Origin: Octopus sinensis
Lineage: Eukaryota
Assembly: GCF_006345805.1 (NCBI RefSeq)
Contig: NW_021832594.1
Span: forward strand, 1-64,000
Direction: 5' to 3'
DNA length: 64,000 nt
Shown one piece after another: positions 1 through 64,000 of this stretch (position 1 is the first letter of the stretch; every line of letters begins with the position of its first letter). The translations under genes and the position numbers were made by a program. The notes under the pieces were generated by a model. The model saw only the letters and a program-made list of their open reading frames with translations, searched no databases and was not told the origin of the DNA.

Positions 1-253
1 AGCTGGCATTCAATTGGCGTATCAAGTTTCGGGCATTTTGAATGGGTTTTGGATAGAAAATTCACAAAAAAGTCATTTCTATTGATTTTTTTAATGGCTT
101 TGTGGGGTGACTGAGGAAATGTAAAGATGTGCATGACCACCCTTGGACGGTTTTGAATGACCATAGAAAATGCGAGCCCTCTAACTGAAAAATTGTGGAT
201 TTGTATAAAGGACACACACAGACAGACATTTTTGCTGTTATATATATAGAGAT
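1..253 (-). mobile_element. Non-autonomous Helitron-like element, 5' end
   Basis: Minus strand begins ATCTCTATATATATAACAGC...TGTCTGTCTGTGTGTGTCC, the same terminus style as the complete Helitrons in this window. Confidence 0.45.
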
Positions 254-1084
254 TCAGTCAACACATAGACTAATTTGCACTAGTAGATCGCTCAATCAAG
301 GTAAATAACAAGGTGTCAGTGCTAAGTAGTGTGTAAGCATGAGCAGAATTAAGTAAGATGAAATATGGTCGGCACCTCAACTGTTAAATGGCAAATACAC
401 CTGCAGTTACTGTGGTAAATAAATCTCTCTTGTGGTGTAAAGGTGTGAAAACACCCTGTTTGTTCAGTGTTGCCATCTATGAGGAATCCCAGACATCGAT
501 GTTTCAAGTTTGACTTTTTTCAGGATGTGCCTAAGGGAGATTTATTTTCTCCACAGTAACTGCCTTTTAGCAGTTGAAATATGTGACAAACATATTTCAA
601 CTTCCCTAATTCTGCTCATAATTATACACTGCTTAATGCTGACACTTTGTTTTATTTATATATATATATATATTTAAGCAAAAAAGCTAGTTCTAAAATC
701 TAAGAGATTGTCATAGTAGTTGTACTAGAAAGTAATGCTCGTAGCCACTTTAACATGGACATCTCCTCTAGCTGGTTAACAATGCACAGCTGCATCTGAT
801 ACATTGCAAGCAGGGGAGCAAACTCCTACCACACGCACATGGTGGATAATATTGTTTTGCTAAATTACCTATCAAAGGATGGCAAATAATCTTATTGGTC
901 AAAGAAATTTGAAACCATGGTATAACCGGTAATAAAAATAACAAGGTAAAAGTTTTTATTTTTCATTTACTTCGAAAATTGCTATTAGATCGTGATTTTG
1001 GCCATGTTGGCTGCTATTTCTAGCATGTAAAAATTACCTGTTAAAGGGTAGTTTTCTTTTGTGTTTAAATGTACACTATTTTAA

Positions 1085-1122
<38 letters not shown>

Positions 1123-1123
<1 letters not shown>

Positions 1124-1310
1124 CTGTGTCGGTGGCACATAAAATCACCCACTACACTCTCGGAGTGGTTGGCGTTAGGAAGGGCATCCAGCTGTAGAAA
1201 CACTGCCAGATCTGACTGGACTGGTGCAGCTTTCGGGCTCCCCAGACCCCAGTTGAACCGTCCAACCCATGCTAGCATGGAAAGCGGACGTTAAATGATG
1301 ATGATGATGA
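1123..1310 (+). mobile_element. SINE family B with (GAT)n tail; other copies at about 6089, 12770, 13440, 15935, 21995, 36110, 36598, 37870, 39460, 44395, 53570, 60525
   Basis: GCACCCACTACACTCTCGGAGTGGTTGGCGTTAGGAAGGGCATCCAGC...GGACGTTAAACGATGATGATG repeated. Confidence 0.85.
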
Positions 1311-2106
1311 TGTACACATACCATCATTCTTGTTTAACGTCCACCTTCCATGCTGGCATAGGTGGGAGGTTTGACAGGAGCCGGCCAGGCAGAAGCCTGC
1401 ACCAGACTTCTGTGACTGTTTTGGCAGGATTTTTACAACTGGATGCCCTTCCTAACACCAACCACTCAGCTGAGTAGACTTAGTCCTTTTTTATGTGGCA
1501 CAAGCACAGGCAAGGTCAGTTTTGACAGGGTTTTTACAGCTGGATGTCCTTCCAAATGCTAATCACTTTACAGTGTGAGCTGGATGCTTTTTAAGTGGCA
1601 CCTGCACTAACAGAGTCACCAAGTACCTTGTAAGACAAGAAAAAAAAACTTTTGAGAGGGGAAAGGGAATTGGAGAAGGTGATCTTCTGTCAGATGATGA
1701 AAGGTTATAGTGAGACAGGTACAGAAAGAGGTGCCTTGCTGTAGAGGAAGTACAAGGTTACCCGGCTGGAGAGAGAGAGAGATCAGAAATGAAAACAGAA
1801 ACAGGTGTGCTGCTGCAAAGGAGATACATGGTTACCCAACCCGAGGGAAGTGCAGGAGAAGGAGAGAGAATGTGGGAGAAAGCAGGATAGAGATGGTAGC
1901 AGAGTGCCGGGCATACTCACAAAGGCGGGGGATCCGAATATAAAGAGGATGGTTGAGTAAAGGAAAAGAGAGATATAGAGGGTGGCAAGTGTCAGGGCAT
2001 ATTCTTGAGGTTCAGATGTCATAATATATATTCTGAGCCGGTAGAATTGTTAGCACGTCAGATAAAATGCTTAGCGACATTTTGTCTGAATTTACGTTAC
2101 AAGTGC

Positions 2107-2500
2107 AGGAGTGGCTGTGTAGTAAGTAGCATGCTTACCAACCACATGGTTTTGGGTTCAGTCCCACTGCGTGGCACTTTGGGCGAGTGTCTTCTACTAT
2201 AGCTTTGGGCTGACCAAAGCCTTGTGAGTGGATTTGGTAGACGGAAACTGAAAGAAGCCCGTCGTATATATATATATGTATATATGTATGTATGTGTGTG
2301 TATGTGTCTGTTCCCCAACATCGCTAGACAACCGATGCTGGTGTGTTTACGTCCCCGTAACTTAGCAGTTCGGCAAGACAGACCGATAGAATAAGTACTA
2401 GGTTTACAAAGAATAAGTCCTGGTGTCGATTTCTTTGAGTAAAGGCGGTGCTCCAGCATGGCTGCAGTCAAATGACTGAAACAAATAAAAGAGTAAAAGA
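2107..2500 (+). mobile_element. tRNA-derived SINE family A; other copies at about 5341-5667(-), 9296-9677(+), 11463-11882(-), 11995-12356(-), 15511-15862(+), 28330-28772(+), 40110-40533(-), 61425-61779(+)
   Basis: Head GGAGTGGCTGTGTGGTAAG..GGTTCAGTCCC, central TGGCACCTTGGGCAAGTG, internal (TA)n, tail (GTAAAAGA)n; highly repeated. Confidence 0.85.
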
Positions 2501-3108
2501 ATATATATATATATATATATATATAAATATATATATTTGGTAGGAATAGATATATTAATATTTGATCCAGCTAAAACAATGCAAAGTGCACTGTGACCAG
2601 CAGTGTATAACAACATCCAGTAGTCTGGTTGATCACACAATCTCACAAGTATAGCTGAAAGACTTCAACTAAAGTAAACCCAAAATAGACTCAGTGGGAT
2701 GTGATTGCAATGTAGAACATTGTGAGGGACAGAACAGGTAAAGCAGCTAACGATGATTTGTTCATGAAGAGCCTAATTATGAACTGGTTCAGCTACTCTT
2801 AACAATTGGATGGGTTTCCTCCAGAAACTGTTCAGCCCCAGTTCAAGTAGACATATGATCAAATACATTCTGGCAATTACGATCCTGTCTTTTTTTCTTT
2901 CTTCTATCAGACACAGTTTACCTAGGATTACATCACTCAACATGTCCTTCCTTCCGTTTCTTTTCTAAGACAGTAGGGTCTTTCCCCTCAATCCTCCACT
3001 AACTCATTCACACACAAATGCATAAAAATGTTTAACAATAAAGCATTCAACACCGATAACAGAGAACAAAAAAAAAAAGAAAGAAAGAAAGAAAGAAGGA
3101 ATAGATAC

Positions 3109-3224
3109 TCATATTCCACTGCAATAGCACTCTTGGTGGTCTTTGATTTCCTTAACAAATGAAGATGGTGCCATTTATTTATATAATTGGTGACTAGTTC
3201 TGTCAATGTTATTAGAATCCGGCA
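3109..3224 (-). CDS. CENPI: CENP-I A exon 13: CRILITLTELVTNYINKWHHLHLLRKSKTTKSAIAVEY
   Basis: tattcag| acceptor is clear; the donor GA|gtatct is weak and its position is uncertain. Confidence 0.75.
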
Positions 3225-6200
3225 CTGAATAAAACAAAACAAGGATTAGTCATAGACATTTACAAGAACTATAAAGAGATTTAAAAGCGGTGCTCCAGCA
3301 TGGCCACAGTCAAATGACTGAAACATGTAAAAGAGTAAAAAAGATTAATATTGTTGTGTGTCAGTAAGTCTCAATTTAGTAAACTAAAGGAATGAGTTTA
3401 TGTTTATGTGCCAATGCTTTGTACATTCATTGTATCTGTCGAAAGTATTATTTATATCTGTATTTTCTGATGAACGGCATTGTTAGAAACTGCAGAGAAG
3501 GCCTCTGAGTGGGTTTGGGATGAAGAGGGGAGATTACTGCTATTGGGATGCTAAGTTGGGACTTGATCAATCCTGGCTGGGTCAACTGGGTGAGTGGGGT
3601 TTGATGTTAGAAGACCCAAACCCCAGTGGAGACCCTAGAAACATCACTGAACATTTGCAAGATGCATCTTAGAAACTAATAACAATCTCCTCATCCCATA
3701 TCCCTCTGCCTCCTCTTCCCCAAAGTTTCTCTGCCTCCTTGACACTCCTCACCCTCCTCTCTTTGATCTTCCTGCATGAAACCCCTACACTGCTCTTTCC
3801 TTCAATGATTCACCCAGGTTTCCTCTCTCCATTAATCTATTGCTTCCTTCCAAACCCTTTCCTCTCACATCTTCTGCCCACACTGGCCCCTTTTGATATT
3901 GGATAGCCCACTGCTTTTTCTCAACCCTGTTGCTACTTCCTTTGTGAAGTGGTTGAAGTTAAGAGGAGCAACCAACGATAGCAACCAGACCAAAGAGGCC
4001 CTTGGTCTACGACAGCCTTGTAACACATACACATTAGACCCTGTGAAACAATCCTACCTATTCCAGCATAGAAACTAGATGTAAAGTGCTTGATATTAGG
4101 ATGAGCAGCCAGCCATGGCAACAAGGCCAAAGACATTGGTGCAAGATTCAGTCCATCGACTCATCAAACCCTGTCACACTGACCAACCTGTGCCAGCACA
4201 GAAGCTAGATGTTGAGGAAGATGAAGAAGAAGAAGGAAGAGGATAAATACAGAGGTCAAGCATTTCAGAGCATTCTCTTGAAATAAAAAGAAATGATTAT
4301 CACATTTGCAAAAAGTAAATATCAATTGAAACAGAATGAAGAAGAGAAGAGAAATATTAAAAGAGTAATGCAATATTCTGATTTTACCTTTAAATAAGTT
4401 CCACGTCGGAAAAATATTTTCCTCAGGGGATCTAACAGAATCTGATGTAGTTCTGAATACGATATTTGAAAGGAAAATTAGAAAAGACAAAAAAATGATA
4501 GATATCAGTAAGAAAGTAAAGATTTACAATAACTTATCACTGAAAATATAAAATTTTTAGATAATTTCTTCCTTGAATTAAAAAGTTTGCAGGTGTAGCT
4601 TTTGTAAAAGCTGCAAACCTAGGCCACGTCTGATCCAAAAATCTGATTCAAGCCCAGGCTATCCCTGCTCGAATAATCAATGGTGACTTCACCAATTAAT
4701 ATTCTGCAATAGTTGATAATATACAAGATGAGCTACAATGAATCACCTCATCACAAAGTGCGTATGCATGGGATTAGGGACCACAAGTGGCCTTGTGTTC
4801 CCACTGAAACTATAAACATGAAATCTACACCCCAACAGCAAATGACAACCATAGCTACAGTGTTCAAGCTTCACTACAGCTGACTGTCTGACATGGTGAA
4901 CTCGCTGGTTGGAGCTGGTTCATTTCAGTCCAGGGTAATGCCACAACAAGCACAAGTATTGGATGAGATACCTTGCAATAATTGTTTCAGCTCTTAGCAT
5001 TCAGAGTTCAAATCCCACCATGGCCTACACAATCGACTCAGATGCAAACATTGAGGCCAAATCTCCAGTCTGAAAGATTAACCACCTACGTCCCCCAACC
5101 ACCAGTATCAAAGACCCTATAAAGGGTCATGGGCACCACCCTTCCTGCCTCACTAAAAGATTTAAAAAAATAAAAACGATTACCAAGAACTAAGTAAAAA
5201 CTTTCAAGAGTTTCAGCTGAGAAAATAGACAAGTTGTCATTGCGTTTAAAAACACACAGAATGTAAGGATCTTTTCGGTTGATGCCAAAGATTTGGTAAT
5301 TTTAAGATCAAGTAAAAATTTTCAAACTTGGAGTGTTGAAACTCTTTTACTTGTTTCAGTCATGCTGGAGTACCACCTTTAGTCGAGCAAATCGACTCCA
5401 GGACTTATTCTTTGTGAGCCTAGTACTTATTCTATCGGTCTCTTTTGTTGAACCACTAAGTTATGGGGACATAAACACACCACCATCAGTTGTCAAGCGA
5501 TGTTGTGGGGACAAATACAGACGCATATATATATATACATATATATGATGGCTTCTTTCAGTTTCTGTCTACAAAATCCACTCACAAGGCTTTAGTCGGC
5601 CTGAGGCTATAGTAGAAGACACTTGCCCAAGGTGCCACGCAGTGGGAGGACTGAACCCCAAACCATCAAACTTGGAGTGTTGATGTAAATTTTCACACTG
5701 AATCTGGGATTCATTTATTCCCAGGAAAATTTAGAAAAATATTACAGAGTTTCAAAGTTTGATAACTTAGTTCAGGCAGACAACAGGAATTGGAAGATGA
5801 AAACCTTCTGGAGGATAACTGTCAGAAAATGACAAATGATAGATACAACACAGCAGAAAATGATATCACTCATCAAAACTTGAGGTGGTTAAAGTGTCAC
5901 AGTGATGCAAGTTCCATGTCTTTCTTACAATGGAAACAAGGCTGACTACAGCTTTGCTATTTTCTTTGGAAACAAACACCAAAGTGAGATGTATGGTTGA
6001 GAATAAAACTGAAGAAATATGAAATCTCTGACAGCAACCAAAATGATCTGAATATAGTGGTGGTTAATCTAGTCAAATATTTCATTTATGTGTCGGTGGC
6101 ACATAAAATCACCCACTACACTCTCGGAGTGGTTGGCGTTAGGAAGGGCATCCAGCTGTAGAAACACTGCCAGATCTGACTGGCCTGGTGCAGCCTTCGG

Positions 6201-9200
6201 GCTTGCCAGACCCCAGTTTAACCGTCCAACCCATGCTAGCATGGAAAGCGGACGTTAAACGATGATGATGATATTTCTAATTGTGACCATTCTATTTTAT
6301 TCTAAGACTTACAATTTATAAGCATATATTTCTTTTATCTTTTACTCGTTAGAATGCTGCCATGCAACGGTGCAACCTTGAGAGAAATGGAAACAGCAAC
6401 ACTGCCATAACTTACATGGAAACCACGAATGTGCTTTTAAGGGAGGTAAGAGAAACACTTGAAAGTCAATGTAAGATCGTAATACTTCATGTAAAGTAAC
6501 TATAACAAATAATCCAGAACCTTTGTGTGTTACAGGATTGATCTCATAATCTAATCAGTTTGCGCCAGTCACGAGACCAAACATCCCTGAAAGTTTCATC
6601 TGAATCCATCCAGCAGTTCTTGAGATATCTTGTCCACAGACAAACAAACAAACACAACTGAAAAACAATACCTCTGCCTTTGCTAAGGCGGACGTAATAA
6701 CATTAACAATGAAAGCTATAGGGAGACCACCAATAAAAAGTTCTCATCTAATTTCAATCAAAGTGATTTACATATCACCATGAATTCAAAAAGCAGTTAT
6801 CGTTTTTTATTCCATTCCAGAGTTCAGAATTAGCTCTTTCATGTCAACAATCTTGTCATTCTCTATTTCTGTCTTTTTTTTGAGGATAATCAAAATATAA
6901 TAAATATATTATTAGTAAAACATAAATCATTAACTATATTTTAAAAACCATACTTACCTGAAAACTTGTGTATTCGGATGTGTGGAATCAATTTAAAAAT
7001 GGACTGATTAAAATGAAATCCATCCCAAGTATCAAGGAACTGGTACAGAAAATATTCAATAGCTGGGGTGCCTTCCTGATTGGGGTAGAAATAAAATATA
7101 AATGAATTAATTCATTACCATCATGCTAAAATAATTCTGTAAGAAAAATGCAATAACAAAAAAAAAAGTCTAAATCCACATTCTCCATAAGCCCTGGGGT
7201 TGATTTGTCCGACTAAAGGCAGTGCTCCAGCATGGCCGCAGTCAAAATGACAAACAAATAAAAAAATAAAAGAATCTTGAGCTTGTATAATCAGGACTGA
7301 CCTAGTGCTCATTCATACAATTCTATAAATAAACCTCTTTTAACACTTTTTATTAAAGATTAACCAATCATGAAAAAAAATGAGAAACCTGTTTTTCACC
7401 AAACATGTATTACAAAATGATGTTTCGCATTGATTATATAAGTTGAAAAATATCTATATATATAAAAGTGAAGTTGTGTGAGTGTCTGTCTCCTACGATT
7501 TAGATTCCTAACTACTCCCACATTTTGCGGTGCAGTTTAACCAAATTCGGGTATCTTATAGTCGTGATTCATATCGAGCCCGTCTGGGTATTAGCGCGCG
7601 TCTACGATGAGTCTACAATTTAAAAATAATTTAACATCATTTTTTTCCATTTCTTCCAATTTTATCGTGTGTCGATGGCGGCGGAGTTGGCGTCCATGCT
7701 CACACCTGCACCCGTGTTGCTTCTCCCCCCCTCGTGAAGCTGTGGGGAAGGGAGTGTAAGGAAATCAACGTCGTAAAGCGTTGTCAAGGAGACCAGCGTT
7801 CTTTTAGAACGACGACTTCATGGCTTGAAGTCGCCAAAACAGAAATCGCTAAAAAAGCTGAAACAGATCCACAAAAACGGCAAAAACCGCCACACAGGGC
7901 AGGTTTCCTGTGCAAACAATTTGCACAACCGAATGTTTTAGTTGTTGCACAAATCTTTATATATAAAAGTGAAGTTGTGTGTCTGTCTCCTGCGATTTAG
8001 ATTCCTAACTACTCCCACATTTTGCGGTGCAGTTTAACCAAAACCGGGTATCTTATAGTCGTGATTCATATTGAGCCCTTCTGGGTATTAGCGCGCGTCT
8101 ACGATGAGTCTACGATTTTAAAAATAATTTAACATCATTTTTTTCCATTTTAATGCATTTTTTTGCTATTATATAAGGGAAGTAACTCTCTAAAAATGTC
8201 TACGATGAGTCAACGATTTAAAAAAATTTACTATAATTTTTTTGCTATTTTTTGGCTATAACTCTCTAAAAATGCTTTATAGTTATTTCCCTTACAAACC
8301 CGAGCAACGCCGGGCGATACTGCTAGTATAATATATAAGCAAACGGAAAACAGACACAGAAGGCAACCAAATCCTCATCAGTTATCGCCCAAAGGATCCA
8401 ATGACGAAAGTGAAGCAAGTTAGCAATAACAGTTTTGAAAGGGACGTAACTCTGTGTTAGTCCCTGACTGAACTTAGCAATGTTTCCCTAAGACCACATA
8501 AATCTCACCTAACACTTAGAATTTGTCCAAAGGAAAGAAAAGGGCTGCTCCCCATCTTTCAAATAATAATCTTGAAAGAAAGTAATGAGAGTCATTAAAA
8601 AGGAAACGATAATGAATTCAACGTTTTAGCTTCATTCACTTCTTTCTTCTCTCAACAATTCATTGATGTTGTTTTACTTTAGGTCAGCCTCAGTCCAAAA
8701 AAAATCTATAATCAGAGACATTCCATCCTTGCTCATTTTGAATTTTTAGGGACTTCTAGGACTATATTATCTAATATGACCTATTGGCTTAATATCTCAA
8801 GATAATTCATGCAGAAAAACGCTTTGCCAGAGAGTTGCAGCTCTTGAAATGAAAGATGAAACAAATGTGGAGTGTAGGGGATGAAACACAGCAGATAAAT
8901 TGCAAGACAATGAGGTACAAATGTTTCAGTGGGGCTGGCCTGGCTGGAAGGGACCAAGAGTTTGTTCGTTCAGAAAAATTCTTTAAAAACAAAGAAAAAA
9001 AGACCTAATTACTTTTCTACTACTGATTAGGTTTTCCCAACAAAGCAACCCTTCGATGAAAATAATATTTAGCAATTTCTATAATAACAATATACTAGAA
9101 TATGAAGCACTTCAATTTTTACCAAAAAAGAAAACAAACCCAGTTGTAGTAAAGGTAGAAGTAGGAAAGGAATGGCCTGGGAGTCCATGGTTGAATTATG

Positions 9201-11690
9201 GTGATGAATGGGACTTCGTCAATAAGTTTTAACTGATTTCCTTTGAGTATGGTCCAAGATGTTTGTACATGTAGCTTCAGCATTGTTCTACGTTGGAGTG
9301 GCTGTGTGGTAAGTAGCTTGCTTACCAACCACATGGATCTGGGTTCAGTCCCACTGCGTAGCACCTTGAGCAAGTGTCTGCTATTATAGGCTTGGGCCAA
9401 CCAAAGCCTTGTGAGTGGATTTGGTAGATGGAAACTGAAAGAAGCCCGTCGTATATATGTATATATATATATGTGTGTGTGCATATGTTTGTGTCTGTGT
9501 TGGTTCCCAAACAAGGCTTGACAACCGATGCTGGCGTGTTTATGTCCCAGTAAGTTAGCGGTTCAGCAAAAGAGACTGATAGGCTTACAAAGAATAAGTC
9601 CTGGGGTTGATTTGCTCGACTAAAGGCGGTGCTCCAGCATGGCCACAGTCAAATGACTGAAACAAGTAAAAGAGTATATTGGAGAAGTTCTCTAACATGG
9701 GTATTAAGTGAGCTTTATCAAAAGTCAGCCACTAAATATTCTGACTTCAAAAAGGAAACCTAATATGAGATTGCCACACAAAAGATCATCAATCATAGGT
9801 GCAGGTATGGCTGTATGGTAAGAAATTTACTTCCCAACAACATGGTTCCAGGTTCAGTCCAACTGCATGGCAGTTTGCACAGGTGTCTTTTACTATAACT
9901 CTGAGCTGACCAAAGCCTCGTGATTGAATTTGGTAGACAGACACTGAAAAGAAGCATGTCGTATATGTATGTGTGTGTGTTTGTGAATGTGTGCCTTTGT
10001 GTCTGTGTTTGTCCCACACCACCTCCTGGCAACTGATGGTTAGTTTATGTCCTTTCTGTAACTTAGCAGCTCAGAAGTAGACTGATAAAACAAATATATA
10101 TCTGATTCAGAATGCTTCAAGTTGGTGCCCCGGCATGGCAGCAATATCTATAATAATAACATTCTACAATATCGAGAACTTTAATTTTTGTCTAAAAAAG
10201 AGAAATAACATCAAAAAACAAAGTAATTTACAATTATCAAAATCACAGAAAATAAAAAAGGTAAAATAAGTACCTTAGTACGACGCATGAACCCTGCTAA
10301 CTTTGACAGAAACTCTTCCAGATAATCATAATTTGGTACACTGTTTTCTATAAAAGCTGCAGAAGAAAATAAAGCATACTGGATTCAGTAAGAATAAAAA
10401 TCTGAGATAAGATGGCATACGTATGTACACAAATATATATATATACTAGCAGTATCGCCCGGTGTTGCTCGGGTTTGTAAGCGAAATAACTATATAAGCA
10501 TTTTTAGAGAGTTACTTCCCTTATAGATGCCAATTCGGGCTTTCTTAGCCATTTCTGTTTTGGTGTCTTCAAGCCATGAAGTCGTTGTTCTAAAAGAACG
10601 CTGGTCTCCTTGACAACGCTTTACGACGTTGATTTCCTTACACTCCCTTCCCCACAGCTTCACGAGGGAGGGAAGAAGGGGGAGAAGCAAACAGGTGCAG
10701 ATGTGAGCGTGGACGCCAACTCCGCCGTCATCGACACACGAAAAATTATGCATTAAAATGGAATAAAAAATGATGTTAAATTATTTTTTAAATCGTAGAC
10801 TCATCGTAGACGCGCGCTAATACCCAGACGGGCTCGATATGAATCACGATTATAAGATACCCAAATTTGGTTAAACTGCATCGCAAAATGTGGGAGTAGT
10901 TAGGAATCTAAATCGAAGGGGACAGACACTCACACAACTAGTTTTATATATATAGATATACACACACACACACATATATATATATATGTACATACATATG
11001 TTAATGGTTGTTTATGTTCATTTATCATGAAAACAATTTGACATTAATTTGATGGGTTACTTTATACTTCTCTAGAGTACAAATTCATAATTCTTAAACA
11101 AGAATACTGTTGACAGAGACTTTGAAGTTTTGGCCGGTTAAGCCATTGTTGGACTGTCTTATAATAGCTTAACTGACTTAAACTTTGAAATCACTGTCAA
11201 TAATGTTCTTGCTTAAAAATAATAAGCACATACATTATGGGCCCTCCCTTCATTGGATGACGCATGAGAAGTCAGCCATTTCTAGCTGTAGAACCACACA
11301 GGCGACTTGTTTATAGTAAATAAATGTATGTGCTGAATATTAGCTCACTCCCTCCATCAAATCGACATACTTGTACAGGTGCACAACATGCCACATGTCA
11401 GATGAGGAAATGCTTGCGGAGCAATGTGAAATGAAGTGTTTTGCTCAAGAATACAATGCCATACTCTTTTACTCTTTTACATGTTTCAGTCATTTGACTG
11501 TGGCCATGCTGGAGCACCGTCTTTAGTCGAGCAAATCGACCCCGGGACTTATTCTCTTGTAAGCCCAGTACTTATTCTATCGGTCTCTTTTGCCGAACCG
11601 CTAAGTAACGGGGACGTAAACACACCAGCATCAGTTGTCAAGCAATGCTAGGGGGACAAACACAGACACACAAACACATATAACACATAC

Positions 11691-11721
<31 letters not shown>

Positions 11722-11894
11722 CGACAGGTTTCTTTCAGTTTCTGTCTACCAAATCCACTCACAAGGCATTGGTCGGCCCGGGGCTATAGCAGAAGACACT
11801 TGCCCAAGATGCCACGCAGTGGGACTGAACCCGGAACCATGTGGTTGGTTAGCAAGCTACTTATCACGCAGCCACTCCTGCACCATGTATATAT

Positions 11895-11944
<50 letters not shown>

Positions 11945-12210
11945 TATGTTGGTGCAAACAGGAAAAATATAACTCAAAACATGAGTATATTCTTTCACTC
12001 TTTTACTTGTTTTAGTCATTTGACTGTGGCCATGCTGAAGCACCATCTTTAGTCGAACACATCAACCCCAAGACTTCTTTGTAAGTCTAGTACTTATTCT
12101 ATCAGTATCTTTGGCTGAACTGCTAAGTTACAGGGGCGTAAACACACCAGCATCAGTTGATTGTTGGGGGACAAACACAGACACACAAATACATAAACAC
12201 AGACATACAT

Positions 12211-12260
<50 letters not shown>

Positions 12261-15200
12261 GAGGGCTTGTTTCAGTTTCCATCTACCAAATCCATTCACA
12301 AGGCTTTAGTCGGCCTGAAGCTGCAGTAGAAGACACTTGCTCAAGGTGCCATGCAGTATATATTTTATTAATATTTAGCAGAAGCAACAGAATGACTCAA
12401 GGTCTGAAAGTTTTTTGCATTGGCATTATCAAACTAGCTACAGGTTGAAGGTTTGTGTGCTTATATAGCTGCTGATAAATAAAATATAATATTTCCCTAT
12501 GGAATGTTCTAGAAGAAATTACAAAATGTCATGTGGATAATTCAAAAGTTTGTACAATTAGGTCATTCAATAAGCAAATAGATAAATAAGAAAGAAACAA
12601 AGTAAAAAGAAAAAAAATATAGTGGCATCATACATGCATACACACATATACACACACATACCAAAACAAATCCCACAAAATTTGCACATATACATGAGAA
12701 TGTGCACATGAATTAGGAGTATGGATTTGAGTATGGACACACATATACATGCACACGCATGTACACATACATCATCATCGTTTAACATCCGTTTTCCATG
12801 CTAGCAAGGGTTGGACAGTTCGACCGGGGTCTGGGAAGCCAGGAGGCTGCACCAGGCTCCAGTCTGATTTGGCAGTGTTTCTACAGCTGGATGCCCTTCC
12901 TAACGCCAACCACTCCGTGAGTGTAGTGGTGCTTTTTACATGCCACCAGCACAGGTGCCAAGGGAGGCTGGGAACGGCCACGATTGGTTGGTGCTTTTTA
13001 CGTGCCACCTATATATGTCAATGTGTATGTGCTTATGTTTACCAGTCTAAACCCAATGCTGATGTTTCTGTTGCGTCTCTGTCTGTCACCTAACTTAGTG
13101 GCTTGAGAATTAGTCAAAATGAACGTCTAAAATCCTTGAGGGACATGACCCAGAATGGCCACAATCGAAAGACAGAAACCACTGCAAACAAGAACAAAAA
13201 TGAAAGATGAGACAAAAGTCGTTTTTTTTAAAATTACAGTCGTTGCCAGAGCAGCTAACTGGTTTCTGTGCTGATGGCATGTAAAAATGACCATTCGAGC
13301 GTGATCGTTACCAGTTCGCCTTACTGGAACTTGTGCTGGTGCCACGTGAAAAACATTCGAACGACGTCGTTGCCAGTGCCACTGGACTGGCTCCTATGCA
13401 GGTGGCACGTAAAAAGCACCATTTGAGCGTGGCCGTTACCAGTACTGCCTATCTGGCCCTCATGCCGGTGGCACGTAAAAGCACCCACTACACCCTCGGA
13501 GTGGTTGGCGTTAGGAAGGGCATCCAGCTGTAGAAGCTCTACCAGATTAGATTGGAGCCTGGTGCAGCCATCTGGTTCGCCAGTCCTCAGTCAAATCGTC
13601 CAAACTATGTTAGCATGGAAAGCGGATGTTAAACAATGATGATGATGACAGTTAAAGGACTTCAAAGAGATTCCTGTAAAGACTTACCATCATAACAAGT
13701 GTGGTAGAGCCACCAATTAAACTGGCCTGTTACATGTCGGTTTTTGTTGTATGTGATCAGGTACTGAAGCAACGGATTATCAATCACAGAACCAATTTGA
13801 ATTGGTAGCTACAAATAAAGATTAAAAAAGATAATTATAAAATGCCCAAGAGTCACTTGCTGTTTTACAAAACATTGCAATTCTTAACTCTAACAAATGA
13901 TCTCATGTTATACCACTTACATCTGATGAAAGTTTACCTGTAATTATTATTAGATTGCTTTAGATCAGCATTCTTTAAATAAACTCAGGACACAAATAAA
14001 CACTGTATTTCCCAGTGAATAAGACATGCTTTTTTAACAAAAGAAATCTCTGAAAGAGTGACCCCAGGTTCTATATGGGCCTCTCATAAGCTAATTTTGT
14101 TCTTGATGCACGCTTTTTCTGAATATTCATAACTGAGATTAGGGTGTGTCAAATATGCTACTACATCTTTTATGACATCAAAAATGGTATTGTATCAGGT
14201 TGGAATGTAAGTTTTATCCAATTTTCTAGATGAAATTTTAGATGACATTTATTAAAGTATTGTCTCTTGTTGTCAAGCACAGAATGAAACAACAAGTAAT
14301 TTATATTTTCTTCTTTCAGGCTAAAAGAATATTGTTCACTCTTCTCCATGTTCACCCCACATTGTTTGTCCCACCAAAGAACATAGACGTGCTTCAGTCT
14401 GAGTTTCATAAGGCATCAATGCGAGTGCAGCAGTAAAATCCATTCAGAGCACTTATGGAGATGATGTAGTGAACCAAAGAAGTGGCAGGCGATGGTGTTC
14501 CTGTTTCTGAAGTGGAAATTTAGCTTATATAATAAGCCAAATGAGGACTGTCCAGAATATTTTGATTCCCAAGTGTTGGATGATGTTATCACAGCAAATT
14601 CTGCCCCTAGTGCTAGGGATCTCAAGAAATTTAAAGTAAGCCATACGACTATCCTACACAAACTGAAAAGAATTGGCTTATGATCCATCAGAAGTTATGA
14701 ATAGGGATCACATATCTTAGGACTTTGTTATCCAGCATAAAATAACCCCCACACATTATACATGTCTTACATTATTTATTGACTGTGTTATCTTTAAGAA
14801 ACATTTGTTAATTACCTAAATCAGTGATTCTCACATAAGGTTTATTTAATCAAAATGGGAAGGAAAATAAGGAAAAAAAGCTGCTCTTACTTGAATTTGA
14901 TCGATATACCGAAGAAGGTCTTCAAATGTCAGTATCCTGTGGAATGAAACTGTTTCAGGAAAGTGGTCCTGCCTCACAATATGAGAAGTTGGTACATAAT
15001 CATTTATTGAAGATTGAACCTGAGGAATTAATTTACTCAGTTTGGCTTTCTTTCGAACCTGAAAGACAAGACAATGATATTATTTCACTTTAAGAGAGGT
15101 TGGGGTCCACCAAGGTTCAGTCCTCAGCCTCCTCCTATTTATCATAGTCCTCCAAGCAATAATGGAGGAATTCAAGACAGGATCCCCTGGGAGCTCCTCT

Positions 15201-15861
15201 ATGCTGATGACCTTGCTCTAATTGCTGAGTCACTATCAGAACTTGAGGAGAAGTTTCAGTGAAAAGGACACAACTAAAGTTGTAACATTCCTCTTAAATT
15301 ATTTATGGCAGTGGATCTCAAGTGGGGTCCATATGAGATTTTGTTCATGAAAAAAAATCATGTGAATTAAATTGGTTATATTTCTATAATAACACAAAAT
15401 ATTTTAATATCTTTTATATAATTCCAAATAATATTTAATTATAAAAATATAAATTGTTTTTAAACATAGAGAAACATTATAAAAATATATAAACATATTT
15501 TAAACAATAGGCGCAGGAGTGATTGTGTGGTAAGTAGCTTGCTTACCAACCACATGGTTCCGGGTTCAGTCCCACTGCGTGGTGCCTTGGGCCGACCAAA
15601 GCCTTGTGAGTGGATTTGGTAGAGGGAAACTGAAAAGAAGCCCGTTGTATGTATGTATATACATATGTGTTTGTCCCCACCAACATCGCTTGACAACTGA
15701 TGCTGGTGTGTTTACATCCCTATAACTTAGCGGTTCAGCAAAAGAGCCCAATAGAATAATTACAAGGCTTACAAAGAATAAGTCCTGGAGTCGATTTGCT
15801 CGACTAAAGGCGGTCCTCCAGCATGGCCACAGTCAAATGACTGAAATAAGCAAAAGAGTAA

Positions 15862-15900
<39 letters not shown>

Positions 15901-18007
15901 TACATTCATACAAGTGTTGCATATGCACATATATATCATCATCATCGTTTAACGTCCGTTCTCCATGCTAGCATGGGTTGGACGGTTCGACCGGGGATCT
16001 GGGAAGCCAGAAGGCTGCACCAGGCTCCAGTCTTATCTGGCAATGTTTCTACAGCTAGATGCCCTTCCTAACGCCAACCACTCCGTGAGTGTAGTGGGTG
16101 CTTTTTATGTGCCACCTGCACAGGTGCCAGGCGAGGCTAGCAACGGCCACGGTCGGATTGGTGTATTTTACGTGCCACCGGCACGGAAGCCAGTCGAGAC
16201 AGCGCTGGCATCGGCCACGAGTCGGATAGTGCTTTTTACGTACCATCAGACCAGGGACCCTGGCTGGTTCAATTCGATTTCGATTCGATTTCGCTTGCCC
16301 CAACATGTCTTCGCAAGCAAAGAGGTTTGGCATGGGTGCCTGTCGTCGGATGAGGTTCTATATCGACTTCGCTTGCCTCAACAGGTCTTTGTGTCCAAGG
16401 GAGGAAAGGCATGCATAAGTGGGCTGGGCTCACTTGTCCTGCCTGGTCTTCTCATGTACAGCATATTTCCAAATATGCTATACACACAGGTTATATATAC
16501 AGGTTATATATACATATACACATATATGCTGGCATGGCGCCATGTAATGTGTATGAATGAAGATGGTTGCATGAAAAGGTGTTGGTCTCTAATTATAGAG
16601 GGAACATGTAAAAAGAGTAGACCCAGGAAGATGTGGGATAAAGTAGTGAGAAAGGATCTATGAACGTTGGGACTTACAGAAGGGATGACAGGGGAGTGAG
16701 ACTCTAGGTTTGTTGCACTTGAAAAGACACATCAAGCTAAGTAAAAACGTGGTTGCCCTTGCATGCAGCTTGTCGCCTGCATCCCTCTCTAGTTGAGCAT
16801 TCCAAACTTTGCAGTCTGGTAGGTGCTGGTGCCATGAAGAAAGTACCCATATCGGTACCACATAATGCACCCATGCTGGTGCTGCTTTGTTTGTTTGTTT
16901 GTTGAGCAAAGCGTTCTTCGTCCCAGAGCTCGCAAGATCGCCCCTCAGGATTGTCTGTAGTCGGAGAAGTAAGAAACGTGGTCCTTTGCTATTCATAAGA
17001 CCTGCAGAAGAGAAAGCAGGTCAACCCCCGACACCGAGAGAATCGACGGATAGATGAATGCGCATCCAGGCTCAGCGGCTGCGTAGGAAGTCGGGGACAA
17101 GAAACAGGAAGAAAGAATGAGAGAAAGTTGGAGCAAAAGAGTACAACAGGGGTCGCCACCACCCCTTGCCGGAGCCTCGTGGTGCTTTAGGTGTTTTCGC
17201 TCAATAAACACACACAACGCCCGGTCTGGGAATCGAAACCGCGATCCTCCGACCGCAAGTCCGCTGCCCTAACCACTGGGCCCTTGCGCCTCCACTGCTG
17301 GTGCTGCTTAAAAGCACCCAGTACACTCTGTAATGTTAGGAAGGGTATCCAGCCATAGAAAGCATGCCAAACAGAGGTTAAATGATGATGATAGCAGAAG
17401 GCAATAATACAGTGAGACAAGACATGTGGGTAGGAGATGCACAGGTCGGGGGCAAGCAGAGAGCAATGATACAGTGGCACCGAGCCAAGAAGATAAGATC
17501 AGGGAGTAGGAAGTAATCATAGTACATGAAACAGAAATGTGAGGAAGAGATGTAAGTTCGCACAAGTTACTTTCTTTTAAAAAGTATTTGTTTTAAATCG
17601 AAGATTTATGTATGTGCTGAATATTAGCTCACTCCCTCCATCAAATCGACATACTTGTACAGGTGCACAACATGCCACATGTCAGATGAGGAAATGCTTG
17701 CGGAGCAATGTGAAATGAAGTGTTTTGCTCAAGAATACAATGCCATACTCTTTTACTCTTTTACATGTTTCAGTCATTTGACTGTGGCCATGCTGGAGCA
17801 CCGCCTTTAGTCGCGCAAATCAACCCCGGGACTTATTCTCTTCTAAGCCCAGTACTTATTCTATTGGTCTCTTTTGCCGAACCGCTAAGTAACGGGGACG
17901 TAAACACACCAGCATCGGTTGTCAAGCAATACTAGGGGGACAAACACAGACACACAAACACATACATATATATACGACAGGCTTCTTTCAGTTTCCGTCT
18001 ACCAAAT

Positions 18008-18046
<39 letters not shown>

Positions 18047-18213
18047 AGAAAAAAACTTACAGGACTTTTAGCAGATTTGTATGCTAAATTCCTTAATTCC
18101 AATCCCCTTCGTAGCTGAACACCTTGGATTATCTTTTGCAATCTTTGGTTTGGTATTCTATAAAAACACTGAAAAGTAGAATAGAGAGCAACACCACCAA
18201 CAATAATAATAAT

Positions 18214-18248
<35 letters not shown>

Positions 18249-20987
18249 CAATAACAATGGTTTCAAATTTTGGCACAAGGGCATCAATTTTAGTGGGAGT
18301 GGGTAAGTTGATTACATCCACCCTAGTGCTAAGCTGGTGCTTATTTTATTAATGCTGAAAGGACGAAAGACAAAGTTGACTTTAGATGAATTTGAACTCG
18401 GAACTTAAAAGGTAGGCAATTGGTAAGCATTTTGTCCATTGCCTAATGTTTCAGTAAGCATGTCTATAGCATGCTTACTATTATTTGAAAAATTAACTAG
18501 CCTCATAGAAGATGAATTGCATAGCTTCCTGGAGAAGATAAAGGGATGCAGAAAGATGTCAAAGGGCACTAAATCAGCTGTATATCGATAGCATGATATT
18601 AAATTGATGTATGAATAAGAACACAGTTGTTGGTTGTATAACAAACTTGGGATGTGAAGAGACAGGAGAAATACCATTAAGCATCTCACCTGGCATGCAA
18701 GCAATTCTGTTAGTTACTTGCCTGATAATAAATGACAGTAATAATACGAGGGTAATCCCAAAAGTAAGGTCTCCAAAGTGCTGGCGACGCAGGGAAACTG
18801 TATGTGCAGCTATTGGCAACACTGTTGTGTTTGTTGTGCATGCGTTTGCCCCCTGTGTGCACCTCGCTGCCACACGCAGTCCTGGCTTGACAGTCTTATC
18901 TGATGGAGCTCCCCATCGACACTACTGCCAAGTGTGAAGTTCGTGCAGTTATTTGGTTTTTGAATGCAAAAGGCATTAAACTGATTGAAATTCATCACCA
19001 ATTTATGGAAGTGTATGGTGAGTTGTGCATGGTAGTCAAAAACGTCTGCAAGTGGTGTAGGGAGTTTGCAGCTGGTTGTACTGAAATTCAGGACAAAGTA
19101 AGAAGTGGGCGACCATCAATTTCTGATGAAACAGTTGCAAAGGTTGAGTAAATCCTGCGTGAAAATCAGCGGATCACTCTGGATGATCTCCCCATTTTGG
19201 TTCCTAAGGTTTTCCGAAGCACCATTCATAGGGTTTTGAGTGAAAATTTGCAATACCAGGTGTGCACAAGATGGGTCCCATGAATGCTCACAGAAGGCCA
19301 TAAATGGCAACCCACCTTATAGTCCGGACTTGGTACCCAGTGACTACCACCTGTTCCTTAAGTTGTAAGAACATTTAGCTGGAACACGCTTCAGCAATGA
19401 CAACGAGGTGAAAGATAAGGTTCAACACTTCCTTAAAGACATGGCGGTGAGCTAGTATGACGTGGGCATACAAAAACTGCCCCAGCGCCTACAAAGGGCG
19501 ATTATGTAGAAAAATAGATAAATGTTCAAACTTTAAAATGATGTAAACATCCTGGACAAACATTACTGTGATTTCTAAATATTTTTGGAGACCTTACTTT
19601 TGGGATTGCCCTTGTATTTATGTATATATTTCAGGCCATGCTGTTTGCAGCTTTGTGTAATAATACTCTCTTTATTACATAAGTAAGACTGATAGTAAAA
19701 AAAAAAAAGGAAAAAAAAAAAAATAATAATTACTTGATATTTTGGAAGTGACAGCCCTAATTTATCAGGCCGCAGCATCTTATATTTCGTCAGTAAACCA
19801 ATTAATGAAGGGACATTCCCCTGAAAAGATAAAACATCAAATGAGAAAAAGATATATAATTTACATTCATTAATATTGAGTCCAGTTTGGAATGAAGGCA
19901 GCAGAAATGAAAATAAGGATCTTAGAACTTATATAATGAAGATACTGATTACTGGGGTAGACAGTTTCAGTCTATGATGTGTGACAGAGTAAAGTGCCTT
20001 CATTGTAAACATAGAGCAGTAATGCTTACAGAGTATAAACTCTGACTCTTGAGCTGGTTGACAAGATATCATACTGACAACAGAACCATATTAACTCTTG
20101 CAAACCATATTAACTGTAAAGCATTCAAAGGAGTTGAATCAAGCATGGAGAAGTCAACATTAAAATGATGATGATGATAGTCAGATAGGCAGATGGATAT
20201 AGATATGCTTAGTAAATACAAAATTGGAACTGTTTATGATGCTAATCTCATATATGCTGTGTCAGTGTAGCAGTTTATTAGTACGCTCACCCACTCTAAC
20301 ACCATTTATGTAAATTAGGTCAGGTCTGGTTCAGTCAGTGGTGCACACTTTTGTGTCTCAGTAAACAAGTAATCAAATCCTGACGATGGCTTTAACAAAA
20401 GCTGAAACTAATCGATTAATTAACTTGATCCTTCTCACTGGCTGTCAAAAGGCCTATGATTTAACCAAGAGACCAATTGTCTTGGTAATAATTTTGTTAT
20501 TCTAGCACACGCACAAATATAGAATTGCACAAATAGTCTGTATGTTTGATTTTTGAACACTTCAGTTTTTCTGAAATTCAAAGAAGATGAATATCAAGTC
20601 AAAGAGACAAATCTCAGGAATGACATACACACAAACATCACTAATCCAAACACTGAACTACTAAGAACCTTAATCAAATGAACCAAACCTTATGGAATGC
20701 CTGTTCACATTTAACTGTACAAGCAGGTCAGTGTTTTGCCATGCTAGTACTGGTTAAACATATATATGACTGAGGCATTGTTTTACAGTTGGATGCCCTT
20801 CCTGTCACTAACCCTTAGGTGATTTGCAAGTAAAGCATCGCTTATATCAAATGACTTTGAAAGAACAAAGTAACAAGCAATTTGTTTACAGAAGTGACAA
20901 CACAGTTTGAACAATCACAGATACATACTTACAAATGTGTGTGAGTGCGAGAGAGGGAAGAGGAGAGTGAAAGTTCATGGATAAAAT

Positions 20988-21021
<34 letters not shown>

Positions 21022-21022
21022 A

Positions 21023-21089
<67 letters not shown>

Positions 21090-24000
21090 ATATTCAAGAT
21101 TGTGTTGGACAGATAAGAGAAACTTGGCAATTTAGAACGTTCTGGAAAATCCATTAATTAGTCACAAAATTTGTTTGGCACCAGTCACATCACAAATCAA
21201 TATTTTCGATTTTGCAGAACAGACAATGAGTATGGAAATAGCATTAAATGACAATGGCAATGAAACACTTTACCGTTTTCTTCCACAACAAAATCAGCTC
21301 ATTTATTCGGAATAATGTAACATCAGGATATAAAGTCAGCTCACTCAAAATGTAACAGATTTCTGGGAGCTGAAGGAAGAGAAACAATTTCAAAATATGA
21401 GCAGAAGGAATCAGTTATAAACTGTAGACTAGAATGCGTTTAATACAAACCATTTTATTATTCACTCTGCTTCTTTAATAGAAAAATCATTCATTTTAAA
21501 GAATTCTGAACTAATTTAAAACTTTGCAGCATAGATTTTATATGAGAAACTTTTGTGAAGTTATGGTTCTGGTATTAGCATCAAGAAATGGTTAATTACT
21601 TCCAAATTTTTGACTATTTGAAAAATTGAAAGACATAAGCAGTGTATGTCTATAAGATAATATGGTCATGAAAGAATTACATTTCATATGACAGGCTACT
21701 GGTTGGATGGATGGATAGGCATGGCTCTGTGCTAAGAAGCTTGCTTCCCAACCACATGATTCCAGGTTCAGTCCAACTATGTGGCACTAGTCTTTGGTCA
21801 AACAAAGTACTATGAGTGGATCTGGTAGATGGAAGCTGAAAGAAACCTGTTCATCATCGTCATTTAAAGTTCGCTTTCCACATAGGCATGGGTTGGACAA
21901 GCGGGAGGCTGCACCGGGCCCCAATCTGATCTGGCAAGGTTTTTACAGCTGGATGCCCTTCCTAATGCCAACCACTCTGAGTGTAGTGGGTGCTTTTCAT
22001 CATCATCATCATCATCGTTTAACGTCCGTTCTCCATGCTAGCATGGGTTGGACGGTTCGACCGGGGATCTGGGAAGCCAGAAGGCTGCACCAGGCTCCAG
22101 TCTTATCTGGTAATGTTTCTACAGCTGGATGCCCTTCCTAACGCCAACCACTCCGTGGTTTATATTTTTATATACCACAAGCACAGAAGCTAGTCAGGCT
22201 GCACTGGCATCAGCCACACTGAAATGGTGCTTTTTATGTGCCACCAGCATGGGTACCATTCAGGTGGCACTGGCATCAGCCATAACTAAAATTCACTCAG
22301 TTGAACAGGCCAGTCAGCCATGACAATGATTTCACTTGACTCAACAGTTCTTCTCAAGCACAGCATATTGACCAACAATTGAAGGGTGCTTTTAAACAGG
22401 CCAGTTACGTGACCACAATTACAATCTCATTTGGCTTGCCGGATCTTCTCAAGCACAGCAGATCTCCAAAAATTTCAGTCACTTGTCATTGCCCCTGTGA
22501 GACCCAACGTTTGAAGGCCATGCTTCACCACCTCATCCCATGTCTTCCTGGGTCTACCTCTACCACAGGTTCCCTTCACTGTTAGGGTATGACACTTCAC
22601 ACAGCTGTCCTCATCCATACACATCACATGACAATACTAGTGCAGTTGTCTCTCCCGCACACCACATCTGATGCTTCAACAAGCCAAATAACATCAGAAA
22701 ATAAGGTTAGCAGTTCTAGCAATTTTATCAGAGATAAACCGTATACAGAAACACGAAGAAGAATTAGAAGGATACTTACAATATCATAATTTCTGAGAAG
22801 ATAAAAGAACACATTGTACACTGCATGAAGCTTATCATAGGCATCCATGTATGGCATGACAAGTACAATCCAGTGAAATACTAATTTCTGAAATATTAAA
22901 CGAGAAACAATTAATTTACACATTTAGTGTTGTAAAGGAAATCAAACAGAGTTATGCAATGTGATGTTAAATTTGAATTTACAATTTCTCGGCCTATTGG
23001 TGAGTTTACATCAGCATTATCTACAATAATTTCCCTGCTCAAGACACTTTGGGCAGCATATTGCCTTTTCTATGTTCAAGTGTACACAAACATATTAAAT
23101 TAGTCTGGTTGGGTGGTAAGAGGTTTGCTTCATAACCACACAGTTCTAGGTTCAATCCCACTCTGTAGCACCTGGGGCAAATGTTTTCTACTACAACCTT
23201 GGGGTGACCAAAGTCTTGTAAGTGGATTTTGTAGATGGAAACTGAAAGAAACCCATTGTGTGTGCATGTCTTGTCTGTCTCTCTCCATTGCTTGACTATC
23301 TATGTTTGTTTACATCCCCATGACTTAGCAGATTGGCAAAAGGAACTAATATATCAAATACCAGGATTAAAAAAAATAAACACTGGCAATGATTTGTTCA
23401 ACTAACACTCTTCAAGGCAGGGTCCCAGCGTGGCCAATCTAATGAGTGAAACATGATCAAAGATAACTGTATTTCATTCAATGTCGCTTACTCTGGCTCT
23501 GGTTGTCAAACAGTGGTGTGGTACAAACACAGACACAAAAACACACACATGTATATATCTTATTTCTTTATTGCCCACAAGGGGCTAAACATAGAAGGGA
23601 CAAACAAGGACAAAGGGATTAAGTCGATTACATCGACCCCAGTGCGTAACTGGTACTTAATTTATCGACCCCGAAAGGATGAAAGGTAAAGTCGCCCTCG
23701 GCGTAATTTGAACTCAGAACGTAGCGGCAGACAAAATATCGATAATTATTTCACCCGGCGTGCTAATGTTTCTGCCAGCTCGCCGCCTTACACACATGTA
23801 TATATCTATATGACGGGCTTCTTTCAGATGGTCAGCCCAAGACTATAGTAGAAAACGCTTGCTTAAGGTGCCACACAGTGGGACTGAACCCAGATCCATG
23901 TAGCTGGGGAGCAAACTTCTTACAATATATCCAAGTCTGCACCTACAAATGTGGAAGTATCATCTGTTAGGTGCATCACATTAACCTGCAAAGTACAGCA

Positions 24001-25295
24001 TTCAGTCTTCTGTAATAGAGCCAAATGGATTTATTTTAACATGATGTACAATGATAAAACGTTTTTATACACTCACCGTGAATGATGTATTGGCCTTTTC
24101 TGAAATAGCGAGATGATTTATACATGATAGAAGTCTGATGGCAGCTATTTGTGGGAAAGTGGTTTGTGGGATACAACATCGAATGAGATCACGACTGATC
24201 TGAATTCCTTATAAGGAAAATAAAAAAAAAATTAAAGAAAATTAAAATGAAACAAGAACAAACAATATGTGTGTGTGCGTATAAATTATATTAGAGCTAA
24301 ATTCGACAGTTTGCATATAAGGAAACGAAAACACAATATCCTAAAAAAACAAAATATCAACTAGATTTTTTTATATATTTCTTTATTGCCCACAAGGGGC
24401 TAAACATAGAGGGGACAAACAAGGACAGACCAAGGGAGTAAGTCGATTATATCGACCCCAGTGCGTAACTGGTACTTATTTAATCGACCCCGAAAGGATG
24501 AAAGGCAAAGTCGACCTCGGCAGAATTTGAACTCAGAACGTAATGGTAGACGAAATACTGCTAAGCATTTCGCCCGGCGTGCTAACGATTCTGCCAACTC
24601 ATAGTTTACTCAAAGTAGACACCTTCAGCTTCCATTCTGATCCTAAGATGGCTCCAGAGAGAGGTACATGTGTTCCTCACTATGCCCTAGAACACATCGT
24701 TGATCTTAGTCACCAGCTTGGCCTTGTTGTTGCAGCTAGAACAGTTGGTAACCTGTTGTATTATAACTGAGGGAATTAGGTGACCAGAATTTGGGGCTGG
24801 TGAAGTTGTAGAAATCCTCCAACAATTGCATCTGACCCCACACATATGGCTTCCAACAGCAAACCTCTCCAGCCAGGGTTTGACTGGTCTTCAGCATCTT
24901 CATATGACCATTTGAATTGTGCCGAAGGCCCTATTCAAAGATGGGTGGCATGACGTCACCTTCAATGGAGACGTAGCCAAAGAACCACCACAGTTTGGAG
25001 GAATCTTGGTTTTCATAACGTCTATGTCACATTTTGTAGCCTTTACAATGTTCACAGAGAATTGAGTGGCAGTCATGAAGTCAATATTCTGACACCCAGC
25101 ATAATTCATGATAATACAGGTAACTCAAGTCCAATATTCAGATGGCTTTTAGTCCTCTATGCCAACTAACTTTTTCTCCACTACAACTTTAATCCTTATG
25201 CTCTCCAATGCTGTTGACTGTTCAATACATCAAGCAGTTCCTAAAGAAAAGAGACAAAAAAAAAAAAATCAAATTTAGCCAGAGCACCTTGTATG

Positions 25296-25330
<35 letters not shown>

Positions 25331-28300
25331 GAGTAAAACGCCCCCCCCCCACCGTCCAATGGATGGTGCTGAGTTGTCAAACATTTAAACCAAATTTTCT
25401 CAAAACAACTTGTCTGACCATCCCATAGGCCTCCCCTTTGAGAAACACTGATTTAACCTAAATTTGAGACACCAGCAAAAGAAGAAATAAAGATAGACTT
25501 TTTTTCTATTCCAAAGAAAAACGATTTTATTCACACAAACATGCAACCAAACTTGCGCGTACAAATGCACGTTCCCACAGCTTTATCGATCACATTCTTA
25601 CCTGGAATCTATTTTTGTAATTTTTTCAAGACTTATACACACCCTGATACCGTTGGTATCTACAAATCAAATTTGAGCGCAATCAGATGAAGGATGCCCG
25701 AGATCCTAGAAGACAAACACACAGACTGACAGACAGATCGGATTTTATATAATAGATAAGGAAACAGCAATTTTCAACTGCAACTTTGCACTGTCCAGTG
25801 TCTTGGGAGTGAAATTTGGTTGGCATAAACTATGCACAAGTCTGTCATATATACACACGTTTGCACATATTTTCTCTCAAGATTGTTTGTTCACTGATGT
25901 CAAGATTTAGACATCAATGAATAAACTAATGAACAGATGTATGAAATGAAGATATATTTCCTCCACAAAATGCACGAGATTACATAAAATAAGAAAACTA
26001 GAATTAAGTGTGATTACAATAGATAAAAGAAGGAATTTCACATTTTTTCTTTCATCTTTAGTCAATCAGTCATAATGTAATGGCTCTGCACACACAACAA
26101 ATATGAAACAAGACAAAATGCTGAAAGGCAAGCTACCTTTCAGGTTGCTGCCCAGGCAGCTTGCAATAACACATCCAGAATTTGCAATTTCTCCATATGT
26201 GCTACCATAAGGAATAATCCTCACATTCACTCTTTTTAACTCATACACAATAATCTTGTACTTGTCGACAAAATATGCATACAGCCTTATATGCAAAGGA
26301 CTTCACTATTTCATCCCCCTACCTATATGCATGAGGACAGCTGTATCATAGAGCACATGGAAGAGGACAACTGACTCATAATGCATGTGGATGAGGACAG
26401 CAGTCTCATAATGCATGTGGATGAGGATAACTGTTTCAAGGTGCATATGAATGAGGATAGCTGCATCAAGGTGCATATGGATGAGGATAGCTGCATCGAG
26501 GTGCACACAGATGACAATAGCTACATCAAGTTGTACATGGATGAGAACAGTTGCCTCCAAGAGCACATGGATGAGGACAGCCACACCAAAGTGCACATGG
26601 ATGTTATTCCTGTAGATATTCACCAGCATCTCACCAATCTAGGTGGGTCTATAAAGATTATTAACACTGTAACCCATGTCTTTTTGACTATCATCCTCAT
26701 CATTTAATGTCTGCTTTTCCATGCTGGCATAGGTTGGATGGCTTGAAAGGAACTGGCAACACCAGGGACCACACAAGTTTCCATAGTCTGTTTTGGTTTA
26801 GTTTTTACAGCTGAATGCCCTCCCAAATGCCAACTACTTTACAGAGTGCACTGGGTGTATTTTTCATGGCTCTAGCACCAGTACTTTTTACTTGGCACCA
26901 ACACCAATGCCTCTTACGCAGCACTTTGGTTTTAAGATATCAATTCTGTTGTAATGGCCACGTCCTCTGGAGCACATCAATGTGCAACATAACTCCGTCC
27001 TCTGTCATCTCTTTTGTAAGGCTCAGCATTTTCAGATCAGCATTCAAAATTTATTAAAACATCACACAAAGAATGAAACAGTAAAACCTGCAGAGAAAAA
27101 TAAAGGCAAAAAACAAAAAAGGGAGCATCAATAGGTCTCACCATATCGTAGACTTGCAGCAACATTAACCAGTCCCAGAATATCTTCATGTGATAAACCT
27201 ACAGCTTGTGCACAGACTTTCACATTAACAATGCAGGTTTTCAGCTTCCCTCTTGGTTTCTTTACTGAACTTTCTGTAAAGAGAAGGTCACAATCACACA
27301 GATGTAATATTAGATTTCAGTCAGTTTAATTTTTTGATACTCACAAATGTTAATAACTAAAAGATAGAGAAATGTAGTACATTTCGGTCATTCTTAAAAC
27401 CATCTACTTTAGCTTAAATATTTCCGGTAGAGAGAATTGGAATGGGTAAAAATCAATTGTGAGTTCCGTGATATCACAGGTTGGGAGACATGTACACATG
27501 GATATCCCGCCAGCATTGATTTTCTTTGTTTTCTTCTGTTCATGGTGGAAGCAGTGGGAAAGCAAACTCCTTAGCCACACCACCATGTCTCTACCTGAAA
27601 TCTTTACATATAAAAGTGAAGTTGTGTGTCTGTCTCCTATGATTTAGATTCCTAACTACTCCCACATTTTGCGGTGCAGTTTAACCCAAACCGGGTATCT
27701 TATAGTCGTGATTCATATCGAGCCCTTCTGGGTATTAGCGCGCGTCTACGATGAGTCTATGATTTAAAAAAACAATTACATCATTTTTCCCCATTTTTAA
27801 TGCATTCTTTTTGCTATTATATGAGGGTAACTCTCTAAAAATGCTTATATAGTTATTTCCTTTACAAACCCGAGCAACGCCGGGCGATACTGCTAGTGTG
27901 TGTATAAATATAGGTATTAATAACTAAGAGGAAGGTGGTGGTGAGATGTGCTAGAAAAAACAGCCAAATCTCCCCTAAATCACACATCTTTTCCTGAGAA
28001 TATATTATTTTATTTATTTATTTATTTTTTTACCAAAAAGAAGCTTTGCCCAAGGTTTTTTAAGTGCGTAGTGCCAAAGAAATTGGCCAAAATTCGTTCG
28101 GAGGCAGAGGGGATAGGGAGGGGAAACAAAAATCATAAATTTTCAAAAATCTTTTCTCAGAAAAAGATGCCCACCATCACACTATTATTTCGAAGGCTGT
28201 GGAGTGAAAAAAATTTGGAAATTTCCTCGTCAAAACGGAGAAATTTCAACTTCGTCATTGTCAGTTTACCGTCATGATTGTCAAAATACAACCAGCTGGG

Positions 28301-28497
28301 ACATCGATAGCACAATACGATTTTTGCTTGGAGGAGTGGCTGTGTGATAAGTAGCTTGCTTACCAACCACATGGTTCCGGATTCAGTCCCACTGCGTGGC
28401 ACTGTGGGCAAGTGTCTTCTACTATATAGCCTCGGGCCGACCAAAGCCTTGAGAATGGATTTGGTAGACGGAAACTGAAAGAAGCCCGTCGTGTGTA

Positions 28498-28548
<51 letters not shown>

Positions 28549-31500
28549 GTGTGTGTGTGTGTGTGTTTGTGTGTCTGCCCCCCCCCCTCCCCAACATCGC
28601 TTGACAACCAACGCGGGTGTGTTTGCATCCGCGTAACTTAGCGGTTCGGCAAAAGAGACCGATAGAATAAATACTAGGCTTACAAAGAATAAGTCCTGGG
28701 GTCGATTTGCTGGACTAAAGGCGGTGCTCCAGCATGGCCGCAGTCAAATGACTGAAACAAGTAAAAGAGTAAACATTTCCTTTCCATATGAAAGAAATAG
28801 TTTAAAACAAAACCGGAACAAAATCCTCAATAAAACACGAATAAACACATAAATTGGGCAACACAAAAACGCCTTTTCCATTTTGTCTACTGGGACAATG
28901 AGAAATGTTTCTCAAAGATATATAAACAAGAGAAAAACAATGTTTATATATACATACGACGCACAGAGCACGAAAATGGCTTGAAGCAGCAAAAAGTCAC
29001 AGTGTAATGTACACCTTTATAACTTTTACCTGTTTCAGTCAACAAACAAAGCTCACAAGGAAAGAAACACAGAAGAAAGAACGGTTAATATATATTAACC
29101 AGAACGGTTAATATAGGGCGTAACAAATATCAGAAAATCAAAACAAAAATGTGTGTAATAGGTGTAAAACAACTTCCTATGAACGAATATGAAAAAAAAA
29201 ATTCGCGCACGCGAAAGGGGGGTGGGGGAGAGGCCTCGGAAAATTCACATCGGGAAGTTCCGAAAGCGTCTGAGGAGCTGACCCGGGCACCAAAACAAAA
29301 AAAAATAGTGTAATATGTGTAAAACAACTTGCTCTAAACGAATATGAAAAAAAAAATGCGCTCTCGAGAAAGAGGGGTGGGGGAGAGGCCTCGGAATATT
29401 TATATCGGGAATTTCCGAAAGCATCTGAACCGGGCACAAAAACAAAAACAGCGTAATAGGTGTAAAACAACTTGCTCTAAACGACTATCATGAAAAAAAT
29501 GCGCGCTCGCGAAAGGGGGGTGGGGGAGAGGCTTCGGAAATTTCACATCTTCAGTCCACGGCCTTTAAACTAAGAAAAAATAGTGTAATTGGTGTAAAAC
29601 TACTTGTTCTAAACGAGTATCAAGAACACACACTCACACATGAATCATAAACTCCGTATTCGCAAAAAAAAAAAAAAATAAAGAGAAGAAATTCTGGAAA
29701 AAGTGAAGAAATGTTGGATCTCATTCCTTGGTTAAAGCTATTTTAAACATTAAATTTATGCTTTTCTTTGAAATAGTTCAGATATATGCAATTCTTCTCA
29801 CTTATTAAGATGCATTTATCAGAAAAAAAGAGACAAAAAATTATTATTTTGTGTCAATCCTTCCCTAATTATCCTTTATTAATTAGTTTTGGCGTGTATT
29901 TTTTTCCCAAATTTATTTTTTCACCTTTACAACACTGTTTAGTAAAGCAATTAATTATCTTTATAATTTGCATATTTGACTTATTAATCAAAATTCTCTA
30001 GATGTAATATATACTAAGTAATGCATCCTTCATTTATGTGTTCCGTTCTGTATTATGCATGCGTGACTGTTTGTATGTAAGTGTGTTTAACTGTGCACAT
30101 GAATGTGAATATTAAAGAACATATTTATTTACTATGATTGTTATTTTCAGAACAAATAAATCTTTTGGCTGTTATGTTATTGATGTTATTATTATTGCTA
30201 GTTAAAGGTGGTGACTTGGCTGAATATTTTGAGTCTTGTAGTATGTAGTTGTGTTAGTCAATATTCTGAGTTCAAATCCAACTCATTTCTTTATCATCAT
30301 TATCGATGGACCACTCAAAGAGGTATGTATACATTATCATTTTCGTAACATAATTTCTGTAGTATTTCAAGATGTTTCTGACACGTATTTTGATTCACAT
30401 GGCGGAGATCCAACATTTCTTCACTTTTTCCAGAATTTCTTCTCTTTATTATTTTTTTTTTTTGCGAAAGATGTACAAAAATACGGAGTTTATGATTCAT
30501 GTGTGAGTGTGTGTTCTTGATACTCGTTTAGAACAAGTAGTTTTACACCAATTACACTATTTTTTCTTAGTTTAAAGGCCGTGGACTGAAGATGGGAAAT
30601 TTCCGAAGCCTCTCCCCCACCCCCCTTTCGCGAGCGCGCATTTTTTTCATGATAGTCGTTTAGAGCAAGTTGTTTTACACCTATTACGCTGTTTTTGTTT
30701 TTGTGCCCGGTTCAGACGCTTTCGGAAATTCCCGATATAAATATTCCGAGGCCTCTCCCCCACCCCCCTTTCGCGTGCGCGAATTTTTTTTTTTCATATT
30801 CGTTCATAGGAAGTTGTTTTACACCTATTACACACATTTTTTTTTTGATTTTCTGATATTTGTTACGCCCTATATTAACCGAAAGAACAAATGTGGATCT
30901 TTGAAGATGTTTTCAATGAGGTTGGAACGGGAGAATTGAAGAATTCCATACAGAATTGCAACCAAAAGAATACCCTCCATCAGGCATTTGCCATATTCTG
31001 AACGCCTTACTTCCCTGGGCATGGATACATTGAAACTCCGACGTCTGGCAGCTGACTTGGCAGACACCCATAAAATTATTAACCATCTTACAAACAATAA
31101 CTCTGAGCACCTTTTCAAACTCCACCCGTCTAACACCCGTGGACATATTTACAAAGTCAGAAAACAGCACAGCTCCCATGACTTCAGGAAACATTTTTTC
31201 ACGCTGAGAATTGCTGAAGCATGGAACAAACTGCTGGCATCAGTTGTTAGTTGTCGGAGCACTGCATCCTTCAAAACTTCCATGCTTCCTGAGATTCGCC
31301 AACAATACACCTGATCTTCTCCCCTCCATACACACACAAGCATGTATCTGACTCATACGTTGTTCACTATCCAGACATTTCTACATTACTGCGTATACTT
31401 TATACGCACTTTTTGACAAGTTGTGGTGCACCTGAGCACTGTGTACAATAATTTCATTATTACTATTATTTATAGAAAAAACAACAACAAACAAAGTAAA

Positions 31501-31622
31501 AAAAAACACGAAAACATACCATCACATACATATTCAATATTGCTTTCCAATGATTCCAACATTCTTTCAAGTGACCTCCTCCTTGACGATGAAGAAGGTG
31601 ACGAAAGCATGTTAACAGCCAT
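3109..31622 (-). CDS. CENPI: Centromere protein I (CENP-I/Mis6/Ctf3), copy A; multi-exon, 13 exons traced, 3' end not found
   Basis: Exons join in frame via GT-AG sites: 31520-31622, 27142-27273, 24077-24207, 22780-22887, 21274-21369, 19734-19820, 18061-18168, 14891-15058, 13688-13808, 10274-10356, 6958-7075, 4388-4452, 3109-3224 (1436 nt, no stop). Colinear similarity to vertebrate CENP-I as recalled: LPIQIGSVIDNPLLQYLI vs LPSQMGSVLNNSLLLHYI; EYFLYQFLDTWDG vs EAFLYKSLPLWDG; IFFRRGTYLKCRILITLTELVTNY vs LFFTSTIYFKCSVLQSLKELLQNW. Confidence 0.9.
4388..4452 (-). CDS. CENPI: CENP-I A exon 12: (E)LHQILLDPLRKIFFRRGTYLK
   Basis: tattcag| acceptor, |gtaaaa donor. Confidence 0.88.
6958..7075 (-). CDS. 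CENPI: CENP-I A exon 11: EGTPAIEYFLYQFLDTWDGFHFNQSIFKLIPHIRIHKFS
   Basis: caatcag| acceptor, G|gtaagt donor; carries the EG..E.FLY..L..WDG motif. Confidence 0.93.
7453..8326 (+). mobile_element. Non-autonomous Helitron, compound (second 5' end at 7954)
   Basis: A|TC start, subterminal hairpin CCCGAGCAACGCCGGG, CTAG|T end. Confidence 0.8.
10274..10356 (-). CDS. CENPI: CENP-I A exon 10: (A)FIENSVPNYDYLEEFLSKLAGFMRRTK
   Basis: tctgcag| acceptor, |gtactt donor; phase 1 to 0 bridges exons 9 and 11. Confidence 0.82.
10446..10956 (-). mobile_element. Non-autonomous Helitron, same family
   Basis: TC...hairpin...CTAG on the minus strand; homologous to 7453-8326. Confidence 0.8.
13688..13808 (-). 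CDS. CENPI: CENP-I A exon 9: LPIQIGSVIDNPLLQYLITYNKNRHVTGQFNWWLYHTCYD
   Basis: tttgtag| acceptor, G|gtaagt donor; strong match to the recalled LPSQMGSVL motif. Confidence 0.92.
14195..14690 (+). mobile_element. Truncated mariner (5' part), paralogous to 61968-63659
   Basis: TA|TCAGGTTGGAATG terminal inverted repeat (TIR); HTH remnant ARDLKKFKVSHTTILHKLKRIG. Confidence 0.7.
14891..15058 (-). CDS. CENPI: CENP-I A exon 8: VRKKAKLSKLIPQVQSSINDYVPTSHIVRQDHFPETVSFHRILTFEDLLRYIDQIQ
   Basis: ctttcag| acceptor, |gtaaga donor; resembles recalled LQSFPQLLQNIHCLE. Confidence 0.9.
15095..15260 (+). mobile_element. RTE-clade LINE reverse transcriptase fragment (QGS..SP.LF / WELLYADDL); paralogous copy at about 60855-61015 (minus)
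   Basis: RT core motifs visible in translation across a frameshift. Confidence 0.8.
16520..16735 (+). mobile_element. RTE LINE ORF2 3' fragment (HVMCMNEDGCMKRC...RPRKMWDKVVRKDL)
   Basis: Typical RTE C-terminal motifs, decayed. Confidence 0.7.
16888..17295 (-). mobile_element. Young tRNA-derived SINE with 14-bp target-site duplication (TSD), inserted in an older SINE
   Basis: tRNA-like head with A box and B box (GGTTTCGATTCC), CpG-rich body, (AAAC)n tail, TSD TGCTGGTGCTGCTT at 16874-16887 and 17296-17309. Confidence 0.85.
18061..18168 (-). CDS. CENPI: CENP-I A exon 7: CFYRIPNQRLQKIIQGVQLRRGLELRNLAYKSAKSP
   Basis: ttttcag| acceptor, |gtaagt donor, phase 0-0; frame conserved in B. Confidence 0.85.
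18747..19614 (+). mobile_element. Internally deleted mariner (DD34D type), arm A only
   Basis: TIRs CGAGGGTAATCCCAAAAGTAAGGTCTCC / reverse complement, TA TSD, HTH remnant CEVRAVIWFLNAKG...RSGRPS, SPDL-like remnant; empty single-TA site in arm B near 56120. Confidence 0.9.
19734..19820 (-). CDS. CENPI: CENP-I A exon 6: GNVPSLIGLLTKYKMLRPDKLGLSLPKYQ
   Basis: ttttcag| acceptor, |gtaatt donor; resembles recalled GMQPHLQALLSLYKFFAPALISVSLP. Confidence 0.9.
20989..21088. repeat. (GA)n microsatellite, expanded in arm A only
   Basis: About 100 bp of GA repeat; the arm B site near 54485 has only a few units. Confidence 0.95.
21274..21369 (-). CDS. CENPI: CENP-I A exon 5: LPEICYILSELTLYPDVTLFRINELILLWKKT
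   Basis: ccttcag| acceptor, |gtaaag donor; resembles recalled CPYVCHLLYLLTKKENVKPFRVRKLL. Confidence 0.92.
22780..22887 (-). CDS. CENPI: CENP-I A exon 4: KLVFHWIVLVMPYMDAYDKLHAVYNVFFYLLRNYDI
   Basis: tttcag| acceptor, |gtaagt donor; resembles recalled LFYRWLVAMFDFID...LYGFFF. Confidence 0.92.
24077..24207 (-). CDS. CENPI: CENP-I A exon 3: (G)IQISRDLIRCCIPQTTFPQIAAIRLLSCINHLAISEKANTSFT
   Basis: ttataag| acceptor, |gtgagt donor, phase 1 to 0; resembles recalled RILKCMIPATVI. Confidence 0.87.
24610..25040 (-). mobile_element. Decayed DD37D (maT-like) Tc1/mariner fragment; paralog at about 49100-49490 (plus)
   Basis: MKTK.P...GDVMP and FYNFTSPKFW(S/P)PNS remnants in both arms. Confidence 0.6.
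26325..26605 (+). repeat. 30-bp minisatellite (about 9 units), consensus ATGGATGAGGACAGCTGCATCAAGGTGCAC
   Basis: Tandem units visible; open frame reads (MDEDSCIKVH)n. Confidence 0.9.
27142..27273 (-). CDS. CENPI: CENP-I A exon 2: (E)SSVKKPRGKLKTCIVNVKVCAQAVGLSHEDILGLVNVAASLRY
   Basis: tttacag| acceptor, G|gtgaga donor; resembles the recalled human segment NGLASEEIDILLNIALSGKFG. Confidence 0.88.
27601..27896 (+). mobile_element. Short non-autonomous Helitron in A intron 1; equivalent copy in B at 41930-42174 (minus)
   Basis: A|TC...CCCGAGCAACGCCGGGCGATACTGCTAG|T; same insertion site in both arms. Confidence 0.8.
29083..30880. mobile_element. Foldback-type DNA element with modular TIRs (29106-29722 / 30405-30880) and 8-bp TSD, arm A only
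   Basis: Ends GGTTAATATAGGGCG / CGCCCTATATTAACC; TIRs built of 130-155 bp subrepeats; TSD GAAAGAAC at 29075-29082 and 30881-30888. Confidence 0.8.
30890..31465 (+). mobile_element. CR1/L2-group LINE 3' fragment
   Basis: ORF 30988-31314 PYSERLTSLGMDTLKLRR...TRGH.YK...RKHFFTLR...WNKL is a typical ORF2 C-terminus; short tandem tail. Confidence 0.85.
31520..31622 (-). CDS. CENPI: CENP-I A exon 1: MAVNMLSSPSSSSRRRSLERMLESLESNIEYVCD, phase-1 donor
   Basis: ATG at 31622, donor G|gtatgt; homologous to B exon 1. Confidence 0.8.
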
Positions 31623-32394
31623 CTCAAATATTAATGAATATTAATTAAAAAAAAAAGCAGAAAGTGAAATTTAAACTTCCCGGCTGAACACGTGACTGTA
31701 AGTTAAAGGAGAATGTATATTCTTCGACACCTTTGCGTATGTACATTCCGTATTAGCCACGGAATTGCTGAATTTAGGAGTGCACAAGCTTGGGATTTTA
31801 TTGTCGGATATTTCAAAAACTTTACTTTAGTTTTAGAAGACTGGTGGGGGGTTTTGTTTTGGTATAAGATTAAATTTTATTTGTAAATATAAAATTTTAT
31901 ACTCATGTATATATACGTTGTGTGCGTATTAGCCGTATTTGTTTTGGTAAAAACTAGCGCGTCAAATAAGCCAACGAAGCATCTCTATGACGAGTCTACG
32001 TCTTAGACTAATGATTAACCTGAGGCCCACGGGGGCTTTTTAAGTGCCATGTCTAAGGAAGATTTATCTTCAATTAAGTGACAGTGCTGCCCGCTTCTCG
32101 AAAAGATTATGTATGCCTGGTCTACGATGTAGACTCTGCGTAGTCGTTTAACTTGCTAGAAATAGCAGCCAAATCGTTCCCAAATTACATTGTATCGTCG
32201 TCTCACAAATGGTCGCATTAAAGAATATGTTCTTTGGCGTATTGACATAGGAAAAAAGACTTTTATTTCAGATCTCGATCGGTACTAATTAGGAGTAAGA
32301 GCTTAGTTCAAGTTAATATGGAAAAGAAAATAATCATTTGAGTTCATTTATTTTTTTACATTACAATTGCATACTGAATTAGTAATTTATCGTG

Positions 32395-32730
32395 TGTAGG
32401 TGGTACTGGACGTGACAGGCACGGAGGGCATACTTTCAGACTAGTTGCCGTCTATGCCCCGACAAGAGCAGGACGACCAGATTTCTTTCGGCGTCCGGAA
32501 ACCTTTCTTGGAACATCTGGCTTTTTAGTGCTAGCAGGAGGTTGGAACGGGATCTGTGACTGTGTAGGCTTATCAGACAGGAGAGGAGGGTGAAAAAGCT
32601 TTGCAAACCTGCTCAAACGATTTCAACAGTTTCACAGGTATCGACTGGATTTCTCTGATATACCAGCGTGGACCTGGTCAAACCACATCGGGTCATCCAG
32701 ATCATATATCTAGATATGATCTGCAGAGCG
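32395..32730 (+). mobile_element. Tx1/L1-group LINE APE-endonuclease fragment at the palindrome axis
   Basis: Frameshifted translation VVLDVT..RLVAVYAP...DFFRR...LVLAGGWNGI...WTW.N..GSSRSY matches APE endonuclease motifs (VYAP, GDFN-like, TW, SRxD). Confidence 0.7.
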
Positions 32731-33295
32731 GCACATAAGTTGTCCTCAATTTAAAGTAATATTTGTATTTTTTCCACGCAAACTTGAACTAAGCCCTTAC
32801 AGTAAACCGCTCTTACTCCTAATTAGTACCGATTGAATAGATCAGAAATAAAAGCTATTCGAGCTGTTACCGTCTCGTCTTTTTCCCTATGCCAATGCGC
32901 TGAAGAACATATTCTTTAACGGGACCTTTCGTGAGACAGTATAATGTAATTTGGGAACGATTTGGCTACTATTTCTAGCAAGTTGAACGACTACATAAAA
33001 CCCACGTCGTAGACCAGGCATACATAACCTTTTCGAGAAGCAGGCCGCACTATTCACAAAATTGAAGGTGAATTTTCGTTAGACATGCCATTTAAAAAGT
33101 CCCGTGGGCTTCAGGTTACCCATGAGTCTTAGACATAGACAGAACATTGTAGAGAGATGCTTCGTTGGCTCGTTTGACTCGCTAGTTCTTACAAAAACAA
33201 ACTCATACAATTACAGAAGCACACGCGCGCATATAGGCACGAATATAGAATGTTATATTTACAAATAAAATTTATCTTATTCTCAAATAAAACTC

Positions 33296-33618
33296 GGTAC
33301 AACTAGCGAACAGTGGTCCCAGTGCGCGCACACGCGCAGTCGCGCATCCGCGCTAGCTAGTCGTAAGTAGTCGATCCTAAAACGACTACCTAGCAAAGTA
33401 AATAAAACGCAAAATAAATAATTTTTTTTACACAAAAGTAAATAATATTTTTAAAAACAAAGAAAATAAAACACAAAGTAAATAATTTTTTAAACAAAGT
33501 AAGTAAAAACACAAAAACACAAAGTAAGGATCGACTAGTCATGATTAGCTGGCACGGATGGATGCGCGAGTACGCGAGAGCGCGCACCGGGACGGGACCA
33601 CTGTTCGCTAGTAGTACC
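33296..33618. mobile_element. CpG-rich MITE/foldback in the copy B promoter, arm B only
   Basis: TIRs GGTACAACTAGCGAACAGTGGTCCC / GGGACCACTGTTCGCTAGTAGTACC with further imperfect inverted homology for about 90 bp; absent from the matching A promoter; TSD unclear. Confidence 0.75.
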
Positions 33619-33850
33619 ACCACAAAACTCACCATAGTTCTCTGAAAATAAAACAAAGTTTTTGAAATATCTGACAATAAAATCCCAACTCCTAGCAACT
33701 GTAATTTCGAGGATAATAGGAAATGTGAATACGTAAAAGTGGCGAAGAATATACATTCTCCTTTAACCTACTACACAGTCACGTGTTCAACCGGGAGATT
33801 TAAATTTTCGCTTCTCCCGTTTTCTTTAATAATATTTACAAATATTCGCG

Positions 33851-33953
33851 ATGGCTGTTAACATGCCATCGTCACCTTCTTCATCGACGAAGAAGACGTC
33901 ACTGGAAAAACTGTTGGACTCATTGGAAAGCAATGTCGATGTCATATGTGATG
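33851..33953 (+). CDS. CENPI: CENP-I B exon 1: MAVNMPSSPSSSTKKTSLEKLLDSLESNVDVICD
   Basis: ATG at 33851, donor G|gtacgt; 18 nt and 12 aa differences from A. Confidence 0.8.
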
Positions 33954-36900
33954 GTACGTTTCATTGTTTTCTACTATTTTTGTTGTTGGTTTTTTTTCTC
34001 TCTGGAATTCTTTTATTCTCCCGCTTCAACTTCCTCAAACGTCAACGATCGACATTTGTTCTTTCTTCTCCGTTTATTGTTTTGCGGGCGATCTTTCGTC
34101 TCTAGTAGACCTTTCCGTAAAAATTTTGTGTAGATCAGTGCTTTTCAAACTTTTTGCTGGAGCGGAACCCCAAGGAAACATTCCACTGGCTCGAGGAACC
34201 CCTGTTCAATAATTTAATAGTCTTATGCACACATATCTGCACAGGAGACTTTAAAAATTACTGCCGATTTTAGCAGTTTTGTAACTTCTTGCGGAACCCT
34301 GGTTGAAAAACCACTGGTGTAGATAGACAGTTCTTAATTTTTCTCTTGTTTATAAACCTCTATTGAGAAACATTTCTCGTGGGCTCAGCAAACAAAATGG
34401 AAAAGGTGTTGCCCTGTTTGTTTGTGTTTTATTAAGAATTCTTTTCCGCATTATTTTAAACTATTTCATATGAAAAGGAAGTGACAGTTTCCAAACTAAA
34501 ATCCTATTGTTGTGATATCGTATTCCCAGCTGGTTGTATTTTGATAATCATGGCGATAATCGGACGCCCACATAAGTCGGATTTTCTTCATTTTAAACGG
34601 AATTTTTTCCATTTTTTTTTTCACCACGGCCTTCAAAATGATTGTGGGCATGTTTTTATAAAAACATTTTTGAAAATTTGTTTCTTTTTTTTTTTCGCCT
34701 CACCCCCATATCATTTCCTCCGGACTTGTTTTGGCCTGTTTTAATTTTTTTTTTGGCACTACGCTCATAAAAACCACAGGCAAAGTGTTTTTGATAAAAG
34801 AAAAAAAAATGTAATATTTTCAGATAAAAAGGTGTATAATTTAAGGGAGATTTTAAAAAATTGCTTTCCATAAAACAAAATCCCTCCCATTTCGAAGACC
34901 GCGGTGACAAAAAAAATTGGAAAATTCCCCATCAAAACGGAGCAATTCCAACTTATGTGGAGATCCATATAAATCTCCGTCATCCGAATGACTTAAATAT
35001 AATTTCAGTGTTTCGTGATTTGTCAGTTTTTCTTAAGAACAAGTTCTCGAATAGATATTGATACACAACACCTAGTATTACTTTATTCGTCATTCCTTCG
35101 ATGTAACTCGACAAAATCAAAACATTTCACTTCGGGTATCTCCGTGGAAGCAGATGACAGTTTGATTCTGTTTTCTGCTTGGAAATTCGCGGATTTTACA
35201 TTCACACATGAAACAGGTAAGAACAAATATGCAAGGCTTTTTTTCTACAAGTTTAAAATGGGACATTGCTGGCATATTTTCGTTATATCTATACTCCACA
35301 ACCCACGGAAATACCCGAAGTGAAATGTTTTGATTTTGTCGAGTTATATCGAAGGAATGTGATTTATTCCTTTTAAATCTAGTCCAAATTCCTGATATAG
35401 TGGGCTTCTTTGACTAGTCTTCCTTGCCACTTGACAGAAACATAGTTTTCTGCTTAACTGTGTCGTTTTGACTTATTACGTTTTATTGTCATAACACTGA
35501 TGTGAGGTGGGTGAGACATGAATCAATTAGGTGATGATCTAGCTTCATTCAGGTCAGGATGTAGGAGAGACAACAAGAAATCATGCTTGCAAGAGTTGTT
35601 TTCATTGCAGAGATTCACATTCAACACCTTGCTGTGATTTATTGCCACCAATTTCTGTCACAAAAGCAAAGTATCACTCATGTATTACCTAAGATCTGCA
35701 ATGGAAAATAACGATCATTTGTACTATAAACACAAAGCCAGAAATCCCACTACCCGGCTGGTATATATTTCATCAAACCCAAAAGGAAGAGAGGCAAAGT
35801 TGACTTTGGTCGGCTTTGAACTCAGTGTAAGGTTGGACAAAATGCCATTAAGCATTTTTTTTTTCTCCAGCATGCTAATGATTCTGCCACCTTGATTGAG
35901 GGATTTGGATTGTTGATGGAAGGATCATGTTACAACATTTACATGCTCTGCAACTTCAGCTTTTTATCTTTTAGCAGAGTTTCTTTTAGATGAAGTAATG
36001 GAAACAGCTGAGCAAGAAGGAGAAAGTGCAATCTATATTTATTGTAATAGATACGTAGCCAGACATAAGCATGAAGGTAGGGGAACCATCTGAACGTAGC
36101 CGTAGCTAGCGCTGCCCTGACTGGCCTCCTGTGCCGGTGGCACGTAAAAGACACCATCCGATTGTGGCCGTTGCCAGCCTCGCCTGGCACCTGTGTCGGT
36201 GGCATGTTAAAAGCACCCACTACACTCACGGAGTGGTTGGCGTTAGGAAGGGCATCCAGCTGTAGAAACACCGCCAGATCAGACAGGGCCTGGTGCAGCC
36301 TTCTGGCTTCCCAGACCCCAGTTGAACCGTCCAACCCATGCTAGCATGAAAAGCGGACGTTAAACGATGATGATGATGATGATGAAGAATGTTGCAAGAG
36401 GTTGTTGTACACTTTGTTGAAATCTAATTAGGTAAGACAAGCCAAAAGTGACCTAGTGGAGGAAGTTCCTCAGTGCAGTTGAAGATTAAAGAATGATATT
36501 TGGAGTCTCTCTTTCATATTTGGCAGAAGTCTCTAACAGATATGTAAAAGTATGCTTAGCACATGCAAAACAGTATCATGCACTTTTGGGAAAAGATCAT
36601 TATCATCATTGTTTAACGTCCGCTTTCCATGCTAGCATGGGTTGGACGATTTTGACTAAGGGCTGGCGAACCAGTTGGTTGCACCAGGCTTCAATCTTGA
36701 TCTGGCAGAGTTTCTACAGCTGGATGCCCTTCCTAACGCCAACCACTCCGAGAGTGTAGTGGGTGCTTTTATGTGCCACCAGCATGGGGCCAGTCAAGCT
36801 GTACTGGCAACAACCTCGCTCGAATCTTTTACACATGCCACCGGCACAGGTGCCAGTAAGGCGATGCTGGTAACGATCACGCTCGAATGGTGCCTTTTAC

Positions 36901-39900
36901 ATGCCACCGGCACGGACGCCAGATAACTGCTCTGGCAATGATCACGCTCGGATGGAGTGGTAAGGTCAGTAATTGTACTGGAACTCCATTACAGTCATAC
37001 AAAAGTGGATACCTGGTTACTCTTGTGTGCTTAATGTGCTCTGAAGCATCTTCATCAGTCAACGCCATTGGCATACACATCAGTTGTGCAAGATAGAGGT
37101 ACTGACATGCTCCAAAGTGGGATGCATCTCTTCTCTTCCACACAAGTTGTGTTGACCGAGTCTGAATTCTTGACTTGAATTCCTTTTGTTGTCAGCAAGG
37201 CTTTTATGTTATATCAGCTCTGGATGGATTCCATCCATTCAGCAGCTGTGGATTCTTTTTGAAAAGGAATCCTCAAATCTTTCCTCAGGTGTTTGGTACA
37301 TCCTTCATTGAAACAAACAAGCTGGTCTCTTGATCAGGACAGATTTTATATTGAATGTATGGTGACGGAAAACATCAGATGTGAGTATCACCTGGTATTA
37401 CATGTTCCGATTAGTTTGACTTGCAGAAGAATCACTTTCTCTAAACAAAGATTCTCTTCAGAAGCACATGGTGCATTCGCATTATCAGACATGTGTATTT
37501 CATCACTACTGGGAGAAAATGTAAATCCCTTTCTTAAATGGGTTTGAGTTGTAAGATTTTGATCATCTTAAGGATTTATAGTCTCCCGCCTTTTCTAGGT
37601 GACATTTTAGGACACACTAGCTTCAACAGAGATAATTACCATTCCAGTAACATGCTGTGGCAGTTAATGGGTTAAATCACAATATCACAGTTCAACCACT
37701 AGTGCTTGACATTTCTCATCTGCAGCCAATATATCTGTGTTTTTATATACAAGACACCTACATGGGATATTTCTCGGAGTGAATACAGCAGTATTACAGC
37801 ATTCCTATTATACATTCACATAAAATAAGATAGGACGGTTGCTCTTTGGTAATAGTACTGCCTCAACTGATTGTGACCGATGCCAGTACCCACTGACTGG
37901 CTCCTGTAATGGTGGCTTGTAAAAAGCACCATCCGAATGTGTTCGTTACCAGGCCTGCTTTATTGGCTCCAGTGCTGGTGGTACGTAAAAAGCACCAACC
38001 AATCGTGACCGATGCCCAGTATCCCCTGACTGGTGGCCAGTAAGACTCGTCTTACTGGCCCCTGAGCTGGTGGCACGTAAAAAGCACCCACTACACTCTT
38101 GGTGTGGTTGGCATTAGGAAGGGCATCCAGCTGTAGAAATTCTGCCAGATTGGAGCCTGGTGCAGCTGCTGGCTCTCCAGACATCAGTCAAACCGTCTAA
38201 CCCATGCCAGCATGGAAAACGAACGTTATTCGATGATGTGTGTTTTTGTGTATTCCTTAGTCTTCTCCTCATATGATGGTTTTAAATGGACGTCATCATC
38301 ATATAAGTGATGTTGTTTGTTTTGAGTCTTCCATGATATATATGACTGGCCATGGAGAAATACTACTTTGCTTCGGAACAGATGAAGGTTGATGACAGGA
38401 AGAGCATCAAGCTGTAGAAAATTTGCTTCAAAAAATTTTGTCTGAACCAAGCACACGTGGTAAAATGGACATTAAATGATGATGATACATAAAAAACTAA
38501 AAAAATTGTATGGATTTGCATGAGAAGTCTGTATAACTGAACCTCAGATTAATTAGCATAAATTATTTAGTTGGTATGGAAAAGTGAACCTTATGTTAAA
38601 GCATTGTTGATATAGTATTGGTTAGTATGTGTCTTTATTCTTCTTCTACTTGTTTCAGTCATTAGATAATGGCCATGCTGTGGCAGCAGCTCGAAGGATT
38701 TTAGTTGAATGAATTAATTGACCCCAGAATTTATTTATTTTTTTTCCATTAAAATCTGGTACTTATTGTTTGGGTTCCTTTTTCCAAACTGATAAGTTAT
38801 GGGAACTTAAATAGACCAACGCTGATGAGTCACACACACACACACACATGTGCTTTCAGTTACTGTCTACCAAATCAACTAACGAATCACTGGTCAGCCC
38901 AAGGCTATAGTAGAAGACACTTGCCCAAGGTGCCACACAGTGGACCTTAACCCAGAAACATATGGTAAGAAGTTTGCACAAACAAATTACAGTGCACCCA
39001 TTGTTTTGGGGGTACTTTGAAATTATTGATCAGGATTTTTTTTTTACCAAATCGGTCTGTGGTAATTTTAGATTGTCCCAGAACTTGTTGCATGAAAATC
39101 TGAAATGAAGCATGTAAATAGCTCATGCCCCATGGACTATTATAGAAAAACATAATTTGTTTTATTTGAAAAGTAAAATAGGCAGAGGCATGGCTCTGTG
39201 GTTTAGAAGTTGGCTTTGCAATCACATGGTTTTGGGTTCAGTTCCAATGCATGACACCTTGGTTAAGTGTTTTCTACTATAACCGAGGCCAACTGATGCG
39301 TTGTGAGTGAATTTGGTAGACAGTAACTGTGTGGTGGCCTGTTGAGTGAGTGTGTGTAGGTTTGTGGGCTGTTGTCCTCCCACTGCCACTACTTGACCTG
39401 TGTTGGCCTGTTTCTGTCCATTAACTTATTGGTTCAACAAAAGAGGCCAATAGAGCAAGTACATCATCATCATCATCATCGTTTAACGTCTGCTTTCCAT
39501 GCTAGCATGGGTTGGACGATTTTGACTGAGGGCTGGCGAACCAGATGGCTGCACCAGGCTCCAATCTTGATTTGTCAGAGTTTCTACAGCTGGATGCCTT
39601 TCCTAATGCTACGCCCTTCCTAACGCAGATGCCTTTCCTAACACGATGCCCTATATGTCCTGGGGTCGATTTGTTTGATTAACCCTTTAGTGTTCGCATT
39701 ATTCTGCCAAAATTAATGCTTTTTCATCCACTTTGGTTTGAACTAATCAAACATTATCTTGTAACTATGAGAATTTGATGAGGTAGCTGTTAATTTTAAA
39801 ATGATATTGTAGGGTGGTGTGAGAGACCAGATCTGGCCAATTTGAACATAAAACAGGCAGAATACTTTTGGCCGGATATGGCCGGTTTAAATGCTAAAGG

Positions 39901-42900
39901 GTTAAACCCTTTAAAGGTATTACTTCAGCTTGGCCATTACCCAGTAAGTGAAACAAATAAGAGAAGAGAAATAATGGGAATCAATGAATCCAGAAGCGAG
40001 AAAGAAACAAAAATGGTAGATAGGAGATCTAGGAATTGCTAAAAGAAAAGAAAATCTGTAGTTTGTATTAACGAAAGGTGATAGTCAAACTTTAGGCTAT
40101 ATTTCATATACTCTTTACTCTTTTATTTGTTTCAGTCATTTGACTGCGGCCATGCTGGAGCACCGCCGTTAGTCAAGAAAATCGACCCCAGGACTTATTC
40201 TTTGTAAGCCTAAGTACTTATTCTATCGGTCTCTTTTGCCGGACCGCTAAGTTACAGGGATGTAAACACACCACCATCAGTTGTCAAGCGGTGATGGGGG
40301 GGGGACAAACACAGACACACGATATCTATCTATCTATCTATATATATATATATATACATACATACATATATAGAACGTGCTTCTTTCAGTTTCTGTCTAC
40401 CAAATCCACTCACAAGGCTTTGGTTGGCTTGAGGCTATAGTAGAAGACACTTGCCCAAAGTGCCACGCAGTGGGACTGAACCCGGAACCATGTGGTTGGT
40501 AAGCAAGCTACTTACCACGCATCCACTCCTGCGCATATTATAATTGTAATTGTATAATATTTCCATGAATGGAAGCTGTGTGCAGTTATTTAACATACAG
40601 GAAATAGAAACCAAATCCCTCATAAAGCATATACCCTTAAGAGTGTGACATTGTAAATAGGTCTGCTTGATCAGGATTGCACTTATCATTCTGAAAACCA
40701 GGTTCCAATCCAGGATGCAGCAACCAAGTCCCACCCTCCCACTTCTCAGTCCATCATCACAGCCTTGAGGTCCTGGATTCATTCCAGGTCAATGTCTACA
40801 GGCAAGTTGTCTCCGTAAGCGTGATGACGTTTTCCTCTTCTTACATCACCACGAAATGGGTTCCACGAGACTAATTTGGATGCTTCCATTTGAGGGTGGC
40901 ACACACAGTGACCAGATAGTCACAGCCGTCTTTGCCAGATCTTCTCACTAGCTTTTGGCAGGTTTCCAGAAAGACTTAATATAGTCTGAACCTATCAGAG
41001 GGGACACATGCACGCACACGTGTGTGTATGTATAAACACACACACACACTCCTAATGCAAGTTAAAATACCGACATTGGATTTGTAGTCAACACATTATA
41101 CCAGTGGTTTTCAACCAGGGTTCCGCGGAACCTTAGGGTTCCGCCAGTACAGTCCAGGGGTTCCTCAAGAAGTTACAAAACTGCTAAAATCGGCAGTAAT
41201 TTTTAATTCTCCTGTGCAGATATGTGTGCATAAGACTATTAAATTATTGCACAGGGGTTCCTCGAGCCAGTGGAATGTTTCCTTGGGGTTCCGCTCCAGC
41301 AAAAAGGTTGAAAAGCATTGCATTATACATTCCTTCATTCCTTTACTGCAGTGCACTAGCACATTCGTTAGTATTCCAGGCAAAATTCTTAGTGGCATAT
41401 TGTCCATATTTGTTCTGAGTTCAAATTTCACTGAGGTCTACTTTACCTTCCAACCTTTTAGGGTGGGTAAAACACGTACCAGTTGAGTACTGGGGTTGAT
41501 GTAAACAACTTACCCCCCCTCTCTGAAATTGCTGCCCTTGTGCTAAAATTTGAAACCAATACATCATACATTTCTCTGTTTCTCTTCTTCTAGATGTTAA
41601 TGAATGAAATCACTTTAGAGCAATGCTTATACATTGGAGTATTTTTCTATGATATTCTGGTATTATCAGCTTTCTGTGTCAGTTACCCCAGGTGGGATTA
41701 TCTACATGATTATTTAACTTGCAAGAAATAGTTTCTAAATTCCATGTAGGTGACATCGTACCATCTCAGAAGAGAATACTTTGGATGATGTGGTCCTGGG
41801 TGTGTTCTGCCAAGGAAATTCATGGAAGGGTCATGACTGGTTTGCTTGCCTTTTCTTCATAGCTTTGCTTAGGGCTGACCTATGTTACACAACTACTATC
41901 AGTTTAGAACTTCTATATTTATACACACACTAGCAGTATCGCCTGGCGTTGCTATATAAGCATTTTTAGAGAGTTACTTTCCTTATATAATAGCAAAAAA
42001 AATGCATTAAAAATGGGAAAAAATTATGATAAATTTTTTTTTAAATCATAGACTCGATATGAATCACGGCTATAAGATACCCGGTTTTGGTTAAACTGCA
42101 CCGCAAAATGTGGGAGTAGTTAGGAATCTAAATCATAGGAGACAGACACACAACTTCACTTTTATATGTAAAGATTTGAGGTAGAGACATGGTGGTGTGG
42201 GTAAGGAGTTTGCTTTCCCACTGCTTCCACCATGAACAGAAGAAAAACAAAGAAAATCAATGCTGGCGGGATATCCATGTGTACATGTCTCCCAACCTGT
42301 GATATCACGGAACTCACAATTGGTTCTCACCCGTTCCAATTCTCTCTACCGGAAATATTTAAGCTAAAGTAGATGGTTTTAAGAATGACCGAAATGTACT
42401 ACATTTTTCTATCTTTTAGTTATTAACATTTGTGAGGATCAAAAAATTAAACTGACTGAAATCTAATATTACATCTGTGTGATTATGACCTTCTCTTTAC
42501 AGAAAGTTCATTTAAGAAACCAAGAGGGAAGCTGAAAACCTGCATTGTTAATGTGAAAGTCTGTGCACGAGCTGTAGGTTTATCACATGAAGATATTCTG
42601 GGACTGGTTAATGTTGCTGCAAGTCTACGATATGGTGAGACCTATTGATGCTCCCTTTTTTGTTTTTTGCCTTTATTTTTCTCTGCAGGTTTTACTGTTT
42701 CATTCTTTGTGTGATGTTTTAATAAGTTTTGAAGGCTGATCTGAAAATGCTGAGCCTTACAAAAGAGATGACAGAGGACGGAGTTATGTTGCGCTTTGAT
42801 GTGCTCCAGAGGACGGAGTTATGTTGCACATTGATGTGCTCCAGAGGACGTGGCTATTACGACAGAATTGATATCTTAAAACCAAAGTGCTGCATAAGAG

Positions 42901-45900
42901 GCATTGGTGTTGGTGCCATGAAAAATACACCCAGTACACTCTCTAAAGTGGTTTGCATGGGGCATGGGTGGCATTCAGCTATAAAAACGAAGCCAAAACA
43001 GACTATGGAAGCTGGTGTTACCAGTTCCTGTCAAGCTGTCAAAATCATACCAGTATAGAACAGACATTGAATGATGATGATAATGATAGTCAAAATGACA
43101 TGGGTTACAGTGATAATAATCTCTATAGACCCACCTAGATTGGTGAGATGTTGGTGAATATCTGCAGGAATAACATTCCATGTACACCTTGGTGTGGCTG
43201 TCCTCAGCCATGCACACTCTGTAGCACCTGTCCTCATTTGTGCACAACTTGATGCAGCTGTCCTCTTCCATGTGCAACTTAATGCAGCTGCCCTAATCCA
43301 TGCACAACTGGATGAAACTGCCATCATCCATGTACAACTTAATGCAGCTATCCTTATCAATGTGCACCTTGGTGCAGCTGTCCTTATCCATGCTTGCCTT
43401 GAAACAGCTGTCTTTGTTCATGTGCACCTTGAGGCAACTGTCCTAATCCATGCACACTTTGATGTAGCTAGTCCTCATGTGTGCAGCTTGATGCAGCTAT
43501 CCTTGTCCATGTGCACCTTGATGCAGCTTTCCATACCATGCTCACTTTGATGCTCTTATCCTAATCCATGTGCACCTTGATGCAGTTGTCCTCATCCATG
43601 TGCACCTTGATGCAGCTGTGCTCATCCATGCACACTGAGGCAGCTGTCCTCACCCACATGCATTGTGAGGCAGTTGTCCTCGTCCTTGTGCACCATGATG
43701 CAGCTGAGATAGGTAGGGGGATGAAGTAGTGAAGTACTCTGCATATAAGGCTGTATGTATATTTTGTTGACATGTACAAGATTATTATGTATGAGTTAAA
43801 AAGAGTGAATGTGAAGATCAATCCTTATGGTAGTACATATGGAGAAATTGCAAGCTACCTAGGTAGCAACCTGAAAGATAGCTTGCCTATCAGCATTCTG
43901 TCTTGTTTCCTATTTGTTGTGTGTGCAGAGCTATTACATTATGGCAGATTGACTAAAGATGAAAGTAAAAATGTGAAATTCCTTCTTCCATCTATTGTAA
44001 TCACACTTTATTTTAGTTTTTTTTTATTTCATGTGACATCATGCATTTTGTGGAGAAAATATAGAGTAATACCTCATTTTATGAGGACCTCCCTTATGAG
44101 ACCCTGGGTTTATGAGTTTTATTTTCCAAGCACAAGTTCTTAAACAAAGGGCAAAAGTTTCTACTACAATAATAAATGGTTCTACATGTTACCGAGAAAT
44201 TTATAGAGAGCAAAAAACAGCTTCTTCTATGCAAACAACTCTAGATTTGCTTTTTAAAAAGAAGTCTTCCAGTCCATCTATGAATGCTTGTGAATCGGTG
44301 ATTGCATCTACTAGCGATGGTGTGTATGGGTGTAATGCGAGTGAAATTGGGGATTTGTGCTGGTGACTGGACAGGTTCCTGTGCTGGTGGCGCACCCACA
44401 ACACTCTCGGAGTGGTTGGTGTTAGGAAGGGCATCCAGCTGTAGAAACTCGGCCAGATCAGATTGGAGCCTGGTGCAGCCAACTGGTTCGCTAGTCCTCA
44501 GTCAAGTTGTCCAACCCATGCTAGCATAGAAAGTGGACATTAAACGATGATGATAATGATGATCTTGACATTCTTCTTACTTTACATATAATATTCTTTA
44601 TATTCTTCTGTTGTATAATTGCTATTTATTTATAAGTATTGTAAATTTTATCGGTAAAACATTTTTCTGGGAACGAATTACAATTTATAACATTGCTACT
44701 ATGGGAAATCATTGCTCTGCTTTACGAGTGGTCCCCAGGAATAAATCAACTTGTATATGAGGGCATTACTGTATGTTTGTCTCTTGCATGCTTATCAACA
44801 GTTTATTCATTGATGCCCAAATATTGATATCCATGAACAAACAATCTTGAGAGAAAGCATGTTCAAATGCATGTGTATGATAGACTTTTGCATAGTTTAT
44901 GCCAACCAAATTTCACTAGCAGGACTTTGTTCATTGCAAAGTTGCAGTTGAAAATTGGTATTTCCTTATTATATATATACTCAGGGTGCTCTGGTTAAAT
45001 TTGATTATTATTATTATTATTATTATTCTATGTTTGACTTTTGCGTTATGTCTGTACAAGTTGGCTCCAAGTCTCACCCAGAGACCTCAAGAGACAACAG
45101 GTTGGAAGTTCACGTTGTTGTTATGCCTAGTGTGCCATATATTTGGGGGTTTTTTTGGTGTTGTACTAGTGAATGTCTAATACATAAAAAAAAAAAAGTT
45201 TGTTTTAAACCTTGGGATTACATAGAAAGTATTTTGCGTAGGATATGAGCAGTTCCCATGAGCACTGTCTTTTGAATTTCTGCCATTTTGGGGTTTCCTG
45301 GTATCTGAGTTAGGTAGCAATCAGTCCCAGGGCACCTATGACAACAGGTATTGTTTTAGTCTTCAGCTTCCACATTTTGCTGATTTCTATTTCAAGATCT
45401 TTATATTAGCTCAGTTTTTGGTAGGTCTTGACAGATATGTTTATATTGATTGGGACAGTCATATCAATGAGGAGGCATGTTCTTTGTCTGAAGTCTTTCA
45501 ATATGATGTCTGGCCTATTTGAATCTATCTTTCTGTCAGTTTGAATGGTGAAGTTCCAGAGGAGTGAGATGTGGTCATTTTCAAGCACTGGAGGTGGATT
45601 GTGTTCCCACCAGTTTTTTTCATGGGGCAAATCCAGGTTTTTGCAAATTACCCAGTGAATATATTGTGCAGCTCTATCATGCCTGTTGAGGTACTCTGTA
45701 GGTGCTAGAAGACTGCATTTGGAGACAACATGATCAATGGTTTCATTTTGTTGTCGGCATACATGACATGTTGGGCTACTGCCGTTCTTTAATATGTTGG
45801 CCTGGTAGTTTCTTGTTGGTAGGCATTGATCTTGAGCTGCTATGATAAACCCCTCTGTTTCAGATTTTAAGTCAGAGGCCATTAGCCATTGATGGGTCAG

Positions 45901-48900
45901 GGCTTTGTCAATATCTGCATTATTCGCTCTCTTTGGGTATTTGCCATAGAGAGGTTTTTCTTGTCATTTATTATTCAGAATATCTAAGGCCGCAGTTTTG
46001 GCATGGGTTTTCATGCGCCTAGCTTTTTCTGTGCTTGTTTCTTGTATGTCTATCTCTAATTCCGAAATTGGTTGTATTTGGAATTCACTTAGATATTCCT
46101 GTGCCTGTTTTGTTACTGAGTATGATGCTTTCTTGTTTTCATGTTTTGAGACAAGTTTTAACATCCAGTCCTCAGACTTTTTCAGGTAGGTGTCTAGGCC
46201 AATTGTAGCAATCTTCGTTGTTATTGCCAGTTGCAAAAGACCACGGCCTCCCTTTTTTCTTGGCAGATAAAGTCGTTCTGTATCTGCCTTAGGGTGGTGC
46301 ATTCTATGCATTGTCAACAGTTTTCTTATTTTACTGTCGAGCTGACATATTTCAGTAATTGACCAGTTAACGATATTGAAACTGTAAGTCACGACTGGTA
46401 TGGCTAATGCATTGATCACTTCGATCCTGTTTCTTGCATTCAGCTCTGTCTTGAGTATTGCTCTCACTCTTCGATAGCATTCTCTCCTGATCCTTTCCTT
46501 CATCTCTGAATGCCTTATTCCGTTCCCTTCAATTACCCCTAGGTACTTGTAGCTCTCCGCTGGGTCTAGTTCTTTTATGACATTCTGCTGGTCAAGATTA
46601 ATGTTAGATGTTTCTGTCATTTTTCCTTTGATAAAGGTAGCTTTTGCACATTTATCGAGGCCAAATTACATTCTGATGTCGTCACTGAATTGTTTGACTA
46701 TCGCTAGTAAGCCCTTGAGTTGTTGGTCATTTTTTGCAAAGAGCTATAAATCATCCATGTAAATGAGATGATTTATATTTTTATCAAACATTTTATACCC
46801 GTACTGCGCGTCATTGAGCAGTTTTGAGAGCCTTAAGGTTTTTCAAATATTCAATGTCAGATCTAAATAGTTTAATTTGTTGTTGCAGACGCTCTTGCCA
46901 AGAAGGCTTTTTGTGGGAATGTTGCCGTTTTCTAATCTTTTCATCACATAGGATCGTTGAGATTTTCGCGGATGCATAGTATAGGTGGTTGAGATTTGTG
47001 ATATCAACATCATTAGCTGAAATTATATCCTTAAGTGCGAGCCGGATTTTACCAATTATTTTCATGTTTTGGTTAGAGTTGCGGATTTTATGGAGTGTAT
47101 CACGTTCATCCATGCTGGTTTCTTTAATTTTCAGCCATTCAATCATGATTTGATTTTTTAGTTCATGTAGTTCTGTTGGGTCAATATTTGTGTGACTTTC
47201 TTTATCTATTTGATGTTCATCTGTCTTAGTGTCTATGATTGGTTCAGGGAGTATTTCACTTTGTCTATCACTTATACTAACTCTTTCAATCCTTACTTCG
47301 TTTTTATCAGCCCTGGGCTGGTCTATAATTATTTCCTCTGTATTATCTTCTCTAGCTGCAGCTTCGTTCATTTTATCTGATATTGCTTGTCTAACTTGAT
47401 CAATCTCTACTTCAGTCAGTAATTTTTTTTTATAATGTTTCTTCTGACGTTGGCAAGTTTGTTACTGTGTATGTAGGGTCTTACTTCAGGGTGTTTCTGT
47501 CTCCAGTTTAAGTATGTTTGTACAGTGTTAGATTTATCTGTGGGGAAATATATGGCATGGTAGAAGGCCTCAAGAACTTCTTTATTATCTTCCCTAGACC
47601 ATTTTTCCTTCTTTTTCTTTTGATTATTTGGTGACAAGCATGGATGGCCATCTGTTGGAATATTCCGGTTGTGGGGTACGTCCAGCTCCTGTGTGTTGAG
47701 AAGATTTGATCCAGTAGCTGATTTTTCAATCAGAATTTGGTTCAATATTCAGGTACATGGTCTTTTGTAATCCATGCAACAACCAATGCGATTTATTGTT
47801 TGATTTGTTGACATTGAAGCATGACAAGCTTCCATTCTTATATTAGGAGATGGATCTGTCAGTTTAGGGTTCTCTACACATAAGCATTGCTTGTAGTGCA
47901 GCTTCTTAAGGCTAGCAGATCTGTATTTGTCTGTATTTTTTTTGTTGATAGTTTTATCTTGGAACATTTTTTTCCCCTTCTCTTCCTTTTTTCCTCTCTC
48001 TTTCTCTCTATCTCCTTCTTCTCCTTTTTCCTTCCTTCTTTTCCCTTCCTCTTTTAAACTTATAAAAGGCTCACTCTGCCTGTATTAGTTCCCAATAATG
48101 AGAATAGAATACAGAGAAAGAAAATAAAATAAAAGGGATCTGTCAAGTTATTATTGTTATTACTATCACCTTCATCACCATCATCATCATCAACATCATC
48201 ATCATCATCATCATCAATGACATTGTTTTATGTGTAGTCACAGCCACAGCCACCATCAACACCACTACTGCCATTGTGTGGGGGAATGGTTGGTTAAAGA
48301 GGTCATGGTCTATGGGTCTATAAATAGATTCAGCAGATGGTGGAGACAAAGGACATTAATAGTCAGTAAAAGGTCAAACCTGTTTACATTTATTTATTTA
48401 TTTTTTTTCCTTTCTCTTTTCTTCCTTTCCACATACATATGTATATGTATATGTTTACTCACACACACATATTATCTGATGTTTATGTCAATGATTTTTT
48501 TTTTTTTAAAATTTCTGAATTCAATGTTATGTATATATTTTTTTAATTTCTGAATTCAGCTGTATGTATATATTAGCAGGTGCTTAATTCCATAATTTTT
48601 TATCATGCATTTAATTGTGTTGTTACAATAAAAGGCAATTTTACACATTCTTATAGTCATGAGAGAAGACTAAATGTAAATGTTCACACAGAATTGGAGA
48701 TATTTATGTTTCTAATTTTTCTTGTTAGGTGTACGTTTGTATGAGCTGTAGATATGTAAGTTCCTTAACTTATTTTGAGGGAAATTCAAATTGCTCACAG
48801 AAAACAGTAGATCTTCCAGTTTTCTACAGTTGTTTTTTTTTTATTATTATTATTTTTTATTATTATTATTTTTATTATTATTATTATTATTATTGTCTCC

Positions 48901-51900
48901 TTTTGTCAGAAACTATTTGATGTATTGGTGAGCAGTCAACAACATTGGAGAGCATAAGGATTAAAGTTGTAGTGGAGAAAAAGTTAGTTGGCATAGAGGA
49001 CCGAAAGCCATCTGAATATTGGAAAAGAGTTATCTGTATGATGATGATTCCTGCTGGGTATCAAAACGCTGACATCATGACTGCCACTCAATGCTCTGTG
49101 AACATTGTAAAGGCTATAAAATGTGACAGACATTATGGAAACAAAGTTCCCCAAAACTTTGATGGTTCTTTGGCTGTGTCTCCATGGAAGGTGATGTCAT
49201 GCCATCCATCTTTGAACAGGGCCTTTGGCTCAATTCAAATGGTCAATCAATGGAAATTGTAGTCGTGATCCCTGTGCCGGTGGCACGTAAAAAGAGAATT
49301 TCTATGACTTCACCGGCCCCAAATTCTGGCCTCCTAATTCCCTTAATTATAATACCATAAATTAATGTGTGGGGCATGGTTGAGAAAGACACAAACTGCT
49401 CTACCTGAAACACCAAGATCAAGGACGTGTTCCAGGGCATAGTGAGGAACACATGTACCTTTCTCCAGAACCATCTTGAGGTCAAAGTGGAAACTGAGAG
49501 TGGCTACTTTGAGTAAAAACTCTTACCTCCCAACCATAATCTAGTTGATATTTTGTTTTTTATAATACTTTATTGTTGGATGAGATATTGTATTTTCGTT
49601 TCCTTATATGCAAACTGTCGAATTTAGCTCTAATATAATTTATATGCACACACACACACATATTGTTCGTTCTTGTTTCATTTTAATTTTCTTTAATTTT
49701 TTTTATTTTCCTTATAAGGAATTCGAATTAGTTGTGATCTCATTCAGTGTTGTATCCCACAAACAACTTTCCCACAAAGAGCTGCCATCAGACTTCTATC
49801 ATGTATAAATCATCACACTATTTCAGAAAAAGCCAATACATCATTCACGGTGAGTGTATAAAAAAGTTTTATCATTGTACATCATGTTAAAATAAATCCA
49901 TTTGGTTCTATTACAGAAGACTGAGTGCTGTGCTTTGCAGGTTAATGTGATGCACCTAACAGATGACACTTCCACATTTGTAGGTGCAGACTTGGCTACA
50001 TAGTAAGAAGTTTGCTTCCCAGCTGCATGGATCTGGGTTCAGTCCCACTGTGTGGCACCTTAAGCAAGCGTTTTCTACTATAGTCTTGGGCTGACCATCT
50101 GAAAGAAGCCCGTCATATAGATATATACATGTGTGTAAGGCGGCGAGCTGGCAGAAACATTAGCACGCCGGGTGAAATAATTATCGATATTTTGTCTGCC
50201 GCTACGTTCTGAGTTCAAATTACGCCGAGGGCGACTTTACCTTTCATCCTTTCGGGGTCGATAAATTAAGTACCAGTTACGCACTGGGGTCGATGTAATC
50301 GACTTAATCCCTTTGTCCTTGTTTGTCCCTTCTATGTTTAGCCCCTTGTGGGCAATAAAGAAATAAGATATATACATGTGTGTGTTTTTGTGTCTGTGTT
50401 TGTACCACACCACTGTTTGACAACCAGAGCCAGAGTAAGCGACATTGAATGAAATACAGTTATCTTTGATCATGTTTCACTCATTAGATTGGCCACGCTG
50501 GGACCCTGCCTTGAAGAGTGTTAGTTGAACAAATCATTGCCAGTGTTTATTTTTTTTAATCCTGGTATTTGATATATTAGTTCCTTTTGCCAATCTGCTA
50601 AGTCATGGGGATGTAAACAAACATAGATAGTCAAGCAATGGAGAGAGACAGACACAAGACATGCACACACAATGGGTTTCTTTCAGTTTCCATCTACAAA
50701 ATCCACTTACAAGACTTTGGTCACCCCAAGGTTGTAGTAGAAAACATTTGCCCCAGGTGCTACAGAATGGGATTGAACCTAGAACTGTGTGGTTATGAAG
50801 CAAACCTCTTACCACCCAACCAGACTAATTTAATATGTTTGTGTACACTTGAACATAGAAAAGGCAATATGCTGCCCAAAGTGTCTTGAGCAAGGAAATT
50901 ATTGTAGATAATGCTGATGTAAACTCACCAATAGGCCGAGAAATTGTAAATTCAAATTTAACATCACATTGCATAACTCTGTTTGATTTCCTTTACAACA
51001 CCAAATATGTAAATTAATTATGTTTCTCGTTTAATATTTCAGAAATTAGTATTTCACTGGATTGTACTTGTCATGCCATACATGGATGCCTATGATAAGC
51101 TTCATGCAGTGTACAATGTGTTCTTTTATCTTCTCAGAAATTATGATATTGTAAGTATCCTTCTAATTCTTCTTCGGGTTTCTGTATACGGTTTATCTCT
51201 GATAAAATTGCTAGAACTGCTAACCTTATTTTCTGATGTTATTTGGCTTGTAGTTGGTGCAAATTCTTGAGCAGAGATTTATTGCCATGCCTACATTTGT
51301 ACATTATCTCTTACTTCTTACAATTGATCAGTAACATGATATCTGTCTGTCTTTGTCATCTGATGTGTGACACACCTTGCACCTGTACAGGCAATGTCTA
51401 TTTGAAAAGAATGAGCTTATGTACTGCACAATTATCAAATCACTATAAACACATCATCTGAGCAGGTTGTTCAGTGAATTACAAAACTCACATCTCTCAT
51501 TTACAATGGGAAAGTCCATTGTATGTGTACACATACATATATGTGAGTGTGGATTCATGCTATGAGGGGGTCATCCCCAGAGTGCTACTATGCAGCAAAC
51601 TGGCCAAGAAGCAAAGCAGTTGATAATGTTTACAACACTTGTGCTGCTTTTCATTCATAACTATATTTAATCTTACATATTCTTTGCCGTGACCTCCCAG
51701 GAAATGATTCTCACACTATTTGTATATACAGGGGTTGGACAAAATAATTGAAACACCTTAAAATTTCAAACAAATTTATTTTAACATGGGGTAAGTGCTG
51801 CCTTTGGCAGTAATTACAGCTTGAATTCTATGTGGTATGGGCTCATACAAAGTTTGAATTGTTTCTAAAGGAATTTTTGTCCATTCTTCACCTAAAACAG

Positions 51901-54900
51901 TCTCCAGTTTTTGTAGTTATGATGGTGGAGGATATCGACTCCTTACTCTTTTTTCTAAAATGCACCATAAATGTTCAATAATATTTAGATCTGGGGGACT
52001 GTGGTGGCCAGATAAGATGTTTTTTTTTTACTTCACTAAAATGTTCCTTGTGCCATTCAGTAATAACTATAGCTGTATGAATTGGTGCATTATCATCCTG
52101 AAAGATTGCAACCATAGGATGAATTTGATCAGGTAAAATGCTTAAATAGTCTTGACTATTAATTCTGCCATGAAGGGAAACCATTAGGCTGGTGGATTTC
52201 CAAGTTATAGCCCCCCAGATCATCACAGATCTTCCTCCATGTTTCACAGATGGAAGAAGGCAGTCTGGGTTAAATGCTGTTTTTGGCTGTATCCACATGT
52301 ATACTCAGCCAGTGGTCGGAAATTAGGTAAAGGATGACTCGTCTGAGAAAATAACATCCTTCCACTGTTCTAAGGACCAATTCTATAGGTTTTTACTCCA
52401 CTCTAAACACTTTGCAGCATTTTTTTTTGAAAGTAGTGGTTTTCTGATTGCAACCCTCCTGTGAAATCCGGCTTTGTGCAGCTCCTGGCAAACAGTTTTT
52501 GTGGAAACTGGATTCTCGAGGTGGTCATTAAGGCATACGTAGAAACTCCATAAGATATACCTGGTGTAAGCTATGGACACATAAGAAGTGCAGCAAAGTC
52601 AAAGAAAGGTTAACTGGGAAGATTAGTTTTTGTGTGTGGCAGATGTACAGGTGCAATAAATGCCGAAGATGTACAGAAAACATTCCATCACATGCCAAGG
52701 GAGAAAAACTAGTAGTTAACCGCTTCTGTTATCTAAGTGACCAAGTCAGTAGCGGGAGTGGATGCTCTGAGAGCGTGGCTGCTAGAATAAGACTGGCCTG
52801 GGCAAAGTTCAGAGAGCTCCTACCTCTGCTGGTAACAAAGGGCCTCTTGCTCATAGTAAAAGGTTGACTGTATGATGCCTGCATGTGAAAAGCCATGCTA
52901 CTTGACGGTGGAACATGGGCGGCGACTGGTGAGGACATGCGTAGGCTTCTAAGACACAAATCTAGTATGCTCTGCTGGATGTGTAATGTCAGTGTGCATA
53001 CATGATAGTGTAAAGCACCCTGTGGGAGAAGTTGGACATAAGAAGCATCAGATGTGGTGTGCGGGAGAGACAACTGCACTAGTATGGTCATGTGATGTGT
53101 ATGGATGAGGACAGCTGTGTGAAGTGTCATACCCTAACAGTGAAGGGAACCTGTGGTAGAGGTAGACCCAGGAAGACATGGGATGAGGTGGTGAAGCATG
53201 GCCTTCAAACGTTGGGTCTCACAGGGGCAATGACAAGTGACTGAAATTTTTGGAGATCTGCTGTGCTTGAGAAGATCCGGCAAGCCAAATGAGATTGTAA
53301 TTGTGGTTGATGTCAAGGTCACGTAACTGGCCTGTTTAAAAGCACCCTTCAATCGTTGGTCAATATGCTGTGCTTGAGAAGAACTGTTGAGTCAAGTGAA
53401 ATCATTGTCATGGCTGACTGGCCTGTTCAACTGAGTGAATTTTAGTTATGGCTGATGCCAGTGCCACCTGAATGGTACCCATGCTGGTGGCACATAAAAA
53501 GCACCATTTGAGTGTGGCTGATGCCAGTGCAGCCTGACTAGCTTCTGTGCTTGTGGTATATAAAAATATAAAAGCACCCACTACACTCAGAGTGGTTGGC
53601 ATTAGGAAGGGCATCCAGCTGTAAAAAACCTTGCCAGATCAGATTGGGGCCCAGTGCAGCCTCCCGCTTGTCCAACCCATGCCTATGTGGAAAGCGAACT
53701 TTAAATGACGATGATGAACAGGTTTCTTTCAGTTTCCATCTACCAAATCCACTCATAGTACTTTGTTTGACCAAAGACTAGTGCCACATAGTTGGACTGA
53801 ACCTGGAATAACGTGGCTGGTAAGCAAACTTCTTAGCACAAAGCCATGCCTATCCATCCATCCATCCAACCAGTAGCCTGTCATCTGAAATGTAATTCCT
53901 TCATGACCATATATCTTATAGACATGCACTGCTTATGTCTTTCAAGTTTTCAAATAGTCAAAAGTGTGGAAGTAATTAACTATTTCTTGAAGCTGATATC
54001 AGAACCATAATTTCACAAAAGTTTCTCATATAAAATCTATGCTGCAAAGTTTTAAATTAGTTCAGATTTCTTTAAAATGAATGATTTTTCTTTAAAAGAA
54101 GCAGAGTGGATAACAAAACGGTTTGTATTAAACGCATTCTAGTCTACAGTTTATAACTGATTGCTTCTGCTCATATTTTGAAATTGTTTCTCTTCCTTCA
54201 GCTCCCAGAAATCTGTTACATTTTGAGTGAGCTGACTTTATATCCTGATGTTACATTATTCCGAATAAATGAGCTGATTTTGTTGTGGAAGAAAACGGTA
54301 AAGTGTTTCATTGACATCGTCATTTAATGCTATTTCCATACTCATTGTCTGTTCTGTAAATGCAAAAATATTGATTTGTGATGTGACTGGTGCCAAACAA
54401 ATTTTGTGACTAAGTGGAATTTCTAGAACGTTTTAAATTGCCAAGTTTCTCTTATCTATCCAACACAATCTTGAATATGTACTTTCTCTCTCTCATTTTA
54501 TCCATGAACTTTCACTCTCCTCTTCCCTCTCTCGCACTCACACACATTTGCAAGTATGTATCTGTGATTGTTCAAACTGTGTTGTCACTTCTGTAAACAA
54601 ATTGCTTGTTACTTTGTTCTTGCAAAGTCATTTGATATAAGCGATGCTTTACTTGCAAATCACCTAAGGGTTAGTGACAGGAAGGGCATCCAACTGTAAA
54701 ACAATGCCTTAGTCACATATATGTTTAAACAGTACTAGCATGGCAAAACACTGACCTGCTTGTACAGTTAAATGTGAACAGGCATTCCTTAAGGTTTGGT
54801 TCATTTGATTAAGGTTCTTAGTAGTTCAGTGTTTGGATTAGTGATGTTTGTGTGTATGTCATTCCTGAGATTTGTCTCTTTGACTTGATATTCATCTTCT

Positions 54901-57651
54901 TTGAATTTCAGAAAAACTGAAGTGTACAAAAATCAAACATACAGACTATTTGTGCATGTGCTAGAATAACAAAATTATTACCAAGTCAATTGGTCTCTTG
55001 GTTAAATCATAGGCCTTTTGACAGCCAGTGAGAAGGATCAAGTTAACTAATCAATTAGTTTCGGCTCTTGTTAAAGCCATCGTCAGGATTTGATTACTTG
55101 TTTACTGAGACACAAAAGTGTGCACCACTGACTGAACCAGACCTGACCTAATTTACATAAATGTTGCTAGAGTGGTTGAGCGTATTAATGAACTGCTACA
55201 CTGACACAGCATATATGAGATTAGCTTCATAAACAGTTCCAATTTTGTATTTAATAAGCATATCTATATTCCCGTATGCCCACGGGCATATGGCGTAGTG
55301 GTAAAGAGTGCAAGCTACTAACCTCAAGATTCCGAATTCGATTCCAAGCAGTGACCTGAACAATAATAATAATAATAACATTGAAAAATTCCTTAGGAAT
55401 GAGAACCCAGGTTCGAAATTTCCCCAAGATACCCGAAGAAGGCTGGAGGGTATATCAGCTGAAATGCTGTATTAACAACAAAGATGAAGACAAATATCCG
55501 TCAAATGTAAATAATGTACATAATTCCTCATCTCTTAAATATAAAACTGTAATATCTATATCCATCTGCCTATCTGGCTATCATCTTCATCATTTTAATG
55601 TTGACTTCTCCATGCTTGATTCAACTACTTTGAATGCTTTACAGTTAATATGGTTTACAAGAGCTGCTGGCTCTGTTGTCAGTATGATATCTGCCAACCA
55701 GCTGAAGAGTCAGAGTTTATACTCTGTAAGCATTACTGCTCTATGTTTACAATGAAGGCACTTTACTCTGTTACATATCATAGACTGGAACTGTCTACTC
55801 CAGTAATCAGCATCTACATTATATAAGTTCTAAGATCCTTATTTTCGTTTCTGCTGCCATCATTCCACACTGGACTCAATATTAATGAATGTAAGTTATA
55901 TATCTTTTTCTCATTTGATGTTTTATCTTTTCAGGGGAATGTCCCTTCATTAATTGGTTTACTAACGAAATATAAGATGCTGCAGCCTGATAAATTAGGG
56001 CTGTCACTTCCAAAATATCAAGTAATTTTCTTTTTGTTTTTTCCATTTTTTTAACTATCAGTTTTACTTACACAAAGCTGCAAACACATAATGCTGTGCT
56101 CCAGCATGGCCTGAAATATATATACATAAATATTATTACTGCCATTTATTATCATTTTAAAGGCAGGTAACTGACAGAATTGCTTGCAAACCAGGCAAGA
56201 TGCTTACTGTAAATCCTTGAGTATAATCCGCATTTTTTCCCCAAAATTTAAAGGTCAAAATCCTTAGAGCATACTATGTACAAGGTTAAAAATGAAAAAT
56301 ATATTCTAAGCAATGTCCGAGTCTCTATTTGCTGTTTGGCAATGTTTATTCAGACGCATTTTGTGATGTCGGGCGCGAAAATACCTTAAGCTAAGCCTGA
56401 AAGCAATGAAGTCATAAAAGAATCATCTATAACTTGCAGTAAGCAACATTTATTAAAATAAAAGTATTCAGAACACAGAATAACATGTAACAAAAACAAT
56501 TTGCAAACATATTTACATTCCCATATAACAGTTAAGAACATCACCATTATTGTATTATGCATGCGCGGAAGTGTTTGTTCGACTGGCTTAATTACGCACG
56601 ACTCAAGTTAGAGAAGGAGTGTGTATTATACACAAGGTTTAGGTTTTCCAGAGGTACAGCCCCCTAAAAATCTCCTGCGTATTATACTCAAGGGTGGACT
56701 ATACTCAAAGATTTACGGTAATGGTATTTCTCCTGTCTCTTCACATCCCAAGTTTGTTATACAACCAACAACTATGTTCTTTTTTATTCATATATCAATT
56801 TAATATCACGCTATCGATATACAGCTGATTTAGTGCCTTTTGACATCTTTCTGCATCTCTATCTTCTCCAGGAAGCTATGCAATTCATCTTCTATGAGGC
56901 TAGTTAATTTTTCAAATAATAGTAAGCATGGCAAAACATAGATCTATATTTACTAATCTACCCTCGCTTTTCTTTATCCGTCTGTACTTGCACTGTATGC
57001 CAGGTACATGCATCACAACCACACGTGCAAAAATGGTGACCTCCTATCAAGACAAAATGTGCATGACATTACAGGTGGGGACCGAGTTTGAATTTTCTTC
57101 GGATTGAGTAGCCCCTCATGCTCAAAAGGTCCCTGAATAAGTGCTGTTTAAGGCTAAGGAATAAAACACCTTTGTTTCCACGGGTGAATTATTCAAGCAC
57201 CCCCCCCCCCCCCAAACCCTCTCAATACATGGCTATGATGCTCCCTCACTATTCTTGCTTTGATCAGAGATGCACATATCGTCAGCCACTAAGGGACATG
57301 CTCAACTGGTTGTGGTGAAACAGATGACAAGCAAATCTGTGGTATTACCGAACATGACATTTGCTGTGGTCCATTTTTTGTACCAAGGCAAAACCTGTTT
57401 ATGTTAACACTCCCAATCAGTTAACATCAGAAGCCATGAGAACTGCTGCCTCTTATTGCATCGGGGCATTTATTATTATTATTAGTAGTAGTAATTCCTC
57501 TTGCTCTTTAATTTTTGAGTTCAAATTCCTCTAAAGTCAGCTTTGTCTTTTGTCCTTTCAGCATAAATAAAATAAGCACCAGCTTAGATGTAATCAACTA
57601 ATCCTCCCCCATTGAAAATTGCTGCCCTTGTGCCAAAATTTGAAACCATTG

Positions 57652-57686
<35 letters not shown>

Positions 57687-60600
57687 GTTGGTGCTCTCTA
57701 TTCTACTTTTCAGCGCTTTTATAGATCACCAAATTCAAAAATGCAAAAGATTATCCAAGCTGTTCAGCTACGAAGGGGACTGGAATTAAAAGCTTTAGCA
57801 CAGAAATCTGTTAATAGTCCAGTAAGGTTTTTTTCTTTTCTTTTTTTTTTCAATGTTTTTATCTGTCTTTGATTTTAAAAAAATACTGTCGAGATTAAGT
57901 TACATATGCTAACATGCTAACTTAAAGATAGCATTTTGGCAGTGACATATATAAGTAAATCAATTATCCAGAGTATATTTTTTGTGTGAAGTAAGTAAAA
58001 TATATTAAACACAGTTGGAGAATGGCAGGAGCAGGGTTAAGAATTACTGATGTGGAGATTCCTGCAGTGATTAATCAACGGTCACCCTCATTCAGTACAC
58101 TTTTGATCAAAGGCTTCCAACCACAATCATCTGTTCTCTTATATAGCGGAGACCACGACTGAGGCTGTTCCCATGTGTGGTTAGACACTGATGAGCCTTC
58201 ATAGAAATTGTAAATACAAATTGAGATATTACAATAAGCTAAAAGTAGCTACTTGAACCATTTTGATTGACTTCGCGCACACACCACTTTTATTTTTTTC
58301 AGTATGCTTGTTTGAAGCGATCACTTCGGAAACAAATTTATGCAGATTGTAAACAAACACAAAATGGGGGATCAAAGTTTGGAAAATTTGTGAAGCAAAT
58401 ACTGGGTACTGTTGTGGATTTAGTTTTTATACAGGGAAACTAATGTTAGTCAGCACGGCTTAGGGTACGATGTGGTCTGGAAGTTATTGTTTGAAGCGAT
58501 CAATGTGGAAACAAATTTACGCAGATTGTAAACAAACACAAAATGGGGGATCAAAGTTCGGAAAATTTGTGAAGCAAAAATACTGAGTACTGCGGTGGGT
58601 TTAGTTTTTATACAGGGAAAATAATGTTAGTCGGCATGGTCTAGGGGACGATGTGGTCTGGAATTTATCACTTCCATACCATAACCAGGGCTGTATATTA
58701 TTTTTTGACTGGTCAAACTTACGGTGGATTCCAGTATTTCAGTTTATTCCACCTTTATGGTACACCTGTTGTGCATTAAATTCAATTGATGATCTAGTGA
58801 TGTGCACAATTCTTCTTTATCAAAATTTTGTTGCATCACCATTTGAATATTAGCTGATGATTCATTTTCTATGGTGATGTTTAAACAAAATTTTAATATT
58901 TTTACCTTTTGCTCAATTTACCTGGATTTACCTGTAATTAAAGTCACTTTGAGACAAAAGTTATGCAATAGAATTGATTAAGAACCCTTTCTTTAATTAT
59001 GTTCCAAATATCACATTAATATGTTGATAAGTAAAAAAGTTACAGTTATTTAATGAAACAAGCCTAAATTCATGATTATTTTAGAATTTAATTGAAATTC
59101 ATGAGGGGTGTATTTTGGTCAGAAATATTGTAACGAAAGGGTTAAATTATGATGATGTGCTTGAAAGGTGATGGTTGTTATTCTCCTTTCCAAAGTGAAG
59201 AAAACATTTGTTTATCTTTCATGATTTCATTTCCAAGATTCACAATGCCATATACCAGTGGTTCTCGACCATTTTTTTTATTTGTGGAACCCTTTGAGTT
59301 CTATTTTACTTGGGTGGACCTTCATTGCCAGTCAGTGTTTAAAAACATTTTTGTATTGTTTAAAACATGTATATATATTTTTATTATGTTTCTATTATAA
59401 CGGTGATTATCTGGTTTATAATGGTTTTGACTTGGAAGAGATAATAAATATATATTTTTCTTGAGTAGGAATCTATGGTGATAAACGTGTCACTTATAAC
59501 TTAATCATAAGCATTTATCACCATGCATAAGTCTTAACTGAGGCTGTATAACTGCTGTGGGGAATTATACACACCACAAGACGCTGAACATGCTTGCTTT
59601 TTGTTTTTCACCTCTATAACAACAGTTTCATACTTGCAGAAATAAATTTCATCGACAGGTTGAAGAAAATGAAGAAAAAGAAATTATTTACTAAATTAGT
59701 TTGTTTACAGTACATTTATAAGTCAAAAGAAAAATGTCATAGTGAATTACGACATAAAATTTATATTAACTAATTCTTCCATAACTAAGCTACAAGAGTT
59801 TTAAACAATTCAAAATAGCCTTGTTGAATTATATAAAAGACTTGGCATTGCAATGACCACTATCTCAAGTGAGTGAGTGCCGTGGAATTGAGTGACAACC
59901 AATGAACACTGATTAATTTCCCCAAAATCAGGGTTTTTAAAGCTGTTCCTACCTGAATACTAAGAACTGTATTTTGTGAAAGATTTCTCTTTGATGAAAG
60001 TTAGAATTCAAATATGGGCAGTAATTTTAACCAATAGGAAACTAATAATTATACCTATTCGGGCAACATGACCATTACATCATATTACCGCCGATAAGGG
60101 TTTATTAGGACTTGCATCGTTACACTGTATTTAAAAACATTTTATATGTTTATAATTAAATATTATTAGTATCCGAGTTGACAGTACCTTGGTAGATAAA
60201 GCAATTAAGAGTATGAAGACAGGTAAAGCCCCCGGCCCATCAGGAATCACTGCAGAGATGCTCAAAATATCTGGCAGTGTCGGCTATAGCCTAGTCAGCT
60301 GTATAGTTAACCAGGTGATACACGAAGGAGTCATACCCAATGACTGGTGTAGCAGCACTATAGTCAATTGCTACAAAGGTAAAGGTAACGCTTTCGATAC
60401 AAATAATTAGAGAGGTATCAAGATATTGGATCAAGTAATGAAGGTCATGGAGAGGGTTATAGCCCAACTAATTAGGGAGAGAGTCAGTTTACATGAGATG
60501 CAGTTTAGGTTCGTGCCAGGGAAAAGCACCCACTACACTCTCGGAGTGGTTGGCGTTAGGAAGGGCATCCAGCTGTAGAAACTCTTCCAGATCAGATTGG

Positions 60601-61222
60601 AGCCTGGTGCAGCTATCTGGTTTGCCAGTCCTCTGTCAAATCGTCCAACCCATGCCAGCATGGAAAATGGACGTTAAACGATGATGATGATGAATTGTAT
60701 AAAAGAAATTTTAATATTTTGTGTATTATAGAAATATAACCAATTTATTGCACATGATTTGTTTAATGAGCAAAATCTCATATGGGCCCCACTTGAGAGC
60801 CACTGCCGTAAACGTTTTATGAGGAATGTTACAAGTTTAGTAATGTGTCCTTTTCACTGAAACTTCTCAAGTTCTGATAGTGACTCAGCAATTAGAGCAA
60901 GGTCATCAGCATAGAGGAGCTCCCAGGGGATCCTGTCTTGAATTCCTCCATTATTGCTTGGAGGACTATGATAAATAGGAGGAGGCTGAGGACTGAACCT
61001 TGGTGGACCCCAACCTCTCTTAAAGTGAAATAATATCATTATCTTGTTTTTCAGGTTCGAAAGAAAGCCAAACTGAGTAAATTAATTCCTCAGGTTCAAT
61101 CTTCAGTAAATGATTATGTACCAACTTCTGATATTGTGAGGCCGGACCACTTTCCTGAAACTGTTTCATTCAACAGGATACTCACATTTGAAGACCTTCT
61201 TCAGTATATCGATCAAATTCAA
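33851..61222 (+). CDS. CENPI: CENP-I copy B (inverted paralog); 8 exons in window, continues past the right edge
   Basis: Exons 33851-33953, 42503-42634, 49719-49849, 51043-51150, 54202-54297, 55935-56021, 57714-57821, 61055-61222 (933 nt, 311 codons, no stop). Exon lengths and phases are identical to copy A. 63800-64000 aligns with the copy A intron just upstream of exon 9. Confidence 0.88.
34136..34316. mobile_element. hAT (Charlie-like) MITE
   Basis: CAGTG..TTTTCAA TIRs; 8-bp TSD GTGTAGAT. Confidence 0.9.
35091..35359. mobile_element. MITE with TIRs of about 57 bp
   Basis: CATTCCTTCGATGTAACTCGACAAAATCAAAACATTTCACTTCGGGTA.. is mirrored at 35304-35359; TSD not resolved. Confidence 0.65.
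41102..41320. mobile_element. hAT MITE, same family as 34136-34316, opposite orientation
   Basis: TIRs CAGTG/CATTG; 8-bp TSD CATTATAC. Confidence 0.9.
41930..42174 (-). mobile_element. Short non-autonomous Helitron in B intron 1 (paralogous to 27601-27896, small internal deletion)
   Basis: Reverse-complement match with shared flanks. Confidence 0.78.
42503..42634 (+). CDS. CENPI: CENP-I B exon 2: (E)SSFKKPRGKLKTCIVNVKVCARAVGLSHEDILGLVNVAASLRY
   Basis: AG/GT intact; 3 nt and 2 aa differences from A. Confidence 0.87.
43170..43710 (-). repeat. 30-bp minisatellite (about 18 units), paralog of 26325-26605
   Basis: Tandem CATGTGCACCTTGATGCAGCTGTCCTCATC units with shared flanks. Confidence 0.9.
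45028..48147 (-). mobile_element. R4/Dong-clade non-LTR retrotransposon (RT + RLE endonuclease), internally deleted and dead, arm B only
   Basis: ORF pieces: N-terminal KWSREDN; RT YMDDL* (in-frame stop); YLGV...HPKAD.ERLY..RK.GGRGL; ETEGFIIAAQDQ, CCHC knuckle, RHD, NRPDI. Flanked by (TAA)n on both sides. Confidence 0.88.
49719..49849 (+). CDS. CENPI: CENP-I B exon 3: (G)IRISCDLIQCCIPQTTFPQRAAIRLLSCINHHTISEKANTSFT
   Basis: AG/GT intact; 11 nt and 6 aa differences from A. Confidence 0.86.
50139..50365 (+). mobile_element. SINE family C; other copies at 23562-23788(-), 24375-24600(-), 62348-62483(+), 62484-62706(-)
   Basis: GGCGGCGAGCTGGCAGAA..GAGTTCAAATT..GGGGTCGAT..AATAAAGAAATA repeated. 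Confidence 0.8.
51043..51150 (+). CDS. CENPI: CENP-I B exon 4: KLVFHWIVLVMPYMDAYDKLHAVYNVFFYLLRNYDI
   Basis: Identical to A exon 4 (0/108 nt). Confidence 0.9.
51729..52600 (-). mobile_element. Tc1 (DD34E) transposon, 5'-truncated
   Basis: TA|CAGGGGTTGGACAAAATA TIR; KHGG.SVMIWG, FQDDNAPIH, WPPQSP motifs. Confidence 0.88.
52690..53330 (+). mobile_element. RTE LINE ORF2 3' part; arm A keeps only the distal piece (about 22390-22678, minus)
   Basis: FCYL.D...ARIRLAWAKFRELLPLL...GHV..MDEDSCVK...GRPRKTW. Confidence 0.85.
54202..54297 (+). CDS. CENPI: CENP-I B exon 5: LPEICYILSELTLYPDVTLFRINELILLWKKT
   Basis: Identical to A exon 5 (0/96 nt). Confidence 0.9.
55270..55551 (+). mobile_element. tRNA-headed SINE with 10-bp TSD, arm B only
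   Basis: A box TGGCGTAGTGG, decayed B box, TSD ATATCTATAT; empty site in arm A at about 20197-20206. Confidence 0.8.
55935..56021 (+). CDS. CENPI: CENP-I B exon 6: GNVPSLIGLLTKYKMLQPDKLGLSLPKYQ
   Basis: 2 nt and 1 aa difference from A. Confidence 0.88.
56207..56718. mobile_element. Tc1/pogo-type MITE, arm B only
   Basis: TIRs CTGTAAATCCTTGAGTATAATCC / GGACTATACTCAAAGATTTACGG, TA TSD; empty site GATGCTTA|ATGG in arm A near 18680. Confidence 0.85.
57714..57821 (+). CDS. CENPI: CENP-I B exon 7: RFYRSPNSKMQKIIQAVQLRRGLELKALAQKSVNSP
   Basis: AG/GT intact; 21 nt and 11 aa differences from A, with no indel or stop. Confidence 0.85.
58309..58668 (+). repeat. Tandem duplication of a unit of about 180 bp
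   Basis: TGTTTGAAGCGATCA...GATGTGGTCTGGAA occurs twice head-to-tail. Confidence 0.85.
60175..60522 (+). mobile_element. RTE LINE RT N-terminal fragment
   Basis: AIKSMKTGKAPGPSGI.AEMLK...IP.DW..S.I...YKGKG....N.RGI. Confidence 0.85.
61055..61222 (+). CDS. CENPI: CENP-I B exon 8: VRKKAKLSKLIPQVQSSVNDYVPTSDIVRPDHFPETVSFNRILTFEDLLQYIDQIQ
   Basis: AG/GT intact; 7 nt and 5 aa differences from A. Confidence 0.88.
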
Positions 61223-61967
61223 GTAAGAGCAGCTTTTCTTCCTTATTTTCCTTCCCATTTTGATTAAATAAACCTTATGTGAGAAACACGGATTTAGGTA
61301 ATTAACAAATGTTTCTTAAAGATAACACAGTCAATAAATAATGCAAGACATGTATAATGTGTGGGGGTTTATACTGGGTAATGTGATACTGAGGTATGTG
61401 ATCCCTACTCATAACTGCTGACGGATCGGCTGTATGGTAAGTAGCTTGCTTACCAACCACATGGTTCCATGTTCAGTCCCTCTGCGTGGCACCTTGGGCA
61501 AGTGTCTTCTACTATGGCCTTGGACCGACCAAAGCCTTGTGAGTGGAGTTGGTAGACAGAAACTGAAAGAAGCCCGTCGTATATGTGTATGTTTGTGTGT
61601 CTGTGTTTGTCCCCCCAACATCGCTTGACATCCCCGTAACTTAGTGGTTTGGCAAAAGGGACCGATAGAATAAGTACTAGACTTCCAAAGAATAAGTCCT
61701 GGGGTCGATTTGCTTGACTAAAAGCGGTGCTCCAGCATGGCCACAGTCCAATGACTGAAACAAGTAAAAGAGTAAAAGTATAAGTTTGTGTTATTAGACC
61801 CTAGTAGTTCAGTTTGCTTTCAATTTTTATTACTAGTAACACTTATTGTGATTGTGTCTAGTGGACTTAGGCTTAGCTGACTCTTTAGTGTATGGCTGCA
61901 TCAGATGCAGAGCAATTTTTTGATACAATAAAGAATAAGTGTTGCATATCTTTTATACCAATAAGTA

Positions 61968-63659
61968 TCAGGTTGGAATGAAAGTTACGTCTGATTGTAA
62001 AGTTTTTATTTATGTTTCTAGAAATATTTAATTATTCTCATAATGACCATTCCTTCATAGAACCTTATTTCATTTGTCAACAAGCTTATAGATGCTGTGA
62101 TTGTAAAATGCTTTAGTTTTTGATGCAAAGTATGATACCAATTATTTTCAGCCTCTTCTCCTGATGTCAACCTAAGACCATCCAAGTGATTCTGTGATAA
62201 TCATGGGGTGCAAGGACAGGAGAATATGGACGATGAAGCAATTTCTCTCAACAGAGCTCTTCCAAGGGATCTTCTGTCAATTGTGTAGTATGTGGGTGAG
62301 CATTATCGTGATGCACACACACACATACTCACACACACACACACAAACGTGGCGAGCTGGCAGAAACGTTAGCACACCAGGCGAAATGCTTAGCAGTATT
62401 TCGTGTGTCTTTATGTTCTGAGTTCAAATTCCGCCAAGGTCGACTTTGCTTTTCATCCTTTCGGGGTTGATAAATCAAGTACCTATTTCTTTACTACCCA
62501 CAAGGGGCTAAACACAGAAGGGACAAACAAGGACAGACAAACGGATGTCGATTTTATCGACCCCAGTGCGTAACTGGTACTTATTTAATCGGCCCCGAAA
62601 GGATGAAAGGCAAAGTCGACCTTGGCGGAATTTGAACTCAGAACGTAGCGATAGACGAAATACTGCTGACCATTTCGCCCGGCGTGCTAACGTTTCTGCC
62701 AGCTCGCAAGTACTATTTAAGTACTGGGTTCGATCTAATCTACTGGCCGCCTCCCCAAAAATTTTGGACCTTGTGCCTGGAGTAGAAAAGATTAACGTGA
62801 TGCAGAATGACTCCCTTTCTGTTAGGATGGGTGATTTTTGTCCAAAGCTGCTTTCAAACGATGAAGTTGATTGCAGTAAAGATTGGTGTCTAACAGTTTG
62901 TAATGGATAATTTCCTGAATATTCCACCATACATTCCTCAGGATCTTCTTTGGATGAAGTCATCCTCTTGGTTGCTGAGCTGGTCTGCTTCCTCAACTGA
63001 TTCATTGACATCAATGTTAAATACTATGATAAAGGATCCACTTCTCAACACCAGTAACAAGCCTCTCCAAAAATGGCATGTGACACTTGTCGTGTAAGCA
63101 ATGACTCACAACAAGCAATAAATTGTTGCAGATTCTCTTGAGATGGGTCGTGCGGGACCTATTTTCCAACTACTGAAGCCTTGCCAATTCTTATCAGTTC
63201 GCATAGGATAGTTGTATGGCTTGCTTTGAATTTCTTGGCTAGTTCCCTAGCACTAGGAACAGGGTTTGCTGTGATAACATCTTCCAGCTCTTGGGAATCA
63301 AAAGCTTTCAGATGATCTTTCTTTGGCTCATTGCCTAAGTTTCCACTTTGAAAACAGGGGAAACCAATTCCTGCAACTTCTTTCATTTACTACATCTCCT
63401 AAGTACTCTGAATGGAATTTGCTGCTGCTGCACTCACGTTGACACCTTTATGAAACTTGCATGGTAAAGCACATCTAATGTGTTCTTTGATTGAAGTGAA
63501 CATCAAAGAAGACTGTGAGCAATATTCTTTTAGCCTGAAAGAAGAAAATATAAATTACTCTTTGTTTCATTCCATGATTGACAACAAGAAGCAATACTTT
63601 AATAAATGTTGTCTAAAATTTCATTTAGAAAATCGAACTAAACTTTCATTCCAACCTGA
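61968..63659 (-). mobile_element. Decayed near-full-length mariner with both TIRs, interrupted by SINEs
   Basis: TA|TCAGGTTGGAATGAAAGTT and AACTTTCATTCCAACCTGA|TA; VPHD and HRPYSPVLAPHDYH (YSPDL) remnants. Confidence 0.8.
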
Positions 63660-64000
63660 TACAATGCCGTATTTATGGCATAAAAGACACACCAGCATAT
63701 TCAACACACCCTAATCTCAGCTGTGCCTATTTTGGAAAAAGTAAGCATCAGGAACGAAATTAGTTTATGGGACCTGGGGTCACTTTTTGAGAGCTTTCTT
63801 TTATTAAAAATGTCTGTCTTCATTGGTAAATACAGTATTTAAACAGTATCGGTAAATACTGTTTATTTAAAGAATGCTGATCAGAAGAAATCTAACAATT
63901 AGAGCTAAACTTTTTCCAGGTGTAAAAAGTACAGCATGGGATCATTTGCAATGTTTTGTCAAAGAGTAAGTGATTCTTGGTCTTTTCATAAATATCTTTT

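What the first reader, a model, noticed from the sequence alone, without database searches (positions are those of the whole stretch)
3109..64000. Head-to-head palindromic pair of apparently intact CENP-I kinetochore genes
Seen: two oppositely oriented genes with ATGs at 31622(-) and 33851(+). They share 8 exons with identical lengths and phases, intact GT-AG sites and no stops, at about 88% amino-acid identity (37/311 differences). Introns and promoters align as reverse complements around a 466-bp spacer. Established: CENP-I is a CCAN (CENP-H/I/K/M) subunit that is usually single-copy, and retained paralogs of centromere proteins (e.g. Drosophila Cid, CENP-C) often specialise in germline or meiosis. 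Inference: this could be an undescribed two-paralog CENP-I system under a shared bidirectional promoter, with dosage or specialised function.
Basis: partly seen in the sequence, partly recalled or inferred. Interest (0 to 1): 0.92.

Follow-up and report, generated by a model that had tools for sequence, protein, structure and literature searches.

The report
Inverted pair of octopus CENP-I genes
Octopus carries two head-to-head copies of the kinetochore gene CENP-I that are real, intact and conserved in a sister species. Both are already in public gene annotations, and nothing yet shows that they do different jobs.

Summary
Two oppositely oriented CENP-I genes start at 31622(-) and 33851(+). 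They share 8 exons of identical length (933 nt), all with AG/GT splice sites and no stops, and differ at 37 of 311 residues. Their arms align as a diverged palindrome (about 75-98% identity) around a spacer of about 0.5 kb.

The window is the first 64 kb of Octopus sinensis unplaced scaffold VCDQ01001647.1. A second scaffold (99.5% identical) and the O. vulgaris chromosome assembly show the same head-to-head pair, so it is not a misassembly. O. bimaculoides also has inverted copies of exons 10-11.

With neighbouring contigs added, both copies have 19 exons and about 700 codons. The 18 compared exons are intact in both species. Each copy has been under purifying selection since the two species split (dN/dS 0.26 for A, 0.15 for B). 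Between the copies dN/dS is about 0.6, and the differences concentrate in poorly conserved segments. Gene conversion has patched parts of the arms.

The "shared bidirectional promoter" is not supported: each arm carries its own promoter copy. Both genes are already RefSeq and ENA models, although no paper in the searched library describes them. Specialised function is untested. Interest is moderate.

The parts
3109..31622 (-). CENP-I copy A, exons 1-13. The gene runs off the start of the scaffold, so exons 14-19 are not in the window.
   Evidence: Exons are 31622-31520, 27273-27142, 24207-24077, 22887-22780, 21369-21274, 19820-19734, 18168-18061, 15058-14891, 13808-13688, 10356-10274, 7075-6958, 4452-4388 and 3224-3109, all with AG/GT boundaries. 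The product plus read-through of intron 13 equals XP_036355056.1 exactly. Pfam PF07778 E=7.8e-58.
33851..61222 (+). CENP-I copy B, exons 1-8. Exon 9 begins 18 nt past the window end.
   Evidence: Exons are 33851-33953, 42503-42634, 49719-49849, 51043-51150, 54202-54297, 55935-56021, 57714-57821 and 61055-61222, all with AG/GT boundaries. The translation is identical to XP_036355444.1 and XP_036355055.1. Exon 5 (54202-54297) is skipped in isoform X2.
13826..32302 (-). Left palindrome arm, the part whose partner lies inside the window.
   Evidence: It forms a colinear reverse-complement chain with 32809-64000. The chained blocks are 74-97% identical; individual blocks reach 97.7%.
32809..64000 (+). 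Right palindrome arm. It is longer than the left arm because of arm-specific insertions, for example about 34484-40113, 44980-48883 and 51252-53569.
32303..32808 (.). Unpaired spacer at the palindrome axis.
   Evidence: No inverted match is found within it. It is single-copy in all the sequence held here and is 98.1% identical in O. vulgaris.
31623..32302 (-). Upstream region (promoter) of copy A, which forms the inner end of the left arm.
   Evidence: It aligns to the upstream region of B. A conserved core ...GAAGAATATACATTCTCCTTTAAC..ACAGTCACGTGTTCA.CCGGGA..TTTAAATTT lies within about 110 nt of each ATG.
32809..33850 (+). Upstream region (promoter) of copy B, which forms the inner end of the right arm.
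   Evidence: Across the whole centre the sequence is 96.2% identical to the O. vulgaris centre.
33291..33625 (.). Insertion of about 330 bp with terminal inverted repeats (MITE-like), about 230-560 nt upstream of the ATG of copy B and absent from copy A.
   Evidence: It appears as a gap in the alignment of A against B. Its terminal inverted repeats show up as a self-match, and the insertion is also present in O. vulgaris.
19680..24340 (-). High-identity stretch of the arms (93-98%) covering exons 3-6 of A. This is a probable gene-conversion tract, with B converting A in the O. sinensis lineage.
   Evidence: Block identities are. At exons 3-4 there are 23 'concerted' sites against 108 sites that group A with A and B with B. 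At exon 5, the O. sinensis A copy is closer to both B copies than to the O. vulgaris A copy.

Best explanation
The window holds the centre of a large, old inverted duplication (a palindrome of about 110 kb) that copied the whole CENP-I gene, its promoter and about 4 kb of 3' flank in an ancestor of Octopus sinensis, O. vulgaris and probably O. bimaculoides.

Both copies have been kept as protein-coding genes. Each encodes a full-length CENP-I of about 700 aa, the subunit of the CENP-H/I/K/M module of the inner kinetochore. Each is presumably transcribed outward from its own mirrored copy of the promoter.

The arms have diverged to about 75-80% identity in most non-coding sequence and have gained different transposon insertions. 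Occasional arm-to-arm gene conversion has re-homogenised some patches to 93-98%. Copy B is the more conservative copy. Copy A changes protein sequence faster but is still constrained.

Shown here: the structure, intactness, conservation between species, purifying selection and conversion patches. Inferred: that both copies are transcribed and both proteins are loaded at kinetochores. Whether they are redundant (dosage) or divided by tissue or stage is open.
For: Structure and exon identity:
-.

CENP-I identity:
- Pfam PF07778 matches copy A at E=7.8e-58.
- Residues 49-699 of copy B align with residues 92-737 of human CENP-I (PDB 7PKN chain I) at E=1.5e-58.
- The nearest non-octopus relatives are named CENP-I in a crinoid, amphioxus, bivalves, an annelid and a snail.

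Not an artefact:
- Scaffold VCDQ01001672.1 matches window 41622..1 at 99.48%.
- O. vulgaris OX597823.1 has the same pair with ATGs 2,250 bp apart. Its centre is colinear at 96.2% and includes the spacer and the MITE-like insertion.

Intactness:
- All 18 compared exons have equal lengths, AG/GT boundaries and no stops in copies A and B of both species.

Age:
- Informative sites group A with A and B with B across the two species: 518:0, 62:1, 291:0, 172:1 and 225:0 in five blocks.
- All 37 window differences are among 57 residue differences fixed in both species.
- O. bimaculoides has a + copy with B-type intron structure and an inverted copy of exons 10-11 with A-type intron segments.

Selection:
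- Between the two species, copy A has dN/dS 0.26 (15 nonsynonymous, 16 synonymous; P=2.7e-4 against neutrality).
- Copy B has dN/dS 0.15 (6 nonsynonymous, 11 synonymous; P=1.8e-4).
- The exons have no indel, against 125 indel events in 5.1 kb of flanks.

Conversion:
-.
Against: - No expression data could be reached. No transcript-derived octopus proteins are in the protein collection.
- dN/dS between the paralogs is 0.59-0.67, and the 62 differences in the window fall almost evenly across codon positions (18, 21, 23).
- Exons 1 and 7 are as diverged (82.5% and 80.6%) as their flanks. This fits relaxed constraint on parts of one copy.
- Gene conversion from a functional copy could help keep a non-functional copy open.
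- The O. sinensis assembly is fragmented here. Copy A is cut by the scaffold start, and the distal arms had to be taken from other contigs.
- The O. bimaculoides evidence rests on two exons next to assembly gaps.
Confidence: 0.72

Rival explanations
1. One copy, most likely A, is an unexpressed or functionally dispensable duplicate. Its reading frame looks intact because of its age structure and because gene conversion from the functional copy B repairs it from time to time.
For: - Copy A accumulates amino-acid changes faster than B since the species split (dN 0.0092 against 0.0037).
- dN/dS between the paralogs is about 0.6, with differences spread evenly across codon positions.
- Exons 1 and 7 are as diverged as the neighbouring introns.
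- A conversion tract from B into A covers exons 3-5 in O. sinensis.
Against: - Copy A is significantly constrained in the comparison between orthologues (dN/dS 0.26, P=2.7e-4).
- All 18 compared exons keep their length, splice sites and frame in two species, and no exon has an indel.
- The most diverged exons (1, 7, 8, 10) lie outside the conversion tracts and are still intact.
- 25 of the 37 window differences fall at residues 6-38 and 207-253. Residues 6-38 lie before the start of the alignment to human CENP-I, and 207-253 fall where that alignment is gapped. The even codon-position spread is therefore expected for low-constraint segments of a working protein.
Confidence: 0.15
2. The two copies are functionally specialised paralogs, for example a germline, meiotic or early-embryo CENP-I and a somatic one. 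Their diverged promoters would drive different expression.
For: - Both copies are retained and constrained in at least two species.
- There are 57 fixed protein differences.
- The upstream regions are only about 76% identical, and a 330-bp insertion is present only in B.
- The two copies evolve at different rates.
- CENP-I shows signatures of positive selection in rodents (PMC10292211).
Against: - There is no expression or localisation evidence.
- The conserved parts of the protein are nearly identical between the copies: exons 4 and 5 are 100% and exons 2 and 6 are 97.7%.
- The core promoter motif is conserved in both arms.
- No test for positive selection was possible because no species lacking the duplication was available as an outgroup.
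Confidence: 0.25
3. The palindrome is an assembly artefact, either a false inverted duplication or haplotypes joined head to head.
For: - The O. sinensis locus is badly assembled. Two redundant unplaced scaffolds start at the same base.
- The chromosome scaffold has a gap where the centre should be.
- The distal arms are placed 620 kb apart.
- The right arm of this scaffold switches from B-type to A-type sequence beyond the window.
Against: - The arms differ by 2-25% and by many kilobases of different insertions. Haplotypes or fold-back read artefacts would be nearly identical.
- The same structure is present in the separate O. vulgaris chromosome assembly, which has no N in the 72-kb and 66-kb loci.
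Confidence: 0.02

Closest known systems
Vertebrate CENP-I (human CENP-I in the CENP-H/I/K/M module of the CCAN; PDB 7PKN, 7QOO, 7R5S)
   Same: The octopus and human proteins are colinear over almost the full length (octopus B residues 49-699 against human 92-737, E=1.5e-58). The Pfam family is the same and the size is similar (about 700 aa against 756 aa).
   Different: Here there are two genes instead of the usual single gene (the usual copy number is from my own knowledge). Sequence similarity to human CENP-I is low outside the conserved helical core. No biochemical data exist for the octopus proteins.
Retained paralogs of centromere proteins (Drosophila Cid and Cenp-C duplicates; named from my own knowledge)
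   Same: A centromere or kinetochore component is duplicated, both copies are retained across species, and both are under purifying selection while evolving at different rates.
   Different: Those cases involve CENP-A and CENP-C and have shown germline-biased expression. Here the duplicated gene is a CENP-H/I/K/M subunit, the copies form a palindrome, and no expression data are available.
Large gene-bearing palindromes with arm-to-arm gene conversion (primate sex-chromosome palindromes; from my own knowledge)
   Same: There are inverted arms of tens of kilobases around a short unique spacer, each arm carries a copy of a gene, and there is evidence of sequence exchange between the arms.
   Different: Arm identity here is about 75-98% and patchy, whereas those palindromes exceed 99.9%. 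The arms differ by many insertions, so conversion is occasional and local rather than pervasive. The locus sits on a chromosome-scale scaffold, and nothing is known about any sex linkage.
Existing database gene models: O. sinensis XP_036355056.1/057.1 (A), XP_036355444.1/445.1 and XP_036355055.1 (B); O. vulgaris CAI9729259.1 (A) and CAI9729258.1 (B)
   Same: These are the same loci. Copy A from the window plus intron-13 read-through equals XP_036355056.1 exactly, and the window exons of copy B equal XP_036355444.1 and XP_036355055.1.
   Different: The models are automated and partly wrong. The 518-aa 'X1' models end in intron 13 only because the scaffolds end there. The 705-aa model joins B exons 1-12 to mostly A-type distal exons. 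The O. vulgaris A model skips exons 13-14 and part of exon 15, although those exons are intact. None of the models notes the palindrome or the paralogy.

Membership tests
CENP-I / Mis6 / Ctf3 (Pfam PF07778) | A match to the family profile above the curated threshold over most of the domain. | tested here: met
   Copy A (479 aa) scores 196.9 bits (cut-off 23), E=7.8e-58, covering profile positions 58-506 of 515. Copy B (311 aa) scores 94 bits.
CENP-I / Mis6 / Ctf3 (Pfam PF07778) | Full-length colinearity with an experimentally characterised CENP-I. | tested here: met
   Residues 49-699 of copy B align with residues 92-737 of human CENP-I (7PKN chain I) at E=1.5e-58. There are also hits to Cenp-I 5Z07 and to 9OKB.
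CENP-I / Mis6 / Ctf3 (Pfam PF07778) | The nearest relatives in other animals are CENP-I orthologues. | tested here: met
   An exhaustive search gave 230 hits. The best non-octopus hits (28-35% identity, about 700 aa) are named centromere protein I in Antedon, Branchiostoma, Sinanodonta, Crassostrea, Pomacea and Paralvinella.
CENP-I / Mis6 / Ctf3 (Pfam PF07778) | Localises to kinetochores and binds CENP-H, CENP-K and CENP-M. | not testable with these tools
   This needs cell biology or biochemistry.
Retained functional paralogs of a centromere/kinetochore protein | Two complete, undisrupted coding sequences. | tested here: met
   All 18 compared exons have equal lengths, AG/GT boundaries and no stops in copies A and B of O. 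sinensis and O. vulgaris. The O. sinensis sequences were composed from overlapping contigs.
Retained functional paralogs of a centromere/kinetochore protein | Each copy is conserved across species and under purifying selection. | tested here: met
   Site patterns that group A with A and B with B dominate. dN/dS is 0.26 for A and 0.15 for B, both significantly below 1.
Retained functional paralogs of a centromere/kinetochore protein | Both copies are transcribed, with or without different tissue profiles. | not testable with these tools
   No octopus transcript-derived proteins are in the collections. The existence of alternative RefSeq isoforms for both loci is only an indirect hint.
Palindrome maintained by arm-to-arm gene conversion | Inverted arms around a short unique spacer. 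| tested here: met
   The arms are at least 18 kb and 31 kb within the window and about 50 kb and 58 kb in O. vulgaris. The spacer is about 0.5 kb.
Palindrome maintained by arm-to-arm gene conversion | Near-identity of the arms (above 99%) along their length. | tested here: not met
   Block identities are about 75-98%, and large insertions are specific to one arm.
Palindrome maintained by arm-to-arm gene conversion | Phylogenetic signal of exchange between the arms after speciation. | tested here: met
   At exons 3-4 there are 23 concerted sites. At exon 5 the O. sinensis A copy is closer to both B copies (0.035-0.042) than to the O. vulgaris A copy (0.088). Elsewhere there are 0-1 such sites.
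Gene pair with one shared bidirectional promoter | Divergent start sites less than about 1 kb apart that share a single promoter region. | tested here: inconclusive
   The ATGs are 2,229 bp apart. Each arm has its own copy of the upstream sequence and core motif, separated by the spacer. Transcription start sites are unknown.

The most novel reading that the evidence does not exclude
Octopuses maintain two functionally distinct CENP-I proteins, for example a germline, meiotic or cleavage-stage CCAN variant and a somatic one. The two genes sit in an old palindrome whose arms still exchange sequence. This would be the first case of a duplicated and specialised CENP-H/I/K/M subunit in an animal, and a cephalopod entry point into paralog-based centromere specialisation.
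Probability: 0.2. Interest if true: 0.7.

Novelty: new member of a known kind. Interest (0 to 1): 0.45.

Why it matters
Inner-kinetochore (CCAN) subunits are normally single-copy. The known retained duplicates (CENP-A, CENP-C) have taught a good deal about germline-specific centromere function and centromere drive.

A CENP-I pair kept intact and constrained in at least two octopus species would add a CENP-H/I/K/M subunit to that list, in a group whose chromosome biology is almost unstudied. The pair has 57 fixed differences, which make paralog-specific expression easy to score in existing RNA-seq.

The locus is also a clean example of an old autosomal-scale palindrome with patchy gene conversion.

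On the practical side, current gene models at this locus are truncated or chimeric because the palindrome breaks assemblies. Anyone counting kinetochore genes in cephalopods should know this.

Tried and rejected
I used curated exon concatenations instead.
- The first protein search, with a crude concatenation, returned only one protein. The word-indexed search is not a reliable negative. The exhaustive search and the cluster look-ups found the rest.
- The look-up of isoform X2 (P0001) found nothing, because only the longest product of each gene is indexed.
- I searched for exons 14-19 of copy A in window 1-3108 with a profile built from 12 metazoan CENP-I proteins and found none. The reason is that the scaffold starts about 650 bp short of exon 14.
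- I first took the 705-aa RefSeq model as proof that B is complete on this scaffold. Sliding identity showed that the scaffold changes from B-type to A-type sequence near exon 13, so the distal exons of B were taken from the chromosome contig L005 instead.
- The spacer contains an open frame that looks to me like a LINE endonuclease fragment, but Pfam gives no hit in either frame tried. It is also not repeated in about 400 kb of held sequence, so I do not claim a transposon origin.
- A six-sequence MAFFT alignment of the exon 10-11 region gave inflated distances because of the insertions. I replaced it with local alignments.
- I looked for transcript-derived (Logan) octopus CENP-I proteins to test expression and found none.
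- Literature searches for CENP-I with octopus or cephalopod, and for CENP-I paralogs, found nothing relevant.


Full report

Yes. I rebuilt both gene models from the sequence. Copy A runs on the minus strand from the ATG at 31622, and copy B runs on the plus strand from the ATG at 33851.

The first eight exons of the two copies have identical lengths (103, 132, 131, 108, 96, 87, 108 and 168 nt, 933 nt in total). Every internal boundary is AG/GT and neither frame has a stop. Copy A continues with five more exons down to 3109.

BLAST of the left half against the right half on the opposite strand gives a single colinear chain from 32302..13826 to 32809..64000. About 10.7 kb is aligned at 74-97% identity in the chained blocks, and individual blocks reach 97.7%. 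The chain is interrupted by insertions specific to one arm. None of this can be chance.

**2. What are the genes and where is the window from?**

A crude exon concatenation already hit Pfam CENP-I/Mis6. The 13-exon product of copy A scores 196.9 bits (E=7.8e-58) over profile positions 58-506 of 515.

The full-length B protein aligns with human CENP-I (PDB 7PKN chain I) from residue 49 to 699, E=1.5e-58. An exhaustive profile search found 230 relatives. The best non-octopus hits are proteins of about 700 aa named centromere protein I in a crinoid, amphioxus, bivalves, a snail and an annelid. Family membership is therefore secure.

Exact-sequence look-ups show that both genes are already annotated:
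- Copy A plus read-through of intron 13 is XP_036355056.1.
- The window exons of copy B are those of XP_036355444.1, XP_036355445.1 and XP_036355055.1.
- All of these are named 'centromere protein I-like [Octopus sinensis]'.

The window is positions 1-64000 of the unplaced scaffold VCDQ01001647.1 (107,611 bp, assembly GCA_006345805.1).

**3. What lies beyond the window?**

It is not. Exon 9 begins at record position 64018, and the 705-aa RefSeq model maps to 19 GT-AG exons ending at 90043.

That model is not a clean copy B, however. Sliding-window identity shows that the right arm of the scaffold is 100% identical to a chromosome-placed B contig (L005) up to about exon 12. From about exon 13 onward it is 100% identical to a chromosome-placed contig carrying the distal part of copy A (L006). 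The switch falls in a stretch of about 240 bp where the two contigs are identical to each other. The left end of the window is also A-type and matches L006 at 99.3%.

I read the switch as a probable assembly chimera. A real recombinant haplotype is less likely but not excluded. Either way it lies outside the window.

The true distal exons of B are in L005 and those of A are in L006. The 518-aa 'X1' models of both genes end in intron 13 simply because the scaffolds end there. No C-terminal exon is present in window 1-3108, because the scaffold starts about 650 bp short of exon 14.

**4. Is the palindrome an artefact?**

No, for three reasons:
- A second unplaced scaffold (VCDQ01001672.1) matches window 41622..1 end to end at 99.48%.
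- The O. vulgaris chromosome assembly (OX597823.1), a separate assembly of a different species, has the same two genes head to head with ATGs 2,250 bp apart. Its centre is colinear with the window at 96.2%, including the spacer and a 330-bp insertion upstream of B.
- The arms differ by 2-25% and by many kilobases of different insertions. Fold-back or haplotype artefacts would not look like this.

In O. vulgaris the arms stay colinear through the whole gene and about 4 kb beyond its 3' end. The arms are about 50 kb and 58 kb long, and the whole structure is about 110 kb.

**5. How old is the pair and are both copies kept?**

In both species, all 18 compared exons of both copies have the same lengths, AG/GT boundaries and no stops. 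The only variation is a donor shift at the end of exon 18.

Informative sites overwhelmingly group A with A and B with B across species: 518:0, 62:1, 291:0, 172:1 and 225:0 in five blocks. All 37 window differences are among 57 residue differences fixed in both species. The duplication therefore predates the split of O. sinensis and O. vulgaris.

In O. bimaculoides, the annotated gene (exons 8-19) shares B-type intron structure. Within 5 kb upstream, across assembly gaps, lie inverted copies of exons 10 and 11 whose intron shares A-type segments. The pair is therefore probably older still, but this rests on a gapped assembly.

**6. Selection**

Between the two species:
- Copy A has 15 nonsynonymous and 16 synonymous changes (dN/dS 0.26; P=2.7e-4 against neutrality).
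- Copy B has 6 nonsynonymous and 11 synonymous changes (dN/dS 0.15; P=1.8e-4).
- The difference between A and B is not significant.

The exons have no indel, whereas their 400-nt flanks have 125 indel events in 5.1 kb. Both copies have therefore been under purifying selection as coding sequences.

Between the paralogs dN/dS is 0.59-0.67, and the window differences are spread almost evenly over codon positions. However, 25 of the 37 differences fall at residues 6-38 or 207-253. Residues 6-38 come before the part that aligns with human CENP-I, and residues 207-253 fall in a gapped, poorly aligned linker. Exons 4 and 5 are identical, and exons 2 and 6 are 97.7% identical. This pattern fits divergence in low-constraint segments. 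It neither demands nor excludes adaptive divergence.

**7. Gene conversion**

Arm identity is bimodal. It is about 75-82% in most non-coding blocks and 93-98% in others. Around exons 3-5 the O. sinensis A copy carries 23 'concerted' sites and is closer to both B copies than to its O. vulgaris orthologue. This indicates a B-to-A conversion of a few kilobases after speciation. Elsewhere the copies evolve independently.

**8. The centre and the promoter claim**

Each arm brings its own upstream region: about 680 bp for A, and the same sequence plus a 330-bp insertion with terminal inverted repeats for B. The two regions are about 76% identical. A well-conserved core (...CTCCTTTAAC..ACAGTCACGTGTTCA.CCGGGA..TTTAAATTT) lies within about 110 nt of each ATG.

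This makes two mirrored promoters 2.2 kb apart, not one shared bidirectional promoter. Co-regulation through the same motifs is plausible but is inferred.

The spacer is single-copy in the sequence I hold and is 98% conserved in O. vulgaris. Its resemblance to a LINE endonuclease fragment got no Pfam support.

**9. Most likely explanation**

An old inverted duplication of the whole CENP-I locus has been retained as two working genes. Copy B is the conservative copy and copy A evolves somewhat faster. Occasional arm-to-arm conversion has patched parts of the arms (confidence about 0.7).

The main rival is that copy A is silent or dispensable and only looks intact (about 0.15). The artefact reading is essentially excluded.

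**10. Comparison with what is known, and novelty**

The proteins are members of the CENP-I family. The arrangement resembles retained paralogs of centromere proteins (Cid and Cenp-C in Drosophila; from my own knowledge). It also resembles gene-bearing palindromes, but it fails their defining near-identity of arms.

CENP-I shows signatures of positive selection in rodents (PMC10292211). I found no report of CENP-I paralogs or of this octopus locus.

Because both genes already exist as automated database models, the new element is recognising them as a conserved, constrained palindromic paralog pair. That makes this a new member of a known kind, of moderate interest. One inexpensive test would decide between the explanations: counting RNA-seq reads at the 57 fixed differences.

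Noticed in passing
L001 about 47,555-47,800 (record VCDQ01001647.1 about 71.4-71.7 kb, outside the window): The right arm of the scaffold changes from 100% identity with the chromosome-placed B contig to 100% identity with the A-distal contig, inside a stretch of about 240 bp where the two contigs are identical. RefSeq XP_036355055.1 (705 aa) is therefore a B(exons 1-12)/A-type(exons 13-16, 18) mosaic. Exon 17 is B-type again.
   Followed up: partly
window 1 and L007 (VCDQ01001672.1): Two unplaced O. sinensis scaffolds begin at exactly the same base, in intron 13 of copy A, and are 99.48% identical over 41.6 kb. They are probably haplotigs or redundant paths that break at the same place.
   Followed up: partly
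L005 30203-30302; L005 and L006 on CM016867.1: The chromosome scaffold has a 100-N gap exactly where exons 1-7 of B and the palindrome centre should be. The A-distal contig is placed about 620 kb away in the same orientation, inside the span of a 2,443-aa VWD/C8/TIL gene model. This is likely a scaffolding error.
   Followed up: no
window 33291-33625: A MITE-like element of about 330 bp with terminal inverted repeats lies upstream of copy B only. It is shared with O. vulgaris.
   Followed up: partly
window 2105-2513, 9295-9676, 15506-15869, 28332-28773, 40114-40530 and others: A dispersed repeat of about 400 bp (SINE-like) occurs many times in both arms at 80-88% identity. A second family (for example 12766-13009, 15935-16219, 21996-22157, 36095-36386, 60522-60692) is equally frequent.
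   Followed up: no
window 45406-47371 (-): Three consecutive ORFs (158, 218 and 186 aa) lie in a 3.9-kb insertion found only in intron 2 of B. One has a weak zf-RVT hit (E=8.7e-5, below the cut-off), so this is probably the tail of a non-LTR retrotransposon.
   Followed up: partly
window 26309-26605 and 43173-43726: A tandem array with a period of about 30 nt lies in intron 2 of both copies, with different copy numbers. It was seen as repeating 'HLDAAILIH'-like translations.
   Followed up: no
L006 exon 18 (A distal, outside the window): The O. sinensis A copy ends ...DFISRLQTKTE. B, O. bimaculoides and the O. vulgaris copies have ...DFISRFIDSRL(D)LQTKTE. The donor used in the O. sinensis A copy (GT) reads TC in the others, so the C-terminus is 5-7 residues shorter.
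   Followed up: partly
RefSeq isoforms of copy A (P0162, P0160): XP_029656271.1 corresponds to skipping of exon 12 (65 nt), which shifts the frame and stops in exon 13. XP_036355057.1 ends ...HKFSAKL after exon 11. Alternative isoform models hint at transcript support for copy A, but I could not check this.
   Followed up: no
window 52437-52550 (-): A short, weak similarity (35% over 40 aa) to part of CENP-I in a tblastn search looks spurious. It lies in a 2.3-kb insertion found only in B that has higher G+C content.
   Followed up: no

What the first reader, a model, noticed from the sequence alone, without database searches (positions are those of the whole stretch)
14891..61222. Mosaic divergence between arms suggests patchy gene conversion (concerted evolution)
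Seen (hand counts, nt differences per exon length): e1 18/103, e2 3/132, e3 11/131, e4 0/108, e5 0/96, e6 2/87, e7 21/108, e8 7/168. Introns follow the pattern by eye: promoter, intron-1 and exon-7 flanks are heavily diverged, while 22690-24350/49570-51250 and 27000-27900/41930-42760 are nearly identical and share SINE and Helitron insertions. One duplication event cannot easily give both 0% and about 19% in neighbouring exons. Inference: an old duplication with repeated arm-to-arm conversion, as known for Y-chromosome palindromes.
Basis: partly seen in the sequence, partly recalled or inferred. Interest (0 to 1): 0.8.

Follow-up and report, generated by a model that had tools for sequence, protein, structure and literature searches.

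The report
Octopus CENP-I palindrome with patchy conversion
Two head-to-head copies of the kinetochore gene CENP-I in Octopus sinensis form an old inverted duplication whose arms keep overwriting each other in patches, a well-known process (gene conversion) seen here unusually clearly and apparently still going on.

Summary
The window is Octopus sinensis scaffold VCDQ01001647.1, positions 1-64000. It holds two head-to-head CENP-I genes (Pfam PF07778, E 3e-24) whose start codons lie 2.2 kb apart at the centre of a roughly 100-kb palindrome. The same palindrome is in the independent O. vulgaris chromosome assembly and, partly, in O. bimaculoides.

In diverged segments, sites group by paralogue (571 sites) and A-B divergence is equal in both species. 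In the near-identical tract (arm A about 23.9-20.3 kb), by-paralogue sites drop to 0 and by-species sites number 22 (Fisher p 5e-27). There O. sinensis arm A is closer to O. vulgaris arm B than to its own orthologue, and it carries a B-specific SINE that O. vulgaris arm A lacks. A second O. sinensis scaffold shows tracts that differ in conversion state, including reciprocal swaps. Constraint, staged duplication and assembly artefact are rejected as causes of the mosaic.

The mechanism is known; the locus is new. Interest is moderate.

The parts
1..32302 (-). Palindrome arm A, carrying the a-type CENP-I gene (models XP_036355056.1 / XP_036355057.1). It runs from the centre outward and is cut by the scaffold start.
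   Evidence: inverted colinear chain; tblastn finds e1-e13 on the minus strand; window = scaffold VCDQ01001647.1, positions 1-64000.
32303..32808 (.). Central spacer of about 0.5 kb between the arms. Together with the flanks out to the two ATGs (31622 and 33851) it forms a 2.2-kb divergent promoter region.
32809..64000 (+). Palindrome arm B, carrying the b-type CENP-I gene (XP_036355055.1, 705 aa). It continues beyond the window to about 90 kb on the scaffold.
31520..31622 (-). Arm A exon 1 (starts at ATG). Partner is B 33851-33953; 18/103 differences.
33851..33953 (+). Arm B exon 1.
27142..27273 (-). Arm A exon 2. Partner is B 42503-42634; 3/132 differences.
24077..24207 (-). Arm A exon 3. 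Partner is B 49719-49849; 11/131 differences, 9 of them by-paralogue sites.
22780..22887 (-). Arm A exon 4. Partner is B 51043-51150; 0/108 differences, and identical in all four O. sinensis/O. vulgaris arms.
21274..21369 (-). Arm A exon 5. Partner is B 54202-54297; 0/96 differences.
19734..19820 (-). Arm A exon 6. Partner is B 55935-56021; 2/87 differences.
18061..18168 (-). Arm A exon 7. Partner is B 57714-57821; 21/108 differences, all 21 by-paralogue sites.
14891..15058 (-). Arm A exon 8. Partner is B 61055-61222; 7/168 differences. It is followed by a GTAAGA donor, so the gene continues outward.
3105..13808 (-). Arm A exons 9-13, with approximate tblastn limits 13808-13686, 10357-10274, 7078-6959, 4459-4355 and 3233-3105.
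27910..32261 (.). Old island 1 (promoter, e1, inner intron 1), 19.0% mismatch against B 32853-41916. Sites group by paralogue and there has been no conversion since the species split.
   Evidence: typing: arm A 175 a / 26 b; arm B 8 a / 200 b.
24616..26852 (.). Old island 2 (intron 2), 18-24% mismatch against B 42933-49506.
   Evidence: arm A 194 a / 16 b.
15952..18171 (.). Old island 3 (e7 and intron 7), 16.7% mismatch against B 57711-60674.
13826..14739 (.). Old island 4 (intron 8), 18.0% mismatch against B 61370-64000.
20300..23900 (.). O. sinensis-specific tract in which arm A carries B-type sequence (partner about B 50026-55180). It contains e4 and e5 and a 739-column identical run.
   Evidence: arm A typed 20 a / 197 b.
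26853..27909 (.). Older homogenised tract containing e2 (partner B 41917-42932). A-B divergence is 1-5% in both species and by-paralogue sites are few (0-4 per 300 columns), so homogenisation was at or before the species split, or recurrent since.
15077..15278 (.). Short zero-difference patch (0/199) just upstream of e8, over a LINE reverse-transcriptase fragment. Partner is B 60836-61036.
1..3500 (.). Distal zone that is 100.0% identical to arm B (scaffold about 72.1-75.6 kb, outside the window). Assembly scaffolds break here, and the a/b switch occurs here.
23561..23783 (+). tRNA-derived SINE (family S3) shared with arm B (50143-50365) and O. vulgaris arm B (98.2%). O. vulgaris arm A lacks it and has a different roughly 225-bp repeat at that site.
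24368..24604 (+). S3 SINE copy found only in arm A, sitting exactly at the junction between the 5% and 20% divergence classes.
34854..41887 (.). About 7 kb of repeat-rich sequence present only in arm B intron 1.

Best explanation
The window holds the inner 32 kb of each arm of a roughly 100-kb palindrome that duplicates the whole CENP-I (Mis6) kinetochore gene head-to-head. The duplication is old: it predates the O. bimaculoides split, and background A-B divergence is 15-27%.

Since then, homologous recombination between the two inverted arms has repeatedly copied stretches of about 0.1-3.5 kb from one arm into the other, in both directions. Most likely this is repair of a break in one arm using the other arm as template. 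This produced at least three age layers: about 20% never or anciently converted, about 5% converted well before the O. sinensis/O. vulgaris split, and at most 1% converted after it. The newest large tract overwrote arm A with B-type sequence in the O. sinensis lineage, including e4, e5 and a B-specific SINE.

Conversion state differs between the two O. sinensis scaffolds, so the process appears to be ongoing. Some patches are reciprocal swaps, which suggests occasional crossovers between arms.

Shown: the structure, the mosaic, the lineage-specific transfer and the difference between scaffolds. Inferred: (a) the molecular pathway; (b) that the diverged islands persist because their identity has fallen below what recombination needs and because arm-private insertions block tracts.
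For: Structure and gene:
- Inverted colinear arms.
- Eight exon pairs with canonical splice sites and linked phases.
- CENP-I identity: Pfam PF07778 at 86 bits, E 3e-24; human CENP-I 7pb4_I at E 9e-21.

Mosaic: chi-square 650 on 44 df; identical run of 739 columns against at most 146 in permutations; HMM rates 0.9%, 5% and 19.6%.

Independent assemblies:
- O. vulgaris chromosome OX597823.1 has the same pair, with complete genes on both arms.
- O. bimaculoides has inverted e10/e11 copies.

Four-sequence site patterns:
- 571 by-paralogue, 50 by-species and 14 cross sites overall.
- Tract A 23526-20469 has 0 by-paralogue and 22 by-species sites; Fisher p 5e-27.
- Old columns: dAB 15.9% (Os) and 15.5% (Ov), with orthologous divergence only 1.0-1.6%.

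Wrong-orthologue signal: OsA 20400-20967 is 97.0% identical to OvB but 88.5% to OvA. OsA 22677-24340 matches OvB in one 1670-bp hit at 96.2%, but OvA only in pieces at 92.1%.

Insertion transfer: the S3 SINE is present in OsA, OsB and OvB (98.2%) and absent from the OvA syntenic interval, which holds a different repeat.

Typing at 1114 O. vulgaris arm-diagnostic sites: in the tract, arm A is 20 a / 197 b. In the old islands it is 175/26, 194/16, 25/9 and 134/11.

Not constraint: orthologous divergence is higher, not lower, in recent tracts (3.9% and 2.4% vs 1.6% and 1.0%), and pS is mosaic.

Ongoing:
- The second scaffold is colinear at 99.45%, and its differences are clustered (0 to 32 per 2 kb).
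- 56 of 62 scaffold-variable diagnostic sites carry exactly the a and b alleles.
- At the run of 17 by-species sites, 17/17 have second-scaffold arm A equal to the O. vulgaris type.

Deeper concerted evolution: in the e10 segment, ObA-ObB is 6.2%, less than the 7.8-10.4% to the other species.
Against: - No GC enrichment in converted tracts (GC 0.365 vs 0.38), so the usual GC-bias signature of conversion is not seen.
- The converted exons e4 and e5 are invariant in all four sequences, and e6 is uninformative. Exon-level trees therefore cannot show grouping by species; the signal comes from introns.
- The O. sinensis assembly holds three versions of arm B e8-e13 (the chromosome plus two scaffolds, about 0.5-1% apart). 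The two scaffolds are therefore not cleanly two haplotypes, and a long-read consensus could have assigned some patches to the wrong arm. The fine-scale 'polymorphic' and 'reciprocal' patches are less secure than the cross-species result.
- Only two species have both arms fully assembled, so the direction of events rests on parsimony without a full outgroup.
Confidence: 0.9

Rival explanations
1. There is no conversion. A single old duplication was followed by very uneven substitution rates, with low-divergence blocks being conserved non-coding or coding elements, or mutational cold spots.
For: e4 and e5 are invariant in all four arms, so some purifying selection certainly acts. The overall dN/dS of 0.62 shows constraint.
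Against: - In the low-divergence tracts, orthologous divergence between species is higher than in the old islands (3.86% and 2.43% vs 1.56% and 1.0%).
- The same tract is 0.3% diverged in O. sinensis but 7.0% in O. vulgaris.
- OsA is closer to OvB than to OvA.
- A B-specific SINE sits in OsA.
- Synonymous divergence is mosaic.
Confidence: 0.02
2. The palindrome or its mosaic is an assembly artefact: a fold-back chimera, a join of two haplotigs, or a consensus that mixes reads from the two arms.
For: - The window lies on an unplaced scaffold.
- Both scaffolds start at the same point inside a 100%-identical repeat.
- There are three versions of part of arm B in one assembly.
- The a/b switch at about 73-74.5 kb coincides with the identical zone.
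Against: - The arms differ by 15-27% over kilobases and by many private insertions. That is far beyond haplotype divergence or read error.
- The same head-to-head structure, and the same old islands with equal divergence, are in the independent chromosome-level O. vulgaris assembly, and partly in O. bimaculoides.
- The a-type alleles seen in one O. sinensis arm cannot be produced by mixing in reads from the other arm, which is b-type there.
Confidence: 0.03
3. The arms are a patchwork of separate duplication events of different ages, not one duplication plus conversion.
For: Three discrete divergence classes could look like three ages of duplication.
Against: - The segments are strictly colinear and interleaved inside one gene, with intact splice sites and phases.
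- The youngest class is lineage-specific and differs between the two O. sinensis scaffolds.
- Independent re-duplication would not replace sequence in place.
Confidence: 0.02
4. Reciprocal crossing-over between the arms (repeated inversion of the centre), not one-way conversion, is the main exchange process. The distal a/b switch is a real inversion, heterozygous in the sequenced animal or fixed relative to O. vulgaris.
For: - Reciprocal swaps at A 4060-4147 / B 71475-71562 (9 sites) and at A about 21750-21500 / B 53810-54100.
- OsB is orthologous to OvB up to 73 kb and to OvA from 74.5 kb (97-99.9% vs 80-92%).
- The P0151 C-terminus is a-type.
- The chromosome copy joins b-type to b-type.
Against: - Reciprocal exchange only swaps sequence and cannot make the arms identical. 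The near-identity therefore needs non-reciprocal transfer.
- The inner old islands are not swapped between O. sinensis and O. vulgaris.
- The switch lies exactly where an assembler could take the wrong path.
Confidence: 0.35

Closest known systems
Human and primate Y-chromosome palindromes P1-P8, homogenised by arm-to-arm gene conversion (own knowledge: Skaletsky et al. 2003; Rozen et al. 2003; see also PMC6790999, listed)
   Same: Large inverted repeats around a short spacer, with genes in the arms. Recombination between the arms makes paralogues within a species more alike than orthologues between species. Crossovers can invert the centre.
   Different: Y palindromes are about 99.97% identical along the whole arm, carry testis gene families and sit on a non-recombining chromosome. 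Here identity ranges from 73% to 100% in blocks, islands have escaped conversion since before a species split, the cargo is one essential kinetochore gene, and the spacer is only 0.5 kb. The chromosome type was not tested.
RHD/RHCE and similar inverted paralogue pairs with exon-scale conversion patches (own knowledge)
   Same: Two full-length paralogues in opposite orientation exchange short tracts, giving hybrid genes and neighbouring exons of very different divergence. The tracts are polymorphic in populations.
   Different: RHD/RHCE are tail-to-tail with a gene between them, and they are young. The octopus pair is head-to-head, sharing a 2.2-kb promoter region, and it is much older.
Escape from concerted evolution: divergence islands in duplicated genes (own knowledge: Teshima and Innan models; Drosophila Hsp70Aa/Ab inverted pair)
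   Same: A mosaic of homogenised and diverged segments. Once identity falls, conversion stops locally and divergence becomes self-reinforcing.
   Different: Here the islands include the promoter, e1 and e7 of a kinetochore gene. Whether selection or passive loss of homology maintains them is not known.
Duplicated centromere/kinetochore proteins, such as Drosophila Cid and Cenp-C paralogues (own knowledge; general reviews listed)
   Same: Retention of two copies of a centromere or kinetochore component across species, with faster protein evolution in one copy.
   Different: Those paralogues are dispersed and evolve independently. I found no report of CENP-I paralogues, or of any in cephalopods (no paper holds both 'Octopus' and 'CENP-I').

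Membership tests
Palindrome homogenised by arm-to-arm gene conversion | Two colinear arms in inverted orientation around a short spacer | tested here: met
   the chain runs from the 0.5-kb spacer (32303-32808) outward to both window ends.
Palindrome homogenised by arm-to-arm gene conversion | Paralogous arms within a species more alike than orthologous arms between species, in at least part of the arms | tested here: met
   the tract has 0 by-paralogue and 22 by-species sites. OsA-OsB is 99-100%, against OsA-OvA at 65-94%.
Palindrome homogenised by arm-to-arm gene conversion | Discrete tracts: divergence heterogeneity beyond chance, with sharp edges | tested here: met
   chi-square 650 on 44 df; identical run of 739 against at most 146 in permutations; HMM segmentation.
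Palindrome homogenised by arm-to-arm gene conversion | Transfer of arm-specific insertions along with point differences | tested here: met
   the S3 SINE is in OsA, OsB and OvB but not at the OvA site.
Palindrome homogenised by arm-to-arm gene conversion | GC-biased outcome of conversion | tested here: not met
   GC is 0.364-0.366 in recent tracts and 0.382-0.386 in old islands. This is a crude test, confounded by repeat content.
Y-type ampliconic palindrome (narrow sense) | Near-complete (>99.9%) identity along the entire arm | tested here: not met
   about 36% of aligned columns fall in the 17-25% divergence class.
CENP-I / Mis6 (Pfam PF07778) | Profile match above the curated threshold | tested here: met
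   86.1 bits against a cutoff of 23, E 3e-24, profile positions 84-349 of 515.
CENP-I / Mis6 (Pfam PF07778) | Sequence similarity to structurally solved CENP-I | tested here: met
   human CENP-I chains 7pb4_I (E 9e-21) and 7pkn_I (E 3e-20).
CENP-I / Mis6 (Pfam PF07778) | Kinetochore localisation and assembly with CENP-H/K/M | not testable with these tools
   Needs cell biology or biochemistry, separately for each paralogue.

The most novel reading that the evidence does not exclude
The two CENP-I genes are a conserved, functionally split pair in octopods, for example germline or meiotic versus somatic kinetochores. Selection protects the promoter/e1 and e7 islands from conversion while the HEAT-repeat core is kept identical. 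In addition, the palindrome centre flips by recurrent crossover, so that animals can be heterozygous for an inversion that creates chimeric a/b CENP-I genes, like the annotated 705-aa protein on this scaffold.
Probability: 0.2. Interest if true: 0.7.

Novelty: new member of a known kind. Interest (0 to 1): 0.5.

Why it matters
Arm-to-arm conversion in palindromes is textbook for mammalian sex chromosomes. This locus shows the whole life cycle in one place and in a distant animal group: an ancient duplication, layers of conversion of different ages, islands that escaped, lineage-specific and apparently still-segregating tracts, transfer of a SINE, and possible inversion.

It also shows that octopuses have kept two intact copies of an essential inner-kinetochore protein since before the O. 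bimaculoides split. I found no report of this. The copies differ mainly at the N-terminus and in one linker exon.

There are practical consequences too:
- The annotated O. sinensis CENP-I proteins are mosaics of the two paralogues.
- The O. bimaculoides and O. sinensis chromosome assemblies have gaps or breaks at this palindrome.
- Orthology calls for this gene across octopods will be wrong segment by segment unless conversion is taken into account.

Tried and rejected
- Plus-strand gene model for arm A: no coherent exons. Rejected when 15058-14891 on the minus strand proved to be a clean 168-nt exon.
- Pfam on single open segments: only a weak CENP-I hint (E 0.12).
- Permissive exon chaining: combinatorial explosion and a time-out. 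Replaced by the two-arm conservation filter.
- First word-indexed homology search: no hits. The exhaustive HMMER search was needed.
- Chain pairing of SINE A 28332-28773 with B 40114-40530: rejected as two independent copies of a multi-copy repeat. The true partner of A 27966-28332 is B 34853-34490.
- '131 of 155 scaffold-variable sites match the opposite arm': not diagnostic on its own, because a new mutation in a homogenised region gives the same pattern. Replaced by typing against O. vulgaris alleles (56 of 62).
- 'SINE absent from OvA', as first read: the length filter could have hidden it. Rechecked directly, and it holds.
- Empty-site / target-site-duplication analysis of the private SINE: inconclusive, because arm B has about 20 unrelated bases at the site.
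- Rfam scan: nothing.
- GC-bias test: no signal.
- Exon-level four-way comparison of e4-e6: uninformative.
- O. bimaculoides as an outgroup for the inner arms: impossible, because of assembly gaps.

Full report
**1. What is in the window**

A self-comparison shows a large inverted duplication whose segments range from 75% to 98% identity. A plus-strand model for arm A failed. The minus strand at 15058-14891 is a clean 168-nt exon, with a TTTCAG acceptor and a GTAAGA donor, and its partner is at 61055-61222 on the plus strand.

e1 lies much closer to the centre than the high-identity alignment suggests: A 31622-31520 and B 33851-33953. Both copies start at ATG and they differ at 18/103 positions.

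So the two genes are head-to-head, with start codons 2.2 kb apart. The palindrome runs to a 0.5-kb spacer at 32303-32808. Arm B carries about 7 kb of extra repeats in intron 1.

**2. Identity of the gene and the organism**

The e2-e8 protein matches Pfam CENP-I/Mis6 (86 bits, E 3e-24) and human CENP-I structures (E 9e-21). An exhaustive HMMER search found one close relative: XP_036355444.1, 'centromere protein I-like' of Octopus sinensis.

The window is positions 1-64000 of O. sinensis scaffold VCDQ01001647.1. Arm B encodes the 705-aa model XP_036355055.1. Arm A encodes XP_036355056.1 / XP_036355057.1, continues through e9-e13, and is cut by the scaffold start.

**3. The mosaic is real and not chance**

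Over 9990 aligned columns, mismatch runs as follows:

| Region | Mismatch |
|---|---|
| Centre / e1 region | 12-22% |
| 27.9-26.8 kb | 0.5-5% |
| 26.8-24.7 kb | 11-26% |
| 23.9-21.8 kb | 0-1.5% |
| Out to 19.7 kb | 1-6% |
| Around e7 | 8-17% |
| Upstream of e8 | 0.5% |
| Intron 8 | 12-21% |

For non-exon columns, chi-square is 650 on 44 df. The longest identical run is 739 columns, against at most 146 in 2000 permutations. A three-state HMM settles on 0.9%, 5.0% and 19.6%.

Synonymous divergence follows the same pattern: pS is 0.22 in e1, 0.25 in e7 and 0.016 in e2+e4+e5+e6. dN/dS is about 0.6-0.7 throughout. So the exon differences reflect age, not selection on particular exons.

**4. The cross-species test**

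The O. vulgaris chromosome assembly (OX597823.1) has the same head-to-head pair, with exons through about residue 700 on both arms. The palindrome is therefore about 100 kb and is not an artefact of the O. sinensis scaffold.

I aligned OsA, OsB, OvA and OvB and classified 9713 consistent columns. There are 571 by-paralogue sites, 50 by-species sites and 14 cross sites.
- In the old islands there are 20-79 by-paralogue sites per 300 columns and none by species. A-B divergence is the same in both species (15.9% vs 15.5%), while orthologues differ by only 1.0-1.6%. The duplication is therefore roughly ten times older than the species split.
- In the tract A 23526-20469 there are 0 by-paralogue and 22 by-species sites (Fisher p 5e-27). 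A-B divergence is 0.3-1% in O. sinensis but up to 7% in O. vulgaris. Long runs of sites have OsA=OsB=OvB and OvA different.

Direct comparison agrees. OsA 20400-20967 is 97.0% identical to OvB but 88.5% to OvA. OsA 22677-24340 matches OvB in one 1670-bp hit at 96.2%. From 23863 inward, OsA reverts to OvA at 97.9%.

The S3 SINE at A 23561-23783 is in OsB and OvB (98.2%), but the OvA site holds a different repeat.

Typing at 1114 O. vulgaris arm-diagnostic sites gives arm A as 20 a / 197 b inside the tract. In the four old islands it is 175/26, 194/16, 25/9 and 134/11.

This is a post-speciation B-to-A overwrite of about 3.5 kb in O. sinensis. A run of 17 consecutive by-species sites at 23151-22841 is best explained by a separate short A-to-B event in O. 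vulgaris. At all 17 sites, arm A of the second O. sinensis scaffold still carries the O. vulgaris type.

**5. Ongoing exchange**

Scaffold VCDQ01001672.1 is colinear with the window's scaffold at 99.45%. Its 229 differences are clustered, from 0 to 32 per 2 kb. Of the 62 variable sites that fall on diagnostic columns, 56 carry exactly the a and b alleles. The two versions differ at tract edges, and version 2 keeps an a-type island. In two places the window's version has arm A b-type while arm B is a-type, which is a reciprocal swap.

Caveat: the assembly holds a third version of arm B e8-e13 on chromosome CM016867.1, 0.8-1.0% from both scaffolds. The scaffolds are therefore not clean haplotypes, and assignment of patches to arms could be wrong. 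The a-type alleles themselves must still exist in the animal, because nothing else in the assembly could supply them.

**6. Depth and edges**

O. bimaculoides has inverted copies of e10 and e11 upstream of its annotated gene, with assembly gaps where the centre should be. In the e10 segment its two arms differ by 6.2%, less than either differs from the other species (7.8-10.4%). That is concerted evolution at a deeper level.

Outside the window, OsB switches from OvB-like to OvA-like between 73 and 74.5 kb. This is exactly where the arms are 100% identical (A 1-3500). The chromosome copy keeps the b-b join. This is either an inversion produced by an arm-to-arm crossover or a misjoin, and I cannot decide which.

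**7. Rivals**

- Constraint or rate variation fails. Orthologous divergence is higher in the recent tracts, the same tract differs 20-fold between species, and a SINE was transferred.
- Assembly artefact fails for the palindrome and the mosaic, because of O. vulgaris.
- Staged duplication fails because of in-place, lineage-specific replacement.
- A larger role for reciprocal crossover remains open.

**8. Comparison with what is known, and verdict**

The process is the one known from Y and X palindromes and from inverted paralogue pairs such as RHD/RHCE (my own knowledge). This locus is not a uniformly homogenised palindrome. No GC bias was seen. No paper in the library mentions Octopus together with CENP-I.

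Verdict: observation confirmed and interpretation supported. This is a new and unusually informative member of a known kind, of moderate interest.

Noticed in passing
Window 1-3500, with scaffold 72-75.6 kb (L002 about 48250-51750): The arms are 100.0% identical over 3.5 kb. Both O. sinensis scaffolds begin or end in this zone, and beyond it arm B becomes orthologous to O. vulgaris arm A (97-99.9%). This is either an inversion by arm-to-arm crossover or an assembly misjoin.
   Followed up: partly
Window 4060-4147 with L002 about 47625-47712 (scaffold 71475-71562); window 21500-21750 with 53810-54100: Reciprocal swaps of arm-diagnostic alleles. One O. sinensis version has A=b, B=a where the other has A=a, B=b or A=b, B=b. 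The first patch also accounts for the 'cross' site patterns in the four-sequence test.
   Followed up: partly
Window 24368-24604: An S3 tRNA-derived SINE found only in arm A sits exactly at the junction between the 5% and 20% divergence classes. It may have blocked extension of an older conversion tract. The empty site in arm B is not clean (about 20 unrelated bases).
   Followed up: partly
Protein P0151 (XP_036355055.1), encoded from window 33851 outward: The annotated 705-aa O. sinensis CENP-I is a chimera: b-type e1-e13 and an a-type C-terminal part (SLSVCHHQAFLGHVLL and LIRINRKRYFQ, as in O. vulgaris arm A protein P0163).
   Followed up: partly
Proteins P0160/P0163 vs P0151/P0154: Between O. 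sinensis and O. vulgaris, the a-type protein has about 8 amino-acid differences in the first roughly 450 residues, against about 4 for the b-type (counted by eye). The a copy seems to evolve faster, yet it keeps an open frame through all exons found.
   Followed up: no
Window 26327-26603 and 43176-43706: A minisatellite of about 30-bp period in intron 2, expanded in arm B. It reads as an open frame of HMH/DED-like repeats on both strands. This is one of the most diverged stretches.
   Followed up: no
Window 29105-29722 vs 30881-30405: A local inverted repeat (83-94% identity) inside arm A intron 1. It has no counterpart in arm B and is not aligned to O. vulgaris arm A in my chain. Possibly a fold-back element.
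   Followed up: no
Window 18747-19614 (ORF 18891-19148, plus strand): A mariner-like transposase remnant found only in arm A. An RTE/LINE-like reverse-transcriptase fragment at about 15078-15260 is shared by both arms, with 0 differences in 199 columns.
   Followed up: no
L005 (O. bimaculoides CM046610.1) 203-10683: The chromosome-level O. bimaculoides assembly has six N gaps where the palindrome centre and e1-e7 should be. Its CENP-I model therefore starts at e8 with a spurious N-terminus.
   Followed up: partly
L007 (O. sinensis CM016867.1), gap at 30203-30302: The O. sinensis chromosome has a 100-N gap immediately upstream of e8 of the b-type gene. The two unplaced scaffolds probably belong in this gap.
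   Followed up: partly
   Followed up: no
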